Virus record (IMG/VR): IMGVR_UViG_2690316152_000014
Length of the DNA: 14,138 nucleotides
Origin: a virus
Taxonomy: Duplodnaviria; Heunggongvirae; Uroviricota; Caudoviricetes
Reading direction: 5' to 3' (one strand)
Shown here: in pieces, positions 1 through 14,138 of the stretch
Layout of the letters: every line of letters starts with the position of its first letter
Position numbering within the stretch: position 1 is the stretch's first letter
Notes under the pieces: model-generated
The model's input: the letters and a program-made list of their open reading frames with translations, nothing else
Told to the model about the DNA's origin: nothing
The model's database searches: none
Made by a program: the position numbers and the translations under genes

Positions 1-387
1 ATGTTCAATATCATGATTCGTAAATTTGGTGAGATGACTTTCGAGAAAGCTGGTGTTGCTCGTACCGAAGAAGAAGCAATGGCCTTAGTTCTGGTAGCAC
101 TGAGATCATCACCTGAGATTATCGACGCTGAATATGTAGCCGCAGAAGGTGAGATTAAAGAGATTAAAGCGGTGGCTAAGGAATTAGGTGTTAAAGGTTT
201 CCGTAAGCTGAGATTGAATCGTGAGACTTATGTAATCGGTAAACAGGGGCAATATATGGATGAGAATAGCATAATTGTTCTACTGAATAAGATTACCCGC
301 TACGGTTGGAAGATTGAGCAATATAAAACGTGTTTCGAATTATACGAAAAAGGTTTGCTGGATACTCTGACCATCGTTCGCGCTTAA
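1..387 (+). CDS. hypothetical protein (128 aa); may be 5'-partial because the ORF begins at the window edge
   Basis: Open frame from position 1 to a TAA stop at 385-387, followed by a hairpin terminator. No motif recognised. Confidence 0.5.
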   Translation: MFNIMIRKFGEMTFEKAGVARTEEEAMALVLVALRSSPEIIDAEYVAAEGEIKEIKAVAKELGVKGFRKLRLNRETYVIGKQGQYMDENSIIVLLNKITRYGWKIEQYKTCFELYEKGLLDTLTIVRA

Positions 388-400
388 TTAATTTCTAATT

Positions 401-427
401 TGGTGGGTGCAATTCCCACCGCTTTTT
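401..427 (+). terminator. Rho-independent terminator candidate
   Basis: Stem GGTGGG/CCCACC with a 7-nt loop, followed by GCTTTTT, directly after the stop of the first ORF. Confidence 0.5.
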
Positions 428-445
428 AAACTAGGAGAATCAAAC

Positions 446-526
446 ATGTTAGCTTTTATCTCATTCGTGGGAGGTAGTCTCACAACTATGATTAGTCTTT
501 CTTATATTGTCGTTAGTATGGGGTGA
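446..526 (+). CDS. small hydrophobic peptide (26 aa, MLAFISFVGGSLTTMISLSYIVVSMG), not in the ORF track
   Basis: ATG at 446 preceded by AGGAG (433-437) at about 8 nt spacing. Entirely hydrophobic, consistent with a single transmembrane helix. TGA stop at 524-526. Confidence 0.3.
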   Translation: MLAFISFVGGSLTTMISLSYIVVSMG

Positions 527-529
527 GCA

Positions 530-655
530 ATGAAACAATTTCATGATGGCATTTCATCTAAGACATTCAAGAAAGAATATAGCGGCTTGCGTATTGACTG
601 GATGGATTTGATTGGCGCGGTTGTGTTTGGTCTGATTATTAGCATCAACTTTTAA
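530..655 (+). CDS. small membrane peptide (41 aa, MKQFHDGISSKTFKKEYSGLRIDWMDLIGAVVFGLIISINF), not in the ORF track
   Basis: ATG at 530 lies 3 nt after the stop of the preceding mini-ORF and is preceded by GGGGTGAG. Polar N-terminus and hydrophobic C-terminal helix. TAA at 653-655. Confidence 0.3.
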   Translation: MKQFHDGISSKTFKKEYSGLRIDWMDLIGAVVFGLIISINF

Positions 656-671
656 CGATATAAATATATCG
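656..671. promoter_or_regulatory. dyad-symmetric element CGATATA-AA-TATATCG containing TATAAATA; candidate operator or -10 region
   Basis: Inverted repeat with 7-bp arms read directly from the sequence, about 30 bp upstream of the ATG at 701. Confidence 0.3.
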
Positions 672-700
672 TAATTCAAACAACAAGAGGAAATTCTACT

Positions 701-1114
701 ATGAAAAAGATTATCGCTGGTATCGTTCTTGCTATGGGTTTGGTTGGTACTGCTAATGCTAATACCTATTATGTGTGTAATTCCTACTTCGAACATAAAG
801 GAGATGATACACGCTACCTGAGTGATGGCGACCGTTATTATCATGCACCGTCTGGAAAATACCGTGGTTTTATCGGTGTAAAGGTTCGAGTGAATGATGA
901 TAATAGTCAATTTGCTTTCAACGATCCGGTATTTGATAGAACAATCAAAAGCCCGAAACTGAAAGAAGATAAGAACGAGAAAGAAGAATATTATGGTTCC
1001 GAAGATGGTAAGTCTTACATCAAATATCTGCATTCTATAGATGGCGCTCCTATATTTGATGTTAAAAAAGGTGATACATCTTATACCCTGATTAGCTGCC
1101 GTGAAATTCTTTAA
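701..1114 (+). CDS. secreted/periplasmic protein of unknown function, with a cleavable signal peptide
   Basis: N-terminus MKKIIAGIVLAMGLVGTANA has an n-h-c signal-peptide layout and an A-N-A signal peptidase I site, with no lipobox. RBS AAGAGGA upstream. Two Cys in the mature part (CNSY and ISCREIL). Confidence 0.7.
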   Translation: MKKIIAGIVLAMGLVGTANANTYYVCNSYFEHKGDDTRYLSDGDRYYHAPSGKYRGFIGVKVRVNDDNSQFAFNDPVFDRTIKSPKLKEDKNEKEEYYGSEDGKSYIKYLHSIDGAPIFDVKKGDTSYTLISCREIL

Positions 1115-1129
1115 TCTTTAATCACCTAG

Positions 1130-1166
1130 CCCCTATCGTTATAATACACGGTAGGGGCGTTTTTGT
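1130..1166 (+). terminator. Rho-independent terminator candidate (loop holds a TATAAT hexamer)
   Basis: Stem CCCCTATCG/CGGTAGGGG (one G-U pair), 10-nt loop TTATAATACA, then CGTTTTTGTTT. Confidence 0.5.
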
Positions 1167-1177
1167 TTGGAAATGGT

Positions 1178-2860
1178 ATGAAAACTAAACTGTATTCGTA
1201 TATTCGCTTCTCTTCCATGAAGCAAGCAGATGGTAGTTCATTTGAACGCCAGAAGAGAACAGCGAAAGAGATAGCCGCAAAATATGATCTTGAGCTAGTT
1301 ACTTCCTATCAAGATTTCGGTGTATCTGCATTCAAAGGAGCTAACAGTAAAACAGGTGCATTATCTCGTTTTCTGGATGAGATTGGTCGATCCGTTCCGG
1401 TTGGTAGCTGGCTGGTGGTGGAAAACTTAGACCGTATCTCCCGTCAATCTGTTATTGAAGCTCAAGAGCTATTCCTTTCAATCATCCGCAGGGGAATAAC
1501 AATTGTTACTGGTATGGATGGGAAGGTCTATAGCAAAGAATCGGTTAATGCTAATCCCATCGATTTACTATTGAGTGTAATGTTGTTTGCTCGTGCAAAT
1601 GAGGAAAGTCAGACTAAACGCAATCGCACTAACTCAAGCGCACTACTCAAGGTTAAAGCCCATCAGGAGAATCCACAAAATCCGGCAGTGGCAATCGAGG
1701 AAATTGGTCGCAATATATGGTGGGCTGATACTTCATCGGGTTATGTGCTTCCACATCCGGTGTATTTTCCTGTTATCAAGAAAATCGTTGAATTAAAACA
1801 GAATGGTTATTCTAATGGTCGGGTTCTTGATTATCTGAATGAAAGAATCACCCCGCCTAATTACACAACGAACAAAGATACCCCTAAGAAATGGGCGCGT
1901 TCTATGTTAGCCAGGATGTTCTCTAACCGCGCTTTGCTTGGTATCAAAGAGATAACCATTGAAGGTGTGACATATGAGTTAAAGGATTATTACCCACGAG
2001 TGATGGAAGATGCCGAGTTCTATCAACTCAAGAAGACTATAGGACTGAGGTCGTTTTCTTATCCCACTAAGTCTAGTCCTGTTATTACCCTGTTAAGTGG
2101 TGCTGGCTTGCTTCGATGTGGTCATTGTGGGGCAAGTATGGTTAAGAGAAGCGGAGCATCAAAAGAGAGATTAGCCCAATATCGTTATATGTGCGATGGC
2201 GCAGATAGCAGGAGGACTAATTGTGATCATCCAAATTGGGGCTTTCGTGGTGATCAACTGGATAAGGCTGTATTGCAATTGCTGGCTGATAAAATCTGGA
2301 TTGCTGAGGATAAGGCTAATCCGATCCCAGGTATGCAAGCCCAGATTGAAGACATTTCACGCAAGATTGATAACCTGATTAGTCTTTCTGCAATGACAGG
2401 AGCAACGAAGGAACTAGCCGATCAGATTACTACCCTGAATCATGAGCGTGAGACCATCTATAACCAGATTAAGGTAATAGAAGAGAACATGTATTCAGTT
2501 GATTCTCAAGGCTGGGAGAAGCTAGCACAATTTGATTTAGAGGATGTTTGCAGCGAGGAACGGTTAAAAGTTCGATTGAAGATTAAAGAAGCTGTTAAGT
2601 CTATAAATTGTTACAAGATTGATACCAATTATAATCATTTTTTAATGGAGTACATCGACGGGAAGACACAAAGGATAGTGATCGAGAGGTCACGCCGTAA
2701 CAGGAAAGGGAGAATTTTTGTAGACGTGAAGACTATCAATGATAGGCAGATTCTGGAGAGCAACGGGCTTGTTCTGCATCCATGTTTAGACATGCTGACA
2801 GATAAGAACTGGAAACCGGAGGAAGAAATACCAGGTCCATTACAGGAATTTGGAATTTAA
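1178..2860 (+). CDS. large serine recombinase (probable phage integrase)
   Basis: N-terminal resolvase-type catalytic motifs: YIRFSSMKQ (catalytic Ser), SFERQ, and LVVENLDRISR. C-terminal zinc-ribbon cysteines (LLRCGHCG ... YMCDG ... NCDH) followed by coiled-coil-like sequence. Start set to the ATG at 1178; the track's 1163 is a TTG. Confidence 0.88.
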   Translation: MKTKLYSYIRFSSMKQADGSSFERQKRTAKEIAAKYDLELVTSYQDFGVSAFKGANSKTGALSRFLDEIGRSVPVGSWLVVENLDRISRQSVIEAQELFLSIIRRGITIVTGMDGKVYSKESVNANPIDLLLSVMLFARANEESQTKRNRTNSSALLKVKAHQENPQNPAVAIEEIGRNIWWADTSSGYVLPHPVYFPVIKKIVELKQNGYSNGRVLDYLNERITPPNYTTNKDTPKKWARSMLARMFSNRALLGIKEITIEGVTYELKDYYPRVMEDAEFYQLKKTIGLRSFSYPTKSSPVITLLSGAGLLRCGHCGASMVKRSGASKERLAQYRYMCDGADSRRTNCDHPNWGFRGDQLDKAVLQLLADKIWIAEDKANPIPGMQAQIEDISRKIDNLISLSAMTGATKELADQITTLNHERETIYNQIKVIEENMYSVDSQGWEKLAQFDLEDVCSEERLKVRLKIKEAVKSINCYKIDTNYNHFLMEYIDGKTQRIVIERSRRNRKGRIFVDVKTINDRQILESNGLVLHPCLDMLTDKNWKPEEEIPGPLQEFGI

Positions 2861-2896
2861 GCGGCCTAAATCGCTGCATAACGAGATAAACGCTTT

Positions 2897-2917
2897 AAGG
2901 GGTACGTACCCCTTTTT
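2897..2917 (+). terminator. hairpin terminator / perfect 18-bp palindrome AAGGGGTACGTACCCCTT followed by T-run
   Basis: Perfect palindrome at 2897-2914 plus TTT, located 37 nt after the recombinase stop. Confidence 0.45.
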
Positions 2918-2929
2918 AATTTAATTGCG

Positions 2930-3925
2930 TTACGCGGCCTCTAAGGGGCTTAAATCAAGTTCTAGGTCTTCCGGTTCCAACTCGGCTAATGGCATTGAGT
3001 GCATCATAGCGAAATCACGTTCTATATCATCTTCGGTTATGTAGTCTTCTGGGTTGATTTCGAAATCAGCATCAAAATATATTGGTTCGGGCGAATTGTT
3101 ATAAATGTACTCCTGTATGAATTTTTTCACATCATCCATTTTGCTGATTGGTAAAGTTTCAGTATAACCACGAGACATTAATTTACGACTAATCCGCTTA
3201 CCTTTGATGTGTTTTTTGATGCCACTTTCTAAATCACCAGCTTTCCAGCCGCAATCAAACGTGTGTGAATATTCAAGGGATAATATTTCATCGGTGTATC
3301 TTTGAGTTTCATACATTCGACGTAGTGGATTTTTGCGCGTAGTTATACCAAATTTTAAAAATTTTTCTCCTACACGAAAAACATAAAAAATAACTGGTCG
3401 ATGTGTATCTTTGTTCATCAAAGCATGTTGTTTCCCGTTTGAAAGAGCAGTTATAGCGCCACGTATAAGAGGACAAGTTAAACTCCCCCGATTACGACTA
3501 CTAAACAAATCGGCTTTGTTGTATATTTTACCATGACAATTACATTTTAGTTTTAGATGGGTTGTTATTCCTCTGTATGGTTCGGCTAGCCCTAAAACAT
3601 CCCAGCCAATCTTATTAAAGAAATTGGTTGAAACTTGTATGTACTCATGTTCTGTATACATGCAAGGTTTCTTATATGTTGGGTGATGGTCTTTTCCTGT
3701 AAACTTACCCATTAAGACACGTTGTAATAAAGGAGTTTTAACTTTATCGCCAACTTTTATATAAACTTTTGTTCGCTGGAATGGCTTATGGATAGGTAGA
3801 ACGAATCCCCCATAAATCCATCCATTAGATTTACATTGGTCAACAACCATTGATTCATATTCAGATGGGCTTTTAGCCGTTGATTTTTTGATGAAAGGAA
3901 TATCTTTAGCAAAAACGGTTTTCAT
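2930..3925 (-). CDS. Cys-rich GIY-YIG-like (T5orf172-like) putative homing endonuclease, paralog A
   Basis: ATG at 3925 with GAGGA RBS. Segment VIFYVFRVGEKFLKFGITT resembles a GIY-x(10)-YIG signature. Cys/His clusters upstream (LKLKCNCHG, LTCPL). Acidic C-terminal tail. Clearly paralogous to the 5053-6090 protein (shared WIYGGFVLP/LIYHGFVMP, KFGIT/KYGIT, GYTET). Confidence 0.55.
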   Translation of the reverse strand: MKTVFAKDIPFIKKSTAKSPSEYESMVVDQCKSNGWIYGGFVLPIHKPFQRTKVYIKVGDKVKTPLLQRVLMGKFTGKDHHPTYKKPCMYTEHEYIQVSTNFFNKIGWDVLGLAEPYRGITTHLKLKCNCHGKIYNKADLFSSRNRGSLTCPLIRGAITALSNGKQHALMNKDTHRPVIFYVFRVGEKFLKFGITTRKNPLRRMYETQRYTDEILSLEYSHTFDCGWKAGDLESGIKKHIKGKRISRKLMSRGYTETLPISKMDDVKKFIQEYIYNNSPEPIYFDADFEINPEDYITEDDIERDFAMMHSMPLAELEPEDLELDLSPLEAA

Positions 3926-3996
3926 AATAGCGAATCCTCATAAATTAAATTCACTATTATTTATTAGTATTTTTCTTGATAATAAAGATTGTTATT

Positions 3997-4668
3997 ATGT
4001 GTGATATTAAAATTAGCTTCATCAATTATAGCCATGTGAAAATTGATTATTCTCCTTCCATTGCAATGGAATTGAGAGATTATTTTAGCTTTGAAGTGGA
4101 AGGAGCCAGATTTAGTCCCAGATACAAATATTCGGGCTGGGATGGTCGTATTAGACTTTTTACCTATGAAAATTTGATGCCTATTGGCTTAGTTCGAATG
4201 GTTAGCGTGTTTTCAAAAAATATGGGTTATAGTGTTTTGATAGACCCTAGACTTTTGGAGCGGGAAAATGTCGATGAAAAGGAAATCGAAAAATGGTGCA
4301 ATGTCCTAGAATTATATTCTGGTGCTAACAGAGTTACCCCGCACTGGTATCAATCAAAAGCAGTCTTTGAAGGTATTCATCATAAACGTAGAATGTTAGT
4401 TCTTCCTACGTCCGCTGGCAAATCTGCTATCGCTTGTATGTTATCTCGTTGGTACTTAGAGAACTACGAAGGCAAAGTGTTGATCATTGTCCCGACGACC
4501 TCGCTTGTTCTCCAGATGCGGGATGATTTTGTTGATTATCGCCAGTTTCCTTATGAAGCTATTCATACTATCATGAGCGGTACTAGTAAGCATGTAGGGG
4601 ATCGCCTGATTGTTGTCAGTACATGGCAATCCGCTTGTAAACAGCCTCGTGAATGGTTTAAACAATAA
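3997..4668 (+). CDS. uvsW: UvsW-like SF2 DNA helicase, N-terminal fragment (223 aa), stops just before motif II; likely a gene remnant
   Basis: Collinear with the T4 UvsW N-terminus as recalled from memory: N-terminal domain, PHWYQ, Walker A LPTSAGKS, YLENYEGKVLIIVPTT, and WQS..KQPREWF. The ORF stops immediately before the expected DECH box. Start set to ATG 3997 (the track's 3976 is TTG). Confidence 0.7.
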   Translation: MCDIKISFINYSHVKIDYSPSIAMELRDYFSFEVEGARFSPRYKYSGWDGRIRLFTYENLMPIGLVRMVSVFSKNMGYSVLIDPRLLERENVDEKEIEKWCNVLELYSGANRVTPHWYQSKAVFEGIHHKRRMLVLPTSAGKSAIACMLSRWYLENYEGKVLIIVPTTSLVLQMRDDFVDYRQFPYEAIHTIMSGTSKHVGDRLIVVSTWQSACKQPREWFKQ

Positions 4669-4697
4669 AAAAGCGCCTACTATGAGGCGCTTTAATT
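4669..4697. terminator. bidirectional hairpin terminator between convergent genes
   Basis: AAAAAAGCGCCT-ACTATG-AGGCGCTTTAATTTTA: GC-rich stem flanked by an A-run and a T-run, between the uvsW fragment stop and the peptidase stop. Confidence 0.55.
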
Positions 4698-5051
4698 TTA
4701 TCCATACCAGCGGGATTTAGTGGAACGGCTATCAATATGGGTAAAGGTTTTATATTTGCCTAAGCCATATTGATTAGGATATTTGCTATCTAGATACGCG
4801 TGAACAATATCAGGCGAGACACCTTTCACTACAATATCTGCGGCCTTGCCCGTGATATGAATCGAACGAGAAGCACCACCAACTTTCTTATTGTGTGCCG
4901 GACAACGGTTAGCACTGTTAATAACTACTGGTTTCCCGAAGTGTTCGCGTACATCCTCAAGAATTGCCAGTAATTCCGCGTCTACGGTATCTTGTCCGCA
5001 CTTTCCACATTTGCATTCAAATTCCTTGCGAGAAAAATGTTTGCTTAACAT
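4698..5051 (-). CDS. peptidase M15-family protein (zinc D-Ala-D-Ala carboxypeptidase-like); possible cell-wall hydrolase
   Basis: Motifs SANRCPAHNKKVGGASRSIH, GKAADI and FTHID fit the H...D...H zinc site of M15 peptidases. N-terminal CKCGKC cluster. Start is 1 nt after the stop of the upstream paralog-B gene, with a GGGGG SD. Confidence 0.6.
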   Translation of the reverse strand: MLSKHFSRKEFECKCGKCGQDTVDAELLAILEDVREHFGKPVVINSANRCPAHNKKVGGASRSIHITGKAADIVVKGVSPDIVHAYLDSKYPNQYGLGKYKTFTHIDSRSTKSRWYG

Positions 5052-5052
5052 A

Positions 5053-6090
5053 TTACCCCCTATATGTAATTTTATAGTTGTTGGAGTTTTTACAAAAATC
5101 CATTGCCATTTTTCTAATCTGCGCTTCTTTGGTTATGTCACATGTTTCTGTATATCCGTCTGGGATTAGTTCTTTTGGTGCAGCGTGACTTCCTATGTTA
5201 TGTTTTACGGAATATTCTAGGTCATTGGCAACTTTTCCGTCACCGAAAGTTATATACCACAATAACTTGTGAGATAATCCTGACTCTCTTGATTGTTGTG
5301 TGATTCTCTTTTGTGGGTTTAGGTGATTTGTTATTCCATATTTGATATAATCGCCTACTTGCTGGACATAGAAAACACCTGGTTTACTTTTGTTATACCC
5401 ACTCTTAGAACAGCACGGACAACCATCGTTTTCGTAAACCAAACCATACGCAACAATAGTATCTGATATATGGCCTTTTTCACACTTTAGTTTTAGTTTT
5501 GACATAGCCAAAATTGGGGATTTAGGTCGTTTTATTAATTTGAGTCTCTTTTCTTTGCACCCGTCTTCAATTAATCCCAACCATTCGTCGTCTGTGTGCT
5601 TTCTCTTATTAATTCCTCTCTTAATTGACCCACAATGACGGCACCCAGCATCATTGTTTATGATTCTTGTGATTATCGTTTCGTATGTGGTGTTACAACA
5701 AGTGCATTTATATGATGCCTTTGTATCAAGCCCTTTATATTCTTCCAACAAACCAACTAAAACCATCTCTTTACGTTCTAATACATTGCTTGCTTTGGTG
5801 AGAATGGTTTCTTCGTCTCTATTATTTTTCTTTGGTAGTTTTAAAGAATCTCTATAACATTCAATACAAGCACCTTGTTTCTTAAGGGATTTGAATACTA
5901 TCGTTCTTGATGTGTTGTGTTTTTTGCAAGTTACATAAACGTGTGTATATTGACCTTTCCACGGCATGACGAAGCCATGATAAATCAAACCTAATTCACC
6001 ACATCGTTTAATTGCAATTGTTTCATAGTCGTGCGGAGTTTTTCTTTTGAATCCGGTGTAATCGATATATTCAGCAAATAAAACTTCCAT
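5053..6090 (-). CDS. Cys-rich GIY-YIG-like (T5orf172-like) putative homing endonuclease, paralog B
   Basis: Three Cys-rich modules (KRCG..VTCKKH..CIEC; KCTCC..GCRHCG; LKCEKGH..GCPCC), then GVFYVQQVGDYIKYGIT (GIY-YIG-like) and DGYTET. GGGGGA SD upstream of ATG 6090. Confidence 0.55.
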   Translation of the reverse strand: MEVLFAEYIDYTGFKRKTPHDYETIAIKRCGELGLIYHGFVMPWKGQYTHVYVTCKKHNTSRTIVFKSLKKQGACIECYRDSLKLPKKNNRDEETILTKASNVLERKEMVLVGLLEEYKGLDTKASYKCTCCNTTYETIITRIINNDAGCRHCGSIKRGINKRKHTDDEWLGLIEDGCKEKRLKLIKRPKSPILAMSKLKLKCEKGHISDTIVAYGLVYENDGCPCCSKSGYNKSKPGVFYVQQVGDYIKYGITNHLNPQKRITQQSRESGLSHKLLWYITFGDGKVANDLEYSVKHNIGSHAAPKELIPDGYTETCDITKEAQIRKMAMDFCKNSNNYKITYRG

Positions 6091-6100
6091 TAGTCCCCCA

Positions 6101-6128
6101 AATAAAAAAGCGACCGAAATTGGTCGCT
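6101..6128 (-). terminator. Rho-independent terminator ending the post-J cassette
   Basis: On the minus strand: stem AGCGACC/GGTCGCT with loop AATTTC, followed by TTTTTTATTT. Confidence 0.6.
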
Positions 6129-6142
6129 TGTATTTATTCGAG

Positions 6143-6490
6143 TTAAATGTATTGTAGAAGATACCCGGTAAAGCGGAGTCCCTTGATATAGTAGTTAGTA
6201 GTGCCTAGACATACCGCTCGTGTATCGCCAATACAATTGAAGTTGTAAGGATTAACTACATCAATCTCCTGCCCTACACGAAAGCGATACTTAGGACGTT
6301 TAGCGAGTGTCGCAACACAAAACACTAGCCCGTTACCATCATCGCGGATCATCTGCTTGAATTGTTTATGTTGGACTCTCTTCGCCTCAAAATCATAGGT
6401 CATTGATTCAGGGCTAATGCCATTGATAAAAATACCGGAAAGCTGATCGACCGGATAAGTAGGAAATTCAGTGAAAATATTTTTAGCCAT
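6143..6490 (-). CDS. hypothetical protein (115 aa)
   Basis: ORF with a GGGGG SD 7 nt upstream of ATG 6490. Last gene before the terminator. No motif recognised. Confidence 0.55.
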   Translation of the reverse strand: MAKNIFTEFPTYPVDQLSGIFINGISPESMTYDFEAKRVQHKQFKQMIRDDGNGLVFCVATLAKRPKYRFRVGQEIDVVNPYNFNCIGDTRAVCLGTTNYYIKGLRFTGYLLQYI

Positions 6491-6529
6491 GTTATACCCC
6501 CCATAAGTTTCTATGAGGGTATTTATGGA

Positions 6530-7213
6530 TTAAACGTATTTCATGCGTGATTTAATGTGCTTATTGATATGTTCAAGCATCATTACTTCGTTGCTTTCCC
6601 ACGATCCTAGCGTCGAATAACGAGTAGAAATTTTATCCGACTTAACGGCAACAATTCGCTTACTCTGTTTCTGTGTGCGTTTCTCTAAGCGACGTTTTGC
6701 CACCGCCGATCCATTCTTAGCGCGTTTGGTTCGGGATTTCTTAGGCTTGTACTTCTTCATGATAAAAGTCCCTTCCTGGTTCTCTACCTTGATGAAGTTG
6801 CCGTTTTCGATGTTACGCATCATCTTACCGCCTTTGATGGCCTTAATGTTCCCGTGAGAGTCTAAGACCTTACCGTTAGCGATTGGCACTAGCTTATTGA
6901 TTTTGCCACCATCGAAATAGTGTTTCAGATAGTCGTCCTGACTGCCGATCTTCTTGTCCTTATCCCTTGCTCCCTTGATGAAGATTTGGTGTCTGGTCCC
7001 TGATCGGTTCTTGTAGTTGGTATTGCCTACCGCTTGCTGAGTCCATCGAGTAGGTCTATCAACATTCTTGTTAATCTTCTTCTGGAGTGCTCTGGAAGCA
7101 AAGATCGCCCCTTCCCCTATCGCCTTTTCGAATGTATCGGTTGCCTTATCAGTCCATTGGCGTAACGCTTTCTTAGTCCTTAGAGCGTTTCGTTTATTGG
7201 TACTGATTGACAT
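6530..7213 (-). CDS. hypothetical highly basic protein (227 aa, Lys/Arg-rich)
   Basis: GGGGGG SD. Start is 1 nt after the stop of the 56-aa ORF. Long K/R-rich stretches (KKYKPKKSRTKRAKN, KRRLEKRTQKQSKR) suggest nucleic-acid binding or a virion-internal role. Confidence 0.6.
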   Translation of the reverse strand: MSISTNKRNALRTKKALRQWTDKATDTFEKAIGEGAIFASRALQKKINKNVDRPTRWTQQAVGNTNYKNRSGTRHQIFIKGARDKDKKIGSQDDYLKHYFDGGKINKLVPIANGKVLDSHGNIKAIKGGKMMRNIENGNFIKVENQEGTFIMKKYKPKKSRTKRAKNGSAVAKRRLEKRTQKQSKRIVAVKSDKISTRYSTLGSWESNEVMMLEHINKHIKSRMKYV

Positions 7214-7214
7214 A

Positions 7215-7385
7215 TTACCCCCCTAATAACGAAAAGACCCCCGCTAGTGTCCTGAGTAATTGTTCATCCACGGTCATAGCCGGGAGTTCAAGCCCAAAGG
7301 ACGTAAGCAGAGGTCTAATAGCTACGTTATAAGTGAGGGCGATAATCAAGAGATAACCAAAATATTTCTTAAGTCTATTCTTCAT
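7215..7385 (-). CDS. small membrane protein (56 aa, MKNRLKKYFGYLLIIALTYNVAIRPLLTSFGLELPAMTVDEQLLRTLAGVFSLLGG), not in the ORF track
   Basis: ATG at 7385 preceded by GGGGTG at about 6 nt. Hydrophobic helix YFGYLLIIALTY. Ends GGG-GGG-TAA, and that stop is coupled to the start of the 227-aa gene. Confidence 0.4.
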   Translation of the reverse strand: MKNRLKKYFGYLLIIALTYNVAIRPLLTSFGLELPAMTVDEQLLRTLAGVFSLLGG

Positions 7386-7405
7386 ATATTCACCCCTTTT
7401 TATTA

Positions 7406-7684
7406 TTATTTTTGTTTGAGTATGTCGAGAACTTGGTCAAATTTAGCATCCATCGCAACCACTTTTTTCTCTATGCCGTGTAGTGTTTGTTCCATTTGGT
7501 AAACACGTTCAGCAATCTGAGTATGGTTGTTCTGCATCGTCTCAAACTTCTGGTTTAACAATGCGTCGCTGGATTCCAATTTAGATAACCTATTTTCAGT
7601 TGCTATTTGATTTCGGTGAAGTCTCCAAAGACCACCACAAATTAAGGCGATAACACCGATACCGCCATATATAATTTCAGTCAT
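7406..7684 (-). CDS. membrane-anchored coiled-coil protein (92 aa); function unknown
   Basis: N-terminal helix IIYGGIGVIALICGGLW, then heptad-like sequence rich in Q/E/K/L. GGGGGCG SD 4 nt upstream of ATG 7684. Confidence 0.55.
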   Translation of the reverse strand: MTEIIYGGIGVIALICGGLWRLHRNQIATENRLSKLESSDALLNQKFETMQNNHTQIAERVYQMEQTLHGIEKKVVAMDAKFDQVLDILKQK

Positions 7685-7726
7685 TACGCCCCCGATATTT
7701 TTATAATTTAATGGCAGAATTATTTA

Positions 7727-7769
7727 GATAAAAATAATCCCGCCTAATCACAAAGTATTAAGCGGGATT
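7727..7769 (-). terminator. hairpin terminator candidate downstream of the J-like gene
   Basis: On the minus strand: AATCCCGCTTAA ... TTAGGCGGGATT stem-loop followed by ATTTTTATC. The long loop lowers confidence. Confidence 0.35.
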
Positions 7770-7787
7770 TATTATTAAATTAAATTG

Positions 7788-10700
7788 TTAACGAATAGAA
7801 ATACCAGAAGTGGCTTTTTTAGCGACCATCACAACAACATCGGTCGCACTACCCGATCTACGGGTTGAAACAGGCCATGCTTTAAACTCTAAAGTCACGC
7901 TACCCTTACCCGCTGGCATGTCTATAACGCTACTGTATGCAATAGGTATTGGTCCGCCTGATTCTAATGCTTTCAGTAAAGTACCATTTTTACGCACTTC
8001 TAAACGCATACGGCTATACCCGGTTCTGCCCGGATTATCACCAGTTCCTGCAATATCGTATTCAGCGCCAGCAACAATAATTGGCGGAATGATGATTTGA
8101 CGGTCAAATTTATGGTCATCATTGATCGTTACGGTAACAGCACCATCAGGAACACCAGCATCACCTAAAGTAGCAGCACCACGAGGAAACGCCTTAGATA
8201 CAGTCTTAACAAAATCACCGCGTACCTGAGTAGCTTCTAACATACCCTTAATAACACAGGATTCGTTAATCGTGACGTTGTTCAGAGTACCGGAATCAGC
8301 CGTGATATTACCTTTGATTTTGGCATTCATGAACGTAGCGGACCCGTTCTTGTTGATATGCCATCCGGTAGATCCGTTCCAGTTGGAAGACTGGATATAG
8401 TTACCGATTTTAGCGTTATCAATTGCACCGTTTACAATCTTGGCGTTAGTGATCGCCCCGTCCTGAATCTTCGCGCTATTAATTGCAGCATTGCCGATTT
8501 TAGCCGTGGTGATTGCCGCATCAGTAATCTGGGCTGTGCCGATTGAGGCATTACGGATCATGGACCAGTCCATATACACCTTGTTTCCTTCGACACCAAA
8601 CGGAACAACACCCGCCGCGCCATCCTGTGGAGCTACCACCAGCTTATCAGCCGTAAAGATGATTTTAGTCGGTTGTGCCGGATCGTTAGTTGCGCTCATG
8701 TGAATACCAGCCACACGACCATCTGCATTAACTGCAAGATTGTATTTGCTGTTAATGGTTCCCTTCAAAGCATCGATCTTAACGTCCGCTTCTTGGTTAA
8801 CACCAGCAATCTTGCCATCCATTTCTACCCGAACTTGATCAATCTTACTTGCGCTTGCTGCCTCACTGGTTGCAATTGCTTGTTTCAGGGTAGTAGCAGA
8901 TGCGCTAACTTCTTTGGTGATATCACCTTTCAATTCAGCTTTAACCTGATCAATCTTAGTGGAGCTAGCTTGATCACCAGAGACAATCAGACTCTTAAGA
9001 GTATCGGCTGAGGCTTGGACCGTCTGTCCTGTTTCAGTAGTGATTTGCTTGTGCATTGCATCAATTTTAGCATCGGCATTTTCGCCAGCTTGAGCAATAG
9101 CATCAGCGATAGTTTCATCTAAGCGATCTTGTAAACCAATCAGGTCTTCCAGTGCTTCTTTGTCCTGATCTTCCCAACTAATCGAAGATTTCATAGACAT
9201 GAAATACGGTTCAGACCAGACAGCATCATCCATGCCGAAAATATCGTAGTGAGCACCACGGATATAATAATCACCATCAGCCAAATCAAAGGAAGTATGG
9301 CTAACACTATTCGTGCTTACTGCCCTTGCATCGGAGAAAGTGTTATCGGTTGCATACTGGATGATTGACCCTGCATAGTCATGTTCTACGTCATCTGTCC
9401 AGCTAACAAACGCAGTATTAAAGCCACCACGCGCACTAAAACCTTTCATCGGCTTATGCTGTGGGTTGATAGCCACTAAACGCGCTGGGGCGCTCTCTGA
9501 GTTGTTATATCCTTTAACCGATACTTCCACCGTCAGTTGACGCGAAAGGCCGTTAAACTGGTTCATATCAAGCGTATAAGTCCATGATTCAGGATCGCGG
9601 GTACGGTACTGAATAGACTTACCAGCCTTGTTAGTAACCTTGATAATGTATGCTTCAAACAGGTCACTAAACTTGTTAGCTTCGCCGTTGATCATCACAT
9701 CTAAGCCTTGCTGGTTATCCCATTCGATAATCAGATCATTACCTTCGAAAGTGCCAGCCGTGCTACCCTGATTTTTGATTCGAATAGTCGGAGTCGGCAA
9801 TTCATAGGTAACAGTAGGATTCTGGTTAATCAGTTCTACCCAATCGGATCGCGCGATGATACCGAAAGCACAAATACGGTAATCGTAAGAACGATCTTTA
9901 GCCAGTGCATTGACATTGAAGATTTGCTGTGAAGTCTGACCCAGCTTAATCCAGTTAGGTGATCCGCTTACACGATAATCAATCTGGAAACCATAACGGT
10001 TAAAATCTTCCGGTGCATCCCATGTCAAAGTAACGTTTTTACCGTAAATCGTCTCGCCAGTTGCCTTAATTCTGAAATTAGTAGGCTTCTGTACTGTCAT
10101 TGAATCCGGTAAACCACTTGGTCTATTGTCTGGAGTTGCCGCATAGTTCAGGTCAGTATAAACCTGAGAATTATATTCTGTAGCGGTGATAGTCATCATC
10201 CCAGCAATACCAGAATCAATCGAGCGATCAATTGCGGTAATACGCCATAAAGAATTATTCAGTTTTAATTCATCATAGGTTACGCTAATAACATCCCATA
10301 CTTCGGCAGTGAATGCGTCAGTAGTCATAAAGCTGATAACCTGAGTGATACGAGATTTATTTCGTTCAATGCTCGCTAGTTTATCAATCTGGTCTTTAGA
10401 CTTAACGAAACGATATTCTACATCCTTAGCAATAATTCGACCATCTGCGCGAACAGTAGCATCGTTTTCAGCATCAGCCGGATAACGTAGCATTTGCTCC
10501 GAATAGTCGATTGATGGTTCTTGATATACCGCGTTAATGGTATTGAAATAACCGTTAGTACCACCAGTTTTAAGGGATACTTTACCCATCATAATATTGT
10601 CTTCATTGAAGGTATGCTTAACAATATCAGGAGCATCCAGTTTCAGAGTAATTCTTCCGAAGGATTCGAACATTACCCCGCCGAAAGTCTGCATTAATCC

Positions 10701-11567
10701 GGTTAAGTTCTCTTTAAAGCTGGCGTTCGGATCACATGCACCGTTTGAATGTAGATCCATCTGGCGTACTTGTTTACGCACTTTCAGGAATGAATCAACG
10801 TTAATGTTTTCAATTGGTACACTAAGACCATATTTTGTATTTGTCAGATAATGGAAAATCTGATCCACGCCGTTAGTGCTTGCCTCAATAGCATTGGTTT
10901 CAAGGTTACGGATTTTAAGGCCGCAAACGTCTACTGTTACCTGGCTATTCGTTTGCAGAATATCAACACCAGCAGCCAGAGATTTGTCATCACGGCGTAA
11001 AACAATACACATGGTCGCAATACCGTTACCCTTGTAAGCATCGGTCCAGTCTGAGCCTAAATGATGTTTAGCCAGTGACAATGCGGTGTTAGGATTCTTA
11101 CCCGTGCGAAACTCAACTTCTAAAACTTTGCGGTATTCGTCTTTAATGTTGCCCTTATCGAGTACACCATCACGGATCGTCATGTTCTTACCGACCAACA
11201 CATTTTTATTATCGATAAAGAGTGCTTTGTAATGGTCGATTTCACCCTCTGCAACAGAAAAGATTTGCACTAACTTATTGTTTTCTTTCTTAGAAATAGC
11301 TTTGTAAACGCAGTTTGTGCCAGTACGGGTAACACCAAAAAGAACGGGTACTACTGTTTTTGGATCGGTTGATGTTCCTAGTGTCACCGCATTATCTGGG
11401 CTTTGTACTTTAGGCGTTTTTGGCGTAGCAGCTACGGAAGCAATCAAGGTCATTGCACCAGCAGCCATACCGATAGCAACTGCGGTCATAACAGAGAATG
11501 TTGCAGCAGCAGCCATCCCAGCAGATGCACCCGCAATAACCGCACCTACTAATACTTCAATTCCCAT
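7788..11567 (-). CDS. lambda J-like central tail fiber / host specificity protein (1259 aa) with an N-terminal extension resembling the C-terminus of tail assembly protein I
   Basis: Size and position after the K-like gene. C-terminal ~200 aa match my recollection of the lambda J receptor-binding region (SGTLNNVTINE, DDHKFDRQIIIP, VIDMPAGKG, VVVMVAKKATSGISI). N-terminal Gly/Ala-rich hydrophobic segment and VVPVLFG motif resemble the gpI C-terminus. ATG at 11567 overlaps the upstream stop (TAATG). Confidence 0.85.
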   Translation of the reverse strand: MGIEVLVGAVIAGASAGMAAAATFSVMTAVAIGMAAGAMTLIASVAATPKTPKVQSPDNAVTLGTSTDPKTVVPVLFGVTRTGTNCVYKAISKKENNKLVQIFSVAEGEIDHYKALFIDNKNVLVGKNMTIRDGVLDKGNIKDEYRKVLEVEFRTGKNPNTALSLAKHHLGSDWTDAYKGNGIATMCIVLRRDDKSLAAGVDILQTNSQVTVDVCGLKIRNLETNAIEASTNGVDQIFHYLTNTKYGLSVPIENINVDSFLKVRKQVRQMDLHSNGACDPNASFKENLTGLMQTFGGVMFESFGRITLKLDAPDIVKHTFNEDNIMMGKVSLKTGGTNGYFNTINAVYQEPSIDYSEQMLRYPADAENDATVRADGRIIAKDVEYRFVKSKDQIDKLASIERNKSRITQVISFMTTDAFTAEVWDVISVTYDELKLNNSLWRITAIDRSIDSGIAGMMTITATEYNSQVYTDLNYAATPDNRPSGLPDSMTVQKPTNFRIKATGETIYGKNVTLTWDAPEDFNRYGFQIDYRVSGSPNWIKLGQTSQQIFNVNALAKDRSYDYRICAFGIIARSDWVELINQNPTVTYELPTPTIRIKNQGSTAGTFEGNDLIIEWDNQQGLDVMINGEANKFSDLFEAYIIKVTNKAGKSIQYRTRDPESWTYTLDMNQFNGLSRQLTVEVSVKGYNNSESAPARLVAINPQHKPMKGFSARGGFNTAFVSWTDDVEHDYAGSIIQYATDNTFSDARAVSTNSVSHTSFDLADGDYYIRGAHYDIFGMDDAVWSEPYFMSMKSSISWEDQDKEALEDLIGLQDRLDETIADAIAQAGENADAKIDAMHKQITTETGQTVQASADTLKSLIVSGDQASSTKIDQVKAELKGDITKEVSASATTLKQAIATSEAASASKIDQVRVEMDGKIAGVNQEADVKIDALKGTINSKYNLAVNADGRVAGIHMSATNDPAQPTKIIFTADKLVVAPQDGAAGVVPFGVEGNKVYMDWSMIRNASIGTAQITDAAITTAKIGNAAINSAKIQDGAITNAKIVNGAIDNAKIGNYIQSSNWNGSTGWHINKNGSATFMNAKIKGNITADSGTLNNVTINESCVIKGMLEATQVRGDFVKTVSKAFPRGAATLGDAGVPDGAVTVTINDDHKFDRQIIIPPIIVAGAEYDIAGTGDNPGRTGYSRMRLEVRKNGTLLKALESGGPIPIAYSSVIDMPAGKGSVTLEFKAWPVSTRRSGSATDVVVMVAKKATSGISIR
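8395..8545 (-). repeat. in-frame tandem short repeats inside the J-like gene, encoding (D/N)(A/G)AI(T/N)x-AKI(G/Q/V) units
   Basis: Protein segment TAQITDAAITTAKIGNAAINSAKIQDGAITNAKIVNGAIDNAKIGN. Matching DNA repeats of GCCGATTTTAGC / CGCGAAGATTCAGGA type were read by eye; coordinates are approximate. Confidence 0.45.
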
Positions 11568-11986
11568 TATTCACCCCCGAATCTATAAACTTGTTCATAG
11601 TCAATGTCTGAAACAGGAACGGTCATCCAGATACCATCTTCGGTAATAAGGCCATAACCGGAATAATGAGGAACTACGGAATAATAATTGCGGTTTCCTA
11701 ACTTGTGAGCGGTAACTAATAAGTCGCCGTCCTGTAAATCATCAGTGACTAATTTGAAATGCTTCTTAATTGGTTGAAGGATGTTTGTATATCCGCTTAA
11801 TTCTTTGCAGACTTTCAAGCCTTCTTCTTTCGTAGAATATTTTTTATAAAGAGAATCATGCAGGTCAGTACCAGCGAGAATATCGATGATCTTACATGCA
11901 ATTAAATTGCAATCATTCTCACCTTGAACGAACTCCTGACCTACTAATGAATTGATATAATCGGTGATAAGCCTAGTTTTTAGCAT
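11567..11986 (-). CDS. tail assembly protein K-like, NlpC/P60-type domain only (139 aa)
   Basis: GENDCNLIACKI resembles the catalytic-Cys motif of NlpC/P60 and of the gpK C-terminal domain; a His lies downstream (PHYSG). No JAMM/MPN HxH motif. Start chosen at ATG 11986 with GGAGG 8 nt upstream; the track's longer ORF (start 12142) overlaps the preceding gene by about 110 nt. Confidence 0.6.
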   Translation of the reverse strand: MLKTRLITDYINSLVGQEFVQGENDCNLIACKIIDILAGTDLHDSLYKKYSTKEEGLKVCKELSGYTNILQPIKKHFKLVTDDLQDGDLLVTAHKLGNRNYYSVVPHYSGYGLITEDGIWMTVPVSDIDYEQVYRFGGE

Positions 11987-12032
11987 GTTGAATACCTCCA
12001 TGCAGTTATTTACTAGGCTTAGGGAGAAGGGA

Positions 12033-12686
12033 TTATTTTTTAGAAGAATGCCACTTGCTTTCTGAGTTCCACTTCCCGGCACGAGAGAAGAATAGATCGT
12101 TCTCGTTTCCAACATAGGATCGGTGGATACCATCGGAAGCATGACTACGGGCGTTTTTATCTAGAACTTCCCAGATACTATTAAGCTGAAATTCTGATTC
12201 GTTTTTACACTCATCATCTTCATGTTCGATGTTAATCCCGATGGAATCGACTACCCCACGGAAAACAGGGTAAGTAGTTTCAACCTTGCCCGTGTTAGGG
12301 TTCAGGAACACCATTTCGATTTTTACATCAGATTTATCGAATTGCTTGTTTCGAATCAGGGTGATGTATTCCTCGCGAACGTTAGAAACGGTTACGTTAA
12401 TCCCGTTGTTGTTGATCTCCTTCTCTTCGGTATTCGATGAGATTTGAAGAAAATCACCCGTTGCGAGATATGTAAAACCGTTGTAGTCCAAATCGAAATA
12501 CCCATCAGTAAGCCGTAGAACGTCCCCTGACGCGGTGACTGCTTCGATAATGTAAAACATCGATCCAGTGGAGAAAAGCTGTGGTAACGTCAATTTAGAC
12601 ACGTTCTGACCTGTCTGGTCGTTGTAGACCTCGATGAAGTCCAGATTAGTGCATAGTTTGCTGAATGATTCCTGAATAGTTGCCAT
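12033..12686 (-). CDS. minor tail protein (gpL position; 217 aa)
   Basis: Synteny between the upstream minor tail protein and the K-like gene. Start ATG 12686 overlaps the upstream stop (TAATG), with GGAG upstream. Unlike lambda gpL there is no C-terminal Cys cluster, so the assignment is positional. Confidence 0.5.
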   Translation of the reverse strand: MATIQESFSKLCTNLDFIEVYNDQTGQNVSKLTLPQLFSTGSMFYIIEAVTASGDVLRLTDGYFDLDYNGFTYLATGDFLQISSNTEEKEINNNGINVTVSNVREEYITLIRNKQFDKSDVKIEMVFLNPNTGKVETTYPVFRGVVDSIGINIEHEDDECKNESEFQLNSIWEVLDKNARSHASDGIHRSYVGNENDLFFSRAGKWNSESKWHSSKK

Positions 12687-13246
12687 TATACATTCTCCAC
12701 TAATTCGAATTTCATCTTGCCAATCTGGGCGATCTTCCAATCGATTTCTTCGGTTTTGAGAAGAAATTCACCCTCAACGTTCTGATACTTGACTACCTCA
12801 CCCGCTAGAACATGCTGACGCAAGTTAGGAAAGAGTTTCATTTCACCACCTGATTTCACGTCTTCGGTGATCGTGTAGATTTTCTTGTGGTTCTCAAACT
12901 GTACAATCGTTCCCGCTTTCAGTGTTCCGGTGAAGTTGGAGAGTCTTACCTTACGCCCACCACGGTCAGTACGAGCAGCAGCCGTAACCATCTGGCGTAC
13001 ATCACCTGTATATTTTGAAAAGTAAGATAGTGGCACACTGAAAGGACGACCAAAAAGGTGACGTGCTACAAATTCTTTTACTTCGTTAATATCCTGAGCC
13101 ATGAAATTAGCTGTAAATTCTGCTTCATAAAAATGAATGCCAGTAAAGCGACGCTGGAACTTACCAGAAATAGATTGCGCCTTGAAGAAAGGCTGTTTTG
13201 ATTTAAGAGTAAAATCTGTGATTTTAATATTCTTGGATTTGAACAT
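12686..13246 (-). CDS. minor/distal tail protein (gpM or Dit position; 186 aa)
   Basis: First gene after the tape-measure-like ORF. Its GGGGG SD lies inside the 3' arm of a 12-bp hairpin. Assignment is positional only. Confidence 0.5.
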   Translation of the reverse strand: MFKSKNIKITDFTLKSKQPFFKAQSISGKFQRRFTGIHFYEAEFTANFMAQDINEVKEFVARHLFGRPFSVPLSYFSKYTGDVRQMVTAAARTDRGGRKVRLSNFTGTLKAGTIVQFENHKKIYTITEDVKSGGEMKLFPNLRQHVLAGEVVKYQNVEGEFLLKTEEIDWKIAQIGKMKFELVENV

Positions 13247-13296
13247 AGAAAAGCCCCCATAGTTTTATGATTATTTATCACTATGGGGGCTTTTAA
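13244..13296 (-). promoter_or_regulatory. intercistronic stem-loop with a 12-bp perfect stem that sequesters the SD of the downstream gene
   Basis: AAGCCCCCATAG (13251-13262) pairs with CTATGGGGGCTT (13281-13292), with an 18-nt loop. Lies between the tape-measure-like stop (13297-13299) and ATG 13246. Confidence 0.55.
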
Positions 13297-14018
13297 TTAC
13301 ATCTTACGACGCTGGACGTCTTCTACATGCTGCGCAACTAATTTAGCATGACGTTTGATAGCATCCATGACCATCTTGTCTGAGCTATTAACGTTGCCGT
13401 TAATGTTCAAAGGCGCATTAACTTCAATCGGCTGAGAGTTGCCGCCTGATTTTTGAGCAGATAAGAAGTCTTTCAAATCACCGTTAGTACGCTGATCAAC
13501 TACTCGTTCACCCTTATCAAGCAACCATGTACCCTCACGCGGGATGTTATCGATACCATCATGCGCCATACCACTAACGTTAGTAGACTTGATGTTAGCA
13601 ATGCTTCCCATGTTCTGAGCAACAGCCAAAGCACTAGCGGCGATCTTCTGTCCTGTGGTTACGTTGGTCGGATCGTTCCATGCATCGGTGGCAGCCGTCC
13701 ACATGTTCACCGTCGCTTGCCCGATAGAGAATGCTTTATGAGCATTAAAAGCCATTTGCATAGCTTTAGTGTTTTCCTGCCCGAAAAGAGTCATTGCAGC
13801 AGAAAAACCACTGTACATATCATCGGCTATTGACTGGCGAGCATCAGCATATTTCTTCTCAATTGCAGCCATCCGTTTTTGATGGTTTTCGTTGAGTTTT
13901 TCTAATGCAGCCATCCGTTTAGCCGGATCATTAATACCATCGATCTTAAGACTTTCGGTCTTATAGTCTTGTTCAGCTTCCGATTTCTCTTTATCGATTG
14001 CATTAAATTTAGCAAACG
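13297..14018 (-). pseudogene. tail tape-measure-like protein, C-terminal fragment; 5' part cut off by an IS insertion
   Basis: The frame stays open upstream of Met 13914 to the IS junction at 14018/14019 and meets a stop only inside the IS (TAG at 14044-14046 on the minus strand). Ala-rich, helical composition and the position upstream of the M/L/K/J-type genes suggest a tape measure protein by synteny. Confidence 0.5.
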
Positions 14019-14138
14019 TGAACCGCCCCGGGAATCCTGGAGACTAAACTCCCTGAGAAAGAGGTAAACAGGATGACTAAAAATACACGTTTTTCCCCCG
14101 AGGTCCGTCAACGGGCAGTTCGTATGGTTCTGGAAAGT
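14019..14138 (+). mobile_element. IS3-family insertion sequence (IS629/IS1203/IS3411-like), left end; continues past the window
   Basis: Starts with TG: TGAACCGCCCCGGGAATCCTGGAGACTAAACTCCCTGAGAAAGAGGTAAACAGG, then an ATG encoding MTKNTRFSPEVRQRAVRMVLES. I recognise this as the IS629-group left inverted repeat and OrfA N-terminus. Confidence 0.8.
14073..14138 (+). CDS. IS3-family transposase OrfA, N-terminal 22 codons (partial)
   Basis: ATG at 14073 preceded by GAGG. Translation MTKNTRFSPEVRQRAVRMVLES is typical of the helix-turn-helix OrfA N-terminus of IS3-family elements. Confidence 0.8.
   Translation, partial: MTKNTRFSPEVRQRAVRMVLES

What the first reader, a model, noticed from the sequence alone, without database searches (positions are those of the whole stretch)
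1..14138. Compositional contrast between the phage-derived DNA and the IS end
By eye the phage-derived portion is AT-rich (spot counts of 60-bp stretches gave roughly 37-47% GC; this is not a measured value for the window), while the terminal IS sequence looks GC-richer. This fits horizontally acquired phage DNA in an enterobacterial replicon that hosts IS629-type elements.
Basis: seen in the sequence. Interest (0 to 1): 0.3.

Follow-up and report, generated by a model that had tools for sequence, protein, structure and literature searches.

The report
AT-rich prophage cut by IS629
The window is the end of a draft E. coli contig holding the left arm of an AT-rich prophage (40.7% GC) whose tape-measure gene is interrupted by an IS629 insertion sequence; the compositional contrast is real but ordinary.

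Summary
Measured GC is 40.8% for the window and 40.7% for the phage part (1-14018). The IS part is only 120 bp (14019-14138) and has 50.0% GC.

On those 120 bp the contrast is marginal. About 3% of phage 120-bp windows are as GC-rich, the binomial p is 0.025, and unbiased segmentation does not find the junction. Full-length copies identical to the visible IS end are 1310 bp and 53.3% GC, so the direction is right.

The strong contrast lies just outside the window. In a 100%-identical IS-free prophage in another E. coli assembly, GC drops from 52.3% (lacIZYA-codA-codB') to 40.4% within about 250 bp. Window position 1 lies 48 bp inside that boundary.

The window is the last 14,138 bp of contig CYBG01000025.1 (GCA_001285145.1). 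That contig stops 121 bp into the IS, a typical assembly break in a repeat.

The element is a siphovirus-type prophage with a large serine recombinase, inserted in codB. It is rare (60 of 5426 complete E. coli genomes, always chromosomal) and has no close deposited phage. The IS is O157-type IS629, found in over 3500 of those genomes.

The parts
1..14018 (.). Left arm of an AT-rich prophage (40.7% GC). Position 1 lies 48 bp inside the prophage/codB junction seen in the identical IS-free prophage.
   Evidence: GC. 100% identity to L012 10001-20387 and to L004. K-12 codB homology ends at L012 9952.
1..387 (+). Hypothetical phage protein (phrog_14908), GC 40.3%
701..1114 (+). Hypothetical protein, GC 37.2%, GC3 0.30
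1163..2860 (+). Large serine recombinase, the prophage integrase (Resolvase + Recombinase + Zn_ribbon_recom domains). It is called as 560 aa in relatives.
   Evidence: Pfam E-values 1.3e-15, 3.7e-8 and 1.3e-11; gene calls.
2930..3925 (-). Endonuclease-like ORF A (phrog_681), a low-GC gene (36.3%, GC3 0.29)
3976..4668 (+). Truncated UvsW-type helicase (UvsW_N + ResIII; 230 of about 497 aa). Bases 4216-4666 are 85% identical to uvsW of T4-like Krischvirus phages.
4698..5051 (-). Peptidase M15 (D-Ala-D-Ala carboxypeptidase-type) endolysin
   Evidence: Pfam PF08291, E=1e-29
5053..6090 (-). Endonuclease-like ORF B (phrog_681, CapR domain), the lowest-GC gene (35.6%). It is a distant paralog of ORF A.
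6143..7684 (-). Three hypothetical ORFs (6143-6490, 6530-7213, 7406-7684). The only significant GC change point in the window (~6588) falls here.
7788..11567 (-). Tail-tip / host-specificity J-type protein (1259 aa). The C-terminal receptor-binding domain is about 60% identical to lambda/434 J.
11567..12142 (-). DUF6950 tail-associated protein
12033..12740 (-). Baseplate-hub-like protein (weak Phage_phiJL001_Gp84_N match, below Pfam cutoff)
12686..13246 (-). Distal tail protein (phrog_1302)
13297..14018 (-). C-terminal remnant of the tape-measure gene (809 aa when intact), cut by the IS at 14018|14019
   Evidence: phrog_1506 E=1.4e-35. Intact gene and empty site ...AGCAAACG|GGCTATTT... in L004.
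14019..14138 (+). Left end of IS629 (IS3 family): terminal inverted repeat starting TGAACCGCCCCGGG, then the first 22 codons of orfA from 14073 (MTKNTRFSPEVRQRAVRMVLES). GC is 50.0%. The source contig ends one base further on.

Best explanation
The window is the last 14.1 kb of a short-read draft contig from an E. coli strain. It holds the left arm of a temperate siphovirus-type prophage (37.9 kb in the one complete-genome relative measured), running from 48 bp inside the attachment junction to three quarters of the way through the tail genes. A large serine recombinase inserted this prophage into the chromosomal codB gene.

The prophage keeps its own lineage composition of about 41% GC with AT-rich third codon positions. 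That is roughly 10-12 points below the surrounding chromosome. Inside the prophage, the integrase/accessory/lysis half (38.7%) is a little AT-richer than the tail half (42.7%). The two endonuclease-like genes and a divergent intergenic region form the deepest troughs.

Later, a copy of IS629 transposed into the tape-measure gene. IS629 is a 1310-bp IS3-family element with 53% GC, multicopy in many E. coli. The insertion truncates a gene essential for tail assembly and so probably makes the prophage defective. Because the IS is a repeat, the assembler stopped 121 bp into it, which is why only 120 bp of IS are visible.

Shown: composition values, gene content, identity of the IS, the empty site, the chromosomal context in identical prophages, and the contig end. 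Inferred: the order of events, loss of phage viability, and that the source strain has the same codB context.
For: Composition: window 40.8%, phage part 40.7%, IS end 50.0%, full IS 53.3%.

GC step: 52.3% to 40.4% at the codB junction of the 100%-identical prophage. The relative in strain E275a spans 37.9 kb between the two hicB halves at 42.0% GC, against 49.4% in its flanks. For 1-kb windows, phage mean is 40.8% and host mean 50.4%, Mann-Whitney p=2.6e-8; no 14-kb host window falls below 47.7%.

Signatures: dinucleotide delta* is 101-119 (phage-host), 30 (host-host) and 46 (phage-phage). Tetranucleotide r is 0.65, 0.94 and 0.82 respectively.

Gene content.

Insertion: the IS-free allele has an intact 809-aa tape measure and the exact empty site.

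Source: contig GCA_001285145.1 CYBG01000025.1 matches window 3297-14138 at 100% and ends one base beyond the window.

IS identity and abundance. IS629 is preferentially found in prophages, 62% of copies in O157:H7 genomes (PMC3271280).
Against: Only one IS junction is visible. A simple insertion cannot be told apart from an IS-mediated deletion or inversion end point.

The source contig's own upstream flank was not retrieved, so the codB context is inferred from 100%-identical prophages in other assemblies.

The in-window IS/phage contrast on its own is only marginally significant (p about 0.03).

The IS dinucleotide signature is not host-like (delta* 123 versus host, 73 versus phage), although 1310 bp is a small sample. 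The statement that the IS has host-like composition therefore holds for GC only.
Confidence: 0.9

Rival explanations
1. There is no real compositional contrast at the IS junction. The slightly higher GC of the last 120 bp is a sampling fluctuation of the kind seen throughout the phage DNA.
For: At 60-120 bp the GC scatter of the phage part is essentially binomial (ratios 0.99 and 1.14). About 3% of phage 120-bp windows reach 50%. Segmentation does not call the junction, and a forced cut gives G=4.15. Phage stretches at 8451-8700 and 13501-13700 reach 51-53% over 200 bp.
Against: The 120 bp are identical to the end of an element whose full 1310 bp have 53.3% GC, with a lowest 120-bp window of 45%. 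The difference in underlying composition is therefore real, even though the window samples too little of it.
Confidence: 0.1
2. The low GC marks a recent transfer from a low-GC donor genus such as Proteus or Providencia, rather than the stable composition of a phage lineage long resident in E. coli.
For: None directly. A 10-12 point GC deficit with no sign of amelioration is what a recent import would look like.
Against: Relatives at 85-93% nucleotide identity occur in 60 complete E. coli genomes from varied hosts and sites. Integration sites differ (codB versus hicB) and the recombinase regions are only 83% identical, which implies long diversification within E. coli. The one-genome-per-species scan found no close relative of the tail-tip protein in any other species. 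The receptor-binding domain is about 60% identical to lambda/434 J. Temperate phages being AT-richer than their hosts is a general pattern (own knowledge: Rocha and Danchin 2002).
Confidence: 0.08
3. The phage-IS junction is an assembly artefact (a chimeric join at a contig end), not a true transposition into the tape-measure gene.
For: The junction lies 121 bp from a contig end in a short-read draft, and no second junction was seen.
Against: Phage sequence stops and IS sequence starts exactly at the first base (TG...) of the IS terminal inverted repeat. A real transposition predicts this; a random chimera would rarely produce it. Contigs ending a read or k-mer length into a multicopy IS are the normal signature of a genuine IS insertion.
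Confidence: 0.03
4. The window comes from a plasmid or phage-plasmid, not from a chromosome.
For: The same IS is common on plasmids, with 6150 plasmid places.
Against: No plasmid in PLSDB matches anything except the IS end. All 62 places of the phage part in complete genomes are chromosomal. Every contig that reaches the left flank shows codA and codB'.
Confidence: 0.02

Closest known systems
IS629 (IS3 family; isoforms IS1203 and IS3411) insertions in prophages of E. coli O157:H7 and other STEC
   Same: The terminal repeat and orfA start are identical, and full copies are 1310 bp. Full copies are 99.7-100% identical to copies that are multicopy in E. coli genomes. The insertion is in a prophage gene, the commonest location for IS629 (62% of copies; PMC3271280).
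   Different: The host prophage is not one of the lambdoid Sp/SpLE elements of O157. Only the first 120 bp are visible, so completeness, target duplication and orientation-specific effects are unknown.
Prophages integrated by large serine recombinases within host genes (own knowledge: Listeria A118 in comK, Bacillus SPbeta in spsM, mycobacteriophage Bxb1 in groEL1)
   Same: The integrase has the three-domain large serine recombinase architecture and is encoded about 1.2 kb from the prophage end. Integration splits a host coding sequence: codB here, hicB in the E275a relative.
   Different: The host is E. coli. The att sites were not defined, and no excision factor (RDF) was identified.
Lambda-like siphovirus tail-tip module (tape measure, distal tail protein, hub, J)
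   Same: Gene order and families match. The J C-terminal receptor-binding domain is about 60% identical to lambda/434/mEp460 J.
   Different: The rest of J is at most 40% identical to any deposited phage; the best is Escherichia phage DCP80. No deposited phage matches more than 6% of the tail module at nucleotide level. GC is about 41%, against about 50% for lambda (own knowledge).
AT-rich horizontally acquired islands of Enterobacteriaceae (xenogeneic DNA, typically H-NS-bound; own knowledge)
   Same: There is a sharp GC drop at the insertion boundary, a deviant dinucleotide and codon signature, presence/absence polymorphism, and a mobility gene at the edge.
   Different: H-NS binding or silencing was not, and cannot be, tested here.

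Membership tests
IS629 (IS3 family) | Terminal inverted repeats beginning 5'-TG and ending CA-3' | tested here: met
   The window IS starts TGAACCGCCCCGGG at 14019. The identical full copy ends CCCGGGGCGGTTCA. Only the left repeat is in the window.
IS629 (IS3 family) | Element length about 1310 bp, with orfA and orfB joined by programmed -1 frameshifting | not testable with these tools
   Only 120 bp are in the window or source contig. Full copies sharing the identical 120-bp end are 1310 bp, with a transposase annotated as programmed-frameshift and an AL1L pseudoknot.
IS629 (IS3 family) | High nucleotide identity to named IS629/IS1203 copies | tested here: met
   The visible end is 120/120 identical to L001. 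That full copy is 99.7% identical to copies present 17 times in strain SRCC 1675, 95.4% identical to an IS1203-annotated copy, and 95.3% identical to a partial copy annotated 'IS629 family'. The ISfinder reference itself was not available.
IS629 (IS3 family) | Short (3-4 bp) target-site duplication flanking the element | not testable with these tools
   Only one junction is present. The empty site is known (...AGCAAACG|GGCTATTT...), so the duplication can be read once the other junction is found.
Large serine recombinase prophage integrase | N-terminal resolvase catalytic domain plus recombinase domain plus zinc beta-ribbon | tested here: met
   PF00239 (58 bits), PF07508 (34 bits) and PF13408 (45 bits) are all above their gathering scores.
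Large serine recombinase prophage integrase | Encoded at the edge of the integrated element, next to an attachment junction that splits the target | tested here: met
   The gene lies at 1163-2860, and the prophage/codB junction is 48 bp left of window position 1 in the identical prophage. The hicB halves bracket the E275a relative.
Horizontally acquired prophage | Composition differs from the host replicon | tested here: met
   GC 40.4% versus 52.3% across the junction. delta* is 101-119 versus 30 for host-host. Phage GC3 is 0.29-0.54 versus 0.53-0.65 for lacI, lacZ, lacY and codA. Mann-Whitney p=2.6e-8.
Horizontally acquired prophage | Presence/absence polymorphism with an intact empty site in other strains | tested here: met
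   K-12 has uninterrupted codB. Only 60 of 5426 complete E. coli genomes carry a relative.
Horizontally acquired prophage | Phage structural, lysis and integration genes | tested here: met
   Tape measure, distal tail, J, M15 endolysin and integrase are in the window. Capsid, portal and terminase are in relatives.
Functional (inducible) temperate phage | Intact essential genes | tested here: not met
   In this strain the tape-measure gene is cut by the IS at 14018, leaving the C-terminal ~240 codons (13297-14018); the longest ORF with a start codon is 205 aa (13297-13914) of the 809-aa gene. The uvsW-type gene is also truncated.

The most novel reading that the evidence does not exclude
The prophage belongs to an uncharacterised lineage of temperate E. 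coli siphoviruses. Its features are about 41-42% GC, a size near 38 kb in the one complete relative measured, and a large serine integrase targeting codB or hicB. It has no sequenced isolate, and it trades genes with AT-rich virulent T-even-type phages. Evidence for that trade: a uvsW fragment 85% identical in nucleotides to Krischvirus uvsW, plus UvsY, a gp34-like fibre and a gp38-like adhesin in relatives. On this reading its low GC reflects membership in that AT-rich gene pool rather than recent import from another host.
Probability: 0.35. Interest if true: 0.35.

Novelty: new member of a known kind. Interest (0 to 1): 0.1.

Why it matters
It matters little beyond annotation. The result shows that a compositional hunch was right in substance but rested on 120 bp at a contig end. 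The informative boundary, prophage versus chromosome, lies just outside the window.

Practically, it flags a probably defective prophage (tape-measure gene disrupted by IS629) in one E. coli draft genome, alongside an IS-free, possibly viable twin in another assembly. It also points to a rare AT-rich prophage family with no cultured representative, which phage taxonomists may wish to look at.

Tried and rejected
- An exact search for the phage-IS junction in the one-genome-per-species collection found nothing.
- The tail-tip protein also found no relative there. That collection holds one genome per species, so the source strain is not in it.
- The look-up of the 565-aa recombinase ORF failed because gene callers start it at a later ATG, giving 560 aa.
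- Two attempts to display the source contig's own upstream flank returned only near-identical contigs from other samples.
- Megablast and sensitive blastn against deposited phages matched only the uvsW fragment and a short J segment.
- PLSDB matched only the IS end.
- Rfam and tRNA scans found nothing.
- NCBIfam gave nothing for the two endonuclease-like ORFs.
- Considered and dropped: plasmid origin, free phage genome, and an assembly chimera at the junction (see the rival explanations).
- IS629 target preference for AT-rich DNA was considered as a cause of the juxtaposition. A single site cannot test it.
Full report
**Observation**

The window has 40.8% GC overall. The sequence TGAACCGCCCCGGG, which starts the terminal inverted repeat of an IS3-family element, begins at 14019. 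The 'IS end' is therefore only 120 bp, and 1-14018 is phage DNA. The phage part has 40.7% GC and the IS part 50.0%.

Of the 60-bp windows, 59% fall in it, with mean 40.8%, SD 6.3% and extremes of 18% and 58%. At 60 bp that scatter is exactly what binomial sampling gives (ratio 0.99). Genuine heterogeneity appears only at 250-1000 bp, where the ratio is 1.4-2.0.

The IS end is GC-richer in direction, but within the window the evidence is thin:
- 2.6-3.1% of phage 120-bp windows are as GC-rich; z=1.8 and binomial p=0.025.
- The likelihood ratio for IS-like versus phage-like composition is about 6.
- Jensen-Shannon segmentation does not detect the junction; a forced cut gives G=4.15.
- The only significant breakpoint is near 6588. 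It separates the integrase/accessory/lysis half (38.7%) from the tail half (42.7%).

**What the IS is**

The 120 bp are identical to the left end of a 1310-bp element (L001 2507-3816) that ends with the matching inverted repeat. That full copy has 53.3% GC, and none of its 120-bp windows falls below 45%.

Full copies occur at 100% and 99.7% identity in E. coli, with 17 places in strain SRCC 1675. The element is 95.4% identical to a copy annotated IS1203 and 95.3% to a partial copy annotated 'IS629 family'. IS1203 and IS3411 are isoforms of IS629 (PMC3271280). The window holds the first 22 codons of orfA, starting at 14073. Matches to this IS are present in 3581-4253 of 5426 complete E. coli genomes. 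'IS629-type' is therefore correct.

**What the phage DNA is**

Family searches give this gene map:

| Coordinates | Strand | Product |
|---|---|---|
| 1-387, 701-1114 | + | two small hypothetical genes |
| 1163-2860 | + | large serine recombinase |
| 2930-3925 | - | endonuclease-like ORF A |
| 3976-4668 | + | truncated UvsW-type helicase |
| 4698-5051 | - | M15 endolysin |
| 5053-6090 | - | endonuclease-like ORF B |
| 6143-7684 | - | three hypothetical ORFs |
| 7788-11567 | - | 1259-aa tail-tip J protein |
| 11567-12142 | - | DUF6950 protein |
| 12033-12740 | - | hub-like protein |
| 12686-13246 | - | distal tail protein |
| 13297-14018 | - | C-terminal end of the tape measure |

Relatives continue with tail tube, fibre, capsid-protease fusion, portal and terminase genes.

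**Where it comes from**

The truncated 205-aa tape-measure ORF exists in exactly one contig of the collection, GCA_001285145.1 CYBG01000025.1 (60,832 bp). That contig matches window 3297-14138 at 100% and extends just one base beyond the window. The window is thus the end of a draft contig that broke 121 bp into a multicopy IS.

An IS-free prophage 100% identical to window 1-14018 is present in GCA_050422215.1 (L012 and L004). There the tape measure is intact at 809 aa, and the empty site reads ...AGCAAACG|GGCTATTT.... The phage sequence in the window stops exactly at the first base of the IS repeat. A true transposition predicts this.

**Context and the real contrast**

In every contig that reaches the left flank, the prophage abuts a truncated codB, followed by codA and lacAYZI. 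Homology to K-12 ends about 360 nt into codB, at L012 9952, which is 48 bp before window position 1.

- Across that junction GC falls from 52.3% to 40.4% within about 250 bp.
- A relative about 90% identical, in the complete genome of strain E275a, is bracketed by the two halves of hicB. It spans 37.9 kb at 42.0% GC (41.3% without its own IS2 and IS421), against 49.4% in 45 kb of flanks.
- Over 61 kb of host flanks the 1-kb windows average 50.4%, against 40.8% in the phage part (Mann-Whitney p=2.6e-8). No 14-kb host window falls below 47.7%.
- Dinucleotide distance (delta* x1000) is 101-119 for phage versus host, 30 for host versus host, and 46 between the two halves of the prophage. Tetranucleotide correlations are 0.65, 0.94 and 0.82.
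- GC3 of phage genes is 0.29-0.54. It is 0.53-0.65 for lacI, lacZ, lacY and codA; lacA is itself low at 0.43.
- The IS has host-level GC, but its dinucleotide signature is not host-like (123 versus host, 73 versus phage). Its tetranucleotide profile correlates better with host (0.54-0.57) than with phage (0.32). With 1310 bp these figures are noisy.

**Distribution**

Without the IS, the phage part matches only 60 of 5426 complete E. coli genomes. All matches are chromosomal and none reaches 99% identity. No plasmid matches it.

No deposited phage matches it beyond the uvsW fragment and a short J segment. The best protein-level match of J is 39.9%, to Escherichia phage DCP80, apart from a C-terminal receptor-binding domain about 60% identical to lambda/434 J. 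A scan of one genome per species found no close relative elsewhere.

**Mechanism**

*Shown:* an AT-rich prophage with a serine integrase sits inside codB in strains carrying the identical element. IS629 is inserted in its tape-measure gene in the source strain. The contig ends in the IS.

*Inferred:*
- The integrase catalysed the codB insertion.
- The IS arrived after integration, because the IS-free twin is otherwise identical.
- The insertion abolishes tail assembly and fixes the prophage as a defective remnant.
- The composition is the phage lineage's own rather than a mark of recent import. Diverged relatives with different integration sites are spread through E. coli, and temperate phages are generally AT-richer than their hosts (own knowledge).

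IS629 sitting in a prophage is the usual case; 62% of copies in O157:H7 genomes are in prophages or prophage-like elements (PMC3271280).

**Verdict**

The phenomenon is ordinary: a horizontally acquired AT-rich prophage, an IS insertion, and an assembly break. The only mildly novel aspect is that the prophage lineage has no characterised relative and carries modules resembling those of T-even phages.

Noticed in passing
window 3976-4668 (+); L007 18364-19857: This is a truncated UvsW-type helicase gene (230 of about 497 aa). Bases 4216-4666 are 85% identical in nucleotides to uvsW of virulent T4-like Krischvirus phages, but only 72% identical to the full-length uvsW of a related prophage (L007). 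That relative also encodes UvsY. This suggests gene exchange between this temperate lineage and T-even-type phages.
   Followed up: partly
window 2930-3925 (-) and 5053-6090 (-): These two endonuclease-like ORFs are distant paralogs (25% identity, E=4e-15), both matching phrog_681. They are the most AT-rich genes in the window (GC 36.3% and 35.6%; GC3 0.29 and 0.31). They are absent from the L007 layout, and relatives carry GIY-YIG or NUMOD3 genes at the same locus. They look like free-standing homing-endonuclease-type insertions. The C-terminal motif (FYV..G..K.GIT) resembles T5orf172/GIY-YIG-like domains; that resemblance is from memory and was not tested.
   Followed up: partly
window ~3800-4050: This is the deepest GC trough of the window (25% over 200 bp). 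It coincides with the 50-bp divergent intergenic region between the starts of the 2930-3925 (-) and 3976-4668 (+) ORFs and their 5' ends, and is probably a divergent promoter region.
   Followed up: no
L012 9952/9953 versus L002 17641 and L019 7648: Closely related prophages use different integration targets: codB in the window's lineage and hicB in strain E275a. Their recombinase regions are only 83% identical in nucleotides, so integrase and att specificity appear to have diverged within one prophage family.
   Followed up: partly
L003-L010 (2074-5568 and 6274-6780 in L003): The rest of the prophage encodes a 1164-aa fibre with Gp34_trimer and Peptidase_S74 domains and a Gp38_N adhesin-like protein. 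These are T-even-style fibre modules on a siphovirus-type tail that also has a lambda-like J protein.
   Followed up: no
L012 7048-9063 versus K-12 L018: In strains carrying the identical prophage, lacA lies directly next to codA. The cynR and cynTSX genes that separate them in K-12 are absent, and codBA is only 96.4% identical to K-12.
   Followed up: no
L008, L010, L013, L024, L025: Near-identical copies of this prophage (99.7-100% where measured) turn up on scaffolds from metagenome assemblies (ENA 'METAG' records). The lineage therefore circulates in sampled communities even though it is rare among complete genomes.
   Followed up: no
L002 34820-36048; L019 4398-5510: The E275a relative of this prophage carries its own IS insertions: IS2 next to a truncated tail-fibre gene, and IS421. 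This prophage family is therefore repeatedly hit by different IS elements.
   Followed up: no

Follow-up and report, generated by a model that had tools for sequence, protein, structure and literature searches.

Two consecutive mini-ORFs of 26 and 41 codons, hereafter ORF1 and ORF2, lie just upstream of the serine-integrase gene of an Escherichia coli prophage and are very probably real protein-coding genes. They are the two members that stay constant in an operon whose other genes are shuffled from one prophage to the next. Taken as a whole, the evidence is best explained by a moron-like module of small membrane proteins, a reading that we hold with somewhat more confidence than doubt.

Proteins shorter than 50 residues are systematically missed by annotation. 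ORF1 falls below the usual length cut-off of gene callers, and ORF2 has been annotated in few genomes only. In this case, comparative genomics alone suffices to show both mini-ORFs as genes under selection. The outcome is two new and tractable micro-protein families, together with the hypothesis of a prophage-expressed membrane module that carries a cytoplasmic docking peptide. Should this module be a minimal exclusion or defence device, ORF1 and ORF2 would be among the smallest known; should it have no such role, the pair would still be a clean example of validated small prophage genes.

The prophage and its left end

The stretch of DNA that was analysed (IMG/VR record IMGVR_UViG_2690316152_000014, 14,138 nt in full, hereafter the window) corresponds to the left arm of a siphovirus prophage of E. 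coli, inserted into hicB by a large serine recombinase. A PHROG scan of the window located this recombinase at 1178-2860 on the plus strand, and assigned minus-strand genes to tail-fibre, distal-tail, tape-measure and endonuclease-like proteins. The segment 380-720 was matched in 58 of 5,426 complete E. coli genomes, always in the chromosome; the prophage family is therefore present in about 1% of these genomes, and it extends to at least one further genus of enterobacteria. The copy in E. coli EC416 measures about 36 kb and its insertion splits the antitoxin gene hicB. Reading from the left end, the 3' fragment of hicB (hicB') is followed by genes of 90 and 145 aa, the gap with both mini-ORFs, a 137-aa gene and the recombinase gene; endolysin, tail, head and terminase genes follow on the opposite strand, and the right end carries early genes, an LprI-family gene and 'hicB (5' fragment). 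When the phage collection was searched by megablast and blastn with positions 1-1200 of the window, no close relative was found among isolated phages, and tblastn with ORF2 gave no meaningful match in the same collection. The integrase relatives of isolated phages are only about 30% identical. These searches indicate that there is no cultured relative with an informative annotation.

The features of the left end, in window coordinates, are as follows.

1-387, plus strand: upstream 128-aa gene of the same operon, phrog_14908 (unknown function)
401-428, plus strand: intrinsic terminator, a hairpin (401-421) with a T-run, found by folding, directly upstream of ORF1
433-437, plus strand: Shine-Dalgarno AGGAG of ORF1, 8 nt ahead of the ATG at 446
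446-526, plus strand: ORF1, predicted uncharged single-helix membrane peptide of 26 aa, MLAFISFVGGSLTTMISLSYIVVSMG, with a conserved frame
520-527, plus strand: G-rich Shine-Dalgarno-like stretch of ORF2, GGGGTGAG, overlapping the end of ORF1
530-655, plus strand: ORF2, predicted tail-anchored membrane peptide of 41 aa, MKQFHDGISSKTFKKEYSGLRIDWMDLIGAVVFGLIISINF, from dN/dS, hydropathy and AlphaFold2
655-672, no strand: 18-bp perfect palindrome at the ORF2/cargo junction, ACGATATAAATATATCGT, -5.7 kcal/mol, z -3.4
701-1114, plus strand: variable cargo gene, 137-aa secreted protein with a signal peptide and 2 Cys
1129-1158, plus strand: strong intrinsic terminator closing the accessory operon, -20.2 kcal/mol, z -4.3, with a T-run
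1178-2860, plus strand: large serine recombinase (prophage integrase), from the PHROG scan and relatives

ORF1 and ORF2

The ORF preceding the gap stops at 387 and the next long ORF begins at 701, which leaves 313 nt. An earlier note, made from the sequence of the window, had described in this gap, after the terminator, an AGGAG-led ORF of 26 codons followed 3 nt later by one of 41 codons, and all these elements are indeed in the sequence. The first peptide had been called entirely hydrophobic: ORF1 contains no charged residue and its GRAVY is 1.64, a value above the 1.5 that is exceeded by just 3 of the 68 ATG-starting ORFs of 20-45 aa in the window, ORF1 included. The peptide is predicted to be a bare transmembrane helix. 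The GGAG of its Shine-Dalgarno sequence is retained in close relatives. Members of the ORF1 family are 25-27 aa long and share the motif M..L[IL]SF[AV]...S.VY.VV; in a six-sequence alignment Ser6 and Phe7 are near-invariant, while Tyr20 and Val22-Val23 are invariant. The exact ORF1 sequence was found once, in a single JGI/IMG record.

ORF2 starts with the ATG at 530, separated from the TGA of ORF1 by the 3 nt 527-529. Its Shine-Dalgarno-like stretch GGGGTGAG overlaps the end of ORF1, an arrangement that fits translational coupling, and in relatives the ORF1/ORF2 junction consists of ATGA overlaps or of an AGGAG. ORF2 is built of an invariant N-terminal segment, M[KR]QFH.GISSKTF, followed by a linker that varies and by a C-terminal transmembrane helix with SIN[FI] as its last residues; the invariant peptide is MKQFHDGISSKTFKK. 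The hydrophobic C-terminal helix announced by the earlier note is borne out, since the final 15 residues have a mean hydropathy of 2.42 and AlphaFold2, with nine homologues, modelled a helix at residues 24-40 (pLDDT about 82-94), the N-terminus being of low confidence. According to the positive-inside rule, the N-terminus of ORF2, because it is basic, should be cytoplasmic, with the C-terminal helix spanning the membrane. An inner-membrane location is predicted for both peptides from hydropathy and from the AlphaFold2 helix of ORF2. The N-terminal 15-mer of ORF2 is far more strictly conserved than its helix, which suggests a specific cytoplasmic or membrane-proximal partner. An ORF in the +1 frame (543-611) overlaps ORF2 and is open in many relatives, but its sequence tracks the conserved codons of ORF2 and it was rejected as a by-product.

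A minority of the E. coli genomes in RefSeq list ORF2 as a hypothetical protein (e.g., WP_265343599.1 and WP_261290126.1). The two ORFs had been presented as unannotated, which is true of most genomes and has to be corrected for ORF2 in these RefSeq entries. That such ORFs are easily missed by ORF callers agrees with the annotation of ORF2 in this minority of genomes and with the single record of the exact ORF1.

Conservation and selection

The set of close relatives comprised 22 IMG/VR loci retrieved through the 128-aa gene and 26 retrieved through ORF2, plus E. coli records. At 94-97% identity, these sequences preserve both frames on every contig but one. ORF1 shows three synonymous and two conservative changes, and six loci carry an in-frame 3-nt deletion in ORF2. 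Because divergence is so low, frame integrity among close relatives is a weak indication, only suggestive of coding.

More distant relatives were found in protein collections. A search of 5.8 billion proteins gave 11 ORF2-like clusters, down to 58% identity, and an exhaustive HMMER search of 1.84 billion representatives gave only nine, all starting with M[KR]QFH.GISSKT[FY]. Eight of the nine are 39-41 aa long; the ninth is a 90-aa call from an upstream GTG, whose C-terminal part is a 39-aa ORF2 homologue. The genomic context was looked up for 12 distant ORF2 clusters. In 11 of them the ORF2 homologue is located upstream of, and on the same strand as, a serine recombinase of 557-571 aa at the end of a ycdX prophage (two of these 11 lie on short contigs that show the recombinase only), and in the twelfth the contig stops short of the recombinase position. 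The flanking host DNA of the distant loci is that of E. coli in some cases; in one (L061) its identity to E. coli drops to about 70%, which places the host in another genus.

A hydrophobic ORF of 25-27 codons with the ORF1 motif was present upstream of ORF2 in every distant locus, examples being MSVLISFAASTLLTIISFVYLVVNAV, MAALLSFASAVVITILSYVYVVVSAV, MNLLISFVCSVFLAILSSVYIVVVAVG and MKHLITFILSNLITVLIFTYFVVVVA, plus two with GTG starts. Over all loci, 12 distinct ORF1 and 19 distinct ORF2 sequences were counted, all with open frames. ORF1 precedes ORF2 on all ORF2 contigs examined except one (L013), which has a frameshifted, still-open variant. The pair recurs in all the related prophages examined, inserted in hicB or ycdX, and persists down to about 51-60% nucleotide identity. 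The description of the ORFs as paired small membrane peptides is thus valid across loci, that single contig aside.

The earlier note had proposed to compare synonymous and non-synonymous changes, and this comparison, carried out by the Nei-Gojobori method, is in favour of coding. The condition that the note had named as refuting, a lack of frame conservation in homologous regions, was checked too and is clearly contradicted by the diverged relatives. For ORF2, dN/dS was about 0.11-0.31, with dS from 0.65 up to saturation. For ORF1, pN was 0.18-0.40 vs. a pS of 0.46-0.80 (dN/dS 0.14-0.6). The protein encoded by the first 15 codons of ORF2 is identical between clades despite a pS of 0.55-0.68, and within these codons one serine switches between TCT and AGC. 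ORF1 homologues keep their length of 25-27 codons, the positions of start and stop and the ISF...Y.VV residues at about 51-72% nucleotide identity, and the two alternative frames usually contain stops. The persistence of frames, lengths and motifs in diverged relatives, together with a pN well below pS at near-saturated synonymous sites, indicates that ORF1 and ORF2 are coding and that purifying selection acts on both frames.

Terminators, promoters and gene junctions

The hairpin at 401-421, directly upstream of ORF1, folds at -11.4 kcal/mol (z -2.8), and its stem is retained through C/T and G/A changes in loci L013 and L055. Its loop is TGCAAT, or TGTAAT in many relatives, and resembles a -10 hexamer. 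The second terminator, at 1129-1158, separates ORF2 from the integrase gene and is conserved in all relatives; its loop holds TATAAT, a possible -10 element for the integrase gene. The palindrome at 655-672 is confined to loci with a cargo gene after ORF2; loci in which the terminator comes directly after ORF2 lack it. It covaries in locus L058, and it contains the sole minus-strand promoter-like site, which is not associated with a terminator.

The simplest arrangement was observed in locus L101, which consists of a TTGACC-17-TATAGT promoter, ORF1, ORF2 and the terminator, followed by the integrase gene. This near-consensus promoter, a consensus match only, sits 38 nt before ORF1. In locus L064 another promoter-like sequence, TTGCAA-17-TATTAT, likewise a consensus match only, is placed between a terminator and ORF1. 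In the window and in EC416, the scan gave no promoter at threshold between the 401-421 terminator and ORF1, and the candidates of the window are weak and overlap the hairpin loop. As no convincing promoter is seen in the window, transcription of ORF1-ORF2 would take place there by read-through or from a weak promoter overlapping the hairpin. In two of the three regions scanned, promoter-like matches were not above the expectation from shuffled sequences.

In the ycdX lineages the gene junctions are ATGA overlaps, a classic signature of translational coupling; in locus L025, for instance, they connect upstream gene, ORF1, cargo and ORF2, in this order. The ribosome-binding stretch GGAGAATCAAACATG is found before ORF1 in the window and in L059 but before ORF2 in L101, L055 and L013, so that cassettes have evidently been exchanged at this site. 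Where cargo is absent, 40-70 nt separate ORF2 from the integrase gene downstream. The fold of the ORF1-ORF2 mRNA (425-545) has a z of -0.36, and the Shine-Dalgarno sequence of ORF1 is unpaired in it.

Neighbouring genes

The genes around the pair are shuffled and mostly envelope-directed, with secreted proteins of 75-139 aa, a lipoprotein and OmpW-like proteins. Upstream, the variable genes encode proteins of 89-91, 128/145 or 69-71 aa, a lipoprotein or an OmpW-like outer-membrane protein of 245-310 aa; the 128-aa gene of the window is a fusion of two small-gene modules that are separate genes in relatives. In some loci cargo is found between ORF1 and ORF2, encoding either a 62-aa cytoplasmic or a 75-80-aa secreted protein, and the ORF1-ORF2 order is kept despite these inserted genes. 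After ORF2 there may be a secreted protein of 77, 81 or 132-139 aa, an anchored protein of 113 aa, a 243-aa protein, or nothing. The 137-aa protein of the window is predicted to be a small 8-stranded beta-barrel, and in relatives its position is taken by other secreted proteins or is empty. At the opposite end of the prophage there is a gene for an LprI-family lysozyme inhibitor. From these comparisons, the ORF1-ORF2 pair is the one part of the accessory operon that stays constant while all other genes are shuffled.

Family, structure and literature searches

ORF1, ORF2 and their variants gave no match in Pfam, NCBIfam, PHROG or PADLOC at E<=10, apart from a match to the SecE transmembrane segment (E 0.03) that was considered meaningless. 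The same scans revealed no homology of either peptide to any exclusion or defence protein. A resemblance of ORF1 to KdpF found no support in the Pfam scan and was discarded. Profile searches gave no PDB sequence match to the peptides, and in positions 300-1250, searched on both strands, no Rfam family approached its gathering score. Among species-representative genomes no relative was found, either by ORF2 alignment or by the integrase. The literature search found no paper containing the peptide sequences, and nothing relevant on hicB or ycdX prophages. ORF1 and ORF2 each represent a micro-protein family that had not been described and whose distribution is narrow; as small hydrophobic prophage peptides in accessory units they belong to a known kind. 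As there is no homologue of known function, the mechanism is proposed from the anatomy of the locus.

Proposed function

In the reading that we favour, ORF1 and ORF2 would be two real, co-translated small proteins of the inner membrane, and the constant core of a moron-like transcription unit running from a sigma-70-type promoter to an intrinsic terminator. This unit would occupy the interval from the left attachment site to the serine-integrase gene in siphovirus prophages of Enterobacterales inserted in hicB or ycdX, and would be expressed by the host RNA polymerase in the lysogen. The helices of ORF1 and ORF2 may act together in the inner membrane, while the conserved cytoplasmic peptide of ORF2 may hold or block a conserved partner. 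The outcome would be neither lysis nor self-poisoning but superinfection exclusion, defence or a modulation of the envelope. That the pair forms an autonomously expressed accessory unit seems to us fairly probable. The position next to attachment site and integrase and the envelope-directed neighbours resemble lysogenic-conversion and exclusion regions, which is why exclusion, defence or envelope modulation is favoured; exclusion or defence as the actual function, suggested by this position and these neighbours, can be proposed only tentatively.

The constancy of the pair across the lineage would suggest a core phage function better than a dispensable moron. A rather doubtful alternative is that the two peptides make up a lineage-defining minimal membrane device instead of a dispensable moron, for which two variants can be imagined. 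In the first, a 26-aa helix and a 41-aa tail-anchored adaptor would provide exclusion or a block to DNA entry. In the second, the device would be a membrane tether: the cytoplasmic 15-mer of ORF2, which is invariant, would sequester a factor, of host or phage origin, that controls lysogeny.

Paired membrane peptides of this kind had been named by the earlier note as possible toxins, holin-like proteins or exclusion factors. The genomic context, with its moron-like promoter-to-terminator layout, good ribosome-binding sites, ATGA coupling and envelope-directed cargo, favours the last type, or more generally an accessory role, and makes the first two less likely; from the evidence given below we infer that a toxin, a holin and an integrase accessory are each disfavoured.

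That the peptides are membrane-damaging toxins, belonging to a type I toxin-antitoxin-like or abortive-infection module which would depolarise the inner membrane when derepressed, is unlikely. Their sizes of 26 and 41 aa, the single hydrophobic helix and the prophage location are like those of Hok, Ldr, TisB, ShoB and Ibs-type toxins, and ORF1 is wholly uncharged. However, no Pfam or NCBIfam toxin family was matched at E<=10, no antitoxin sRNA was recognised by Rfam in 300-1250 on both strands, and the ORF1-ORF2 mRNA is not unusually structured (z -0.36), with an unpaired ORF1 Shine-Dalgarno sequence in the predicted fold. Moreover, good Shine-Dalgarno sequences, ATGA coupling to ordinary neighbours and the near-consensus promoters of relatives would be lethal in the case of a potent toxin without antidote. 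Finally, ORF2 is most conserved in its polar N-terminus and not in the helix.

A role in lysis, as a minimal holin/antiholin or as a lysis regulator for the cytoplasmic M15-type endolysin, is improbable. In its favour, the endolysin (4698-5051, minus strand) lacks a signal peptide, the annotation of the complete EC416 prophage contains no canonical multi-helix holin, and the pair is as lineage-constant as a core function. Nevertheless, the pair is located on the opposite strand in another transcription unit, with the integrase gene between it and the late operon, and shares its own operon with secreted cargo genes and a sigma-70-like promoter. The late operon possesses membrane proteins of its own just upstream of the endolysin, namely the 92-aa product of 7406-7684, which has an N-terminal helix, and that of a hydrophobic 56-aa ORF (7215-7385). 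Moreover, no holin is known to be as short as either peptide (26 and 41 aa).

Slightly less probable still is that the pair assists the integrase, either by acting as a recombination directionality factor or by regulating how the prophage integrates and excises. Such a role would account for the strict linkage to the recombinase gene: each of the 26 IMG/VR contigs that contain ORF2 also encodes a close relative of the window integrase and, reciprocally, ORF2 is present in 26 of 26 IMG/VR contigs that have such an integrase plus upstream sequence. Genes for small directionality factors often adjoin those of serine integrases, and ORF2 comes within 40-70 nt of the integrase gene in the loci without cargo. 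Yet a strong terminator stands between ORF2 and the integrase gene in every locus, and a transmembrane helix in ORF2 and an all-hydrophobic ORF1 are unlike soluble factors that bind DNA or integrase. Furthermore, integrases of 33-35% identity use the same ycdX site while lying directly at attL, with no ORF1-ORF2 operon, which indicates that the operon is an accessory acquisition of one lineage, dispensable for recombination as such.

Chance ORFs in a conserved non-coding region, such as an RNA element or a recombination junction, are very improbable: intact frames mean little among relatives that are 94-97% identical, and T-rich DNA encodes hydrophobic residues whichever of several frames is read (the frameshifted ORF1 of L013, for example, stays open and hydrophobic), but frames, lengths and motifs persist at saturated synonymous change with pN well below pS, the order of the pair survives the insertion of genes between its members, and neither an Rfam match nor an excess of RNA structure was found.

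Comparison with known systems

Phage morons, a term defined for HK97 and HK022 and reviewed in PMC3594210, are autonomous promoter-gene-terminator units. The ORF1-ORF2 unit is similar to them in being small, in having an intrinsic terminator and, in relatives L101 and L064, a sigma-70-like promoter, in adjoining the attachment site and the integrase gene, and in its shuffled, envelope-directed neighbours; the pair is also missing from more distant relatives of the same integrase. It differs from morons in that the peptides are constant across the lineage, not sporadic, and present in every close relative. In addition, the pair of the window has no clear promoter, and its expression in the prophage is only predicted.

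HK97 gp15 and P22 SieA are small inner-membrane superinfection-exclusion proteins of temperate phages (PMC10883804 and the review PMC11436027). ORF1 and ORF2 resemble them in their predicted inner-membrane location, in belonging to a siphovirus prophage region that is plausibly expressed in the lysogen, and in their envelope-directed neighbours. They differ in showing no sequence similarity to these proteins, in their much smaller size (26 and 41 aa) and in being encoded by two genes.

With respect to bacterial small proteins, two groups of membrane peptides can be compared with the pair. The enterobacterial type I toxins Hok, Ldr, TisB, ShoB, Ibs and DinQ are single-helix peptides of 19-50 aa, often prophage-borne and missed by annotation. 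ORF1 and ORF2 are likewise short, hydrophobic and single-helix, whereas no antisense RNA family was found by Rfam, the leader is unstructured and no family is matched. Unlike these toxins, ORF1 and ORF2 appear operonic and translationally coupled, and the conserved part of ORF2 is its polar N-terminus.

The second group consists of inner-membrane mini-proteins (25-50 aa, one helix each) that have a regulatory or tethering function, such as MgrB, AcrZ, MgtS, KdpF, CydX and Listeria Prli42. ORF1 and ORF2 differ from them in being phage-encoded and in matching no Pfam or NCBIfam family. They are comparable in size and in the single helix, as a functional analogy only, and the conserved soluble segment that ORF2 carries beside its anchor suggests, as in these mini-proteins, the binding or tethering of a specific partner.

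Exchange and fusion of small genes around ORF1 and ORF2

An identical ribosome-binding sequence, GGAGAATCAAA(C)ATG, is found ahead of ORF1 in some genomes and ahead of ORF2 in others, where ORF1 and ORF2 are the paired genes for membrane mini-proteins.

430-448 (window), before ORF1: GGAGAATCAAA(C)ATG
555-575 (related locus L101), before ORF2: the same stretch
3985-4003 (related locus L055), before ORF2: the same stretch

The identity of this stretch before either gene indicates that cassettes have been swapped through recombination at the ribosome-binding site. The 128-aa protein encoded upstream (window 1-387) is made of two fused modules, each of which is a separate small gene in relatives. 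Its N-terminal part resembles (32% identity, E 2e-6) a 62-aa gene located between ORF1 and ORF2 in L026, L064 and L099, and its C-terminal part resembles (58% identity, E 2e-30) an 80-aa gene of L058 and L063.

Two further features lie within ORF2 or at its junction with the cargo, the variable gene that follows it.

543-611, plus strand: 22-codon ORF (MMAFHLRHSRKNI...) in the +1 frame within ORF2
655-672: perfect 18-bp palindrome ACGATATAAATATATCGT at the junction of ORF2 and cargo

The +1-frame ORF stays open in most relatives, and is probably a by-product, because its sequence just tracks the conserved codons of ORF2. The palindrome was found only where a cargo gene comes after ORF2, and in L058 its version, CGTTATAAATATAACG, preserves the symmetry via paired changes; the palindrome may serve as an operator, form an RNA hairpin or mark the junction of a cassette.

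Terminator hairpins and variant copies

The loops of both terminator hairpins contain a -10-like hexamer, which is TGCAAT (TGTAAT in relatives) in the hairpin before ORF1 (401-421) and TATAAT in that before the integrase gene (1129-1158). In relatives, the integrase-proximal site reads TTGAGT-17-TATAAT and TTAATA-16-TATAAT. Transcripts coming from upstream would stop at these hairpins, and a fresh transcript could start within the hairpin itself.

In P0006, an ENA contig of 747 nt, the ORF1 stop codon TGA is changed to TGG, yielding a 68-aa ORF1-ORF2 fusion; this variant is possibly a sequencing error. In E. coli PSJ-07 (L103, NZ_AP027619.1, 2568-3321), the stretch that would hold ORF1 and ORF2, the cargo, the integrase gene and some of the endolysin gene has given way to an IS1 element, and this prophage copy is locked-in and decaying.

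Endolysin region and insertion site

With respect to the prophage of E. coli EC416, the window contains additional DNA flanking the endolysin gene (2930-6090), which looks like a mosaic rearrangement or a homing-endonuclease insertion. Candidate lysis genes lie upstream of the endolysin (4698-5051).

Adjoining the integrase gene, minus strand: 331-aa gene (extra piece)
3976-4668, plus strand: truncated UvsW-like helicase N-terminus (extra piece)
5053-6090, minus strand: 345-aa HNH-endonuclease-like gene, between the endolysin and a 115-aa gene (extra piece)
7215-7385, minus strand: 56-aa hydrophobic ORF (MKNRLKKYFGYLLIIALTYNVAI...), ribosome-binding site GGGGTGA
7406-7684, minus strand: 92-aa gene, N-terminal membrane helix and coiled coil

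The 56-aa ORF, immediately 3' of the 92-aa gene, is annotated in PSJ-07 (WP_157924515.1) and missing from the EC416 annotation. The two are likely to encode a holin or other lysis membrane proteins.

The EC416 prophage (L060, NZ_AP027404.1) splits the antitoxin gene hicB (141-260 and 36206-36514), and its right junction retains the toxin gene hicA together with the N-terminal part of hicB. A sister lineage, whose recombinase is related, is inserted in ycdX instead of hicB.

What the first reader, a model, noticed from the sequence alone, without database searches (positions are those of the whole stretch)
656..1114. Secreted two-cysteine protein under a TATAAATA-containing palindrome, next to the recombinase
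A 137-aa protein with a cleavable signal peptide and two Cys lies directly upstream of the recombinase and is preceded by the dyad CGATATA-AA-TATATCG, which embeds TATAAATA (the T4 late-promoter consensus, and also -10-like). A periplasmic protein at this position in a temperate element is a candidate lysogenic-conversion or superinfection-exclusion factor.
Basis: partly seen in the sequence, partly recalled or inferred. Interest (0 to 1): 0.4.

Follow-up and report, generated by a model that had tools for sequence, protein, structure and literature searches.

The report
Swappable secreted-protein gene beside prophage integrase
A real but function-unknown gene for a small protein exported to the space between the cell's two membranes sits in an exchangeable cargo slot at the integrase end of an E. 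coli/Salmonella prophage; it is an ordinary kind of prophage accessory gene, and the "T4 late promoter" reading of its upstream palindrome does not hold.

Summary
ORF 701-1114 encodes 137 aa with a textbook Sec signal peptide (cut ANA|N after residue 20) and two family-invariant Cys. The dyad CGATATA-AA-TATATCG (656-671) with TATAAATA lies 30 nt upstream, and a large serine recombinase starts at 1178.

The element is temperate. Relatives are prophages of about 35-38 kb inserted into codB, hicB or ycdX in about 1% of complete E. coli genomes.

The gene fills a polymorphic cargo slot:
- An invariant upstream element, 5'UTR and signal peptide on one side, and a strong terminator on the other, are shared by at least three alternative cargos.
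- The swap point is exactly the signal-peptidase site.

The protein belongs to an orphan family under purifying selection (dN/dS 0.15-0.3). The model is a small hydrophilic beta-barrel. It is not a lipoprotein and not a virion protein.

The dyad and the octamer are each at chance frequency. What counts is conservation: 34 nt are identical between E. coli and Salmonella while the flanks are about 60% identical. There is no sign of T4-type late transcription, and the sigma-70 fit is poor.

The function (lysogen envelope protection or superinfection exclusion) stays inferred. The slot allele does not track the tail-tip receptor domain, which argues against a receptor-matched blocker.

The parts
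401..431 (+). Intrinsic terminator-like hairpin (401-421) plus T-run after the 128-aa gene. It marks the upstream edge of the transcription unit that holds the finding.
   Evidence: 7-bp stem, 5 GC pairs, CTTTTT tail; conserved in the E. coli relatives aligned, diverged in the Salmonella locus L002
446..526 (+). Mini-ORF 1: a 26-aa hydrophobic peptide (MLAFISFVGGSLTTMISLSYIVVSMG) preceded by AGGAG.
   Evidence: read from the sequence; hydrophobicity; a ~25-27-aa hydrophobic ORF with a YIVV motif is kept at this place in the relatives whose sequence was read
530..655 (+). Mini-ORF 2: a 41-aa protein with a C-terminal hydrophobic helix. Its TAA stop (653-655) abuts the dyad.
   Evidence: dN/dS 0.11-0.35 against relatives; the changes in Salmonella are mostly synonymous
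655..672 (.). Dyad ACGATATA-AA-TATATCGT. TATAAATA lies at 659-666.
   Evidence: single copy in a whole 38-kb related prophage
657..690 (+). Conserved non-coding element GATATAAATATATCGTAATTCAAACAACAAGAGG. It contains most of the dyad, an A/C-rich leader and the Shine-Dalgarno AAGAGG (685-690). It is the candidate promoter/operator plus 5'UTR shared by all cargo alleles.
   Evidence: 34/34 identical to Salmonella L002 against 58-63% in the flanks; 22-nt core invariant in 9 loci; exact 22-mer in 24 IMG/VR prophage contigs, each one copy near the stored end of its locus
701..760 (+). Signal-peptide codons 1-20 (MKKIIAGIVLAMGLVGTANA). This is the conserved 5' arm of the cargo cassette.
   Evidence: 29 E. 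coli genomes match only nt 1-59 (or 1-70) of the gene; the same leader is fused to an unrelated 81-aa allele
761..1114 (+). Mature domain (117 aa, 13.6 kDa, pI 5.9, GRAVY -0.96; Cys codons at 776-778 and 1097-1099) plus stop codon. This is the variable cargo, allele A.
1129..1168 (+). Strong intrinsic terminator (11-bp stem, -21.6 kcal/mol, z = -4.5, GTTTTTGTTT tail). It is the conserved 3' arm of the cassette and separates the gene from the integrase. The loop carries TATAAT (1140-1145).
1178..2860 (+). Large serine recombinase, the prophage integrase.
   Evidence: Resolvase, Recombinase, Zn_ribbon_recom; phrog_95 integrase, 3e-54; prophage junctions

Best explanation
Shown:
- The gene is the cargo of an accessory ('moron'-type) slot at the integrase-proximal end of a temperate, siphovirus-like prophage family of E. 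coli and Salmonella. These prophages insert into codB, hicB or ycdX through a large serine recombinase.
- The slot has fixed arms. The 5' arm is the conserved 34-nt element containing the dyad, the SD and a 20-codon Sec signal peptide. The 3' arm is a strong intrinsic terminator just before int.
- Between the arms, different phages carry different mature domains: this 117-aa domain, an unrelated 61-aa domain, a TM-coiled-coil gene plus that 61-aa domain, or an endonuclease-like ORF. The junction lies exactly at the signal-peptidase site.
- The protein belongs to an orphan family under purifying selection.

Inferred:
- It is exported by Sec and cut after Ala20.
- It folds in the periplasm into a small soluble up-and-down beta-barrel, closed by a C26-C133 disulfide between the first and last strands.
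- It is made in the lysogen from the conserved element, which would be a weak or regulated promoter whose -10-like TATAAAT is overlapped by the dyad as a possible operator. The terminator would keep int silent.
- It acts as a binding or blocking protein in the envelope that protects the lysogen from something crossing the periplasm. The most likely target is the entry apparatus of a superinfecting phage, by analogy with P1 Sim or T4 Sp. A hydrolase, colicin or effector is also possible.

The exact target is unknown.
For: - Temperate context and end-of-prophage position.
- Signal peptide and absence of a lipobox. The AF2 model is unstructured for residues 1-18 and the barrel starts at residue 22.
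- Both Cys are invariant. The strand limits 22-33 and 126-135 allow a register in which residue 26 faces residue 133 (inference).
- Purifying selection: dN/dS is 0.15-0.31 where dS is not saturated.
- Same synteny and same upstream element for homologues of only 41-43% identity.
- Cassette architecture. dS of the mature part (1.1) is far higher than dS of the signal peptide (0.07) and of the upstream genes (0.2-0.3) for L005.
- Constraint on the upstream element.
- Strong terminator.
- The gene is intact in a 5.5-kb prophage remnant.
- The alleles reassort freely with integrase type and tail-tip type, as expected for dispensable cargo.
Against: - No promoter meeting sigma-70 criteria is found upstream on the + strand, so expression in the lysogen is not shown.
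- No homology to any defence, exclusion or inhibitor family. Pfam, NCBIfam, PADLOC and PHROGs give nothing beyond signal-peptide-level hits. There is no tblastn hit in phages.
- The slot allele does not co-vary with the receptor-binding end of the tail tip. A Cor/Llp-style blocker of the phage's own receptor is therefore unlikely.
- Two genomes carry two family members, both with a non-A allele, so allele B or C at least does not obviously exclude kin.
Confidence: 0.4

Rival explanations
1. Lytic-cycle helper. The protein is made during phage growth, read through from upstream across attP in the circular genome, and acts in the periplasm on lysis timing (an antiholin or spanin-type partner). 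Alternatively it blocks the receptor or debris so that progeny are not lost, as T5 Llp does.
For: - No clear autonomous sigma-70 promoter.
- In the circular phage form the LprI-like gene, the 90-aa and 128-aa genes, the mini-ORFs, the slot and int all point the same way across attP.
- Two small membrane peptides are co-oriented just upstream.
- Allele C begins with an N-terminal TM plus coiled-coil protein, a layout shared with a 92-aa ORF next to the tail genes.
- The window's lysis cassette is not clearly complete: only the M15 endolysin is identified.
Against: - The gene is bracketed by terminators and lies far from the endolysin, on the opposite strand.
- It is replaced by unrelated cargos in otherwise near-identical phages, so it cannot be an essential lysis component.
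- It has no lipobox or TM segment, as spanins or holins would.
- It is kept intact in a remnant that has lost the structural genes.
Confidence: 0.2
2. Host-fitness or virulence cargo unrelated to phage-phage conflict. It would be a periplasmic inhibitor or ligand binder of the calycin type, for example against lysozyme, proteases or interbacterial effectors, that benefits the lysogen in the gut.
For: - Fold hits include the periplasmic lysozyme inhibitors PliC, PhiA and ACP, the lipocalin-like YceI proteins and a T6SS immunity protein.
- The other prophage end carries a gene annotated as LprI-family lysozyme inhibitor.
- Carriers come mostly from animal and human gut isolates.
- There is no linkage to the receptor-binding domain.
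Against: - Pfam gives no hit at all at E <= 1, so none to MliC/PliC.
- The similarities are those of any 8-stranded barrel.
- The family is confined to this prophage lineage: 8 hits among 1.84 billion representatives and none in 185,579 species genomes.
Confidence: 0.2
3. Miniature outer-membrane beta-barrel of the Lom/Ail/OmpX kind, inserted in the outer membrane to change surface properties.
Against: - The mature chain is only 117 aa, whereas OmpX, among the smallest well-characterised 8-stranded OMPs, has about 148 (from memory).
- Most predicted strands are 3-5 residues long.
- GRAVY is -0.96 and 32% of residues are charged.
- The C-terminus ...SCREIL lacks the terminal aromatic beta-signal.
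- A conserved Cys pair is atypical for OMPs.
Confidence: 0.05
4. The dyad/TATAAATA is a T4-type late promoter (gp55-dependent, no -35), so the gene is a late gene.
For: - Exact TATAAATA lies 35 nt before the ATG, with no -35.
- Four further TATAAATA copies in the related prophage lie in intergenic DNA in promoter orientation upstream of genes, also without a -35.
- The element has exchanged DNA with T4-like phages: its uvsW piece is 78-85% identical to the Krischvirus gene.
Against: - The octamer count is at chance level: 1 against 1.5 expected in the window, and 6 against 3.0 in L010 with 8 of 100 shuffles reaching 6.
- No copy lies before a structural gene.
- No gp55-, gp33- or gp45-like protein was found among the early-region ORFs or window ORFs scanned with PHROGs.
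- Conservation extends asymmetrically 3' of the octamer.
Confidence: 0.03

Closest known systems
Phage 'morons' (Hendrix/Juhala definition; e.g. lambda bor and lom, HK97 gp15)
   Same: It is an extra gene present in some but not all closely related phages. It is followed by its own factor-independent terminator, sits outside the essential modules, encodes an envelope-targeted product and is under purifying selection.
   Different: A convincing sigma-70 promoter, part of the definition, is not found. Unusually, the alternative cargos share one leader (upstream element, UTR and signal peptide) and are swapped at the signal-peptidase site.
P1 Sim and T4 Sp (periplasmic superinfection-exclusion proteins)
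   Same: They are small phage-encoded proteins acting in the periplasm; P1 Sim is a signal-peptide-processed protein that blocks a step after adsorption. This rests on established knowledge recalled from memory, not tested here.
   Different: There is no sequence similarity (no tblastn hit in 50,697 phage records), and no exclusion phenotype is known for this family.
Cor (phi80, N15, T1) and Llp (T5) receptor-blocking lipoproteins
   Same: They are prophage- or phage-encoded envelope proteins that protect against superinfection.
   Different: Those are lipoproteins matched to the phage's own receptor. Here there is no lipobox, and the allele does not co-vary with the receptor-binding end of the tail tip.
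PliC/MliC-family periplasmic lysozyme inhibitors (including Brucella PhiA and Neisseria ACP)
   Different: There is no Pfam hit at E <= 1. The similarity is no better than to unrelated barrels such as Cap15 and OmpW.
Large-serine-integrase temperate phages with accessory genes next to int/attP (the P22 gtr and Sf6 oac placement rule)
   Same: The accessory gene lies between the attachment site and int, at the prophage end.
   Different: The prophage lineage has no isolated relative in the phage collection, and its cargo is an orphan.

Membership tests
Sec/SPase I secreted protein | Positively charged n-region, 10-15-residue hydrophobic h-region, small residues at -3/-1, no Cys at +1 | tested here: met
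   MKK / IIAGIVLAMGLVG (mean KD 2.6) / TANA|N. M1, K2, K3, A18 and A20 are invariant in all 8 family members; position 19 is N or K and position 21 is N, K or D. The same leader serves a second, unrelated mature domain. SignalP was not available.
Bacterial lipoprotein (Cor/Llp-type exclusion proteins) | Lipobox [LVI][ASTVI][GAS]C at the end of the signal peptide | tested here: not met
   The first Cys is residue 26, in the context YYVC, six residues after the A-x-A site.
Moron (autonomous accessory transcription unit in a prophage) | Variable presence among close relatives | tested here: met
   Alleles A, B and C and an endonuclease-like ORF occupy the same slot. In 5,426 E. coli genomes, 26 carry the full-length gene and 29 carry the leader only.
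Moron (autonomous accessory transcription unit in a prophage) | Own factor-independent terminator | tested here: met
   Hairpin at 1129-1158 plus T-run, -21.6 kcal/mol, z = -4.5. It is conserved in alleles A, B and C.
Moron (autonomous accessory transcription unit in a prophage) | Own sigma-70 promoter active in the lysogen | tested here: inconclusive
   The conserved element carries TATAAA (5/6, no -7 T). The best -35 is 3/6. A TGn extended -10 is present only in relatives with T at the position of C656. Activity cannot be tested here.
T4-type late promoter | TATAAATA at -10 | tested here: met
   659-666, but the count is at chance frequency.
T4-type late promoter | Phage encodes gp55-type sigma (with gp33 and gp45), and the motif precedes late (structural) genes | tested here: not met
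   No such PHROG hit among the window ORFs and L010 early-region ORFs scanned. No TATAAATA lies in the 3.4-29.5 kb structural region of L010.
PliC/MliC lysozyme inhibitors | Match to the family profile or its conserved loop motifs | tested here: not met
8-stranded outer-membrane barrels (OmpX/Ail/Lom) | At least about 150 aa mature chain, roughly 10-residue amphipathic strands, C-terminal aromatic beta-signal | tested here: not met
   117 aa, short strands, C-terminus SCREIL, GRAVY -0.96.
ExbD/TolR | Significant profile match | tested here: not met
   PHROGs gives only hits of E 0.012-0.064 to unknown-function families, mostly confined to the N-terminal signal peptide. No tblastn hit in phages. 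The gene lies between attL and int, on the strand opposite the tail genes.

The most novel reading that the evidence does not exclude
The slot may be a dedicated 'periplasmic effector socket'. One conserved control element, leader and signal peptide would be reused to export interchangeable mature domains, recombined precisely at the signal-peptidase site. This would give the prophage lineage a rapidly exchangeable repertoire of envelope-defence proteins. Allele A in particular might work as a periplasmic decoy: its most conserved hairpin (VKVRVNDDNSQFAFNDPVFDRTI) resembles the first beta-hairpin of E. coli ExbD (12 of 23 identical). If so, it would interfere with TonB-ExbD energy transduction and so with TonB-dependent phages and colicins.
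Probability: 0.08. Interest if true: 0.65.

Novelty: new member of a known kind. Interest (0 to 1): 0.3.

Why it matters
Accessory genes at prophage ends are where exclusion, defence and virulence functions are usually found. This one defines a small orphan family of exported proteins, confined to an un-isolated prophage lineage present in about 1% of complete E. coli genomes, including the O55:H7 strain DEC5A and several ETEC-named strains. The clean cassette structure gives an easy experimental handle: the same leader and terminator flank different mature domains. The alleles can be swapped or deleted in an otherwise identical lysogen and tested for phage, colicin or lysozyme phenotypes. If the function is ordinary, the main value is a corrected annotation. 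The gene is a real exported-protein gene and the upstream element is conserved, but the element is not a T4 late promoter.

Tried and rejected
1. T4 late promoter. Rejected on chance frequency, on the absence of the motif before structural genes, and on the absence of a gp55-like sigma.
2. The dyad as a repeated operator. Rejected as a main immunity operator: it is a single copy in the 38-kb prophage, even allowing 2-3 mismatches, and the window holds only one other, poor match with 3 mismatches.
3. The dyad as an RNA hairpin. It is weak, and the fold of 640-730 is not better than shuffles (z = -0.6).
4. Known RNA family in 1-3000: none.
5. The giant protein P0011 (3,037 aa, E = 3e-6) as a remote homologue. 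Rejected: hhalign probability is 2.6% and its repeats are an unrelated Ig-like module.
6. ExbD similarity. Kept only as a lead, because it is not significant.
7. Sigma-E-type and IHF-type motif readings of the region, checked by eye. The apparent half-matches fall at synonymous sites of mini-ORF 2 or have the wrong spacing.
8. The promoter-like site at 479-508 from the scan is not conserved in relatives.
9. Searches that found nothing: 50,697 phage records by megablast and tblastn; GTDB species genomes by motif and by protein; literature by protein accession and by prophage keywords.
10. The afdb50 fold library was unavailable.
11. The antisense ORF 554..1033 was rejected as the gene.

Full report
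**1. What is in the sequence**

The + strand ORF 701-1114 encodes 137 aa.
- Its N-terminus is MKK, then a 13-residue hydrophobic core (mean Kyte-Doolittle 2.6), then TANA|N. This is a standard Sec/signal-peptidase I leader with A-x-A at -3/-1.
- There is no lipobox. The first Cys is residue 26, in the context YYVC.
- The mature chain is 117 aa, 13.6 kDa, pI 5.9 and very hydrophilic (GRAVY -0.96, 38 charged residues). It has no hydrophobic segment.
- The two Cys (26 and 133) are invariant in all eight family members, down to 41% identity.
- The overlapping antisense ORF 554..1033 is interrupted by stops in most of the divergent relatives, so the + strand gene is the real one.

The dyad CGATATA-AA-TATATCG is at 656-671. 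In this window it has 8-bp arms (655-672). It starts right after the TAA of a 41-codon ORF. TATAAATA is at 659-666.

Fourteen bases after the stop codon there is a strong intrinsic terminator at 1129-1158 (-21.6 kcal/mol, z = -4.5) with a T-run. The large serine recombinase starts at 1178.

**2. Chance or not**

- TATAAATA occurs once, against 1.5 expected.
- Perfect 7-bp-arm dyads with spacer 0-4 occur at about 10 distinct sites (14 counted with nested ones), against 5.6 +/- 2.7 in simulated sequence.
- Taken alone, therefore, neither feature is remarkable. What is remarkable is conservation.
- GATATAAATATATCGTAATTCA is invariant in nine aligned loci. The core GATATAAATATATCGTAATT is also unchanged upstream of homologues only 41-43% identical in protein.
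- Window 657-690 is 34/34 identical to a Salmonella relative whose flanking coding DNA is only 58-63% identical.
- Conservation is not symmetric around the dyad. It runs on 3' through an A/C-rich leader to the Shine-Dalgarno AAGAGG.
- The outermost dyad base (C656) is C/T polymorphic without a compensating change.
- The constrained object is thus a 34-nt upstream element that contains the dyad, not demonstrably the dyad as such.

**3. Context: a temperate element**

- The module 128-aa gene, two mini-ORFs, this gene and int lies at one end of prophages of about 35-38 kb. These are integrated inside codB (strain 06-00048), hicB (E275a, L3Cip3, DEC5A O55:H7 and others) or ycdX (PEC41, EC24; the same neighbourhood in Salmonella). 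The split target gene is found on both sides where this was checked.
- In 06-00048 the host junction is about 45 nt upstream of window position 1.
- 58 of 5,426 complete E. coli genomes carry the module.
- The rest of the window carries an M15 endolysin, homing-endonuclease-like ORFs, a lambda-J-like tail tip and the end of a tape-measure gene, mostly on the opposite strand.
- No isolated phage in 50,697 records resembles the element beyond short pieces.

**4. The gene sits in an exchangeable slot**

Downstream of the invariant element, different members of the lineage carry one of the following:
- (A) this 135-139-aa protein;
- (B) an unrelated 81-aa protein with the same signal peptide (MKKIIAGVVLALGLVGAANA|EQYVQGD...), also with two Cys;
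- (C) a 113-aa TM-plus-coiled-coil protein followed by B;
- in one contig, a 348-aa endonuclease-like ORF.

Further evidence for the slot:
- In E. coli genomes, 26 carry full-length A. Another 29 match only the first 59 nt (one of them 70 nt), that is, up to codon 20.
- A nucleotide alignment shows identity up to the Ala(-1) codon and none after it.
- At the 3' side, homology resumes at the terminator stem.
- Consistently, for relative L005 the synonymous divergence of the mature part (dS 1.1) far exceeds that of the signal peptide (0.07) and the upstream genes (0.2-0.3).
- Alleles A, B and C all occur with the same integrase cluster (>= 90% identity) and with 98-100% identical tail-tip C-termini. 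The cargo therefore reassorts freely.

**5. The protein**

- It is an orphan. Nothing is found in Pfam, NCBIfam or PADLOC. PHROGs gives only weak hits (E 0.012-0.064), mostly to the signal peptide. There is no tblastn hit in phages.
- An exhaustive profile search of 1.84 billion representatives gives only 8 hits. None is found in 185,579 species genomes.
- One apparent remote hit, a 3,037-aa repeat protein, is spurious.
- dN/dS is 0.15-0.31, so the protein is functional.
- AlphaFold2 (pLDDT 72.5, pTM 0.67) gives an unstructured leader and an all-beta domain of about ten strands.
- The limits of the first and last strands (22-33 and 126-135) allow a register that places C26 opposite C133. This suggests a disulfide closing the barrel (inference).
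- Size, short strands, hydrophilicity and the C-terminus argue against an outer-membrane barrel.
- A profile search of PDB sequences returns only E. coli ExbD, at non-significant E = 0.26-0.5. It aligns the family's most conserved hairpin with ExbD residues 63-85 (12 of 23 identical). I keep this as a lead only.

**6. The upstream element as a promoter**

- The consensus scan finds no + strand sigma-70 promoter there.
- TATAAA matches 5/6 but lacks the -7 T. The best -35 is 3/6.
- Relatives with T in place of C656 have a TGn extended -10.
- As RNA the dyad is a weak hairpin.
- It is a single copy in a complete prophage, so it is not the main immunity operator.

The T4 late-promoter reading fails:
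- the octamer is at chance frequency;
- in the complete prophage L010 none of its six copies precedes a structural gene (five lie in the 30.6-33.1 kb non-structural region);
- PHROGs finds no gp55-like protein among the ORFs tested.

The most economical reading is a weak or regulated promoter plus shared 5'UTR, with the dyad overlapping the -10-like box as a possible repressor site. This is inferred, not shown.

**7. How it most likely works**

Shown: it is an exported small protein encoded by dispensable, exchangeable cargo at the int/att end of a temperate phage. It is insulated from int by a strong terminator and is under purifying selection.

Inferred: it is expressed in the lysogen and acts in the periplasm as a binding or blocking protein that protects the cell. 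Superinfection exclusion at the DNA-entry step (as with P1 Sim or T4 Sp) is the leading guess.

Against a receptor-matched blocker (Cor/Llp-like): there is no lipobox and no co-variation with the receptor-binding domain.

Rivals are a lytic-cycle periplasmic role, a host-fitness inhibitor or ligand binder, and a mini outer-membrane barrel. They are listed with their tests.

**8. Verdict**

This is a new orphan member of a familiar kind, the prophage moron. Its one notable twist is a leader-sharing cassette whose swap point is the signal-peptidase site. Interest is modest.

Noticed in passing
window 446-526 and 530-655: Two conserved mini-ORFs (26 aa, fully hydrophobic; 41 aa with a C-terminal hydrophobic helix) lie in the same terminator-bounded unit as the secreted protein. 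Mini-ORF 2 shows mostly synonymous change against Salmonella (dN/dS 0.11-0.35). Their function is unknown; they could be small membrane regulators, exclusion peptides or type-I-toxin-like peptides. They are not annotated in the RefSeq records viewed.
   Followed up: partly
window 3976-4668 (nt match 4003-4666): A UvsW-like helicase ORF of only 230 aa (relatives have about 500 aa) is 78-85% identical at the DNA level to uvsW of strictly lytic T4-like Krischvirus phages. This suggests gene flow between T-even-like and temperate phages. Here the gene looks truncated.
   Followed up: partly
window 2930-3925 (-) and 5053-6090 (-); L016 slot; L006 5937-7112; L007 7658-8239: There are two endonuclease-like ORFs (phrog_681/HNH) in the window, and GIY-YIG nucleases at the equivalent places in relatives. 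In one contig a 348-aa endonuclease-like ORF sits directly behind the conserved element, in place of the secreted protein. The region appears to be colonised by homing-endonuclease-like genes.
   Followed up: partly
window 1140-1145: A perfect TATAAT sits in the loop of the terminator hairpin 33 nt before the integrase ATG. It is conserved in all the E. coli-type loci compared, across alleles A, B and C. A promoter for int may overlap the terminator (best -35 only 3/6).
   Followed up: no
L003/L009 (codB), L004/L010/L006/L008/L062 (hicB), L005/L007 (ycdX): Closely related large serine integrases insert the prophage inside three different host genes and split them. The ycdX-type and most hicB-type enzymes fall in one cluster of at least 90% identity; a second cluster is about 87% identical and the codB type is 73-77% identical. 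This could be useful for studying how target choice is encoded.
   Followed up: partly
L008 2522-8464: A 5.5-kb remnant lies between the hicB halves in strain EC7072022BGR. It keeps the 139-aa secreted-protein gene intact, a slightly shortened recombinase and the LprI-like gene, but has lost all structural genes.
   Followed up: partly
window 7788-8360 (C-terminal ~190 aa of the 1,259-aa tail tip, - strand): The C-terminal domain of the J-like tail tip is about 60% identical to that of phage 434, mEp460 and lambda h434, while the rest of the protein has no close phage relative. This hints at a porin-type (OmpC-like) receptor. At least four C-terminal types circulate in the lineage.
   Followed up: partly
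L010 30688-33125: Five of the six TATAAATA copies in the complete prophage lie in this non-structural region. Four of them sit in intergenic DNA in promoter orientation upstream of genes (two of these before the same 60-aa gene). None of the six has a recognisable -35. A 1.4-kb stretch (31445-32831) has no ORF above 70 aa. The early region is almost entirely orphan, with no recognisable repressor or replication gene.
   Followed up: partly
L010 37061-37855; L008 7123-7902: The opposite prophage end carries a gene annotated as 'lysozyme inhibitor LprI family protein' (phrog_14799). In the circular phage it would lie just across attP from the module studied here, in the same orientation.
   Followed up: no
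window residues 60-82 of the protein (nt 878-946): The family's most conserved block, VKVRVNDDNSQFAFNDPVFDRTI, matches E. coli ExbD residues 63-85 (VYLSVKADNSMFIGNDPVTDETM) at 12 of 23 positions. This is the only PDB sequence hit, at non-significant E = 0.26-0.5.
   Followed up: partly

What the first reader, a model, noticed from the sequence alone, without database searches (positions are those of the whole stretch)
1178..2929. Large serine recombinase with an adjacent perfect palindrome as candidate att core
The recombinase has a resolvase-type catalytic domain plus a zinc-ribbon/coiled-coil C-terminus, typical of serine integrases. It is transcribed opposite to the late genes at the end of the accessory region, mirroring a lambda-like int position. 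A perfect 18-bp palindrome (AAGGGGTACGTACCCCTT, 2897-2914) lies 37 nt after its stop, inside a short region with GCGGCCT direct repeats. It may simply be a terminator, but it is also a plausible crossover site.
Basis: partly seen in the sequence, partly recalled or inferred. Interest (0 to 1): 0.5.

Follow-up and report, generated by a model that had tools for sequence, protein, structure and literature searches.

The report
Prophage serine integrase and its terminator
The gene is a genuine large serine integrase of an E. coli prophage inserted in the codB gene, but the neat palindrome after it is an ordinary transcription terminator; the real attachment site is a TT-centred site just outside the left edge of the window.

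Summary
Both observations are real. ORF 1178-2860 is a 560-aa large serine recombinase (LSR). A perfect 18-bp palindrome sits at 2897-2914.

The att-core reading of the palindrome fails. The window is identical to E. coli contigs in which this prophage splits codB, next to lacIZYA-codA. Comparing attL and attR with the intact K-12 gene places the crossover at a TT dinucleotide 52 bp left of window position 1, about 1.2 kb upstream of the recombinase gene. Related prophages, with LSRs 73-97% identical, sit in hicB and ycdX. Their TT cores lie at the same end of the element, and the reconstructed attP arms form imperfect inverted repeats, as expected for LSRs.

The palindrome is internal to the prophage in every locus whose flanks were examined. 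It lies between convergent genes and is followed by a T-run. Across 37 related loci the stem (AAGGGGTA/TACCCCTT) and the following TTTAATTTAATT are the same by construction of the search, while the centre varies in length and sequence (CAGATG, CATCCG, CATTCG, TCG, CG and others). That pattern fits an intrinsic terminator, not a crossover site. The "perfect" palindrome is simply this lineage's loss of the loop.

Ordinary biology: an uncharacterised member of a known kind, with att sites now mapped.

The parts
1178..2860 (+). Large serine recombinase (prophage integrase), 560 aa. Motifs: R10/S12 in YIRFSS, D85-R86...R89, and zinc-ribbon Cys314/317/339/349.
   Evidence: Pfam Resolvase + Recombinase + Zn_ribbon_recom. 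phrog_95 integrase, E 3e-54. The N-terminus aligns to PDB 3GUV, a resolvase-family protein, with S12 on its VST serine. The identical protein is found on at least 20 contigs, next to a truncated codB in the loci where that flank was shown.
2861..2896 (+). Conserved 3' spacer (GCGGCCTAAATCG...) between the integrase stop codon and the hairpin.
   Evidence: Present in 36 of the 37 loci compared; in one it reads GCGGACT. In the E275a/PI7 lineage an extra 262 bp is inserted between the stop codon and this block.
2897..2924 (+). Intrinsic terminator: hairpin AAGGGGTACGTACCCCTT (2897-2914) plus T-rich tail TTTAATTTAA. It is shared by the convergent genes 1178-2860(+) and 2930-3925(-).
   Evidence: Picked up by the terminator scan as a 7-bp stem with a 4-nt loop followed by a T-run. 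It folds as the same hairpin in both strands. In relatives the centre differs while the stem and T-tract are the same.
1129..1158 (+). Terminator-like hairpin plus T-run after ORF 701-1114, just upstream of the integrase gene.
   Evidence: Terminator scan: 11 pairs, 7 of them GC, tail GTTTTTGTTT. Every + strand gene in this arm ends with such a hairpin (401-421, 1129-1158, 2897-2914, 4670-4693).
1..387 (+). First prophage ORF after attL (128 aa, function unknown). The attL crossover TT lies 52 bp upstream of window position 1, so it is outside the window.
   Evidence: phrog_14908, unknown function. Junction sequence from L009.
701..1114 (+). Small ORF (137 aa, no family match) between attL and the integrase gene.
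   Evidence: Annotated as hypothetical in relatives.
2930..3925 (-). Convergent 331-aa ORF, nuclease-like (phrog_681 'endonuclease', weak CapR homology domain). It is the first gene of a variable cargo region.
   Evidence: It is a paralogue of ORF 5053-6090 (25% identity, E 4e-15). The gene at this position in UTME-12 has T5orf172/MUG113 domains.
3976..4668 (+). Truncated uvsW-like helicase gene (N-terminal ~45%). This is cargo and not part of the integration machinery.
   Evidence: Pfam UvsW_N plus a partial ResIII/DEAD match. 85-89% nucleotide identity to Krischvirus uvsW. The backbone resumes at 4664.
4670..4693 (.). Bidirectional terminator-like hairpin that closes the cargo region, just before the endolysin gene 4698-5051(-).
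   Evidence: Terminator scan hits on both strands. Peptidase_M15_3 endolysin.

Best explanation
ORF 1178-2860 encodes the large serine integrase of a siphovirus-type E. coli prophage of about 36 kb. The integrase recombines a phage attP with an attB inside the host cytosine permease gene codB. Both sites are centred on a TT crossover dinucleotide, and integration splits codB.

In the integrated state sampled by this window, attP no longer exists. Its right arm is part of attL, whose TT core lies 52 bp to the left of window position 1. That is about 1.2 kb upstream of the integrase start codon, with two small ORFs in between.

The 18-bp palindrome at 2897-2914 is the stem-loop of a rho-independent terminator. 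It ends integrase transcription and probably also insulates the convergent minus-strand gene. Its perfect symmetry arose in this lineage when the 4-nt loop seen in relatives was lost.

Shown here: the domain architecture, the insertion in codB, the att junction sequences and TT core, the terminator-like form, and the conserved-stem/variable-centre pattern. Inferred: catalytic activity, actual termination, and the identity of the excision factor.
For: Source of the window. The window is identical, with 0 mismatches over 12,860 bp, to L009 (GCA_050422215.1) and L011. There it follows lacI-lacZ-lacY-lacA-codA and a truncated codB.

codB att sites. K-12 attB reads ...CCCGGTTGCC TT ACCCACCGG.... 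attL of the window's source reads ...GGTTGCC TT GCCTAACATATCATTCC.... attR of strain 39EVA, whose LSR is 97% identical, reads ...ATTGACCTGTGGGG TT ACCCACC.... The only bases shared by all three are TT.

Same logic in relatives. Prophages in hicB (E275a, PE15, PI7) and in ycdX (UTME-12) again have a TT core and a homologous phage-side arm, TT CCCTAATATCATGTACCC.

attP symmetry. The reconstructed attP arms are imperfect inverted repeats about TT. For the hicB type, 18 of 26 positions match and 1 of 2000 shuffles does as well. For the codB type, 11 of 2000 shuffles do as well.

No second integrase. No other integrase gene is annotated in the whole prophage in E275a or 39EVA.

Specificity. The recombinase (DNA-binding) domain is the most diverged part between the codB and hicB types, at about 60% identity against 73-78% overall. 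That fits a change of target.

Terminator. The hairpin plus T-run is found by the scan and folds identically in both strands. Across the 37 loci retrieved, the centre takes nine forms: CG, TCG, ATTCG, CATCCG, CATTCG, CATCTG, CATTTG, CAGATG, GAAA. Four contigs that encode the identical integrase carry TCG instead of CG.
Against: attR of the window's own source was not retrieved, because it lies beyond the 10-kb flank limit. The codB attP is therefore assembled from two closely related prophages.

No intact attP junction of either type was found in IMG/VR or in JGI metagenome contigs. There is thus no direct sign of an excised or virion form, and the prophage could be defective.

The stem and T-tract were fixed in the search pattern, so their invariance among those 23 loci is partly by construction. 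The 14 loci found through the protein or by BLAST are free of that bias.

The hairpin's folding-energy z-score in its 69-nt context is modest (-1.6).

Termination and recombination were not measured.
Confidence: 0.9

Rival explanations
1. One reading: the palindrome 2897-2914 is the core of the recombinase's attachment site (attP).
For: It is close to the integrase gene, as attP often is. It is the longest perfect palindrome in the window.
Against: It lies inside an integrated prophage with phage DNA on both sides, in every locus whose flanks were examined. The real junctions are in codB, hicB and ycdX, with a TT core at the far side of the integrase gene.

The centre of the palindrome varies in length and sequence, even among prophages with the identical integrase protein. 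Its central dinucleotide CG is itself palindromic. By established knowledge of serine integrases, such a site would have no polarity.

It is 18 bp long, whereas LSR sites are about 40-50 bp.
Confidence: 0.02
2. The hairpin block has a second role. The conserved sequence around it (GCGGCCTAAATCG...hairpin...AATTTAATTGCGTTA) would be a boundary or target at which cargo genes are exchanged. The mechanism could be homologous recombination between phages, or homing of the adjacent T5orf172/GIY-YIG-like nuclease genes.
For: The DNA between this block and the endolysin gene differs in almost every lineage: a 331-aa nuclease-like ORF plus a uvsW fragment here, a GIY-YIG nuclease plus a full helicase in UTME-12, and nearly nothing in PI7. 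In E275a/PI7 an extra small ORF is inserted on the other side of the block. Window 2856-2900 matches a T5-like phage at 91%. The same hairpin plus tail occurs in an unrelated 89-kb viral contig, L034.
Against: This is compatible with, and does not replace, the terminator function. Conserved intergenic terminators commonly mark mosaic joints simply because they flank selectable gene cassettes. No cleavage site or repeat structure that would define a homing target was found.
Confidence: 0.15
3. The recombinase is not the prophage integrase. It would instead be a resolvase, invertase or transposase-type serine recombinase serving a smaller element or an internal inversion.
For: PHROGs gives a weaker second hit to 'DNA invertase' (phrog_125, E 2.5e-11) through the shared catalytic domain.
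Against: At 560 aa, with Recombinase and zinc-ribbon domains, it is the integrase class, not the class of ~190-aa invertases. The split halves of codB, hicB and ycdX flank the whole 36-38 kb prophage. No inverted repeat copies of any candidate site were seen around the gene. The target gene changes together with recombinase sequence type.
Confidence: 0.03

Closest known systems
Phage-encoded large serine integrases (phiC31, Bxb1, TP901-1, A118/LI integrase class)
   Same: It has the N-terminal resolvase catalytic domain with a serine nucleophile motif, a recombinase domain, and a zinc ribbon followed by long helices. It is 560 aa. The att sites are short imperfect inverted repeats around a non-palindromic 2-bp core (TT). 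It integrates into a host coding sequence, and no tyrosine integrase is present in the element.
   Different: Sequence is very distant from characterised members. The only PDB match by sequence is a catalytic domain at E 4e-06. The best match in deposited phage genomes is 30% identity, to YbcK-like recombinases of lambdoid phages and to Burkholderia phage integrases. attP is about 1.2 kb from the gene, with two ORFs in between, rather than directly adjacent. No directionality factor has been identified.
Rho-independent (intrinsic) terminators between convergent phage genes
   Same: A GC-rich stem is followed directly by a T-run a few tens of nt after a stop codon. The stem is conserved and the loop is free to vary. 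Similar hairpins end each + strand gene in this arm.
   Different: In this lineage the loop has been deleted, so the element reads as a perfect 18-bp palindrome. The RNA must use the inner ACGU as its loop, leaving a 7-bp stem. On the minus strand the U-tract is weak (UUAAAG), so termination is probably asymmetric.
YbcK-type large serine recombinases of E. coli lambdoid phages and prophages
   Same: They share the host species and the three-domain architecture, and they are the closest phage-borne relatives in the collection searched.
   Different: Only about 30% identity over 82% of the length. The phage backbone and genomic position are different.

Membership tests
Large serine recombinase (serine integrase) | N-terminal resolvase-type catalytic domain with the serine nucleophile and conserved Arg/Asp residues | tested here: met
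   PF00239 at residues 6-154, E 1.3e-15, 58 bits against a cut-off of 23. YIRFSS (R10, S12) aligns with YTRVST of PDB 3GUV. LDRISR lies at 84-89.
Large serine recombinase (serine integrase) | Large C-terminal extension containing a recombinase domain (this distinguishes the class from ~190-aa resolvases and invertases) | tested here: met
   PF07508 at residues 198-288, E 3.6e-08, 34 bits against a cut-off of 21. Total length is 560 aa.
Large serine recombinase (serine integrase) | Zinc-ribbon domain with four Cys ligands | tested here: met
   PF13408 at residues 309-369, E 1.3e-11. Cys314, 317, 339 and 349.
Large serine recombinase (serine integrase) | Coiled-coil motif emerging from the zinc-ribbon domain | tested here: inconclusive
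   The single-sequence AlphaFold2 model is poor overall (mean pLDDT 41). Its one confident stretch (pLDDT 74-92, about residues 381-430) lies within two long helices (382-407 and 411-438) directly after the zinc ribbon. That is consistent with a coiled coil but does not prove it.
Large serine recombinase (serine integrase) | Short attP and attB sites that differ from each other, each an imperfect inverted repeat around a 2-bp non-palindromic crossover | tested here: met
   A TT core was deduced independently at codB, hicB and ycdX. attP arm symmetry is 18/26 for the hicB type (1 of 2000 shuffles as good); for the codB type 11 of 2000 shuffles are as good. This was deduced by comparative genomics, not by assay.
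Large serine recombinase (serine integrase) | Unidirectional attP x attB recombination, reversed only with a directionality factor | not testable with these tools
   No RDF candidate could be named. The two small ORFs next to the gene have no informative family match.
LSR attachment-site core (claim made for 2897-2914) | Lies at the junction between element and host DNA in the integrated state | tested here: not met
   Phage genes lie on both sides in the window and in every relative whose flanks were examined. The junctions lie at the split codB, hicB and ycdX genes.
LSR attachment-site core (claim made for 2897-2914) | Central crossover dinucleotide that is fixed for a given recombinase and non-palindromic | tested here: not met
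   The centre is CG in the window but TCG in four contigs that encode the identical protein. It takes seven other forms in relatives. CG is its own reverse complement.
Intrinsic (rho-independent) terminator | GC-rich hairpin immediately followed by a U/T-run, downstream of a stop codon | tested here: met
   The scan reports a 7-pair stem, a 4-nt loop and the tail TTTAATTTAA. The hairpin is present in the MFE and centroid folds. It starts 36 nt after the stop codon.
Intrinsic (rho-independent) terminator | The structure is conserved, rather than the loop sequence, among relatives | tested here: met
   The same stem occurs with nine different centres across 37 loci. In the 14 loci retrieved independently of the hairpin sequence, the stem is also unchanged. 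No compensatory stem changes were seen, so the support comes from loop variability only.
Intrinsic (rho-independent) terminator | Transcripts end at the U-tract | not testable with these tools
   Needs Term-seq, 3' RACE or a reporter assay.

The most novel reading that the evidence does not exclude
Two readings remain open.

First, the set of closely related integrases (73-97% identical) forms a natural specificity series. Each has a naturally mapped attP/attB pair in a different E. coli gene (codB, hicB, ycdX), all with a TT core. It could show which residues of the recombinase domain re-target a serine integrase, and it could supply orthogonal integration tools native to E. coli.

Second, the conserved terminator block may double as the landing pad through which T5orf172/GIY-YIG-type nuclease genes shuttle cargo into this temperate prophage. 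That cargo includes a fragment of a T4-like phage's uvsW.
Probability: 0.2. Interest if true: 0.45.

Novelty: new member of a known kind. Interest (0 to 1): 0.15.

Why it matters
It matters little for basic biology. A prophage serine integrase followed by a terminator is textbook. The value is practical: the gene is annotated in RefSeq only as 'recombinase family protein', and I found no paper describing codB or hicB as serine-integrase targets. The mapped TT-centred attP/attB pairs for three related integrases give ready-to-test substrates. The result also corrects a tempting misreading, that a palindrome next to an integrase gene is its att site.

Tried and rejected
- **Source search by DNA pattern.** Exact search for the loop-less palindrome with its flanks found nothing in IMG/VR or in the GTDB species genomes. 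The looser hairpin pattern also found nothing in the GTDB genomes. The source was found instead through the exact protein look-up.
- **Intact attP.** Searches for a reconstructed intact attP of the codB type and the hicB type in IMG/VR and JGI metagenome contigs gave no hits. There is therefore no direct evidence of the excised form.
- **Known RNA families.** An Rfam scan of the window at gathering thresholds found nothing, so the intergenic region holds no known RNA family.
- **Literature.** No paper links codB to a serine recombinase, and nothing relevant links hicB. The att and protein strings are absent from the held supplements of Durrant et al. 2022, which may be truncated.
- **Defence-system models (PADLOC).** Only weak generic helicase hits, for the uvsW fragment.
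- **Structure prediction.** The single-sequence model was too poor for a fold search, so none was run.
- **GCGGCCT direct repeats.** Considered as recombination-related and rejected: the second copy lies in a coding 3' end and is not conserved in most other lineages.
- **GGGTAC-like motifs.** These occur in both the palindrome and the hicB-type attP arm. I treated this as coincidence, because the spacing and the core differ and the codB-type attP, which is this window's type, lacks the motif.
- **Stx-phage hits.** I first guessed that the Stx-phage matches lay in the tail-tip C-terminus. That was wrong; they are an IS end at 14008-14138.

Full report
**1. What is in the sequence**

ORF 1178-2860 (+) encodes 560 aa. 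Pfam finds three domains above their curated cut-offs:
- Resolvase, residues 6-154, E 1.3e-15
- Recombinase, residues 198-288, E 3.6e-08
- Zn_ribbon_recom, residues 309-369, E 1.3e-11

PHROGs places the protein in phrog_95 'integrase' at E 3e-54. The catalytic motif YIRFSS (R10, S12) aligns with the serine motif of the resolvase-family structure 3GUV. LDRISR lies at 84-89, and the zinc-ribbon cysteines are at 314, 317, 339 and 349. A single-sequence AlphaFold2 model is poor overall (mean pLDDT 41). Its one confident stretch (about residues 381-430) lies within a pair of long helices at 382-438, directly after the zinc ribbon, where serine integrases carry their coiled coil. So this is a large serine recombinase, not a small resolvase or invertase.

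The palindrome AAGGGGTACGTACCCCTT is exactly at 2897-2914, 36 nt after the stop codon, and is followed by TTTAATTTAA. It is the longest perfect palindrome in the window. However, 36 of 500 Markov simulations contain one as long, so length alone proves little.

**2. Where the window comes from**

Deposited phage genomes match only two short parts of the window: a uvsW-like stretch and an IS end. Complete E. coli chromosomes match most of it at about 90% identity.

The exact integrase protein occurs on at least 20 contigs. L009 (GCA_050422215.1) and L011 are identical to the window over all 12,860 overlapping bases. In these contigs the window is preceded by lacI-lacZ-lacY-lacA-codA and a truncated codB (301 of 419 codons). 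The window is therefore the left arm of a prophage integrated in codB.

**3. Where the attachment site really is**

In the complete genome of strain 39EVA the integrase is 97% identical to the window's. There the two halves of codB flank a 35.8-kb prophage with terminase, portal, capsid, tail, endolysin and Rha genes, and with no other integrase.

Aligning the junctions with intact K-12 codB gives:

| Site | Sequence |
|---|---|
| attB | ...CCCGGTTGCC TT ACCCACCGG... |
| attL, window's source | ...GGTTGCC TT GCCTAACATATCATTCC... |
| attL, 39EVA | ...GGTTGCC TT ACCTAACATATC... |
| attR, 39EVA | ...ATTGACCTGTGGGG TT ACCCACC... |

The only bases common to all of them are TT. A 2-bp crossover is what serine recombinases use. 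In L009 this TT is at 8771-8772 and window position 1 is at 8824. The core therefore lies 52 bp outside the window, about 1.2 kb upstream of the integrase start.

Related prophages tell the same story at other genes. E275a, PE15 and PI7 split hicB. UTME-12 splits ycdX. In each case there is a TT core and a homologous phage-side arm, TT CCCTAATATCATGTACCC.

The reconstructed attP arms are imperfect inverted repeats about TT. For the hicB type, 18 of 26 positions match and 1 of 2000 shuffles does as well. For the codB type, 11 of 2000 shuffles do as well.

Between the codB and hicB types, the recombinase (DNA-binding) domain is the most diverged part, at about 60% identity against 73-78% overall. 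That fits re-targeting.

**4. What the palindrome is**

It lies between convergent genes: the integrase on the + strand and ORF 2930-3925 on the - strand. The terminator scan calls it, along with analogous hairpins after each + strand gene of this arm: 401-421, 1129-1158 and 4670-4693. It is the dominant hairpin in folds of both strands.

I compared 37 loci: 14 found by BLAST or protein look-up, and 23 IMG/VR contigs found by a pattern that fixed the stem and tail. The centre between AAGGGGTA and TACCCCTT takes nine forms:

| Centre | Loci |
|---|---|
| CAGATG | 9 |
| CATCCG | 7 |
| CG (plus the window itself) | 5 |
| CATTCG | 4 |
| TCG | 4 |
| CATCTG | 3 |
| ATTCG | 2 |
| CATTTG | 2 |
| GAAA | 1 |

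The usual form is thus a 9-bp stem with a 4-nt loop. The window's lineage has lost the loop, which is the only reason the palindrome is 'perfect'. Four contigs that encode the identical integrase carry TCG instead.

A crossover site could not tolerate this variation. In addition, CG is its own reverse complement. From established knowledge of phiC31 and Bxb1, a site with a palindromic central dinucleotide has no polarity. The element is therefore an intrinsic terminator. Termination itself is inferred, not measured.

**5.

GCGGCCT occurs at 2861 and 2934, and also at 4840. The first copy belongs to a conserved 3' spacer. The second is coding sequence of the minus-strand ORF and is not conserved in most other lineages.

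The 'int at the end of the element, opposite to the late genes' picture is correct. No directionality factor could be named: ORFs 1-387 and 701-1114 have no informative matches.

**6. Comparison with what is known, and novelty**

Architecture and att logic are those of the phiC31/Bxb1/A118 class. The sequence is remote from characterised members. I found no literature on codB or hicB as serine-integrase targets. This is a new, uncharacterised member of a well-known kind, and the specific att-core hypothesis is refuted.

**Limits**

- The window's own attR was out of reach.
- No intact attP was found in public viral or metagenome contigs, so the activity of the element is unproven.

Noticed in passing
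window 3976-4668 (+); compare L019 3208-4710 and L006 6195-7685: A truncated uvsW-like helicase gene sits in this temperate prophage. It covers UvsW_N plus the first half of the helicase core, roughly the first 670 of 1503 nt. Window 4216-4666 is 85-89% identical in nucleotides to Krischvirus (RB49-like, T4-type) uvsW. It is only 71% identical to the full-length 496-aa helicase at the same position of the UTME-12 prophage. This suggests separate, fairly recent transfers from virulent T4-like phages. The fragment ends exactly where the prophage backbone resumes (4664).
   Followed up: partly
window 2930-3925 (-) and 5053-6090 (-); L006 4296-5471: Two paralogous nuclease-like ORFs (25% identity, E 4e-15; phrog_681 'endonuclease'; CapR homology domain) flank the uvsW fragment and the endolysin gene. 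The UTME-12 counterpart has T5orf172/MUG113 (GIY-YIG-like) domains. Their presence is sporadic among otherwise collinear prophages, as for free-standing homing-endonuclease genes.
   Followed up: partly
window 2915-4697: The stretch between the integrase terminator and the endolysin gene is a cargo hot spot, and its content differs in nearly every related prophage. It holds a nuclease-like ORF plus a uvsW fragment here, other hypothetical genes plus IS1 in 39EVA, a GIY-YIG nuclease plus a hypothetical gene plus a full helicase in UTME-12, and almost nothing in PI7.
   Followed up: partly
L001 20859-21115 and L007 4225-4481 (no counterpart in the window, between 2860 and 2861): In the E275a/PI7 lineage an extra 262 bp is inserted between the integrase stop codon and the GCGGCCT block. 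It carries a small ORF with a signal-peptide- or lipoprotein-like start (MKMIKILGLILSMNSC...). It looks like a moron.
   Followed up: no
window 14008-14138: The last ~130 bp match IS629/IS3-family transposase-element ends in Stx phages at 93-98% identity. Similarity to related prophages stops at 14018. An IS element has apparently inserted into the tail-gene region here. This also explains the thousands of E. coli records hit.
   Followed up: partly
window 7832-8086 (3' end of the tail-tip gene 7788-11567, - strand): The part encoding the C-terminal receptor-binding end of the J-like tail tip protein (Ig_GpJ_C) is not alignable with the E275a prophage, although the rest of the gene is 88-91% identical. 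This suggests a swapped host-range module.
   Followed up: no
window 2856-2900; L034 ~831-862: The spacer-plus-hairpin sequence matches a T5-like phage (KookSpook) at 91% over 45 bp. The same hairpin and tail, with a GAAA loop, occur in an unrelated 89-kb viral contig. The terminator module seems to travel between unrelated phages, perhaps with T5orf172-type genes.
   Followed up: no
L006 1274-1669 against L018 3880-4617: The UTME-12 integrase is 92% identical to the hicB-type enzyme, yet the prophage sits in ycdX. The two attB left arms are similar (TTTGGGA TT against TTTAGGT TT). ycdX may therefore be a secondary site, or a recent shift in specificity.
   Followed up: partly

What the first reader, a model, noticed from the sequence alone, without database searches (positions are those of the whole stretch)
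2930..6090. Two paralogous Cys-rich GIY-YIG-like proteins bracket the helicase remnant
The 331-aa and 345-aa minus-strand proteins share architecture: repeated Cys/His modules (C..C...CxxC) followed by a segment resembling GIY-YIG / T5orf172 (VFYVQQVGDYIKYGIT vs IFYVFRVGEKFLKFGIT, both with GYTET). They sit on either side of the truncated uvsW. Both use the same SD style as the tail genes, so they look long-resident. They could be homing endonucleases that disrupted uvsW, or a nuclease pair with another role such as exclusion or defence.
Basis: partly seen in the sequence, partly recalled or inferred. Interest (0 to 1): 0.65.

Follow-up and report, generated by a model that had tools for sequence, protein, structure and literature searches.

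The report
Two selfish nuclease genes in prophage
The two Cys-rich proteins are distantly related members of an already described class of phage homing-endonuclease genes (zinc-finger DNA-binding modules plus a T5orf172/GIY-YIG-type nuclease domain) that sit as optional insertions in a variable slot of an E. coli prophage; they did not break the helicase gene by inserting into it.

Summary
Both minus-strand ORFs exist and are homologous (BLASTP E=4e-15, 25% identity). The quoted motifs are present.

The GIY-YIG/T5orf172 idea is supported:
- Tyr, Lys-x-Gly, Arg, Glu and G-x-x-E-T are invariant or nearly so across 147 relatives.
- Many of those relatives hit Pfam MUG113, T5orf172 or GIY-YIG.

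The N-terminal parts are CapR/DUF4379-type zinc-finger repeats: three in the 345-aa protein, and one intact plus one degenerate in the 331-aa protein. This architecture was described for T5orf172 homing endonuclease genes by Barth, Dunham and Seed (2023).

Both genes are sporadic among related prophages. The 345-aa gene is a clean 1,095-bp insertion between a 115-aa gene and the M15 peptidase gene.

"Disrupted uvsW" is not supported. Neither gene lies inside uvsW, the truncation is a separate 3' deletion, and prophages with the identical 345-aa gene keep an intact uvsW.

One thing is new. The slot is built from DNA of virulent RB49-like (Krischvirus) phages (inh and uvsW), with patches up to 98.8% identical.

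The parts
2930..3925 (-). 331-aa gene: T5orf172-type putative homing endonuclease
3461..3880 (-). 331-aa protein, two alpha-beta-beta-beta-alpha DNA-binding modules (aa 16-155). The first lacks zinc ligands; the second has C128/C130/H131/C151.
   Evidence: Secondary structure. Module alignments z=10.1 and 7.5 to the modules of the 345-aa protein. Pfam CapR E=0.0028, below the gathering score.
3098..3400 (-). 331-aa protein, GIY-YIG-like (T5orf172/MUG113-like) nuclease domain (aa 176-276) with Y181, K191-x-G193, R203, E233 and G253-YT-E256-T257
2930..2977 (-). Last 15 codons (EPEDLELDLSPLEAA) plus the stop of the 331-aa ORF. This is backbone DNA also present in prophages that lack the gene.
   Evidence: blastn: window 2858-2977 matches L005 3001-3124 and L002. 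Same tail on the 65-aa ORF of L005 and as a remnant in L002.
2897..2914 (.). Hairpin/terminator at the left border of the variable slot, after the recombinase gene
   Evidence: conserved in L002, L004 and L005.
3997..4668 (+). Truncated UvsW-like helicase gene (223 aa: UvsW_N plus Walker A, ending just before motif II DExH)
   Evidence: Pfam UvsW_N 1.3e-33 and ResIII 1e-11. Full-length alleles of 496 aa in L004 and L011.
4297..4666 (+). Patch of uvsW that is 82-95% identical to Krischvirus uvsW but only 58-80% identical to the prophage allele L004, running up to the deletion joint
   Evidence: 60-nt sliding identity. Megablast hits in 55 Krischvirus records.
4660..4677 (.). Deletion or recombination joint: uvsW ...AAACAA joined to TAAAAAAGCGCC of the right slot border. 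AACAA microhomology with the border sequence TAACAAAAAAGCGCC of L004/L005.
4670..4693 (.). Bidirectional hairpin/terminator at the right border of the variable slot, downstream of the M15 gene
   Evidence: conserved in L003, L004 and L005.
4698..5051 (-). M15 peptidase (endolysin-like) gene, part of the backbone. It lies between the uvsW remnant and the 345-aa gene.
   Evidence: Pfam Peptidase_M15_3 1e-29; PHROG endolysin 1.3e-44.
5053..6090 (-). 345-aa gene: T5orf172-type putative homing endonuclease
5395..6048 (-). 345-aa protein, three zinc-finger modules (aa 15-84, 89-160, 163-232)
   Evidence: Relatives hit DUF4379 (97 of 147) and CapR (95 of 147).
5071..5394 (-). 345-aa protein, GIY-YIG-like nuclease domain (aa 233-340) with Y241, K250-x-G252, R262, E292 and G312-YT-E315-T316
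5062..6156 (-). 1,095-bp insertion carrying the 345-aa gene. It replaces 11 bp (TAGATCATTTC) of the empty site between the 115-aa gene and the Shine-Dalgarno sequence of the M15 gene.
   Evidence: Empty sites in L003, L004 and L005; filled sites in L002 and L008-L015. The ORF's last codons and its stop lie in target DNA (ATTACCCCC).
6108..6129 (-). Hairpin plus T-run brought in by the insertion, just upstream of the Shine-Dalgarno sequence (GGGGGA) of the 345-aa gene
   Evidence: absent from empty sites.

Best explanation
Both ORFs are free-standing homing-endonuclease-type genes of the T5orf172 branch of the GIY-YIG superfamily. Each has N-terminal 'beads on a string' CapR/DUF4379-type zinc-finger modules that would read a long DNA target. 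Each has a C-terminal GIY-YIG-like domain that would cut nearby.

They are independent, optional, AT-rich insertions in the accessory region between the serine recombinase gene and the tail/lysis genes of a temperate E. coli siphophage.

The expected mechanism is inferred, not shown. The protein cuts the allele that lacks the gene, and recombinational repair from a gene-bearing genome copies the gene together with flanking sequence.

The uvsW fragment is not their insertion target. It is a separately truncated piece of a helicase gene that this slot acquired from RB49-like (Krischvirus) phages and has since recombined with them.
For: Fold:
- AF2 models have pLDDT 81.8 and 86.2.

Motifs:
- K250, G252, R262, E292, G312, E315 and T316 are invariant and Y241 is at least 90% conserved in 147 diverse relatives.
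- The only PDB sequence hit is the GIY-YIG protein 1zg2, with Tyr, Arg and Glu in register (E=0.09 and 0.036).

Family:
- A profile of the C-terminal domain finds 1,617 cluster representatives, and the domain sits at or near the C-terminus in the 150 best hits listed.
- Of 147 members, 65 hit MUG113, 39 T5orf172, 20 GIY-YIG, 97 DUF4379 and 95 CapR.
- PHROG 681 'endonuclease' scores 1e-42 and 5e-19.

Literature:
- The same architecture is described as T5orf172 HEGs with repeated CapR/DUF723/DUF4379 zinc fingers (PMC10448857; PMC8096241).
- T5orf172 nuclease activity depends on the conserved Glu (Odn E180A, PMC8263062).

Mobility signatures:
- The 345-aa gene is a precise 1,095-bp insertion with a compact empty site in L003-L005.
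- Among 56 complete genomes with the backbone, 3 have the 345-type gene and 19 the 331-type.
- G+C is 36% against 41-44% in the backbone.
- Relatives occur in 316 phage records, several at variable sites. One is a 361-aa member between uvsW and uvsW.1 in phages Whisky and JK32 that is absent in Brandy.
- Decay and loss are visible: a nonsense allele in L013, an IS2-interrupted copy and a 7-codon scar in L004.

Selection: dN/dS is 0.10 over the whole 345-aa gene and 0.07 in its nuclease domain.
Against: - Neither protein itself reaches any Pfam or NCBIfam GIY-YIG, T5orf172 or MUG113 model at E<=1.
- Foldseek with the 331-aa model found nothing significant in the PDB.
- hhalign of the domain profile against I-TevI failed.
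- No cleavage, target site or homing event has been shown.
- The second Tyr of the classical YIG motif is Phe in the 331-aa protein, although T5orf172 proteins generally have K-x-G there.
- For the 331-type gene the 'empty' alleles look like deletion scars rather than virgin sites, so gain by homing is not demonstrated for it.
- Strong purifying selection is more than a purely selfish, decaying element would need. It leaves room for a function useful to the phage.
Confidence: 0.72

Rival explanations
1. Domesticated nucleases used in phage-phage conflict. The prophage expresses these sequence-specific nucleases to cut superinfecting RB49-like (Krischvirus) phages, for example in their inh-uvsW region. 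The Krischvirus-like DNA in the slot would be a by-product or a substrate of that conflict.
For: - The slot consists of Krischvirus-derived DNA: the window's uvsW patch is 82-95% identical, an inh fragment in L003 is 98.8% identical, and an inh remnant is present in L005.
- The closest phage relative of the 331-aa protein (and one of the closer relatives of the 345-aa protein) is the HEG sitting next to uvsW in the Krischviruses Whisky and JK32.
- The genes sit in an accessory region next to the integrase gene.
- dN/dS is 0.10.
- There are precedents for HEG-derived proteins used in conflicts: Odn, CapR and NixI.
Against: - Neither protein hits PADLOC.
- No target site has been identified in Krischvirus.
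- The prophage HEGs are only 25-39% identical to the Krischvirus ones.
- The genes are absent from most related prophages.
- The 345-aa gene's insertion site has nothing to do with Krischvirus DNA.
Confidence: 0.15
2. Nuclease-dead DNA-binding regulators. Like PLE CapR, the proteins have been co-opted as repressors or regulators that act through their zinc-finger modules, and the C-terminal domain is catalytically inert.
For: - CapR is a domesticated member of this family that acts as a repressor.
- The 345-aa gene sits directly upstream of the M15 lysis-type gene and brings its own terminator hairpin.
- The authors of PMC8096241 note non-canonical motifs in this family.
Against: - The Tyr, Arg, Glu and terminal Glu positions are invariant or nearly so across 147 relatives.
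- The nuclease domain has the lowest dN/dS of the gene, 0.07.
- CapR itself lacks the nuclease domain, whereas both proteins here keep it entire.
Confidence: 0.08
3. Inert remnants. The genes are decaying relics of past invasions and have no present activity.
For: One nonsense allele of the 331-aa gene in L013. An IS2-disrupted 345-type copy. Deletion scars in L004, L002 and L005. The first module of the 331-aa protein has lost its zinc ligands.
Against: Both ORFs are intact in the window and in several independent assemblies. dN/dS is 0.10 with dS of about 0.9 between the window and L002 alleles. Catalytic-type residues are conserved across the 331 family at 38-57% identity.
Confidence: 0.05

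Closest known systems
T5orf172-family putative homing endonucleases with CapR/DUF723/DUF4379 zinc-finger repeats (ICP1 gp165/gp174 etc., T5-like, Aeromonas and Vibrio phages; Barth, Dunham & Seed 2023, PMC10448857; Netter et al. 2021, PMC8096241)
   Same: - Same architecture: one to several N-terminal zinc-finger modules and a C-terminal T5orf172/GIY-YIG-like domain.
- Same genomic behaviour: variable presence, insertion beside or between genes, decay alleles, and several copies per genome.
- There are also signs of domain mosaicism: in the 345-aa gene dS is 0.41 in the nuclease domain against 1.1-1.9 in the zinc-finger modules.
   Different: - Here the genes are in a temperate, integrated siphophage of E. 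coli rather than a virulent phage.
- The two proteins are too divergent to hit the Pfam T5orf172 model themselves.
- The 331 family carries a conserved acidic C-terminal tail encoded by backbone DNA.
361-aa gene between uvsW and uvsW.1 of Krischvirus phages Whisky and JK32 (QZI94019.1, QEG05484.1)
   Same: It is the best phage match of the 331-aa protein (33-39% identity, E=1e-19) and a strong match of the 345-aa protein (26%, E=1e-21). It is a free-standing optional insertion, absent in Brandy, and lies next to uvsW.
   Different: It lies downstream of an intact uvsW and is co-oriented with it. It is only distantly related in sequence, and there is no nucleotide-level similarity to the prophage genes.
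Odn (ICP1 gp88), origin-directed T5orf172 nuclease (Barth et al. 2021, PMC8263062)
   Same: It has a T5orf172-type nuclease domain with conserved Arg and Glu, and it gives experimental proof that such a domain cuts DNA site-specifically (E180A is inactive).
   Different: [quoted passage not shown] The proteins here use CapR-type zinc fingers, and no target is known.
SLX1 / At-HIGLE GIY-YIG structure-specific nucleases (PDB 7wme, 6seh, 7cq2)
   Different: They are eukaryotic repair nucleases with a RING/PHD partner domain and an SLX4 partner. Identity is 11-19%, so the relationship is at superfamily level only.
Classical T4 GIY-YIG homing endonucleases (I-TevI, SegA-G)
   Same: They are modular site-specific nucleases spread by double-strand-break repair. 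I-TevI also uses a small zinc finger.

Membership tests
GIY-YIG superfamily, T5orf172/MUG113 branch | The protein itself matches the Pfam T5orf172 (PF10544), MUG113 (PF13455) or GIY-YIG (PF01541) model | tested here: not met
   No such hit at E<=1 for either protein and none in NCBIfam.
GIY-YIG superfamily, T5orf172/MUG113 branch | Homologs found with the C-terminal domain profile belong to those Pfam families (transitive membership) | tested here: met
   Of 147 members, 65 hit MUG113, 39 T5orf172 and 20 GIY-YIG at E<=0.01. Slot neighbours: L003 193-aa protein T5orf172 4.5e-4; L011 391-aa protein MUG113 3.9e-6.
GIY-YIG superfamily, T5orf172/MUG113 branch | GIY-YIG alpha/beta fold (beta-hairpin, helix, strand, helix) | tested here: met
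   [not shown]
GIY-YIG superfamily, T5orf172/MUG113 branch | Conserved Tyr (strand 1), K/Y-x-G (strand 2), Arg (helix 1), Glu (helix 2) | tested here: met
   Y241/Y181, K250-G252/K191-G193, R262/R203 and E292/E233 are invariant or at least 90% conserved. They are in register with the GIY-YIG protein 1zg2. Their catalytic role is inferred.
GIY-YIG superfamily, T5orf172/MUG113 branch | Metal-dependent DNA cleavage | not testable with these tools
   Needs purified protein. Precedent: Odn E180A.
Free-standing homing endonuclease gene | Presence/absence polymorphism at one precise site in otherwise collinear genomes | tested here: met
   345-aa gene: a 1,095-bp insertion replaces 11 bp; empty in L003-L005, filled in L002 and L008-L015. 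331-type gene: present in 19 of 56 backbones, but the empty alleles look like deletion scars.
Free-standing homing endonuclease gene | Cleaves the gene-less allele near the insertion point and is copied by repair (super-Mendelian inheritance, co-conversion) | not testable with these tools
   There is only indirect evidence. The genes flanking the 345-aa insertion are more divergent (M15 79-80%, g115 84-85%) than g227 farther away (95-96%).
Free-standing homing endonuclease gene | Family members dispersed at many different loci and genomes | tested here: met
   316 phage records with 400 places for the 345-aa query. Up to three members occur in one prophage slot.
CapR homology / DUF4379 / DUF723 zinc-finger DNA-binding modules | Pfam CapR (PF21817) above the gathering score | tested here: met
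   345-aa protein: 30.4 bits against a cut-off of 24.2, in two stretches. 331-aa protein: only 18.2 bits, below the cut-off. In relatives: CapR 95 of 147, DUF4379 97 of 147.
CapR homology / DUF4379 / DUF723 zinc-finger DNA-binding modules | Two pairs of Cys/His ligands per module | tested here: inconclusive
   345-aa protein: three full sets. 331-aa protein: one C-x-C-H...C set and one module with no ligands. Metal binding was not tested.
Known anti-phage defence systems (PADLOC) | Match to a defence-system protein model | tested here: not met
   No hit for either protein. Only marginal hits for neighbours in related slots.

The most novel reading that the evidence does not exclude
The recombinase-proximal slot of this temperate E. 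coli phage family may be a standing interface for DNA exchange with virulent RB49-like (Krischvirus) phages.

It carries Krischvirus inh and uvsW DNA that is repeatedly overwritten from infecting phages, with patches 85-98.8% identical. It is populated by up to three T5orf172-type nucleases per prophage. Those nucleases would make the breaks that drive the exchange, or would cut the invading Krischvirus.

That would make prophage-borne homing nucleases agents of gene flow, or of exclusion, between a temperate siphovirus and a T4-like myovirus.
Probability: 0.2. Interest if true: 0.65.

Novelty: new member of a known kind. Interest (0 to 1): 0.38.

Why it matters
The two proteins can now be annotated. 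They are T5orf172-class homing-endonuclease-type nucleases with CapR-type zinc fingers, a class described in 2021-2023 mainly from virulent Vibrio, Aeromonas and T5-like phages.

Their presence in a temperate E. coli prophage extends the known range of that class. Related prophages carry up to three family members in the same slot.

The context is more interesting than the genes. The same slot holds fragments of two core genes of RB49-like lytic phages, at identities from 77% to 98.8%. Recombination between a resident or induced temperate phage and T4-like phages has therefore happened repeatedly, some of it recently.

This gives a concrete natural case for testing the idea that nuclease genes mark the boundaries of genetic exchange between unrelated phages. 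It also gives a defined target-site candidate (the g115-M15 junction) for biochemical work on an uncharacterised nuclease family.

Tried and rejected
- Direct Pfam and NCBIfam scans of the two proteins gave no GIY-YIG, T5orf172 or MUG113 hit.
- Profile searches of PDB sequences gave only marginal hits: 1zg2 at E=0.09 and 0.036.
- The word-indexed homolog search found few relatives (6, 14 and 8 proteins). The exhaustive representative search was needed to see the family.
- 'HEG inserted into uvsW' was rejected from the junction analysis and from L011/L012.
- 'The prophage HEGs are recent imports from Krischvirus' was rejected. There is no nucleotide-level match outside inh and uvsW, and protein identity is only 25-39%.
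- The intergenic region 3926-3996 is not recognisably homologous to the Krischvirus inh-uvsW spacer.
- PADLOC gave nothing for either protein.
- Sigma-70 promoter scanning gave no more sites than shuffled sequence, so the promoters of the two genes remain unknown.
- The window's uvsW allele has no megablast match in 5,426 complete E. coli genomes.


Full report
**What the window is.** The window is the integrase-proximal end of a temperate siphophage.

| Coordinates | Strand | Feature |
|---|---|---|
| 1163-2860 | + | large serine recombinase gene |
| 2930-3925 | - | 331-aa ORF |
| 3997-4668 | + | truncated UvsW-like helicase gene, counted from its ATG |
| 4698-5051 | - | M15 peptidase (endolysin-like) gene |
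| 5053-6090 | - | 345-aa ORF |
| 6143-6490 and 6530-7213 | - | two small unknown genes (115 and 227 aa) |
| 7788-11567 | - | lambda-J-like tail-tip gene, followed by further tail genes |

The window is 99.97% identical to an E. coli draft assembly, GCA_040034705.1.

**Check of the observation.** Both ORFs exist as described.
- They are homologous over their full length: BLASTP E=4e-15, 25% identity. They are distant relatives, not recent duplicates.
- The quoted motifs are present in both.
- The 345-aa protein has three Cys/His ligand sets. The 331-aa protein has one set, and its first module has lost its ligands.
- The intact M15 gene lies between the helicase remnant and the 345-aa gene, so 'bracket' is only loosely true.

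**What the proteins are.**

*Direct scans.*
- Pfam finds only the CapR homology domain. The 345-aa protein scores 4.3e-7, above the cut-off, in two stretches. The 331-aa protein scores 0.0028, below it.
- PHROGs places both in family 681 'endonuclease' (1e-42 and 5e-19).
- CapR is the zinc-finger DNA-binding domain shared by the Vibrio satellite repressor CapR and the putative T5orf172 homing endonucleases of phage ICP1 (PMC8096241).

*Structure.* AlphaFold2 models built on a 20-sequence alignment are confident (mean pLDDT 81.8 and 86.2).
- The 345-aa protein has three alpha-beta-beta-beta-alpha modules; the 331-aa protein has two.
- Both end in a beta-beta-alpha-beta-alpha-alpha domain.

*Family.* A profile of the C-terminal domain alone retrieves 1,617 cluster representatives at E<=0.001, of which 452 are at E<=1e-10. 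In the 150 best hits listed, the domain sits at or near the C-terminus.
- In an alignment of 147 of them, K250, G252, R262, E292, G312, E315 and T316 (345-aa numbering) are invariant and Y241 is nearly so.
- Scanned one by one, 65 members hit Pfam MUG113, 39 T5orf172, 20 GIY-YIG, 97 DUF4379 (treble-clef zinc finger), 95 CapR and 15 DUF723.
- The only PDB sequence hit of the domain profile is the GIY-YIG protein 1zg2. The hit is marginal (E=0.09 and 0.036), but Tyr, Arg and Glu are in register.

The architecture is the one Barth, Dunham and Seed described for T5orf172 homing endonuclease genes: repeated CapR/DUF723/DUF4379 zinc fingers, 'beads on a string' (PMC10448857). Nuclease activity of a T5orf172 domain, dependent on the conserved Glu, was shown for Odn (PMC8263062).

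**Are they mobile, optional genes?** Related E. coli prophages share the backbone at 80-98% identity but differ in this region.

*The 345-aa gene.*
- It is a 1,095-bp insertion (window 5062-6156). It replaces 11 bp of a compact empty site where the stop of the 115-aa gene lies 9 nt upstream of the M15 start.
- The site is empty in L003, L004 and L005. It is filled in L002 and L008-L015.
- The ORF reads out of the insertion and uses a TAA inside the M15 Shine-Dalgarno region.
- The insertion rewrites the last five codons of the 115-aa gene. It also brings a hairpin plus T-run (6108-6129) just upstream of its own Shine-Dalgarno sequence.

*The 331-aa gene.*
- It lies in a slot bounded by two conserved hairpins (2897-2914 and 4670-4693).
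- Its last 15 codons (EPEDLELDLSPLEAA) are backbone DNA that is also present in prophages without the gene.
- For this gene the 'empty' alleles look like deletion derivatives. L004 keeps a 7-codon scar, MKLAYAA*.

*Frequency and composition.*
- Among 5,426 complete E. coli genomes, 56 have the backbone, 3 have a 345-type gene (one interrupted by IS2) and 19 have a 331-type gene.
- Each type occurs without the other (L002, L003).
- Both genes have 36% G+C against 41-44% for their neighbours.

*Selection and decay.*
- The 345-aa gene is under purifying selection: dN/dS is 0.10 against the L002 allele and 0.07 in the nuclease domain.
- dS is lower in the nuclease domain (0.41) than in the zinc-finger modules (1.1-1.9), which suggests intragenic mosaicism.
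- One assembly has a nonsense mutation in the 331-aa gene.

*Relatives in phages.* tblastn finds relatives of the 345-aa protein in 316 phage records. One is a 361-aa gene that is optionally present between uvsW and uvsW.1 of Krischviruses: present in Whisky and JK32, absent in Brandy. That gene is the best phage match of the 331-aa protein and a strong match of the 345-aa protein.

**Did they disrupt uvsW?** No.
- The fragment keeps the UvsW N-terminal domain and Walker A, and stops just before motif II.
- Compared with full-length prophage alleles (496 aa in L004, L011 and L012), about 820 bp of the 3' part is missing.
- The joint (...AAACAA|TAAAAAAGCGCC, 4660-4677) lies exactly at the conserved right border of the slot, with AACAA microhomology. 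It is on the side away from the 331-aa gene.
- L011 and L012 carry a 100% identical 345-aa gene with an intact uvsW.
- The truncation is therefore a separate deletion or illegitimate-recombination event. A nuclease-induced break repaired by microhomology joining is possible but not shown.

**What else is there.** The slot is made of DNA from virulent RB49-like phages (Krischvirus).

| Locus | Krischvirus-derived DNA | Identity to Krischvirus |
|---|---|---|
| Window | uvsW fragment, first ~300 nt | 55-77% per 60-nt window (similar to its identity to prophage allele L004) |
| Window | uvsW fragment, 4297-4666, up to the deletion joint | 82-95% (58-80% to L004) |
| L004, L011 | full-length uvsW | 77-79% |
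| L003 | 415-nt internal fragment of inh, the gene next to uvsW in Krischvirus | 98.8% |
| L005 | 70-nt inh remnant | 90% |

Related slots hold more family members. L003 has a 332-aa gene and a 193-aa gene. L011 has a 391-aa gene and a 189-aa gene that abuts the uvsW start, in addition to the 345-aa gene. None of these prophage nucleases has a close Krischvirus homolog. What is shared at high identity is the flanking inh and uvsW DNA, not the nuclease genes.

**Mechanism (inferred).** Each protein would bind a long asymmetric site through its zinc-finger modules. It would cut nearby with the GIY-YIG-like domain, using the conserved Tyr, Arg and Glu. Repair from a gene-bearing genome, during co-infection or after induction, would copy the gene.

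What is shown is the fold, the conserved residues, the family membership of relatives, the insertion polymorphism and the purifying selection. Cleavage, the target sites and homing are not shown.

**Rivals.**
- A domesticated anti-Krischvirus or competition nuclease (confidence 0.15). This is suggested by the Krischvirus DNA in the slot and by the strong selection, but no target site was found and there is no PADLOC hit.
- A nuclease-dead regulator like CapR (0.08). The invariant catalytic-type residues argue against it.
- Inert relics (0.05). dN/dS argues against it.

**Verdict.** These are ordinary, now annotatable members of a known class, so the rating is 'new member of a known kind'. The modest extra interest lies in the prophage slot as a site of recurrent exchange with T4-like lytic phages.

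Noticed in passing
L003 4201-4615 (E. coli EC24 prophage); L005 3117-3186; L002 3175-3205: An internal 415-nt fragment of the Krischvirus head gene inh (inhibitor of prohead protease) sits in the same prophage slot. It is 98.8% identical to many RB49-like phages and is flanked by two T5orf172-type genes. Shorter inh remnants occur in other prophages. This is evidence of recent DNA transfer from a virulent T4-like phage into a temperate phage.
   Followed up: partly
window 4297-4666: The uvsW fragment is a mosaic. This 3' part is 82-95% identical to Krischvirus uvsW, while the 5' 300 nt are only 55-77% identical. The window's allele has no megablast match in 5,426 complete E. coli genomes.
   Followed up: yes
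window 2930-2977; all 331-family proteins: A conserved acidic C-terminal tail (E-P-E-D-L-E-L-D-L-S-P-L-E-A-L/A) is encoded by backbone DNA. It is shared by proteins that are otherwise only 38-57% identical and by a 65-aa ORF in L005. It could be a protein-interaction motif or simply a fixed recombination border.
   Followed up: partly
L011 8915-9484 and 9640-10815; L012 likewise: Prophages with an intact uvsW carry a 189-aa CapR plus weak-T5orf172 ORF whose end abuts the uvsW start codon, and a 391-aa CapR-CapR-MUG113 gene beside the recombinase gene. With the 345-aa gene that makes three family members in one slot.
   Followed up: partly
L004 about 3135-3160: A 7-codon ORF (MKLAYAA*) with its Shine-Dalgarno sequence lies where L011 has the 391-aa gene. 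It looks like a near-precise deletion scar that joins the first codons of the gene to its last ones.
   Followed up: partly
window 5053-6090 against L002 3569-4606: Synonymous divergence between the two 345-type alleles is much lower in the nuclease domain (dS 0.41) than in the three zinc-finger modules (1.1-1.9). This suggests recombination inside the gene.
   Followed up: partly
window 4698-5051, 6143-6490, 6530-7213: Divergence from related prophages is steeply higher next to the 345-aa insertion site (M15 79-80%, 115-aa gene 84-85%) than one gene further on (227-aa gene 95-96%). This holds both for prophages lacking the 345-aa gene and for L002, which carries a diverged 345-type allele.
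   Followed up: partly
L013 8166-9161: One assembly carries a single G-to-T change that turns Gly119 of the 331-aa gene into a stop codon. This is either gene decay or a sequencing error.
   Followed up: yes
[not shown]
   Followed up: no
window 701-1114 (+): A 137-aa ORF with a signal-peptide-like N-terminus (MKKIIAGIVLAMGLVGTANA) lies upstream of the recombinase gene. It has no family match in PADLOC. It may be a secreted or lipoprotein moron.
   Followed up: no
window 6143-6490 and 6530-7213 (-): The 115-aa and 227-aa genes between the tail genes and the lysis-type gene have no Pfam match. The 227-aa protein has only a faint PHROG 'minor tail protein' hit.
   Followed up: no

What the first reader, a model, noticed from the sequence alone, without database searches (positions are those of the whole stretch)
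3997..4668. UvsW-like helicase cut off immediately before motif II
The 223-aa product aligns with the T4 UvsW N-terminus through Walker A (LPTSAGKS) and motif Ia, then stops at KQPREWFKQ, exactly where homologs continue into the DECH box. A bidirectional terminator and opposite-strand genes follow, so no downstream ORF can supply the rest of the helicase. This is either a decaying remnant or a retained N-terminal DNA-binding fragment, possibly displaced by the flanking endonuclease-like genes.
Basis: partly seen in the sequence, partly recalled or inferred. Interest (0 to 1): 0.6.

Follow-up and report, generated by a model that had tools for sequence, protein, structure and literature searches.

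The report
Broken uvsW helicase gene in prophage
This is the dead front half of a T4-type UvsW helicase gene in an E. coli prophage, ordinary in itself, but it sits in a nuclease-flanked spot that has clearly swapped DNA with virulent T4-like (Krischvirus) phages.

Summary
Window 3997-4668 encodes 223 aa: the UvsW N-terminal domain, Walker A and motif Ia. It stops about 7 codons before the DExH box, at a bidirectional terminator, and no C-terminal half lies in the window.

The window is the integrase end of an E. coli temperate prophage. Related prophages carry an intact 496-aa uvsW at the same locus (17 complete E. coli genomes, 11 IMG/VR prophages). The window allele is therefore a 3' deletion. 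It joins uvsW nt 667 to the A-run of the terminator, and this join creates the TAA stop. Other relatives are broken elsewhere (aa 119, about 160, 192, 219, 365, an IS1 insertion), so the gene decays repeatedly. Nothing is inserted at the junction, so the flanking endonuclease-like genes did not displace it.

The context is more interesting. uvsW is flanked by CapR/T5orf172-type homing-endonuclease-like genes. The prophage alleles are mosaics with Krischvirus uvsW: window nt 298-667 is 92% identical, and relatives reach 96-98%. T4-like phages also carry a split intein at uvsW motif II, 26 nt from the break.

Best reading: an inactive remnant (about 0.72). A retained dominant-negative or bait function is not excluded (about 0.1).

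The parts
3997..4668 (+). Truncated uvsW (uvsW'), 223 codons plus stop. It holds the UvsW N-terminal domain, Walker A and motif Ia. Motifs II-VI are absent.
3997..4293 (+). 5' segment of uvsW' (gene nt 1-297) from an unsampled uvsW lineage. It is only about 61-68% identical to every sampled allele.
4294..4663 (+). Krischvirus-like tract (gene nt 298-667). There are 30 mismatches in 370 nt against contig L022 (91.9% identity) and identity to Krischvirus E26 is about 88.6%. Almost all differences are synonymous (dN/dS 0.068).
4663..4669 (+). Deletion junction. The T at 4663... of the Phe224 codon (TTC in L022) is joined to the A-run at the foot of the terminator, which creates the TAA stop at 4666-4668. 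About 820 nt of uvsW are missing relative to L001.
4670..4693 (.). Bidirectional intrinsic terminator. It is shared with relatives that have a whole uvsW (L001) or none (L002), and it also ends the minus-strand late operon.
3926..3996 (.). 71-bp region upstream of uvsW'. No sigma-70 consensus match was found. The small upstream endonuclease gene that overlaps the uvsW start in L001 and L011 is absent here.
2930..3925 (-). 331-aa homing-endonuclease-like gene (phrog_681, weak CapR match). Its best phage homologue is the gene lying between uvsW and uvsW.1 in Krischvirus Whisky and JK32.
5053..6090 (-). 345-aa homing-endonuclease-like gene (phrog_681 E 1e-42; CapR E 4e-7). It is present in L002 and absent in L001 and L011. 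Its best phage homologues are in Krischvirus.
4698..5051 (-). Peptidase M15 (D-Ala-D-Ala carboxypeptidase type) endolysin, a conserved backbone gene of the prophage.
1163..2860 (+). Large serine recombinase, the prophage integrase. Relatives are integrated in hicB, beside codA/codB, or near csgG.
14019..14138 (+). Left end of IS629 inserted in the tape-measure gene. It is absent from the otherwise identical copies L006 and L007.

Best explanation
The ORF is an inactive 3'-truncated remnant of a full-length uvsW helicase gene. That gene is optional cargo of a homing-endonuclease-rich variable region at the integrase end of a family of temperate siphovirus-like prophages of E. coli, Shigella and Salmonella.

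Shown: a deletion removed the gene from codon 224, seven codons before the DExH box, through its last codon. It joined uvsW nt 667 to the A-run at the base of the late-operon terminator, and that join made a TAA stop by chance.

From established SF2 helicase knowledge: the product lacks motif II (Walker B), motif III and the whole second RecA-like domain. It therefore cannot hydrolyse ATP or unwind DNA.

Shown: before the deletion the allele was a working gene. It had acquired its 3' part by recombination with a Krischvirus-type (T4-like) uvsW.

Inferred, not shown: the break may have started as a double-strand cut by a homing or intein endonuclease that targets the motif II coding site. Alternatively it may be an ordinary hairpin- and A-run-associated deletion.
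For: 1. Intact 496-497-aa uvsW sits at the same place, between the recombinase and the M15 endolysin, in L001, in 11 IMG/VR prophages and in 17 of 5426 complete E. coli genomes. Those 17 genomes hold both halves of the gene, and one is IS1-interrupted.
2. The window aligns with L001 up to uvsW nt about 670 and resumes at the L001 uvsW stop codon and terminator. The window is identical to L022 through ...AAACAAT and then runs into AAAAAAGCGCC.
3. No C-terminal half exists in the window or in about 10 kb on either side.
4. Other prophage alleles are broken at other positions. These include a frameshift at aa 119, a replacement by a T5orf172 gene at about aa 160, an ORF holding only the C-terminal 305 aa, and cuts at aa 219 and aa 365.
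5. In the sister truncation (L011 type) the junction is a slipping poly-A run. It gives four different out-of-frame tails of 228, 229, 251 and 252 aa, so the C-terminus is not under selection.
6. Among 150 representatives of homologues, lengths cluster at 475-520 aa with no peak near 223.
7. All copies of the window allele are about 100% identical over 14 kb, so this is a young clone.
8. In this isolate the prophage also carries IS629 in its tape-measure gene.
9. No consensus promoter lies upstream, and the translationally coupled upstream gene seen in L001 is gone.
Against: The retained 669 nt have no frameshift or internal stop. Their divergence from the nearest intact allele is almost purely synonymous (dN/dS 0.068, against 0.04-0.08 between intact Krischvirus genes). 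Decay is therefore not visible inside the fragment, though this is also expected if the deletion is recent.

Two lineages, the window type and the L011 type, are cut within 10 nt of each other on the left and 3 nt on the right. The L011 type has spread in E. coli and Shigella sonnei. This could reflect a site-specific process or selection for this particular fragment.

The intact parental allele with the same 5' 297 nt was not found. Only about 34 kb around the gene was checked for the missing half, not the whole genome.
Confidence: 0.72

Rival explanations
1. The fragment is kept because it works. One version is a DNA-binding, ATPase-dead UvsW N-terminal protein that interferes with recombination-dependent replication of infecting Krischvirus/T4-like phages as a dominant negative or decoy. 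Another version is a stretch of homology that draws phage uvsW into recombination and copies the stop and terminator into phage genomes.
For: The ORF is open and shows purifying-type divergence. Two similar truncations retain the same part of the protein. The tracts that are 92-98% identical to Krischvirus prove that this locus does recombine with those phages. The region between integrase and lysis genes is variable, like a moron or defence hotspot. Loss of UvsW is known to change T-even replication mode (Shedu escape, PMC13434031).
Against: The cut falls in the middle of the first RecA-like domain, not at a domain boundary. The C-terminal tails of the sister allele vary by frameshift. Other relatives keep the opposite half or break elsewhere. 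There is no promoter match and no PADLOC family beyond generic helicase similarity. The allele is a young clone, and intact alleles are the common state.
Confidence: 0.1
2. The truncation is the scar of a homing or intein endonuclease attack. A T4-like phage that carries the uvsW motif II split intein with its free-standing endonuclease, or another endonuclease of the locus, cut the prophage uvsW at or near the motif II coding site. The break was then repaired by end joining to the A-run of the terminator. This concerns the origin of the deletion and is compatible with the best explanation.
For: uvsW is a known homing target. T4 SegE lies between inh and uvsW and cuts uvsW (PMC2988022). A split intein with an intervening endonuclease gene sits at DE|C of motif II in L043, in a Krischvirus-type extein on a 170-kb contig (P0182, P0187) and in Salmonella phages S16 and STP4-a and Proteus phage PM2. 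That site lies 26 and 36 nt downstream of the two truncation points. Homing-endonuclease genes flank uvsW in Krischvirus G5211, Whisky and JK32. The Krischvirus-like tract runs right up to the junction in both truncated alleles.
Against: No cleavage site is known for any of these enzymes on this DNA. The deletion is very asymmetric, about 30 nt on one side of motif II and about 800 nt on the other. Hairpins and A-runs are ordinary deletion hotspots and could explain the shared right end without any nuclease.
Confidence: 0.2
3. It is one half of a naturally split (fractured) helicase. The other half is encoded elsewhere and joined by a split intein or by subunit association.
For: Fractured uvsW genes do exist in T4-like phages. 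L043 has an N-half with an N-intein, then an endonuclease gene, then a C-intein with the C-half. L042 and a set of roughly 250-aa N-halves share a conserved tail.
Against: The window ORF has no intein or conserved tail, and it ends in a stop made by the junction. No C-half lies within about 10 kb either side. Its closest relatives are single 496-500-aa genes.
Confidence: 0.02

Closest known systems
Bacteriophage T4 UvsW (SF2 branch-migration and RNA-DNA helicase; PDB 1RIF, 2OCA) and its Krischvirus orthologues (RB49, JSE, E26)
   Same: Homologous over residues 1-223, covering the N-terminal domain, Walker A and motif Ia. The fragment is 83% identical in protein to JSE UvsW. Over the second half it is 88-92% identical in DNA to Krischvirus-type genes.
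   Different: Motifs II-VI and the second RecA-like domain are missing. The gene lies in a temperate prophage beside a serine integrase, not in the hoc-inh-uvsW-uvsW.1-uvsY block of T4-like genomes.
HEG islands and nuclease genes at the boundaries of genetic exchange (Barth, Dunham and Seed 2023, PMC10448857); T4 SegE homing into uvsW (Kadyrov 1997, cited in PMC2988022)
   Same: A cargo gene is bracketed by CapR/T5orf172-type endonuclease-like genes. There are sharp breakpoints between about 65% and 92-98% nucleotide identity to an otherwise unrelated phage. uvsW is a documented homing target.
   Different: Here the partners are a temperate prophage and virulent T4-like phages. The papers I read do not describe such a pairing (one search finds no mention of uvsW, prophage or temperate). 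No endonuclease activity has been shown for these proteins.
Fractured genes with split inteins and an intervening endonuclease gene
   Same: uvsW of T4-like phages is interrupted at motif II, a few codons from where the window ORF ends.
   Different: The window has no intein, no intervening endonuclease gene at the break and no C-terminal half.
Ordinary prophage pseudogenes and deletion remnants
   Same: A single deletion, a stop codon made by the junction, sister alleles broken by a frameshift, an IS element or replacement, and an IS629 in the tape-measure gene of the same prophage.
   Different: The remnant is still an uninterrupted ORF. A second lineage carries a near-identical breakpoint.

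Membership tests
UvsW-type SF2 helicase (functional member) | UvsW N-terminal domain (PF21241) | tested here: met
   aa 3-83, E 1.2e-33, full profile length
UvsW-type SF2 helicase (functional member) | Motif I (Walker A) and motif Ia | tested here: met
   LPTSAGKS and IIVPTTSL align with T4 UvsW residues in 1RIF (alignment)
UvsW-type SF2 helicase (functional member) | Motif II DExH (Walker B) and motif III | tested here: not met
   The ORF stops at EWFKQ. Relatives continue with xGMxIVDE(S/C)H...MTGS.
UvsW-type SF2 helicase (functional member) | Second RecA-like domain (Helicase_C, motifs IV-VI) | tested here: not met
   tblastn with residues 224-500 finds nothing in the window or in L006-L010
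HEG island (cargo flanked by homing-endonuclease genes, exchanged between phages) | Endonuclease-family genes on both sides of the cargo | tested here: met
   The 331-aa and 345-aa proteins match phrog_681 'endonuclease' (E 5e-19 and 1e-42). CapR matches at E 4e-7 for the 345-aa protein and weakly for the 331-aa protein.
HEG island (cargo flanked by homing-endonuclease genes, exchanged between phages) | High nucleotide identity to an otherwise unrelated phage, confined to the island and bounded by sharp breakpoints | tested here: met
   Only 4216-4666 of the 14-kb window matches Krischvirus. Breakpoints lie at uvsW nt 297 (window), nt 180 (L011) and nt 804 (L001), with p from 1e-22 to 5e-50.
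HEG island (cargo flanked by homing-endonuclease genes, exchanged between phages) | Site-specific cleavage and homing by the flanking nucleases | not testable with these tools
   This needs enzyme assays or co-infection crosses. The Pfam T5orf172 catalytic domain was not detected in the two window proteins at E up to 5, only in relatives.
Fractured gene with split intein | N-intein after the N-extein, and a C-intein plus C-extein gene nearby | tested here: not met
   There are no Hint or intein domains in the ORF and no C-half. Contrast L043.
Known anti-phage defence systems (PADLOC-DB 2.0) | Match of the ORF or its neighbours to a defence-system model | tested here: not met
   Only generic helicase-core similarity was found (PbeA, HamB, E 1e-5 to 5e-4). 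The seven neighbouring proteins match nothing.

The most novel reading that the evidence does not exclude
The uvsW region of this prophage family may be a working interface with virulent Krischvirus phages. Homing endonucleases from both partners would cut and convert each other's uvsW. The truncated allele would then not be junk but an anti-phage device. It could act as an ATPase-dead UvsW N-terminal protein that poisons T4-like recombination-dependent replication. It could also act as a recombination trap that copies a stop codon and terminator into the phage's uvsW.
Probability: 0.08. Interest if true: 0.7.

Novelty: new member of a known kind. Interest (0 to 1): 0.3.

Why it matters
The truncated gene itself matters little. 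It should be treated as a pseudogene rather than annotated as a 'DEAD/DEAH box helicase family protein'.

The context is worth a note. A temperate E. coli prophage family carries a T4-type uvsW flanked by homing-endonuclease-like genes. It shows sharp-edged tracts 92-98% identical to virulent Krischvirus phages. This is direct sequence evidence of recent recombination between a temperate phage and T4-like lytic phages, centred on a gene already known as a homing target. Krischvirus phages are candidates for phage therapy and are reported to transduce well (PMC12115623). A resident prophage locus that exchanges DNA with them is therefore of practical interest.

Tried and rejected
- The scan of one genome per species (genome contigs) with a UvsW N-terminal alignment found no relative.
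- The intact parental allele was sought in IMG/VR and JGI metagenomes with an exact 22-mer and with a degenerate pattern from the allele-specific 5' part. This gave nothing except one chance match, L046, which is unrelated by blastn and tblastn.
- The search for homologous proteins returned only short proteins or proteins cut by contig ends. It omitted the known 500-aa Krischvirus proteins, so its length list could not be used as a sample. The representative search replaced it.
- The idea that uvsW_1/uvsW_2 annotations in Krischvirus Brandy mean a gene split at motif II was rejected. They are the ordinary uvsW and uvsW.1.
- A T4 late-promoter (TATAAATA) or sigma-70 promoter upstream of the ORF was looked for by eye and by scan. 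None was found.
- A simple direct-repeat origin of the deletion was considered, using AAACAAT, which also occurs near the 3' end of L001 uvsW. It was rejected because the predicted product does not match the window junction.
- Structure prediction was not run. A confident model of a truncated domain would not test whether the fragment is stable.

Full report
**1. The observation**

Window 3997-4668 is an ORF of 223 codons that ends in TAA at 4666-4668.
- Pfam finds a complete UvsW N-terminal domain (aa 3-83, E 1.2e-33). It finds only the first two thirds of the ResIII/DEAD ATPase core (aa 118-216).
- The protein aligns with T4 UvsW (PDB 1RIF, 2OCA) over residues 2-225 at E about 1e-80 and stops at EWFKQ.
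- Intact relatives continue with (Y/F)GMxIVDE(S/C)H, which is motif II.
- A hairpin at 4670-4693 scores as a terminator on both strands (dG -14.1 kcal/mol, z -3.8).
- The next two genes are on the minus strand.
- tblastn with two full-length UvsW proteins finds residues 1-223 only. This holds in the window and in longer copies of the locus that reach about 10 kb to either side.
- The identical protein lies on 12 contigs from several samples in the same context. Those contigs are about 100% identical to the window over 14 kb.

**2. What the window is**

The window is the integrase-proximal end of a temperate prophage of E. coli.
- It holds a large serine recombinase (1163-2860), an M15 endolysin (4698-5051, minus strand) and tail genes up to a tape-measure gene.
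- Relatives about 85-90% identical are integrated in hicB, beside codA/codB, or near csgG in E. coli, Shigella and Salmonella-like genomes.
- The stretch between the recombinase and the endolysin varies from one relative to the next. Of the 30 best E. coli matches, only 3 list a helicase there.

**3. The intact gene exists at the same locus**

- E. coli L3Cip3 (L001) has a 496-aa uvsW with a DESH box and a complete C-terminal domain between the recombinase and the endolysin.
- Seventeen of 5426 complete E. coli genomes hold a homologue. The same 17 hold both halves, and one is interrupted by IS1.
- Eleven IMG/VR prophage contigs hold uninterrupted 496-497-aa genes.
- Among the 150 best representatives of homologues in 1.8 billion proteins, lengths cluster at 475-520 aa with no peak near 223.

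The short form is therefore derived and is not a family of its own.

**4. The lesion**

- Against L001, the window aligns up to uvsW nt about 670 and resumes at the L001 stop codon and terminator. About 820 nt are missing.
- Against the closest intact allele (L022), the window is identical through ...GAATGGTTTAAACAAT. There L022 continues TCGGG (Phe224...), whereas the window continues AAAAAAGCGCC, the A-run at the foot of the hairpin.
- The stop codon is thus T from the Phe codon plus AA from the terminator. It was made by the junction.
- Nothing is inserted at the break.
- The same right flank (TAACAAAAAAGCGCC...) adjoins the whole gene in L001 and also adjoins the uvsW-less relative L002.

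**5. Other broken alleles**

- A second truncated type (L011, from E. coli and Shigella sonnei) joins uvsW nt 657 to the same A-run. Its junction slips, giving tails of four different frames and lengths (228, 229, 251 and 252 aa). Some of these read through the terminator into antisense endolysin sequence.
- Salmonella-like relatives (L016, L017) end at about aa 160 and are followed by a 197-aa T5orf172 gene.
- Further E. coli alleles have a frameshift at aa 119, a cut at aa 365, or only the C-terminal 305 aa.
- In the window's own isolate, IS629 sits in the tape-measure gene (window 14019-14138). It is absent from the otherwise identical copies L006 and L007.

Together these show repeated loss of a dispensable gene in a decaying element.

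**6. Could the fragment still work?**

By established knowledge of SF2 helicases, a protein without Walker B, motif III and the second RecA-like domain cannot hydrolyse ATP or translocate. The cut lies inside the first RecA-like domain, not at the boundary of the N-terminal DNA-binding domain.

Some evidence points the other way.
- The fragment has no internal defect.
- Its divergence from L022 over nt 300-666 is nearly all synonymous (dN/dS 0.068). That is the same as between intact Krischvirus genes (0.04-0.08).
- This fits a recent deletion in a gene that was functional until then. It cannot exclude continuing selection.
- The only variants seen after the truncation are two amino-acid changes, Y18C and P20S.

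Other checks gave no support for a function.
- No sigma-70 consensus lies in the 71 bp upstream.
- The small upstream gene whose stop overlaps the uvsW start in L001 and L011 is missing here.
- PADLOC gives only generic helicase similarity.

I put the remnant reading at about 0.72 and a retained function at about 0.1.

**7. The context: endonuclease genes**

- The two 'endonuclease-like' neighbours (2930-3925 and 5053-6090, both minus strand) and their counterparts in relatives all match phrog_681 'endonuclease'. They carry CapR homology domains, and in relatives also T5orf172/GIY-YIG-like domains.
- Their best phage homologues are in Krischvirus, at 26-38% identity.
- In Krischvirus Whisky and JK32, a 361-aa gene of this family lies between uvsW and uvsW.1.
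- In Krischvirus G5211, a SegE-like GIY-YIG gene lies directly upstream of uvsW. This matches T4, where SegE lies between inh and uvsW and cuts uvsW (PMC2988022).

**8. The context: mosaicism with Krischvirus**

Only 4216-4666 of the 14-kb window matches Krischvirus genomes by megablast. The breakpoints are sharp.

| Comparison | Outside the tract | Inside the tract | p |
|---|---|---|---|
| Window vs L022, break at nt 297 | 117/297 mismatches | 30/370 mismatches | 1.6e-22 |
| L011 vs Whisky, break at nt 180 | 65/180 mismatches | 20/477 mismatches | 2e-24 |
| L001 vs E26, tract nt 804-1368 | 254/804 mismatches | 13/564 mismatches, with runs of 140-160 identical bases | 5e-50 |

- Krischvirus isolates themselves differ in the uvsW 5' part, and some resemble the prophage alleles there.
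- This is the pattern described as HEG islands (PMC10448857). Here the partners are a temperate prophage and virulent T4-like phages, a pairing that paper does not mention.
- Krischvirus phages lack most of the genes for non-canonical bases and are reported to transduce efficiently (PMC12115623). By inference, that makes such exchange easier.

**9. Why the break is just before motif II**

uvsW motif II is a homing site for a split intein that has an endonuclease gene between the two gene halves.
- It is seen in a T4-like contig, L043.
- It is seen with a Krischvirus-type extein on a 170-kb contig (P0182, P0187...VVDE|CFDGDTLIK).
- It is seen in Salmonella phages S16 and STP4-a and in Proteus phage PM2.

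That site is 26 and 36 nt downstream of the two truncation points. A cut there, followed by end joining to the A-run, would explain the position. An ordinary deletion between A-rich sequence and the foot of a hairpin would explain it equally well. I treat the endonuclease origin as an inference, at about 0.2. It would be compatible with the remnant reading.

**10. Verdict**

In kind it is a new member of known things, namely a prophage pseudogene inside a homing-endonuclease island. Interest is modest. The part worth following is the prophage-Krischvirus exchange at uvsW.

Noticed in passing
window 14019-14138: The last 120 bases are the left end of IS629, 100% identical to copies in Stx phages that are annotated as IS629 OrfA. 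It is inserted in the prophage tape-measure gene. The otherwise identical contigs L006 and L007 lack it. This element explains the thousands of E. coli and Stx-phage hits obtained with the whole window.
   Followed up: yes
L043 4001-6849; proteins P0182/P0187; Salmonella phages S16 and STP4-a, Proteus phage PM2: uvsW of several T4-like phages is a fractured gene. The order is N-half with an N-intein ending at motif II DE|C, a free-standing 306-aa endonuclease-like gene (phrog_22417/15427), then a C-intein with the C-half. One such allele has a Krischvirus-type extein on a 170-kb contig.
   Followed up: partly
L042 4001-6501; proteins P0014, P0030, P0085, P0095, P0127, P0152, P0159: Diverse, probably environmental T4-like phages have uvsW N-halves of about 250 aa. 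These end near aa 200 and share a conserved tail of about 50 aa (…KVKLxNGxxxxxKDLKxxDDID…) with no initial Cys. An unknown ORF and a Helicase_C ORF follow. This looks like a second, non-canonical kind of split uvsW.
   Followed up: no
L011 8655-8680 and cluster members P0174-P0186: The junction of the second truncated allele is a poly-A run whose length varies between isolates. The tail of the ORF therefore changes frame, giving products of 228, 229, 251 and 252 aa.
   Followed up: partly
L001 7278-7835; L011 7432-8001: In relatives, a small 185-189-aa CapR plus T5orf172-like gene sits directly upstream of uvsW, and its stop overlaps the uvsW start. This is the same position as segE in T4 and as the GIY-YIG gene in Krischvirus G5211 (L045 2265-2996). 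It is absent in the window.
   Followed up: partly
window 1-2860 and loci L001, L002, L006, L007, L011, L016, L017: Members of this prophage family, with serine recombinases about 83-85% identical in DNA, are integrated at different chromosomal sites: inside hicB, next to a shortened codB and codA, and next to the csgG/ycdZ region. This suggests integrase alleles with different target genes.
   Followed up: no
window 5053-6090 versus L001 and L011: The 345-aa endonuclease-like gene between the endolysin and the next late gene is present in the window and L002 and absent in L001 and L011. Endonuclease genes therefore also come and go inside the late operon.
   Followed up: no
Krischvirus uvsW 5' region: Krischvirus isolates carry different uvsW 5' alleles. 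G2248, FL15 and GEC-3S match the 5' part of L011, and G5211 and AV108 match that of L001, where most isolates do not. Allele exchange at this gene therefore also occurs within the genus and possibly in both directions with prophages.
   Followed up: partly

What the first reader, a model, noticed from the sequence alone, without database searches (positions are those of the whole stretch)
4698..6090. Endonuclease-like gene translationally coupled to an M15 peptidase
Paralog B ends ...TAT AGG GGG TAA, and the M15 peptidase ATG follows 1 nt later, so the upstream gene's last codons double as the downstream SD. A predicted nuclease coupled to a peptidoglycan-peptidase-like gene is an unusual pairing. 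The peptidase lacks an obvious signal peptide, and a holin was not identified next to it.
Basis: partly seen in the sequence, partly recalled or inferred. Interest (0 to 1): 0.5.

Follow-up and report, generated by a model that had tools for sequence, protein, structure and literature searches.

The report
Homing endonuclease inserted before prophage endolysin
A selfish, mobile nuclease gene has landed in the ten-base gap just upstream of an E. coli prophage's cell-wall-cutting lysis enzyme, so the tight "coupling" of the two genes reflects where it landed, not a working partnership; this is an ordinary, well-known kind of event.

Summary
On the minus strand the 345-aa ORF (5053-6090) ends ...TAT AGG GGG TAA, and one base later the 117-aa ORF (4698-5051) starts.

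Both annotations hold.
- The 117-aa protein is a Peptidase_M15_3 / LAS-fold zinc peptidase. Its H65, D72 and H105 ligands are intact, and it is 62-65% identical to annotated phage endolysins.
- The 345-aa protein has three CapR/DUF723-type zinc-finger modules and a C-terminal GIY-YIG-fold (T5orf172/MUG113-like) nuclease domain.

The pairing is not a functional unit. In 55 complete E. coli genomes carrying this prophage family, only 3 have the nuclease gene. In the others checked, the peptidase directly follows a 115-aa gene through the spacer TAA-GGGGG(G)-TAAT-ATG.

The nuclease gene is a precise 1081-nt insertion into that spacer. It carries its own hairpin and Shine-Dalgarno (SD) sequence. 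Its reading frame runs into the peptidase's pre-existing SD and stops at a TAA that was already there.

The identical cassette, plus about 25 nt of the peptidase 5' end, occurs in different prophage backgrounds. Homologues sit in assorted intergenic sites of T4-like Krischvirus phages.

Verdict: a free-standing homing-endonuclease gene, a new member of a known kind. A side observation may be more interesting: the neighbouring interval holds further such genes around a captured T4-like uvsW fragment.

The parts
5062..6142 (-). Inserted mobile cassette of 1081 nt (boundaries +/-1 nt). It consists of a 52-nt leader with a hairpin and its own SD, plus the nuclease ORF up to codon 343. It is absent from most sister prophages.
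   Evidence: In MAFFT alignments of occupied and empty sites, a single 1081-column gap starts right after the TAA of the 115-aa gene and ends right before (A)GGGGGTAATATG. 3 of 55 genomes are occupied.
5053..6090 (-). 'Paralog B': a 345-aa free-standing homing-endonuclease-like gene. It has three CapR/DUF723-type Zn-finger modules (about aa 19-84, 93-157, 167-230) and a C-terminal GIY-YIG-fold nuclease domain (about aa 236-335). The last two codons and the stop (5061-5053) are native host-site sequence.
6097..6142 (-). Leader hairpin of the cassette. The upper stem (6129-6108) followed by a T-run looks like an intrinsic terminator. The lower stem pairs CUC just after the upstream stop codon with three G's of the nuclease gene's SD (GGGGG at 6099-6095).
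   Evidence: The terminator scan finds it. RNAfold gives -19 to -23 kcal/mol, with the same architecture in three alleles that are about 80% identical. Terminators and RBS-sequestering hairpins are described for T4 free-standing endonuclease genes (PMC2988022).
5052..5061 (-). Native spacer of the endolysin gene: the SD AGGGGG, then TAAT, before the ATG. The in-frame TAA (5055-5053) terminates the nuclease ORF.
   Evidence: The same string (A/G)GGGGG-TAAT-ATG directly follows the stop of the 115-aa gene in empty sites L002, L003, L004 and L021.
4698..5051 (-). 117-aa Peptidase_M15_3 (LAS-fold Zn peptidase), the probable endolysin and last gene of the late operon. Its first 25 nt or so (5051 to about 5028) belong to the tract that travels with the cassette.
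   Evidence: Pfam PF08291 1e-29, 103 bits, full profile. phrog_894 endolysin 1e-44. 62-65% identity to annotated endolysins of Autographiviridae. Invariant H65, D72, H105, D107. A family profile hits the 1LBU zinc motif at 2.4e-6. AF2 pLDDT 96.8, and Foldseek finds 1LBU, ChiX, VanY, Ply500, LysECD7 and T5 endolysin. The chimeric 5' end is shown.
4670..4693 (.). Bidirectional terminator-like hairpin. It closes the late operon on the minus strand and the helicase fragment on the plus strand.
   Evidence: conserved in sister prophages.
6143..6490 (-). 115-aa gene of unknown function. It is the native upstream neighbour of the endolysin gene in cassette-free prophages.
   Evidence: No Pfam, PHROG, NCBIfam or PADLOC hit.
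7406..7684 (-). 92-aa protein with one N-terminal transmembrane segment (aa about 4-22) and a coiled-coil-like tail. It is a holin or i-spanin candidate (inference only).
   Evidence: Hydropathy 1.77. No family assignment. Conserved in position after the tail-tip gene in all relatives.
7215..7385 (-). 56-aa protein with one borderline hydrophobic segment (aa about 9-30). It is a second small membrane-protein candidate for the lysis cassette (inference only).
   Evidence: conserved in relatives.
2930..3925 (-). 'Paralog A': a 331-aa second nuclease gene of the same family, 25% identical to paralog B. It lies between the serine recombinase gene and the helicase fragment.
   Evidence: BLASTP 4e-15. 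phrog_681 5e-19. Its best phage hits are the endonuclease gene between uvsW and uvsW.1 of the Krischvirus phages Whisky and JK32.
3997..4668 (+). 223-aa N-terminal fragment of a UvsW-type helicase with T4-like (Krischvirus-like) sequence. This is context for the cluster of nuclease genes and not part of the nuclease/peptidase junction.
   Evidence: Pfam UvsW_N 1e-33. 78% nt identity over 664 nt to JK32 uvsW, and 85-89% over the last 380-450 nt to many RB49-like phages. tblastn 83% over aa 1-223.

Best explanation
The 345-aa gene is a free-standing homing endonuclease gene (HEG) of the CapR/DUF723 zinc-finger plus T5orf172-like GIY-YIG type. It sits inside the late operon of a temperate E. coli prophage.

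Shown:
- A 1081-nt cassette is inserted precisely into the 9-10-nt spacer between a 115-aa gene and the endolysin gene (a Peptidase_M15_3 enzyme).
- The cassette brings a leader hairpin, its own SD and the ORF.
- The ORF has no stop of its own inside the cassette. It reads through the endolysin's pre-existing SD (AGG GGG) and ends at the TAA that already lay between that SD and the ATG. The 'translational coupling' is therefore a by-product of the landing site.
- The endolysin was already coupled in the same way to the 115-aa gene.

Inferred mechanism:
- The three zinc-finger modules recognise a long DNA site in cassette-free alleles near this junction.
- The GIY-YIG domain makes a double-strand break.
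- Repair from a cassette-bearing copy, during co-residence or co-infection of related phages, copies in the cassette together with a short flank. That flank includes about 25 nt of the endolysin 5' end.
- The leader hairpin (terminator-like stem plus partial SD sequestration) keeps nuclease expression low, as in T4 seg/mob genes.
- The endolysin is translated from its own strong SD and presumably works with a holin encoded elsewhere. The candidates are the 92-aa and 56-aa membrane proteins three and four genes upstream in this window.
For: 1. Junction and native spacer.

2. Presence/absence polymorphism at one fixed site:
- 3 of 55 complete E. coli genomes are occupied.
- 33 show the two flanking genes about 778 bp apart, which is the empty state.
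- The remaining rows are unresolved by megablast. The one inspected (PI7) is empty.
- Empty loci L002, L003, L004 and L021 are documented.

3. Spread across backgrounds:
- The identical 345-aa protein occurs in 22 contigs, always at this site.
- The backgrounds differ: truncated helicase plus paralog A, or full-length helicase plus a 391-aa nuclease. Other alleles occur with no helicase module at all.
- Window versus L011 has zero mismatches from about 6200 to 5000. Identity then falls to 90% in the rest of the endolysin gene.
- Against the closest empty relative, L021, the first 21 nt of the endolysin gene cannot be aligned. After that, identity is about 96%.
- At protein level, the N-terminus MLSKHFSR is of the P0159/L002 type and the remainder is of the P0155/L003 type.

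4. Nuclease identity:
- CapR domain above the Pfam cutoff and phrog_681.
- 1424 family representatives at E<=1e-3.
- Invariant Y241, K250, G252, R262, E292, E315.
- Family members hit MUG113 and T5orf172.

5. Homologues lie in unrelated intergenic sites of Krischvirus phages: gp2/gp3, gp32/frd and uvsW/uvsW.1.

6. Three alleles with intact ORFs have dN/dS of 0.09-0.15, so the protein is under selection.

7. One copy is split by IS2 while the endolysin gene is untouched.

8. Literature:
- T5orf172 HEGs carry repeated CapR/DUF723 Zn-finger domains. They are mostly free-standing and cluster beside essential phage genes (PMC10448857).
- T4 free-standing HEGs sit in intergenic regions, co-convert flanks, and are damped by terminators and RBS hairpins (PMC2988022).
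Against: - No cleavage or homing has been measured, and the target site is unknown.
- Three alleles that differ by dS of about 0.25-1.2 all sit at the same site, and all are under strong purifying selection. Residence this long fits recurrent homing, but it would also fit a gene kept because it benefits the prophage.
- Some empty alleles (L002/L004 type) already carry the same endolysin 5' sequence as occupied alleles. The 'co-conversion tract' therefore rests on comparison with the L003/L021 type only.
- A terminator-like hairpin placed upstream of the lysis gene looks costly. No internal promoter above chance was found.
Confidence: 0.85

Rival explanations
1. A domesticated homing-endonuclease derivative. 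The protein is retained because it serves the prophage, either as a CapR-like DNA-binding regulator of late or lysis genes, or as a nuclease aimed at competing or superinfecting phages. Its position before the endolysin gene ties its expression to the late operon.
For: - CapR homology domain. PLE CapR is a domesticated relative that acts as a repressor (PMC8096241, listed; PMC10448857).
- dN/dS is about 0.1 in both the DNA-binding and nuclease parts, across alleles separated by dS of about 1, all at the same site.
- The same prophage family carries up to four genes of this family next to a T4-like uvsW segment.
Against: - All residues invariant in the nuclease family are kept, which argues against a pure repressor.
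- Most sister prophages lack the gene, and one carries it broken by IS2, so it is dispensable.
- There are no PADLOC hits.
- Purifying selection is also expected for an actively homing endonuclease.
Confidence: 0.1
2. A true two-gene functional module. In this view the nuclease and the peptidase are co-translated because they act together, for example as a lysis-associated nuclease or a toxin pair.
For: - The stop codon, SD and start codon overlap.
- The pair recurs in about 25 contigs or genomes.
Against: - The same SD-TAAT-ATG string couples the peptidase to a different gene in cassette-free prophages.
- Only 3 of 55 genomes have the nuclease.
- Close endolysin homologues in lytic phages have no such neighbour.
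- Nuclease homologues sit beside unrelated genes.
- The IS2-disrupted copy has an intact peptidase gene.
Confidence: 0.02
3. An ordinary resident gene that was lost. In this view the 345-aa gene was ancestral to the prophage family and has been deleted in most lineages, so no homing is involved.
For: The alleles are about as diverged (dS 0.9-1.2) as the flanking genes.
Against: - Empty sites in at least two divergent allele types are scar-free and identical to the base at the junction.
- The identical cassette, with 100% identical short flanks, sits in backgrounds whose adjacent sequence is only 90% identical.
- The family's scattered, intergenic, presence/absence distribution in Krischvirus phages is typical of mobile HEGs.
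Confidence: 0.03

Closest known systems
T5orf172-type homing endonucleases with CapR/DUF723/DUF4397 zinc-finger DNA-binding repeats (Vibrio phage ICP1, T5-like, Plateaulakevirus and other phages; Barth et al. 2023, PMC10448857)
   Same: The architecture matches: repeated Zn-finger modules followed by a C-terminal GIY-YIG-superfamily nuclease domain. The gene is free-standing, sits beside an essential late gene, and several copies occur per genome in 'HEG island'-like clusters.
   Different: It is carried by a temperate E. coli prophage, and its closest phage homologues are in T4-like Krischvirus. The protein itself falls below Pfam thresholds for T5orf172 and MUG113. No activity has been tested.
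Phage T4 seg genes, which are free-standing GIY-YIG homing endonucleases (for example segE at inh/uvsW and segG at 32/59; Edgell, Gibb and Belfort 2010, PMC2988022)
   Same: Shared features are intergenic insertion between conserved genes, a presence/absence polymorphism between relatives, co-conversion of short flanks, and a terminator or RBS hairpin that damps expression.
   Different: Seg proteins have the GIY-YIG domain at the N-terminus and different DNA-binding modules (my own knowledge). Here the nuclease domain is C-terminal, behind three zinc-finger modules. The host element is a prophage, not a virulent phage.
CapR of Vibrio cholerae PLE satellites (Netter et al. 2021, PMC8096241)
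   Same: It shares the CapR homology (CxxC zinc-finger) DNA-binding domain.
   Different: CapR is described as a domesticated endonuclease that acts as a capsid-operon repressor. Paralog B keeps every residue that is invariant in the nuclease family and behaves as a mobile insertion.
Single-domain Peptidase_M15_3 endolysins of Autographiviridae (Pectobacterium phage PP1, Proteus phage Pm5460/BigMira, Salmonella phage BP12B, Citrobacter phage CrRp3), and LAS-fold enzymes (1LBU D-Ala-D-Ala carboxypeptidase, ChiX, T5 endolysin, LysECD7)
   Same: The 117-aa protein has the same length, 62-65% identity, and the H-x6-D...H zinc motif. It has a LAS fold and no signal peptide.
   Different: It lies at the end of the tail operon of a temperate prophage, with no adjacent recognised holin. 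In BigMira, two small genes annotated as holins follow the endolysin gene directly. Bond specificity is untested.

Membership tests
Free-standing homing endonuclease gene (GIY-YIG superfamily, T5orf172/MUG113-like branch) | GIY-YIG-type nuclease fold with the conserved Tyr, Arg and Glu core | tested here: met
Free-standing homing endonuclease gene (GIY-YIG superfamily, T5orf172/MUG113-like branch) | Match to the Pfam T5orf172 (PF10544) or MUG113 (PF13455) model at the curated threshold | tested here: not met
   The C-terminal domain alone scores MUG113 E 0.075, 14.1 bits, against a cutoff of 22.3, and has no T5orf172 hit. Among 42 family members, 16 hit MUG113 (best 1e-5) and 6 hit T5orf172 (best 9e-4). 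The protein is therefore a divergent branch, placed by fold and by family linkage rather than by its own HMM score.
Free-standing homing endonuclease gene (GIY-YIG superfamily, T5orf172/MUG113-like branch) | Modular DNA-binding region (CapR/DUF723-type Zn fingers, repeated) | tested here: met
   CapR PF21817 scores 30.4 bits against a cutoff of 24.2, in two stretches. Three repeats with the pattern GF..G..TK...C....GC..C appear in the family consensus. 37 of 42 members hit CapR, 18 hit DUF4379 and 11 hit DUF723.
Free-standing homing endonuclease gene (GIY-YIG superfamily, T5orf172/MUG113-like branch) | Presence/absence polymorphism at one fixed site between otherwise homologous genomes, with precise boundaries | tested here: met
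   3 of 55 genomes are occupied. The insertion is 1081 nt with base-precise, scar-free boundaries. The gene is always at the same site in 22 + 2 contigs.
Free-standing homing endonuclease gene (GIY-YIG superfamily, T5orf172/MUG113-like branch) | Co-conversion of flanking sequence with the element | tested here: inconclusive
   The endolysin 5' end (about 25-45 nt) travels with the cassette, and identity then drops to 90% or switches allele type. However, some empty alleles share that 5' sequence, and the left boundary is not sharp.
Free-standing homing endonuclease gene (GIY-YIG superfamily, T5orf172/MUG113-like branch) | Site-specific cleavage of the element-free allele, and biased inheritance (homing) | not testable with these tools
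   This needs cleavage assays and phage or prophage crosses.
Peptidase_M15_3 / LAS-fold zinc peptidase acting as phage endolysin | Pfam PF08291 match above the gathering score over the whole domain | tested here: met
   E 1e-29, 103.3 bits against a cutoff of 23.2, covering profile positions 1-108 of 108.
Peptidase_M15_3 / LAS-fold zinc peptidase acting as phage endolysin | Zinc ligands H-x6-D and a distal His | tested here: met
   H65, D72 and H105 (plus D107) are invariant in 29-35 homologues. H65 and D72 align to the GGASNSRH...AAD motif of 1LBU. That these 1LBU residues are the zinc ligands is my own knowledge.
Peptidase_M15_3 / LAS-fold zinc peptidase acting as phage endolysin | LAS fold | tested here: met
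   AF2 pLDDT 96.8. Foldseek finds 1LBU at E 2.7e-4 (probability 1.00), then ChiX, VanY, Ply500, LysECD7, T5 endolysin and Hedgehog N-domains.
Peptidase_M15_3 / LAS-fold zinc peptidase acting as phage endolysin | Role in host lysis (holin-dependent murein degradation) | not testable with these tools
   The support is indirect. phrog_894 'endolysin' scores 1e-44. The protein is 62-65% identical to annotated endolysins. It is the only gene annotated as a peptidoglycan-active enzyme in a complete sister prophage. It has no signal peptide. The holin is not identified; only membrane-protein candidates exist.
Translationally coupled gene pair | Stop of the upstream ORF within a few nt of the downstream start, with the SD inside the upstream ORF | tested here: met
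   TAA-T-ATG, with AGGGGG as the last two sense codons.
Translationally coupled gene pair | Downstream translation depends on upstream translation | not testable with these tools
   This needs reporter fusions with premature stops. By inference it is unlikely to be required. The SD is strong and predates the insertion, and the nuclease gene's own SD is partly sequestered.

The most novel reading that the evidence does not exclude
The interval between the serine recombinase gene and the endolysin gene of this temperate prophage family is a homing-endonuclease island. It trades DNA with virulent T4-like (Krischvirus) phages.
- It holds up to four CapR/GIY-YIG-type nuclease genes, including paralog B.
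- These surround a captured uvsW(-uvsY) segment that is 78-89% identical at nucleotide level to Krischvirus.

In this reading the nucleases are maintained (dN/dS about 0.1) because they act in inter-phage conflict. They would cut superinfecting T4-like phages or rival prophage alleles, and use the shared uvsW or late-operon homology to spread or to exclude markers. Paralog B would then be more than a passive parasite of the endolysin locus.
Probability: 0.15. Interest if true: 0.6.

Novelty: new member of a known kind. Interest (0 to 1): 0.25.

Why it matters
- It explains an apparently odd operon pairing as a mobile-element insertion, a caution against reading function from adjacency.
- It documents base-precise anatomy of a CapR/T5orf172-like homing endonuclease cassette in a temperate coliphage. 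The anatomy comprises the leader hairpin, the borrowed stop codon and the short co-converted flank.
- Natural occupied and empty alleles are available for direct cleavage and homing tests of a little-studied nuclease family.
- The neighbouring T4-like uvsW fragment, flanked by related nuclease genes, hints at gene flow between virulent T4-like phages and prophages mediated by such elements. If confirmed, that would be of wider interest for phage evolution and inter-phage competition.

Tried and rejected
- Nucleotide search (blastn) of the two-gene region against 50,697 phage records found no match. Only protein-level relatives exist.
- Sequence search of paralog B against PDB found nothing meaningful, only an antibody light chain at E 0.23.
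- NCBIfam gave no useful hits for either nuclease or for the small neighbours.
- PADLOC gave no defence-system model for the nucleases, the peptidase or the neighbours. The helicase gave only generic helicase hits. A known defence system was therefore rejected.
- Rfam at gathering thresholds over the whole window gave no RNA family.
- The promoter scan of 3900-7800 found 13 sites against 11.9 expected, so no claim is made for an internal promoter feeding the endolysin gene.
- For the holin search, the 92-aa and 56-aa proteins match no holin or spanin family, and only hydropathy supports them. A 94-aa protein with three hydrophobic segments exists in the sister prophage of strain STEC1575, but about 30 kb away in the early region.
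- The 66-aa ORF that overlaps the endolysin stop in L001 was considered as a holin. It was rejected because it is a remnant of a paralog-A-like C-terminus.
- Antisense ORFs on the plus strand of 4698-6090 (47-92 aa) have no support and were ignored.
Full report
**What the window is.** The window matches an E. coli draft genome contig (GCA_040034705.1) at 99.97% over 12 kb. It is the right end of a temperate prophage.
- On the plus strand there is a large serine recombinase gene (1163-2860; Resolvase, Recombinase and Zn_ribbon_recom domains).
- On the minus strand there is a late operon of tail genes. It has a tape-measure C-terminus, DUF2163/DUF6950-type genes and a 1259-aa tail-tip protein.
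- These are followed by five or six small genes, and the last of them is the 117-aa peptidase.
- Sister prophages sit in hicB or ycdX of other E. coli strains.

**Check of the observation.** On the minus strand the 345-aa ORF (5053-6090) ends ACA TAT AGG GGG TAA. One base later comes the ATG of the 117-aa ORF (4698-5051). The description is exact. The spacing is not exceptional for this operon. The 56-aa/227-aa junction has the same stop-1 nt-ATG layout, and several tail genes overlap by one base.

**The 117-aa protein.**
- It matches Pfam Peptidase_M15_3 over the whole profile (E 1e-29, 103 bits against a cutoff of 23) and PHROG 894 'endolysin' (1e-44).
- In alignments of 29-35 homologues, H65, D72, H105 and D107 are invariant.
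- H65 and D72 align with the GGASNSRH..AAD zinc motif of the Streptomyces D-Ala-D-Ala carboxypeptidase 1LBU.
- An AlphaFold model (pLDDT 96.8) retrieves LAS-fold enzymes: 1LBU, ChiX, VanY, Ply500, LysECD7 and T5 endolysin.
- Its nearest relatives in sequenced phages (62-65% identity, same length) are annotated endolysins of Autographiviridae. In Proteus phage BigMira, two small genes annotated as holins follow the endolysin gene.
- It has no hydrophobic segment.
- In a complete sister prophage it is the only gene annotated as a peptidoglycan-active enzyme.

I conclude that it is the prophage endolysin. Its bond specificity and lysis role are inferred, not tested.

**The 345-aa protein.**
- Pfam finds a CapR homology domain above threshold, and PHROG 681 'endonuclease' scores 1e-42.
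- An exhaustive HMMER search finds 1424 cluster representatives at E<=1e-3.
- Aligned members show three repeats of a CxxC zinc-finger module and a conserved C-terminal domain. Y241, K250, G252, R262, E292 and E315 are invariant.
- Members hit CapR (37/42), DUF4379 (18), MUG113 (16), DUF723 (11) and T5orf172 (6).
- The query's own C-terminal domain stays below threshold (MUG113 E 0.075).
- This is the architecture described for T5orf172-type homing endonucleases, which have repeated CapR/DUF723 zinc fingers (PMC10448857).

**Why the two genes are adjacent.** A megablast of 4669-6530 against 5,426 complete E. coli genomes finds the locus in 55 of them.
- 3 contain the nuclease gene.
- 33 show the 115-aa gene and the peptidase gene about 778 bp apart, which is the empty state.
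- 1 is partial.
- 18 match only the 115-aa gene, because their peptidase allele is too diverged for megablast. The one inspected (PI7) is also empty.

Alignments of occupied sites (window, L001, L008, L011, L012, L016, L017) and empty sites (L002, L003, L004, L021) show a single 1081-nt gap.
- Empty sites read ...TAA (stop of the 115-aa gene) - GGGGG(G) - TAAT - ATG (peptidase).
- Occupied sites read ...TAA - [CTCGAAT...ACATAT] - AGGGGG - TAAT - ATG.

The peptidase's SD, the TAAT and the ATG therefore predate the nuclease gene. The nuclease ORF has no stop inside the inserted segment and terminates at the TAA of the native spacer. The 'coupling' is inherited from the 115-aa gene/peptidase junction.

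**Evidence that the insertion is mobile.**
- The identical 345-aa protein is found in 22 contigs, always at this site. The backgrounds differ: a truncated helicase plus paralog A, or a full-length 496-aa helicase plus 185/189-aa and 391-aa CapR-family proteins.
- Other alleles (81-83% amino-acid identity) occupy the same site in prophages with a full helicase module, or with no helicase module at all.
- Between the window and L011 there is not a single mismatch from about 6200 to 5000. The rest of the peptidase gene is only 90% identical.
- Against the nearest empty relative, L021, the first 21 nt of the peptidase gene cannot be aligned. From 5030 downward, identity is about 96%.
- At protein level the window's peptidase starts MLSKHFSR, like the L001/L002 type. 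It continues like the L003/P0155 type, which starts MISRYF(K/R)R.
- This looks like a short co-conversion tract. I rate it as suggestive because L002-type empty alleles carry the same 5' sequence.
- Homologues in Krischvirus (RB49-like) phages lie between gp2 and gp3, between gp32 and frd, and between uvsW and uvsW.1. This scattered intergenic pattern is typical of free-standing homing endonuclease genes (PMC2988022).
- One E. coli copy is split by IS2 while the peptidase gene is untouched.

**Regulatory anatomy of the cassette.** The 52-nt leader folds (-19 to -23 kcal/mol, three alleles) into a GC-rich stem followed by a T-run. An extended lower stem pairs the CUC just after the upstream stop with three G's of the nuclease gene's SD. 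Terminators and RBS-sequestering hairpins are known devices that keep T4 mobE, segB, segF and I-TevI expression low. I infer the same role here. Whether the hairpin lowers endolysin transcription is unknown, and no internal promoter stands out above chance.

**Selection.** Pairwise dN/dS between the three nuclease alleles is 0.09-0.15 in both domains, with dS up to about 1.2. This is similar to the peptidase gene. The protein is therefore functional and old at this site. That is compatible with continued homing among prophage alleles. It also leaves room for a benefit to the prophage, which is the rival reading given 0.10.

**Holin question.** Nothing adjacent matches a holin or spanin family. 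Directly after the tail-tip gene, and conserved in all relatives, lie two small membrane-protein candidates.
- One is a 92-aa protein with an N-terminal transmembrane segment and a coiled-coil-like tail (7406-7684).
- The other is a 56-aa protein with a borderline hydrophobic segment (7215-7385).

These remain untested.

**Comparison with known systems.** Paralog B works like, and by architecture belongs with, the CapR/T5orf172-type homing endonucleases. In behaviour it parallels the T4 seg genes. It fails its own Pfam T5orf172/MUG113 threshold, so I file it as a divergent member supported by fold, conserved residues and family linkage. Cleavage and homing are untested. The peptidase is an ordinary M15_3 endolysin.

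**Side observation.** The interval between the recombinase and peptidase genes is itself a cluster of such nuclease genes around T4-like DNA.
- The 223-aa helicase fragment (3997-4668) is 78% identical at nucleotide level to Krischvirus JK32 uvsW, and 85-89% identical over its last 380-450 nt to many RB49-like phages. It is only about 71% identical to the full-length helicase of sister prophages.
- One sister prophage also retains a piece of Krischvirus-like uvsY.
- Paralog A's best phage hits are the endonuclease gene next to uvsW in Whisky and JK32.
- In T4, segE sits beside uvsW and cuts it.

This suggests endonuclease-associated exchange between virulent T4-like phages and a temperate prophage. 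I could not test that further.

Noticed in passing
window 3997-4668 (+): A 223-aa N-terminal fragment of a UvsW-type helicase, lacking motif II onward. It is 78% identical at nucleotide level over 664 nt to Krischvirus JK32 uvsW, and 85-89% identical over its last 380-450 nt to many RB49-like phages. It is only about 71% identical to the full-length 496-aa helicase of sister prophages. About 818 nt of the 3' part are deleted, with the junction at the shared terminator.
   Followed up: partly
L017 3005-3293 (sister prophage, between the endolysin and helicase genes): A stretch 78% identical at nucleotide level to the 3' end of Krischvirus uvsY plus the neighbouring small ORF (tblastn 87.5% over UvsY aa 72-135). 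The prophage family therefore carries a T4-like uvsW...uvsY segment.
   Followed up: partly
window 2930-3925 (-): Paralog A (331 aa) lies between the recombinase gene and the helicase fragment. Its best phage hits are the endonuclease gene between uvsW and uvsW.1 of Krischvirus Whisky and JK32. Sister prophages have a 391-aa GIY-YIG-annotated gene or a NUMOD3 protein at the same place, so this is a hot spot for nuclease genes. It is reminiscent of T4 segE at inh/uvsW.
   Followed up: partly
window 1163-2860 (+), and the outer flanks in L001, L002, L004, L007, L010, L014, L023: Large serine recombinase alleles (74-85% nt identity) go with different integration sites. These are hicB (L001, L002, L004) and ycdX (L007, L023). 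In the window's own lineage, the prophage end abuts a 301-aa cytosine/purine permease fragment followed by a 427-aa amidohydrolase, which looks like codBA.
   Followed up: no
window 6101-6135 and 4664-4698: The hairpin in the nuclease cassette leader shares an exact 12-mer (AATAAAAAAGCG on the plus strand) and 71% of 35 nt with the operon terminator after the endolysin gene. This could be convergence of terminators or a hint about the cassette's origin (repeat D1).
   Followed up: no
L022 684-3057 (E. coli HCP5S3_I4): The nuclease gene at the same site is split into 175-aa and 184-aa pieces by an IS2 insertion, while the endolysin gene is intact.
   Followed up: yes
L001 9201-9398 (-): The annotated 66-aa 'hypothetical protein' that overlaps the endolysin stop ends EPEDLELDLSQL, like the C-terminus of paralog A. 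It is a remnant of a deleted nuclease gene, not a lysis gene.
   Followed up: yes
window 701-1114 (+): A 137-aa protein with a signal-peptide-like N-terminus (MKKIIAGIVLAMGLVGTANA) lies next to the recombinase gene at the prophage end. It has no family hit and may be a lysogenic-conversion or 'moron' gene.
   Followed up: no
window 6530-7213 (-) and 6143-6490 (-): A very basic 227-aa protein (55 K+R against 19 D+E; weak phrog_1924 'minor tail protein' hit, E 0.003) and a 115-aa protein with no hit lie between the membrane-protein genes and the endolysin gene. Their role in tail or lysis is unknown. The 227-aa gene varies in length (199-227 aa) among relatives.
   Followed up: no
L007 13046-13330 (+) (sister prophage of strain STEC1575): A 94-aa protein with three hydrophobic segments sits in the early region, about 30 kb from the endolysin gene. 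It resembles a class I holin in topology only, and it lies outside the region covered by the window.
   Followed up: no

What the first reader, a model, noticed from the sequence alone, without database searches (positions are those of the whole stretch)
6101..7769. Four-gene cassette of unknown function between the J-like gene and a strong terminator
Between candidate terminators at 7727-7769 and 6101-6128 lie four co-oriented genes: a 92-aa membrane-anchored coiled-coil protein, an unannotated 56-aa membrane protein, a 227-aa extremely basic protein and a 115-aa protein. The 56-aa and 227-aa genes are coupled (GGG GGG TAA T ATG). The position downstream of a tail fibre gene is a typical site for morons, exclusion or defence genes, and none of the four has a recognisable motif, so this is the best candidate here for an undescribed system. 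A lysis-related role (holin/spanin-like membrane proteins) is an alternative.
Basis: inference. Interest (0 to 1): 0.6.

Follow-up and report, generated by a model that had tools for sequence, protein, structure and literature searches.

The report
Conserved lysis and tail-completion gene block
The four genes are not an add-on defence island but a fixed part of a temperate E. coli-type phage's late operon, probably two membrane proteins for host lysis, a lambda gpZ-like tail-completion protein and a small beta-barrel partner, that natively runs straight into the endolysin gene.

Summary
The four minus-strand ORFs, both hairpins and the GGGGGG-TAA-T-ATG coupling are real. The moron/defence reading is not supported.

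- **Conservation.** The block p92-p56-p227-p115 keeps the same order in every relative examined, down to about 30-36% protein identity. It is always followed by an endolysin, of three unrelated families. Its GC matches the tail genes and it gives no PADLOC hits.
- **Lower boundary.** The "strong terminator" at 6108-6129 belongs to a homing-endonuclease insertion (5053-6142). That insertion sits exactly between the p115 stop codon and the endolysin ribosome-binding site.
- **p227.** It belongs to the large phrog_1924 "minor tail protein" family (hhalign 92%, E 6.6e-7). That family shows repeated sub-threshold, colinear similarity to lambda gpZ, the tail completion protein. p227 is hypervariable, like the tape measure.
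- **p92.** It has the architecture of the Mu gp25 releasin (DUF2730) and weak sequence similarity to it.
- **p56.** It is a conserved single-TMD protein, and with p92 one of only two holin candidates for the signal-less M15 endolysin.
- **p115.** It is a small beta-barrel of undecided role.
- **Open point.** No spanin genes are detectable in the prophage.

Verdict: an ordinary core late-gene block with poorly characterised members. Interest is low to moderate.

The parts
7736..7769 (-). Intrinsic-terminator-like hairpin plus T-run between the J-like gene and p92
   Evidence: Found by the scan. It is conserved in 7 relatives with wobble or compensatory stem changes and a T-run.
7406..7684 (-). 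[quoted passage not shown] It is releasin-like (DUF2730-like) and a candidate lysis factor.
   Evidence: TMD. Basic residues follow the TMD, which implies an N-out/C-in topology (inference). The L033 orthologue carries a faint PF10805 hit. Mu gp25 phmmer hits only the p92 orthologues, at E 0.03-0.39. A GGxW...ENRxxxxE motif is shared with Mu gp25. It matches phrog_12015 (unknown function) at 4e-5.
7215..7385 (-). p56: small single-TMD protein with no Cys and a conserved ...LLGG end. Candidate holin or holin accessory.
   Evidence: Positional homologues of 54-57 aa occur in all relatives. The substitution pattern indicates purifying selection.
6530..7213 (-). p227: very basic protein of the phrog_1924 'minor tail protein' family. 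Probable gpZ-like tail completion protein. Hypervariable allele.
   Evidence: Its identity is 33% in phages whose flanking genes are about 90% identical.
6143..6490 (-). p115: small beta-barrel protein that always follows p227. Role undecided; possibly a tail or neck component.
6108..6129 (.). Bidirectional hairpin that arrived with the endonuclease insertion. It is not the native end of the block.
   Evidence: It is absent from relatives that lack the endonuclease, where the p115 stop is followed directly by GGGGGTAATATG of the endolysin.
5053..6090 (-). Free-standing homing-endonuclease-like gene (345 aa, CapR/T5orf172-type), inserted between p115 and the endolysin
   Evidence: phrog_681 at 1e-42 and PF21817. 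It is absent in 39EVA, L029, L032 and L126-L129. GC is 35.6% against about 42% for its neighbours.
4698..5051 (-). Peptidase_M15_3 endolysin without a signal or SAR segment. It is the native fifth gene of the block.
   Evidence: PF08291 at 1e-29 and phrog_894 at 1e-44. It directly abuts p115 in relatives.
4670..4693 (.). Bidirectional terminator-like hairpin after the endolysin. Likely the true end of the late operon.
7788..11567 (-). J-like tail tip / host specificity protein upstream of the block
   Evidence: PF09327, PF12421 and phrog_2148.

Best explanation
The window is the integrase-proximal end of a roughly 35-kb temperate siphophage of Enterobacteriaceae. The phage has a gpW-like adaptor, a lambda-like portal, a fused protease-capsid head and a GTA/Cronusvirus-like tail tip. 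The four genes plus the endolysin form the conserved last segment of its late operon, set off from the tail genes by a conserved hairpin. I read two functions in the block. (i) Lysis at the inner membrane: p92 is an N-out/C-in membrane-tethered cytoplasmic coiled-coil protein like the Mu releasin gp25 (DUF2730), and p56 is a small single-TMD protein. Together they give the cytoplasmic M15 endolysin access to the murein. (ii) Tail completion: p227 is a divergent member of the phrog_1924 family, itself a distant relative of lambda gpZ. By analogy with the 80alpha tail completion protein, a copy would sit inside the head-proximal tail lumen, contact the tape measure and the DNA end, and be needed for infectivity. 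p115 is its constant small beta-barrel neighbour, and its role is undecided. Shown here: conservation, synteny, family membership of p227, the endonuclease insertion, and the absence of defence signatures. Inferred: all functions and mechanisms.
For: **Core status.** The gene order is the same in L029-31, L032, L126-129, L033/34 and L037/38. J identity falls from 87% to 36% across them, and the endolysin is swapped between PF08291, PF00959 and PF13539. GC is 38-44%, as in the tail genes.

**Native junction.** The p115 stop is followed directly by the endolysin RBS and start codon.

**p227.**
- The A1 profile finds 12 cluster representatives. Eight of the nine scanned hit phrog_1924, the best being P0033 at 2.4e-33, and P0033 also hits phrog_27 (Neck1/tail completion) at 0.0055.
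- hhalign of phage family members against the p227 family gives 92% probability, E 6.6e-7, over 175 columns.
- The family has more than 1000 clusters, and 4 of the top 120 carry PF06763.
- R4C ORF049, LESphi3 P31_35 and P0033 hit PF06763 colinearly at E 0.013-0.11.
- The family profile against lambda gpZ gives E 2.9e-4, 40% probability, over the N-terminal 70 columns.
- Phages carrying the family lack a Z-like gene in the canonical neck position.
- Predicted secondary structure is long N-terminal helices, a central beta element and a long C-terminal helix. This matches the tail-completion-protein architecture described for 80alpha gp51 and gpZ (PMC11661146).
- p227 and the tape measure are the two hypervariable proteins of the module. 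There is partial co-variation with the tape measure: Mantel r 0.60, p 0.008 for the middle third.

**p92 and p56.**
- They are the only TMD proteins among the late genes besides J and the tape measure.
- The endolysin has no hydrophobic N-terminus.
- DUF2730 evidence comes, and the gp25 description from PMC9239132.
Against: - No function was tested.
- p227 itself does not hit PF06763. Its own phrog_1924 E-value is only 0.003.
- hhalign against gpZ, HK97 gp10 and Mu gpG is weak or null.
- The AF2 model of p227 is poor, at pLDDT 43.
- The R4C cryo-EM model of 12 structural proteins does not include the family member ORF049, although gpZ is likewise unseen in lambda maps.
- In cultured phages the family sits next to terS and the lysis genes, with both siphovirus and myovirus tails. 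That would also fit a packaging or lysis role.
- The co-variation with the tape measure does not involve its N-terminus, where 80alpha TCP binds, and it would not survive correction for 14 tests.
- p92 does not reach any Pfam DUF2730 threshold. [quoted passage not shown]
- p56 has no holin family hit.
- No spanin was found, so the lysis scheme is incomplete.
Confidence: 0.55

Rival explanations
1. All five genes form one extended lysis cassette. p92 and p56 act at the inner membrane, the M15 enzyme degrades murein, and the very basic p227 (with p115) replaces the missing spanins by disrupting the outer membrane, as the cationic phiKT gp28 does.
For: No lipobox o-spanin or u-spanin candidate exists anywhere in the prophage. 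p227 has pI 10.6. The five genes are translationally coupled and always contiguous. In LESphi3 the family member directly follows holin-endolysin-Rz. Non-spanin outer-membrane disruptors are known (cited).
Against: Family members coexist with Rz-type spanins in LESphi3 and phiNP. In RcCronus, R4C and Pben1 they sit next to terS rather than next to an annotated lysis gene. There is sub-threshold gpZ similarity. p227 has no secretion signal or amphipathic-peptide character, and at 227 aa it is unlike a 56-aa disruptin.
Confidence: 0.12
2. p227 is a DNA-packaging accessory (cos or DNA-end-binding helper of the lambda-type terminase), not a tail protein.
For: In RcCronus, R4C, LESphi3, phiNP and Pben1 the gene lies immediately upstream of terS, the position HNH packaging factors occupy in HK97-like phages. 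It travels with the lambda-like TerL/gpW/portal head module across siphovirus and myovirus tails. It is strongly basic.
Against: In this prophage family it is not adjacent to terS. terS lies at the other prophage end. There is no nuclease or HTH motif. gpZ-like similarity is present. gpZ has itself been proposed to bind a DNA end, so the two readings overlap.
Confidence: 0.13
3. The cassette is a moron, superinfection-exclusion or anti-phage defence island acquired downstream of the tail fibre gene.
For: It lies after the J-like gene and is preceded by a terminator hairpin. It encodes two small membrane proteins. p227 shows allele replacement typical of arms-race genes.
Against: It is present in every relative with the same order down to about 30% identity. 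Its GC is the same as the tail genes. It is translationally coupled into the endolysin. There are no PADLOC hits. p227 is homologous to a widespread phage late-gene family.
Confidence: 0.05

Closest known systems
phrog_1924 'minor tail protein' family (RcCronus gp44, R4C ORF049, LESphi3 P31_35 annotated 'minor tail protein Z', phiNP_029)
   Same: Full-length colinear homology with p227 (hhalign 92%, E 6.6e-7). Shared motifs are DRPTxFT, YL..GG, YGNI and a C-terminal helix. All are late genes of phages with a lambda-type terminase/gpW/portal head and a fused or lambda-like capsid module.
   Different: The cultured members sit immediately upstream of terS. p227 sits between two membrane-protein genes and p115-endolysin, separated from terS by the integration module. 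The p227 subfamily is more basic and only 17-25% identical to them. No family member has an experimentally shown role.
Lambda gpZ / 80alpha gp51 / SPP1 gp16.1 tail completion proteins (Pfam PF06763 for gpZ)
   Same: Repeated sub-threshold colinear matches of family members to PF06763. The N-terminal profile matches gpZ at E 2.9e-4. Size and charge are similar. The predicted helix - beta insert - helix layout is the same. The host phages otherwise lack a Z-like neck gene.
   Different: Pfam threshold is not reached. The gene is not located between the head-closure and terminator genes. Virion location is untested. No hhalign signal to HK97 gp10 or Mu gpG.
Mu gp25 releasin (DUF2730, PF10805)
   Same: p92 is 92 aa against 99 aa for gp25. 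Both have an N-terminal TMD with almost no periplasmic part, a predicted N-out/C-in topology and a helical cytoplasmic domain of about 70 aa, and both lie within a few genes of the endolysin. There is weak sequence similarity and a shared GGxW...ENR..E motif.
   Different: No Pfam-level match for the window protein. The phage is not transposable. The gene lies upstream of the endolysin, not downstream. The partner endolysin is cytoplasmic rather than SAR. The Mu paper notes this situation for some DUF2730 types but leaves it functionally unexplained.
Roseophage R4C / Cronusvirus gene layout
   Same: The head and tail-tip architecture is the same. R4C also places a neck gene (terminator ORF018) downstream of the J-like megatron gene.
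   Different: No sequence similarity between p115 and R4C ORF018 or RcCronus gp20. Cronusviruses have no p92/p56 counterparts at that position.

Membership tests
phrog_1924 'minor tail protein' family (p227) | Significant profile match over the full length | tested here: met
   The window protein scores E 0.003. The profile of its close family retrieves P0033, which hits phrog_1924 at 2.4e-33. hhalign A6 vs A1 gives 92% probability, E 6.6e-7, over 175 columns.
phrog_1924 'minor tail protein' family (p227) | Conserved motifs (DRPTxFT, YL..GG, YGNI, C-terminal helix) in register | tested here: met
   Alignments A5 and A7: P54, G121 and N122 are invariant; T58, Y95 and L96 are nearly invariant.
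Lambda gpZ tail completion protein (PF06763) | Pfam gathering score (23.9 bits) | tested here: not met
   p227 has no hit. Relatives score 12.8-15.8 bits at E 0.013-0.11. Only 4 of 120 family clusters carry PF06763.
Lambda gpZ tail completion protein (PF06763) | TCP fold: long bent N-terminal helix, beta hairpin or insert, C-terminal helix | tested here: inconclusive
   The AF2 model has pLDDT 43. Its secondary structure (H2-51, E140-153, H197-226) is compatible but unreliable.
Lambda gpZ tail completion protein (PF06763) | Gene located between the head-closure and tail-terminator genes | tested here: not met
   The gene lies after J, p92 and p56. In other phages of the family it lies upstream of terS.
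Lambda gpZ tail completion protein (PF06763) | Present in the tail lumen of virions and required for infectivity | not testable with these tools
   Needs virion proteomics or cryo-EM and a knockout.
DUF2730 / Mu gp25 releasin (p92) | PF10805 match | tested here: not met
   PF10805 does not appear in the full Pfam table of the window protein, nor among the 25 (of 50) families listed for the five p92-family members, in scans run at E up to 10. A faint precomputed hit exists only in the L033/L034 orthologue. Mu gp25 phmmer gives E 0.03-0.39 against the p92 orthologues only.
DUF2730 / Mu gp25 releasin (p92) | N-terminal TMD, N-out/C-in, about 70-aa cytoplasmic domain | tested here: met
   TMD at residues about 4-20, followed by RLHR and a 70-aa coiled coil. 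Topology is inferred from the positive-inside rule only.
DUF2730 / Mu gp25 releasin (p92) | [quoted passage not shown] | tested here: not met
   This is a serine-recombinase prophage. p92 lies 3-4 genes upstream of the endolysin.
Two-component spanin (p92 as i-spanin) | Partner o-spanin lipoprotein (lipobox-Cys) embedded, overlapping or adjacent | tested here: not met
   p56 has no Cys. No credible lipobox ORF occurs in the window or in the whole E275a prophage.
Holin (p56) | Small protein with at least one TMD and a charged C-terminus, in the lysis cassette, causing membrane lesions | tested here: inconclusive
   It has one TMD and lies in the block. The C-terminus is not charged (…SLLGG). 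No holin family hit. Activity is untestable here.
Moron / defence island | Patchy distribution among related phages, deviant composition, match to known defence proteins | tested here: not met
   Present in all relatives. GC matches neighbours. No PADLOC hits.
Tail-tube-fold proteins (terminator / gpM-like / stopper) (p115) | Structural match to the tail tube fold | tested here: inconclusive

The most novel reading that the evidence does not exclude
The phage has no spanins, and the invariably linked block p92-p56-p227-p115-endolysin is a new five-component lysis system. In it a releasin-like protein works with a cytoplasmic endolysin, and the highly basic p227 (with p115) breaches the outer membrane. 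Alternatively, p227 is an ejected DNA-end pilot protein whose allele replacement tracks an arms race with host exclusion systems.
Probability: 0.12. Interest if true: 0.6.

Novelty: new member of a known kind. Interest (0 to 1): 0.3.

Why it matters
Four 'hypothetical' genes that recur in many E. coli and Salmonella prophages (more than 1000 member sequences for the p227 cluster alone) are reclassified as core late functions rather than cargo. The work also links a family of more than 1000 clusters, annotated only as 'minor tail protein', to the gpZ-type tail completion proteins. The location of those proteins inside the tail was first seen only in 2024.

Two testable oddities come out of it. 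One is a DUF2730-like protein outside transposable phages, paired with a cytoplasmic endolysin. The other is an apparently spanin-less lysis set in an enterobacterial phage.

The finding does not reveal a new kind of system.

Tried and rejected
- **Phage collection searches.** tblastn of p227, p115 and p92, and a distant blastn of the region, found no match.
- **Family scans of the four proteins.** Pfam and NCBIfam gave only coiled-coil noise for p92 and nothing for p56, p227 or p115.
- **Structure of p227.** AF2 gave pLDDT 43, which is unusable for fold search.
- **PDB sequence/profile searches.** Nothing for the p227 or p115 families or for the 96- and 140-aa neck proteins.
- **hhalign, p227 family.** The small A3 profile against lambda gpZ, and the deep profile against HK97 gp10 and Mu gpG, gave no signal.
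- **hhalign, p115 family.** No signal against lambda gpU, the HK97 terminator or RcCronus gp20.
- **phmmer of prophage neck proteins.** Nothing against the ORFs of R4C, RcCronus, LESphi3 and phiNP.
- **Literature and supplement look-ups.** No virion evidence for R4C ORF049 or RcCronus gp44.
- **p92 as i-spanin.** Rejected: there is no o-spanin partner.
- **p115 as terS.** Rejected: a Nu1-like terS exists elsewhere in the prophage.
- **Tape measure N-terminus co-varying with p227.** Tested and not found.
Full report
**1. What is in the window**

Everything of interest is on the minus strand. Reading in the direction of transcription, the order is:

- tape measure C-terminus (to 13297);
- a distal tail protein of 186 aa;
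- a hub protein;
- a DUF6950 protein;
- a 1259-aa J-like tip protein (7788-11567);
- p92 (7406-7684), p56 (7215-7385), p227 (6530-7213) and p115 (6143-6490);
- a 345-aa endonuclease-like gene (5053-6090);
- a Peptidase_M15_3 endolysin (4698-5051).

On the plus strand follow a truncated UvsW-type helicase, and further on a large serine recombinase.

**2. Provenance**

The window is about 90% identical to prophages of about 35 kb found in many E. coli genomes and in IMG/VR contigs.

In strain E275a the prophage is inserted in hicB. It carries a gpA-type terminase, a gpW-like adaptor (phrog_5774), a lambda-like portal, a 667-aa fused protease-capsid and a GTA-like tail tip. The closest described architecture is that of the Cronusviruses RcCronus and R4C.

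**3. The lower boundary is an insertion**

In strain 39EVA and in six further relatives, the p115 stop codon is followed directly by GGGGGTAATATG, the RBS and start of the endolysin. Alignment shows that in the window about 1.09 kb has been inserted exactly at that point. The inserted piece is the hairpin 6108-6129 plus the endonuclease-like gene. Its GC is 35.6%, against about 42% for its neighbours.

The native unit is therefore five genes ending with the endolysin and the hairpin at 4670-4693.

The upper hairpin, after J, is conserved in seven relatives. Its stem shows wobble or compensatory changes.

**4. The block is core, not cargo**

The order is always the same: a TMD coiled-coil protein of about 100 aa, a TMD protein of about 55 aa, a p227 homologue, a protein of about 105-118 aa, then an endolysin. 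It recurs in every relative examined.

| Relative | J | p92 | p227 | p115 | Endolysin |
|---|---|---|---|---|---|
| L029 | 87% | 91% | 33% | 90% | 87% |
| L032 | 72% | 80% | 34% | 64% | 76% |
| L033/34 | 36% | 28% | 36% | 36% | PF00959 lysozyme instead |
| L037/38 | — | — | — | — | Peptidase_M15_4 instead |

(Identities to the window proteins.)

The GC of the four genes (38-44%) matches the tail genes. PADLOC finds nothing.

**5. p227**

Only six close homologues were found by word-based search. A profile search of 1.8 billion representatives found 12.

Eight of the nine that were scanned hit phrog_1924 'minor tail protein'. P0033 does so at 2.4e-33, and it also hits phrog_27 'tail completion or Neck1' at 0.0055. 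A profile of cultured-phage members (RcCronus gp44, R4C ORF049, LESphi3 P31_35, phiNP_029, Pben1 p35, P0033) matches the p227 family at 92% probability, E 6.6e-7, over 175 columns. The combined profile retrieves more than 1000 clusters.

The link to lambda gpZ is weaker but recurrent:

- PF06763 is precomputed on 4 of the top 120 clusters.
- Three of six phage members give colinear PF06763 hits at E 0.013-0.11.
- LESphi3's copy is annotated 'minor tail protein Z'.
- hhalign of the phage members against gpZ aligns the N-terminal 70 columns at E 2.9e-4, 40% probability.

The phages that carry the family lack a Z-like gene between their stopper and terminator genes.

The 2024 structure of the 80alpha neck shows a single tail completion protein (TCP) inside the tail. 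It is bound to the DNA end and to the tape measure N-termini. The same paper notes that gpZ has never been seen in lambda maps (PMC11661146). The absence of R4C ORF049 from the R4C model is therefore not strong counter-evidence.

The low-confidence AF2 model of p227 has the expected layout: long N-terminal helices, a central beta element and a long C-terminal helix.

Caveats are as follows:

- p227 itself does not reach Pfam thresholds.
- Comparisons with HK97 gp10 and Mu gpG are null.
- In cultured phages the gene lies immediately upstream of terS, often just after the lysis genes, with both siphovirus and myovirus tails. That keeps packaging or lysis roles open.

**6. Hypervariability and the tape measure**

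In phages whose Dit, hub, DUF6950 and J N-terminal parts are 90-96% identical to the window, p227 is only 33% identical and the tape measure C-terminal part 54-57%.

Across seven phages, p227 identity correlates with the middle third of the tape measure (Mantel r 0.60, p 0.008) and with its C-terminal third (r 0.52, p 0.026). It correlates with none of the twelve other segments.

The signal rests largely on one allele group. It is absent for the tape measure N-terminus and would not survive correction for multiple tests. I treat it as a hint that p227 belongs functionally with the tail interior.

**7. p92 and p56**

Apart from J and the tape measure, these are the only late-operon proteins with hydrophobic segments. 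The M15 endolysin has no signal or SAR segment, so some membrane-permeabilising partner is needed.

p92 has a TMD at residues about 4-20, followed by RLHR and a 70-aa coiled coil. That is the N-out/C-in layout described for the 99-aa Mu releasin gp25, the prototype of DUF2730 (PMC9239132). Three results tie p92 to that family:

- The L033/L034 orthologue carries a faint PF10805 hit.
- Mu gp25 searched against all ORFs of five loci hits only the p92 orthologues, at E 0.03-0.39.
- hhalign aligns a shared GGxW...ENRxxxxE stretch.

Pfam thresholds are not met, and the published family is confined to transposable phages. I therefore claim resemblance, not membership.

p56 is conserved under purifying selection. 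It has one TMD, no cysteine and no family hit. It is the simplest holin candidate, but this is inference only.

No lipobox o-spanin candidate exists in the window or in the whole prophage. p92 is therefore not an i-spanin, and outer-membrane disruption is unaccounted for.

**8. p115**

It has 17 close homologues only. The AF2 model (pLDDT 66, pTM 0.63) shows a disordered N-terminus and a five-stranded beta domain.

R4C sets a precedent for a neck gene (the terminator) downstream of the J-like gene. However, there is no sequence link, and the prophage has an unassigned 140-aa protein in the canonical neck position. The role of p115 stays open.

**9. Verdict**

The moron/defence interpretation is not supported. 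The lysis alternative is plausible for two of the four genes.

The best reading is a conserved terminal late-gene block that combines inner-membrane lysis factors with a gpZ-like tail completion protein and its small partner, interrupted in this window by a homing-endonuclease insertion. It is a new member of known kinds, of low to moderate interest.

The residual novel possibility is a spanin-independent five-gene lysis system or a fast-evolving ejected pilot protein. I put that at about 12%.

Noticed in passing
window 3976-4668 (+): A 230-aa N-terminal fragment of a UvsW-type helicase, 84-89% nucleotide-identical to uvsW of T4-like Krischvirus phages (JSE, RB49-like). Relatives of this temperate siphophage carry full-length UvsW plus UvsW.1 and/or UvsY next to the endolysin. 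That implies recent exchange between a temperate siphophage family and virulent T4-like phages.
   Followed up: partly
window 5053-6142 (-): A 345-aa CapR/T5orf172-type endonuclease-like gene with its own upstream hairpin is inserted precisely between the p115 stop codon and the endolysin RBS. A strong hairpin now stands between the late operon and the endolysin.
   Followed up: yes
window 2930-3925 (-): A second, paralogous endonuclease-like gene (331 aa, similar N-terminal CapR-like region) lies between the recombinase and the UvsW remnant. Relatives carry variants of 331-396 aa at this place.
   Followed up: partly
window 13297-14138 and 6530-7213; loci L001, L029, L032, L126-L129: The tape measure and p227 are the two hypervariable proteins of an otherwise 80-96% conserved tail module. 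Their identity matrices correlate (Mantel r 0.60, p 0.008 for the middle third of the tape measure), but not at the tape measure N-terminus.
   Followed up: yes
window 7788-8870 (J C-terminal ~360 aa): The C-terminal part of J is only 62-74% identical to relatives, against 93-96% for the rest of the protein. The megablast search also listed many Stx-converting phage records at 95-99% identity to some part of the window. I did not check which part.
   Followed up: no
window 7685-7735 (-), downstream of the J terminator: A conserved motif (CTAAATAwTTyTGCC) lies between the terminator T-run and the p92 RBS in seven relatives. It could be a regulatory or promoter element for the lysis/completion block. 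No sigma-70 consensus is evident.
   Followed up: no
L003 7748-8299 (-) (E275a prophage): The likely small terminase (Nu1-like winged HTH, 183 aa) lies at the far prophage end, about 7 kb from the large terminase gene and separated from it by regulatory genes and an IS421. In the circular phage genome, only the integration module and an LprI-like gene separate it from the p227-p115-endolysin block.
   Followed up: partly
window 701-1114 (+): A 137-aa protein with a cleavable-looking signal peptide lies next to the recombinase. It is present in only some relatives, so it is a better moron candidate than the flagged cassette.
   Followed up: no
L001/L003 whole prophage and window: No two-component or unimolecular spanin candidate (lipobox ORF) could be found anywhere in this enterobacterial prophage.
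   Followed up: partly
loci L001, L002, L029-L032, L126-L129: Members of the family use different attachment sites: within hicB, within codB, and next to csgG/nitrate-reductase delta genes. Their serine recombinases are only 66-78% identical to the window's, except in 39EVA at 97%.
   Followed up: no

What the first reader, a model, noticed from the sequence alone, without database searches (positions are those of the whole stretch)
7788..12142. J-like protein carries an I-like N-terminus; no separate I gene; K-like protein lacks the JAMM half
Lambda-type tail tips encode K (JAMM plus NlpC/P60), I, and J as separate genes. Here the K-like protein is only 139 aa with an NlpC/P60-like motif (ENDCNL). 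There is no gene between K-like and J. J begins with a Gly/Ala-rich hydrophobic segment and a VVPVLFG motif that I associate with the gpI C-terminus. The J C-terminus resembles the lambda J receptor-binding region, which raises (without proving) the possibility of a LamB-type receptor.
Basis: partly seen in the sequence, partly recalled or inferred. Interest (0 to 1): 0.55.

Follow-up and report, generated by a model that had tools for sequence, protein, structure and literature searches.

The report
Tail-tip protein with built-in gpI plug

Summary
The minus-strand ORF 7788-11567 (1259 aa) opens with two Gly/Ala-rich hydrophobic helices and a VVPVLFG strand. This stretch is homologous to the C-terminal half of lambda gpI (hhalign 96%, E 2.8e-9). 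A profile built without any gpI sequence still finds gpI in the PDB (E 9e-5).

This is a family trait. All 52 closer J relatives in IMG/VR (45-96% identity), and most at about 22-25%, share the layout. The order (distal tail protein, hub, NlpC/P60, large protein with N-terminal hydrophobic helices) matches RcGTA and roseophage R4C. The hub core is closest to T5 pb3. Iyer et al. (2006) had already noted I-J fusions and K proteins lacking JAB.

The lambda-like receptor domain (41% identity) is a swappable cassette, so a LamB receptor cannot be inferred.

Verdict: real, correctly read, a new member of a known kind.

The parts
7788..11567 (-). J-like central tail fibre / hub protein, 1259 aa, one continuous ORF
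   Evidence: The identical protein is on 11 public contigs. Homologues of 1226-1419 aa with the same layout occur in IMG/VR.
11274..11567 (-). gpI-C-like insertion/plug module, J aa 1-98
   Evidence: The I-C profile hits aa 1-99 at E 1e-32 and nothing else in six frames. BLASTP to gpI 155-218 gives E 8e-7. hhalign gives E 2.8e-9. It aligns colinearly with gpI 106-213.
11430..11561 (-). Two Gly/Ala-rich hydrophobic helices, J aa 3-46, aligned with gpI helices H1/H2
   Evidence: Hydropathy 1.35-1.95 over 19-residue windows. Alignment A1. In lambda these helices are predicted to be transmembrane and disappear from the map after LamB binding (PMC11101478).
11334..11354 (-). VVPVLFG motif, J aa 72-78, equal to gpI VLPVLYG and T5 pb3 IPVVYG (aa 264-269)
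   Evidence: Y/F77 and G78 are nearly invariant or invariant in 24 diverse J N-termini. The T5 pb3 alignment starts at this motif.
10128..11273 (-). Hub domains, J aa ~99-480 (approximate bounds), homologous to T5 pb3 262-696 and lambda gpJ 265-484
   Evidence: Family profile against the PDB: 7zhj_b E 1.4e-53, 8iyk_J E 1.1e-19. Pfam Phage-tail_3 scores 20.2 bits, just below its cut-off of 23.
9168..10100 (-). Fibronectin-III-like region, J aa ~490-800 (approximate bounds)
   Evidence: Pfam fn3 is weak at aa 508-569. Close homologues are named 'fibronectin type III domain-containing protein' by NCBI.
8481..8777 (-). Phage_Tail_Tip (PF09327) fibre segment, J aa 931-1029
   Evidence: 64.3 bits against a cut-off of 22.
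7794..8366 (-). Lambda-J-like distal fibre plus receptor-binding Ig domain, J aa 1068-1258 (Ig_GpJ_C = 7794-8201). The last ~139 aa form a swappable cassette.
   Evidence: Megablast matches to 53 E. coli genomes stop at query nt 418. Cassette identity to sister prophages is 39-46%.
11567..11986 (-). K-position gene: 139-aa DUF6950 protein with an NlpC/P60 fold and no JAB/MPN domain. Predicted triad C26, H107, E116.
12033..12686 (-). L-position hub protein, 217 aa (ATG at 12686 overlapping the stop of the gene before it). Only 2 Cys, so no 4-Cys Fe-S site.
   Evidence: phrog_2048 'tail protein' E 1.8e-27. Pfam Phage_phiJL001_Gp84_N (formerly DUF2163) scores 24.2 bits, just below its cut-off of 26. 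RefSeq names it a DUF2163 protein in some genomes. Cys count read directly from the sequence.
12686..13246 (-). Distal tail protein (M position), 186 aa
   Evidence: phrog_1302 'distal tail protein' E 1.9e-16. Weak Pfam hit to DTP-pb9_B-dom.
13297..14018 (-). C-terminal part of the tape measure protein, cut by the contig end
   Evidence: TMP PHROGs at E 1e-35. The intact 809-aa gene is present in L003. Window 14019-14138 does not match L003.

Best explanation
This is the tail-tip module of a roughly 35-kb siphovirus prophage of E. coli. The order is tape measure, distal tail protein, L-like hub protein, small NlpC/P60-fold protein, then a 1259-aa hub-plus-central-fibre protein.

The first ~98 residues of the large protein are homologous to the C-terminal half of lambda gpI. 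They comprise two hydrophobic helices, a short plug/linker and beta-strands carrying the PV(L/V)(Y/F)G motif. They run straight into the segment homologous to the N-terminus of lambda J and to T5 pb3 from residue 262.

Inferred mechanism, by homology with the solved lambda, T5 and RcGTA/R4C tail tips:
- Three copies of this N-terminal module sit in the lumen of the trimeric hub.
- There they close the channel and support the C-terminus of the tape measure protein.
- When the C-terminal Ig-like domain binds an outer-membrane receptor, the hub opens.
- The hydrophobic helices are released and insert into the outer membrane ahead of tape measure and DNA.

Because the module is translated as the native N-terminus of J, it needs neither the ubiquitin-like carrier domain of gpI nor the JAB peptidase half of gpK. 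Both are absent here and in every fused relative examined.

The remaining NlpC/P60-fold protein has its Cys-His-Glu positions intact in this phage. It is most likely an assembly factor, a tail-borne peptidoglycan peptidase like RcGTA g14, or both.

Shown here: the homologies, gene structure, domain content and family-wide conservation. Inferred: position in the virion, plug and membrane-insertion roles, and enzymatic activity.
For: Homology of J aa 1-98 to gpI 106-213:
- BLASTP E 8e-7.
- hhalign Prob 96%, E 2.8e-9.
- Colinear alignment including both hydrophobic helices.
- J-only profiles hit 8iyk_I at E 9.3e-5 and 2e-4.

Continuity into the hub:
- T5 pb3 262-696 at E 1.4e-53, with the alignment starting at the shared IPVVYG motif.
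- Lambda gpJ 265-484 at E 1.1e-19.
- R4C megatron residues 1-209 match colinearly from residue 1 at E 0.0015. RcGTA g15 1-180 matches at E 0.86, which is weak.

Family trait:
- 52 of 52 closer IMG/VR loci (45-96% J identity) carry the I-C module at J residues 1-~100, with a K-like gene (131-144 aa at its predicted start) immediately upstream.
- So do most loci at about 22-25% identity.
- Zero hits for the gpI Ubl HMM, lambda K or a JAMM motif in those loci or in six frames of the window, L003 and the whole PI7 prophage.

The converse also holds:
- 37 of 56 standalone I-C proteins carry Pfam Lambda_tail_I, the Ubl domain.
- One carries Prok-JAB fused directly to I-C.

Structural roles of gpI 101-223, the pb3 plug and the megatron iris/penetration helices come from PMC11101478, PMC10721106, PMC7296036 and PMC10276861.
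Against: - No structure supports the placement of the N-terminal module. The AF2 monomer of J 1-560 was unusable (pLDDT 40).
- The sequence link to the RcGTA megatron itself is weak (E 0.86). The link to R4C is modest (E 0.0015).
- The canonical catalytic His of the K-like protein is not conserved. It is H/Y within the close clade and V/I/F in the 46-50% clade. Catalysis may therefore not be its essential role.
- K-like shows no significant sequence similarity to gpK or to any PDB chain.
- Cleavage of lambda gpI at its GG motif by gpK has not been demonstrated in the papers read here.
Confidence: 0.78

Rival explanations
1. The resemblance to gpI is only compositional. On this view, a generic hydrophobic N-terminal membrane anchor or signal-like segment plus a short chance motif is present, not a homologous module.
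For: The first 47 residues are low-complexity Gly/Ala/Val/Ile sequence, which aligns easily with any similar segment. Whole-protein phmmer against the PDB gave only E 0.1 for gpI. Pfam and NCBIfam report nothing for aa 1-130.
Against: The significant alignments lie in the non-hydrophobic part (J 45-102 and 48-96): BLASTP E 8e-7 and hhalign E 2.8e-9. Profiles containing no gpI sequence recover gpI, and a second gpI homologue from F2-pyocin, in a PDB-wide search. Pfam is silent because its Lambda_tail_I model covers only gpI residues 14-97. The order helix, helix, P-K-x-P, (S/T)xD, PVxYG, R-x-G is colinear.
Confidence: 0.04
2. The fusion is an artefact. On this view, a sequencing or assembly error, or a recent frameshift or deletion in a decaying prophage, joined a separate I gene to J and truncated K.
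For: The window comes from a draft contig whose far end is junk. A sister prophage has a frameshifted terminase. Iyer et al. suggested that NlpC-only K versions might be degenerate prophage variants (PMC1779556).
Against: The same single ORF and the same 131-144-aa K-like gene recur in more than 50 independent IMG/VR loci spanning 22-96% identity. They also recur in cultured lytic or virion-forming phages: Escherichia phage DCP80, Vibrio phage henriette 12B8 and Pseudomonas phage Lebethron. The junctions show tidy translational coupling. Five separate 50%-identity clusters of 1192-1351-aa proteins begin with the module.
Confidence: 0.02
3. The N-terminal module is homologous to gpI-C, but its main role here is assembly rather than plugging the channel or entering the membrane. 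It would nucleate the J trimer or dock the tape measure. The DUF6950 protein would be a non-catalytic chaperone for this step.
For: Lambda I and K were defined genetically as tail-assembly genes. gpK is not found in virions (PMC10721106). Deleting RcGTA g14 abolishes tail formation (PMC7296036). The canonical His of DUF6950 is lost in sister clades while Cys26 is kept.
Against: Cryo-EM shows gpI 101-223 in mature lambda tails, plugging the lumen, with its helices vanishing after receptor binding (PMC11101478). The equivalent megatron helices form the iris in RcGTA and R4C. A covalently attached N-terminus necessarily stays in the virion unless it is cleaved. The two roles are not exclusive.
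Confidence: 0.15

Closest known systems
Lambda gpI (tail tip assembly protein I, 'TAPI'), C-terminal half, PDB 8IYK/8XCG chain I
   Same: Two hydrophobic helices, a plug/linker and beta-strands with the PVLYG motif. The match is colinear with detectable sequence homology. The module sits immediately next to the J hub domains, in gene order for lambda and in the polypeptide here.
   Different: Here there is no ubiquitin-like N-domain (gpI 14-97, Pfam PF06805) and no separate gene. The module is the native N-terminus of J. J Met1 aligns to gpI L106, six residues after the Gly-Gly (G99-G100) that ends the Ubl domain.
RcGTA g12-g15 and roseophage R4C tail tip (distal tail protein, hub, NlpC/P60 peptidase g14, 'megatron' with N-terminal iris/penetration domain)
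   Same: Identical gene order and division of labour. A small (~140-150 aa) NlpC/P60-only protein is present without JAB. There is no gpI gene. The large protein starts with hydrophobic helices. The family profile matches R4C megatron 1-209 from residue 1 (E 0.0015).
   Different: Sequence similarity is marginal (RcGTA g15 E 0.86). The K-position protein here is DUF6950, and no NCBIfam model matched it at E<=1. The hub protein here lacks the four Fe-S cysteines. The distal part is a lambda-like central fibre with an Ig receptor domain, not a megatron fibre-binding domain.
T5 baseplate hub protein pb3 (PDB 7ZHJ)
   Same: Best solved-structure match for the hub core (E 1.4e-53 over pb3 262-696). 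It shares the IPVVYG...AEGEI motif block. pb3 also carries its channel plug in the same chain as the hub domains.
   Different: pb3 additionally contains the L-equivalent domain (HDI) in one chain, and its plug is an internal insertion. Here L is a separate gene and the plug module is N-terminal with gpI-type hydrophobic helices.
Lambda gpK (JAB/MPN + NlpC/P60)
   Same: Same gene position (between L and I/J) and the same NlpC/P60 papain-like fold with the catalytic Cys at the start of a helix.
   Different: No JAB/MPN half and no JAMM motif. Sequence similarity to gpK is not significant (hhalign E 0.09). It belongs to Pfam DUF6950, not NLPC_P60.
Lambda gpJ (tip attachment protein J)
   Same: Hub domains are homologous (E 1.1e-19). 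Phage_Tail_Tip and Ig_GpJ_C domains are present. The last 190 aa are 41% identical.
   Different: The rest of the protein is below BLASTP detection. The NCBIfam lambda_TipJ equivalog scores 177 bits against a cut-off of 1950. The extra gpI-C module sits at the N-terminus.

Membership tests
Lambda gpI / TAPI family (full-length) | N-terminal ubiquitin-like beta-grasp domain ending in a conserved Gly (Pfam PF06805 Lambda_tail_I) | tested here: not met
   No PF06805 hit in J or any other window ORF. An Ubl HMM built from gpI homologues finds nothing in six frames of the window, L003 and the PI7 prophage.
Lambda gpI / TAPI family (full-length) | C-terminal 'TAPI-C' module: two hydrophobic helices, plug, PVxYG beta-strand | tested here: met
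   The I-C profile scores E 1e-32 on J aa 1-99. J-only profiles hit 8iyk_I.
Lambda gpI / TAPI family (full-length) | Separate gene between K and J | tested here: not met
   The K-like stop overlaps the J start. The ORF is continuous.
Lambda gpK family | JAB/MPN metalloprotease domain with JAMM motif (H-x-H-x7-S-x2-D) | tested here: not met
   Only DUF6950 is found in the 139-aa protein, whereas lambda K hits Prok-JAB. No JAMM motif in any frame.
Lambda gpK family | NlpC/P60 papain-like domain with a catalytic Cys-His pair | tested here: met
Lambda gpK family | Detectable sequence homology to gpK | tested here: not met
   hhalign Prob 0.6%, E 0.09. phmmer with lambda K finds nothing in the window.
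Pfam DUF6950 (PF22262) | Score above the Pfam gathering threshold | tested here: met
   47.1 bits against a cut-off of 27. The nearest BFVD structures are DUF6950 proteins.
Lambda gpJ / tip attachment protein J | Hub domains HDII-HDIV | tested here: met
   Family profile against 8iyk_J 265-484 gives E 1.1e-19. Pfam Phage-tail_3 is only 20.2 bits, below its cut-off of 23.
Lambda gpJ / tip attachment protein J | Central fibre with Phage_Tail_Tip and a C-terminal Ig receptor-binding domain | tested here: met
   PF09327 scores 64 bits and PF12421 scores 85 bits. 41% identity to lambda J 949-1131.
Lambda gpJ / tip attachment protein J | Full-length equivalog (NCBIfam NF049904 lambda_TipJ) | tested here: not met
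   177 bits against a cut-off of 1950. Only the last 190 aa match.
Lambda gpJ / tip attachment protein J | LamB as receptor | not testable with these tools
   The receptor cassette is 39% identical to lambda's and 39-46% identical to sister prophages. The same domain family includes an OmpC binder (PMC11101478). Adsorption assays are needed.
RcGTA/R4C-type tail tip (hub, peptidase, megatron) | Gene order: distal tail protein, hub (DUF2163-type), ~150-aa NlpC/P60 protein, large hub/fibre protein | tested here: met
   Searches compared with PMC7296036 and PMC10276861.
RcGTA/R4C-type tail tip (hub, peptidase, megatron) | N-terminal hydrophobic iris/penetration helices on the large protein | tested here: inconclusive
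   The helices are present. The profile matches R4C megatron 1-209 at E 0.0015 but RcGTA g15 only at E 0.86. No structure was obtained.
RcGTA/R4C-type tail tip (hub, peptidase, megatron) | Four-cysteine Fe-S cluster in the hub protein | tested here: not met
   The 217-aa L-position protein has only two Cys (sequence).
T5 pb3-type single-chain baseplate hub | HDI, plug and HDII-IV in one polypeptide | tested here: not met
   The core is homologous (E 1.4e-53), but the HDI-equivalent is a separate 217-aa gene.

The most novel reading that the evidence does not exclude
The fused lineages act as a natural experiment on a proposal open since Iyer et al. (2006). That proposal is that the JAB half of lambda gpK exists to cut the ubiquitin-like domain off gpI after its Gly-Gly, freeing the hydrophobic helix as a new N-terminus.

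Four observations fit this:
- Wherever the I-C module is translated as the native N-terminus of J, both the Ubl and JAB domains are absent (0 in about 80 loci).
- J Met1 aligns six residues after gpI G99-G100.
- The lambda cryo-EM model starts at residue 101.
- One representative protein has JAB fused directly to I-C.

If correct, a free N-terminal hydrophobic helix is the functional requirement. Ubl plus JAB would be a lambda-specific way to deliver it, and DUF6950 would represent the minimal K function.
Probability: 0.45. Interest if true: 0.5.

Novelty: new member of a known kind. Interest (0 to 1): 0.3.

Why it matters
The result gives a correct annotation for a prophage tail module present in about 1% of complete E. 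coli genomes. RefSeq currently labels these genes only as 'phage tail tip domain-containing protein', 'DUF6950 family protein' and 'hypothetical protein'.

It also supplies a sequence-level bridge between three solved tail tips: lambda (L, I and J separate), RcGTA/R4C (hub plus megatron) and T5 (all in pb3). That bridge supports the structure-based proposal that gpL, gpI and the gpJ N-terminus together equal pb3.

The strict co-absence of the gpI Ubl domain and the gpK JAB domain in fused lineages sharpens a testable hypothesis about gpI maturation in lambda.

It shows that Pfam has no model for the gpI C-terminal module, which is why such fusions go unannotated.

None of this overturns current understanding.

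Tried and rejected
- AF2 of J 1-560 with an 8-sequence alignment gave pLDDT 40. I did not use it for fold search.
- The search for homologous proteins with J 1-520 returned only 10 mostly fragmentary hits, because the candidate list saturated. With gpI 100-223 it returned only close lambda-like homologues.
- tblastn of J 1-110 against cultured phages found only DCP80. Megablast of the region against phages found nothing.
- Pfam and NCBIfam on J 1-130 gave nothing. The reason is that PF06805 covers only the Ubl domain.
- H94 was first considered as the catalytic His because it is invariant in the close clade. I rejected it after the wider alignment showed it is not conserved, and that H107 and E116 occupy the canonical positions.
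- A literature search for DUF6950 found no paper. The best PDB match to the receptor domain, 'A8 gpJ 713' (9wca), could not be traced to a paper or a receptor.
- I considered and rejected the compositional-similarity and artefactual-fusion explanations (see rivals).

Full report
**What is in the window.** The tail genes lie on the minus strand. Reading 5' to 3' on that strand:
- the C-terminal part of a tape measure protein (13297-14018);
- a 186-aa distal tail protein (12686-13246);
- a 217-aa L-position hub protein (12033-12686);
- a 139-aa protein (11567-11986);
- a 1259-aa J-like protein (7788-11567).

Gene callers on four public contigs carrying the identical J protein give the same gene set. 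The element is a prophage of about 35 kb. It ends in a large serine recombinase (1163-2860, +) next to host genes. Related copies at 80-92% identity occur in 57 of 5426 complete E. coli genomes. RefSeq labels the genes 'phage tail tip domain-containing protein', 'DUF6950 family protein' and 'hypothetical' or 'DUF2163'.

**Check of the observation.** Every sequence statement holds.
- The finding's upper bound (12142) is the start of the longest ORF. The real K-like start is the ATG at 11986, eight bases after GGAGG, which gives MLKTRL... and ENDCNL at aa 23-28.
- The K-like stop and the J start overlap as TAATG behind a GGGGGTG run, so there is no room for another gene.
- J aa 1-47 are Gly/Ala-rich and strongly hydrophobic. 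VVPVLFG is at aa 72-78.

**Is the J N-terminus really gpI-like?** Yes, but it matches only the C-terminal half of gpI.
- BLASTP aligns J 45-102 with lambda gpI 155-218 (E 8e-7).
- hhalign between nine J-type N-termini and nine gpI C-halves gives Prob 96%, E 2.8e-9 over the non-hydrophobic part.
- A joint MAFFT alignment is colinear through both hydrophobic helices, a P-K-x-P linker, an (S/T)-x-D turn and the PVxYG...R-x-G strand.
- As an independent test, profiles built only from 24 diverse J N-termini, with no gpI sequence, find lambda gpI chain 8iyk_I in a PDB-wide search. The E-values are 9.3e-5 and 2e-4, matching gpI 118-213. They also find the F2-pyocin gpI homologue.
- Pfam is silent because PF06805 models only gpI residues 14-97, the ubiquitin-like domain.
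- Directly after the module, J continues with ...LVQIFSVAEGEIDHYKALFIDNK. This corresponds to lambda J ...LLSVIDAISEGPIEG... (by eye) and to T5 pb3 ...VVYAFAEGEIDGF (aligned). The fusion is therefore end to end.

**No separate I gene and no JAB.** I ran four searches against all six frames of the window, a 23.8-kb locus with 10 kb more upstream, and a 44-kb stretch covering a whole sister prophage. The searches were an I-C HMM, an Ubl HMM built from gpI homologues, phmmer with lambda K, and a JAMM-motif regex. The only hits are J aa 1-99 (I-C) and the K-position gene against its own family HMM. Pfam scans of the other window ORFs show no Lambda_tail_I or Prok-JAB.

**The K-position protein.**
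- It matches Pfam DUF6950 (47 bits, cut-off 27). Lambda K, by contrast, hits NLPC_P60 and Prok-JAB.
- Sequence similarity to gpK is not significant.
- In 34 unique relatives the G-x-N-D-C motif Cys is invariant.
- The canonical His (H107 here) is His in only 14 of 34, counted across two adjacent alignment columns that may not be the same structural position.
- The third polar position (E116 here) is E/H/D/N in 27 of 34.
- This protein therefore has a complete triad. Some sister clades do not, which leaves open whether catalysis is the conserved function.

**Is this a peculiarity or a family trait?** It is a family trait.
- A scan of IMG/VR with the J N-terminal alignment returned 76 loci.
- In all 52 loci whose J is 45-96% identical, the I-C module sits at J residues 1-~100 and a DUF6950 gene (131-144 aa at its predicted start) lies immediately upstream. 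The same holds for most loci at about 22-25% identity. None has an Ubl, gpK-like or JAMM hit.
- Cultured phages show the same order: Escherichia phage DCP80, Vibrio phage henriette 12B8 and Pseudomonas phage Lebethron.
- The most distant relatives (L074-L084 and Pelagibacter phage HTVC202P) keep an N-terminal hydrophobic helix and the P-I-V-Y-G motif but have no K-position gene at all.

A mixed I-C profile searched against 1.84 billion representative proteins found 2309 clusters at E<=1e-3.
- The top 150 are mostly 190-250-aa standalone proteins with the module at about residues 90-200.
- Five are 1192-1351-aa J proteins with the module at residues 1-100.
- Of 56 standalone-type hits, 37 carry Pfam Lambda_tail_I and one carries Prok-JAB fused directly to I-C.

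**Comparison with known systems.**
- Cryo-EM of lambda shows gpI 101-223 (or 134/135-223) as a trimer inside the tip. It has two predicted transmembrane helices, a plug (159-175) and beta-strands threaded between the gpJ hub domains. It supports the tape-measure C-terminus. After LamB binding the helices disappear from the map and are proposed to enter the outer membrane (PMC11101478, PMC10721106, PMC12617516).
- Xiao et al. proposed that gpL, gpI and the gpJ N-terminus together equal T5 pb3, whose plug is internal.
- RcGTA and roseophage R4C have the same gene order as this window. Their ~150-residue NlpC/P60 peptidase (g14) is tentatively placed in the lumen. Their 'megatron' begins with hydrophobic iris/penetration helices that close the channel and are proposed to form the outer-membrane pore (PMC7296036, PMC10276861).
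- The J-family profile matches T5 pb3 262-696 (E 1.4e-53), lambda gpJ 265-484 (E 1.1e-19), R4C megatron 1-209 (E 0.0015) and RcGTA g15 1-180 (E 0.86).
- Iyer et al. (2006) already recorded that TAPI is fused to TAPJ in some prophages, that one E. coli prophage fuses TAPI to JAB, and that NlpC-only K versions exist. They also proposed that JAB releases the Ubl domain at its terminal Gly (PMC1779556).

This window is therefore the intermediate arrangement: L separate, I-C fused to J. It is an uncharacterised enterobacterial member of a known class.

**Most likely mechanism.**
- Shown: homology, gene structure, domain content and conservation.
- Inferred by homology: three N-terminal modules sit in the hub lumen as plug and tape-measure rest. 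Receptor binding by the C-terminal Ig domain opens the hub, and the helices then insert into the outer membrane. The DUF6950 protein acts in assembly, as a tail-borne peptidoglycan peptidase, or both.
- Ubl and JAB are absent together in every fused lineage.
- J Met1 aligns to gpI L106, six residues after G99-G100.
- The lambda model of Ge et al. begins at residue 101.
- Together these points fit the idea that lambda uses Ubl plus JAB to produce the same free hydrophobic N-terminus that the fused proteins have natively. This part is inference, not demonstration.

**Receptor.**
- The last 190 aa are 41% identical to lambda J. They match a PDB entry named 'A8 gpJ 713' slightly better (135 against 111 bits).
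- Sister prophages with 90-96% identical J cores have C-terminal 139-aa cassettes only 39-46% identical to this one. Lambda's is 39% identical.
- Megablast matches in E. coli genomes stop exactly at the cassette boundary.
- The domain family also includes an OmpC binder, the J of phage 434 (PMC11101478).
- A trimeric outer-membrane porin is a reasonable guess. LamB specifically cannot be inferred.

**Verdict.** The novelty class is 'new member of a known kind' and I score interest at 0.3. The most useful by-products are a clean sequence bridge between the lambda, GTA and T5 tail tips, and a sharper test of the gpI/gpK maturation hypothesis.

Noticed in passing
window 7788-8204 (J aa ~1121-1259): The receptor-binding cassette is a distinct allele. 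Prophages with 90-96% identical J cores have only 39-46% identity here. No complete E. coli genome in RefSeq has a near match to this cassette, and megablast matches stop at the boundary.
   Followed up: partly
window 5053-6090 (-), 2930-3925 (-), 3976-4668 (+): Compared with the sister prophage in E. coli PI7 (L007), this copy carries extra genes. One is a 345-aa HNH/CapR-domain endonuclease inserted between the M15 peptidase gene and the 115-aa gene. The others, between the recombinase and the M15 peptidase, are a second CapR-like 331-aa ORF and a truncated UvsW-like helicase (UvsW_N plus partial ResIII/DEAD, 230 aa). These look like homing-endonuclease-type insertions.
   Followed up: partly
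window 14019-14138: The last 120 bases do not match the intact tape measure gene of another genome carrying the same prophage (L003, 809-aa TMP). The window equals the end of draft contig CYBG01000025.1, so the TMP is cut by an assembly boundary, not by biology.
   Followed up: yes
window 12033-12686 (-): The L-position hub protein has only two cysteines. It therefore lacks the four-Cys iron-sulfur site of lambda gpL and the RcGTA/R4C hub proteins.
   Followed up: partly
P0150 (225 aa, representative-library hit): This top-scoring standalone I-C protein has a Prok-JAB domain (aa 3-92, E 4e-14) fused directly upstream of the gpI-C module (aa 106-225) instead of an Ubl domain. It matches the single JAB-TAPI fusion mentioned by Iyer et al. 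in 2006.
   Followed up: partly
L002 (Escherichia phage DCP80, PQ671644) 8499-8915: The DUF6950 K-position gene (138 aa, E 2e-19 to the family HMM) is not annotated in the GenBank record, which has a gap between the CDSs ending at 8362 and starting at 8917. The 141-kb genome is filed under Straboviridae/Tevenvirinae although this locus is a siphovirus-type tail-tip module.
   Followed up: no
L074-L084 and L010 (Pelagibacter phage HTVC202P): The most distant J relatives have no K-position gene at all (order: distal tail protein, L-like, J). They keep an N-terminal hydrophobic helix and the P-I-V-Y-G motif. An NlpC/P60 partner is therefore dispensable in some lineages.
   Followed up: partly
window 7406-7684 (-) and 6143-7385 (-): Directly after J come a 92-aa protein with an N-terminal hydrophobic segment and a coiled coil, then 56-, 227- and 115-aa proteins without family matches, then an M15 D-Ala-D-Ala carboxypeptidase-family endolysin (4698-5051). 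This may be a lysis cassette or accessory tail genes. I did not examine it further.
   Followed up: no
K-like family alignment: Across DUF6950 relatives the catalytic Cys is invariant (34/34). The canonical NlpC/P60 His is replaced by V/I/F/Y/C in whole clades, which suggests either a non-canonical active site or a conserved non-catalytic role for the Cys-bearing surface.
   Followed up: partly
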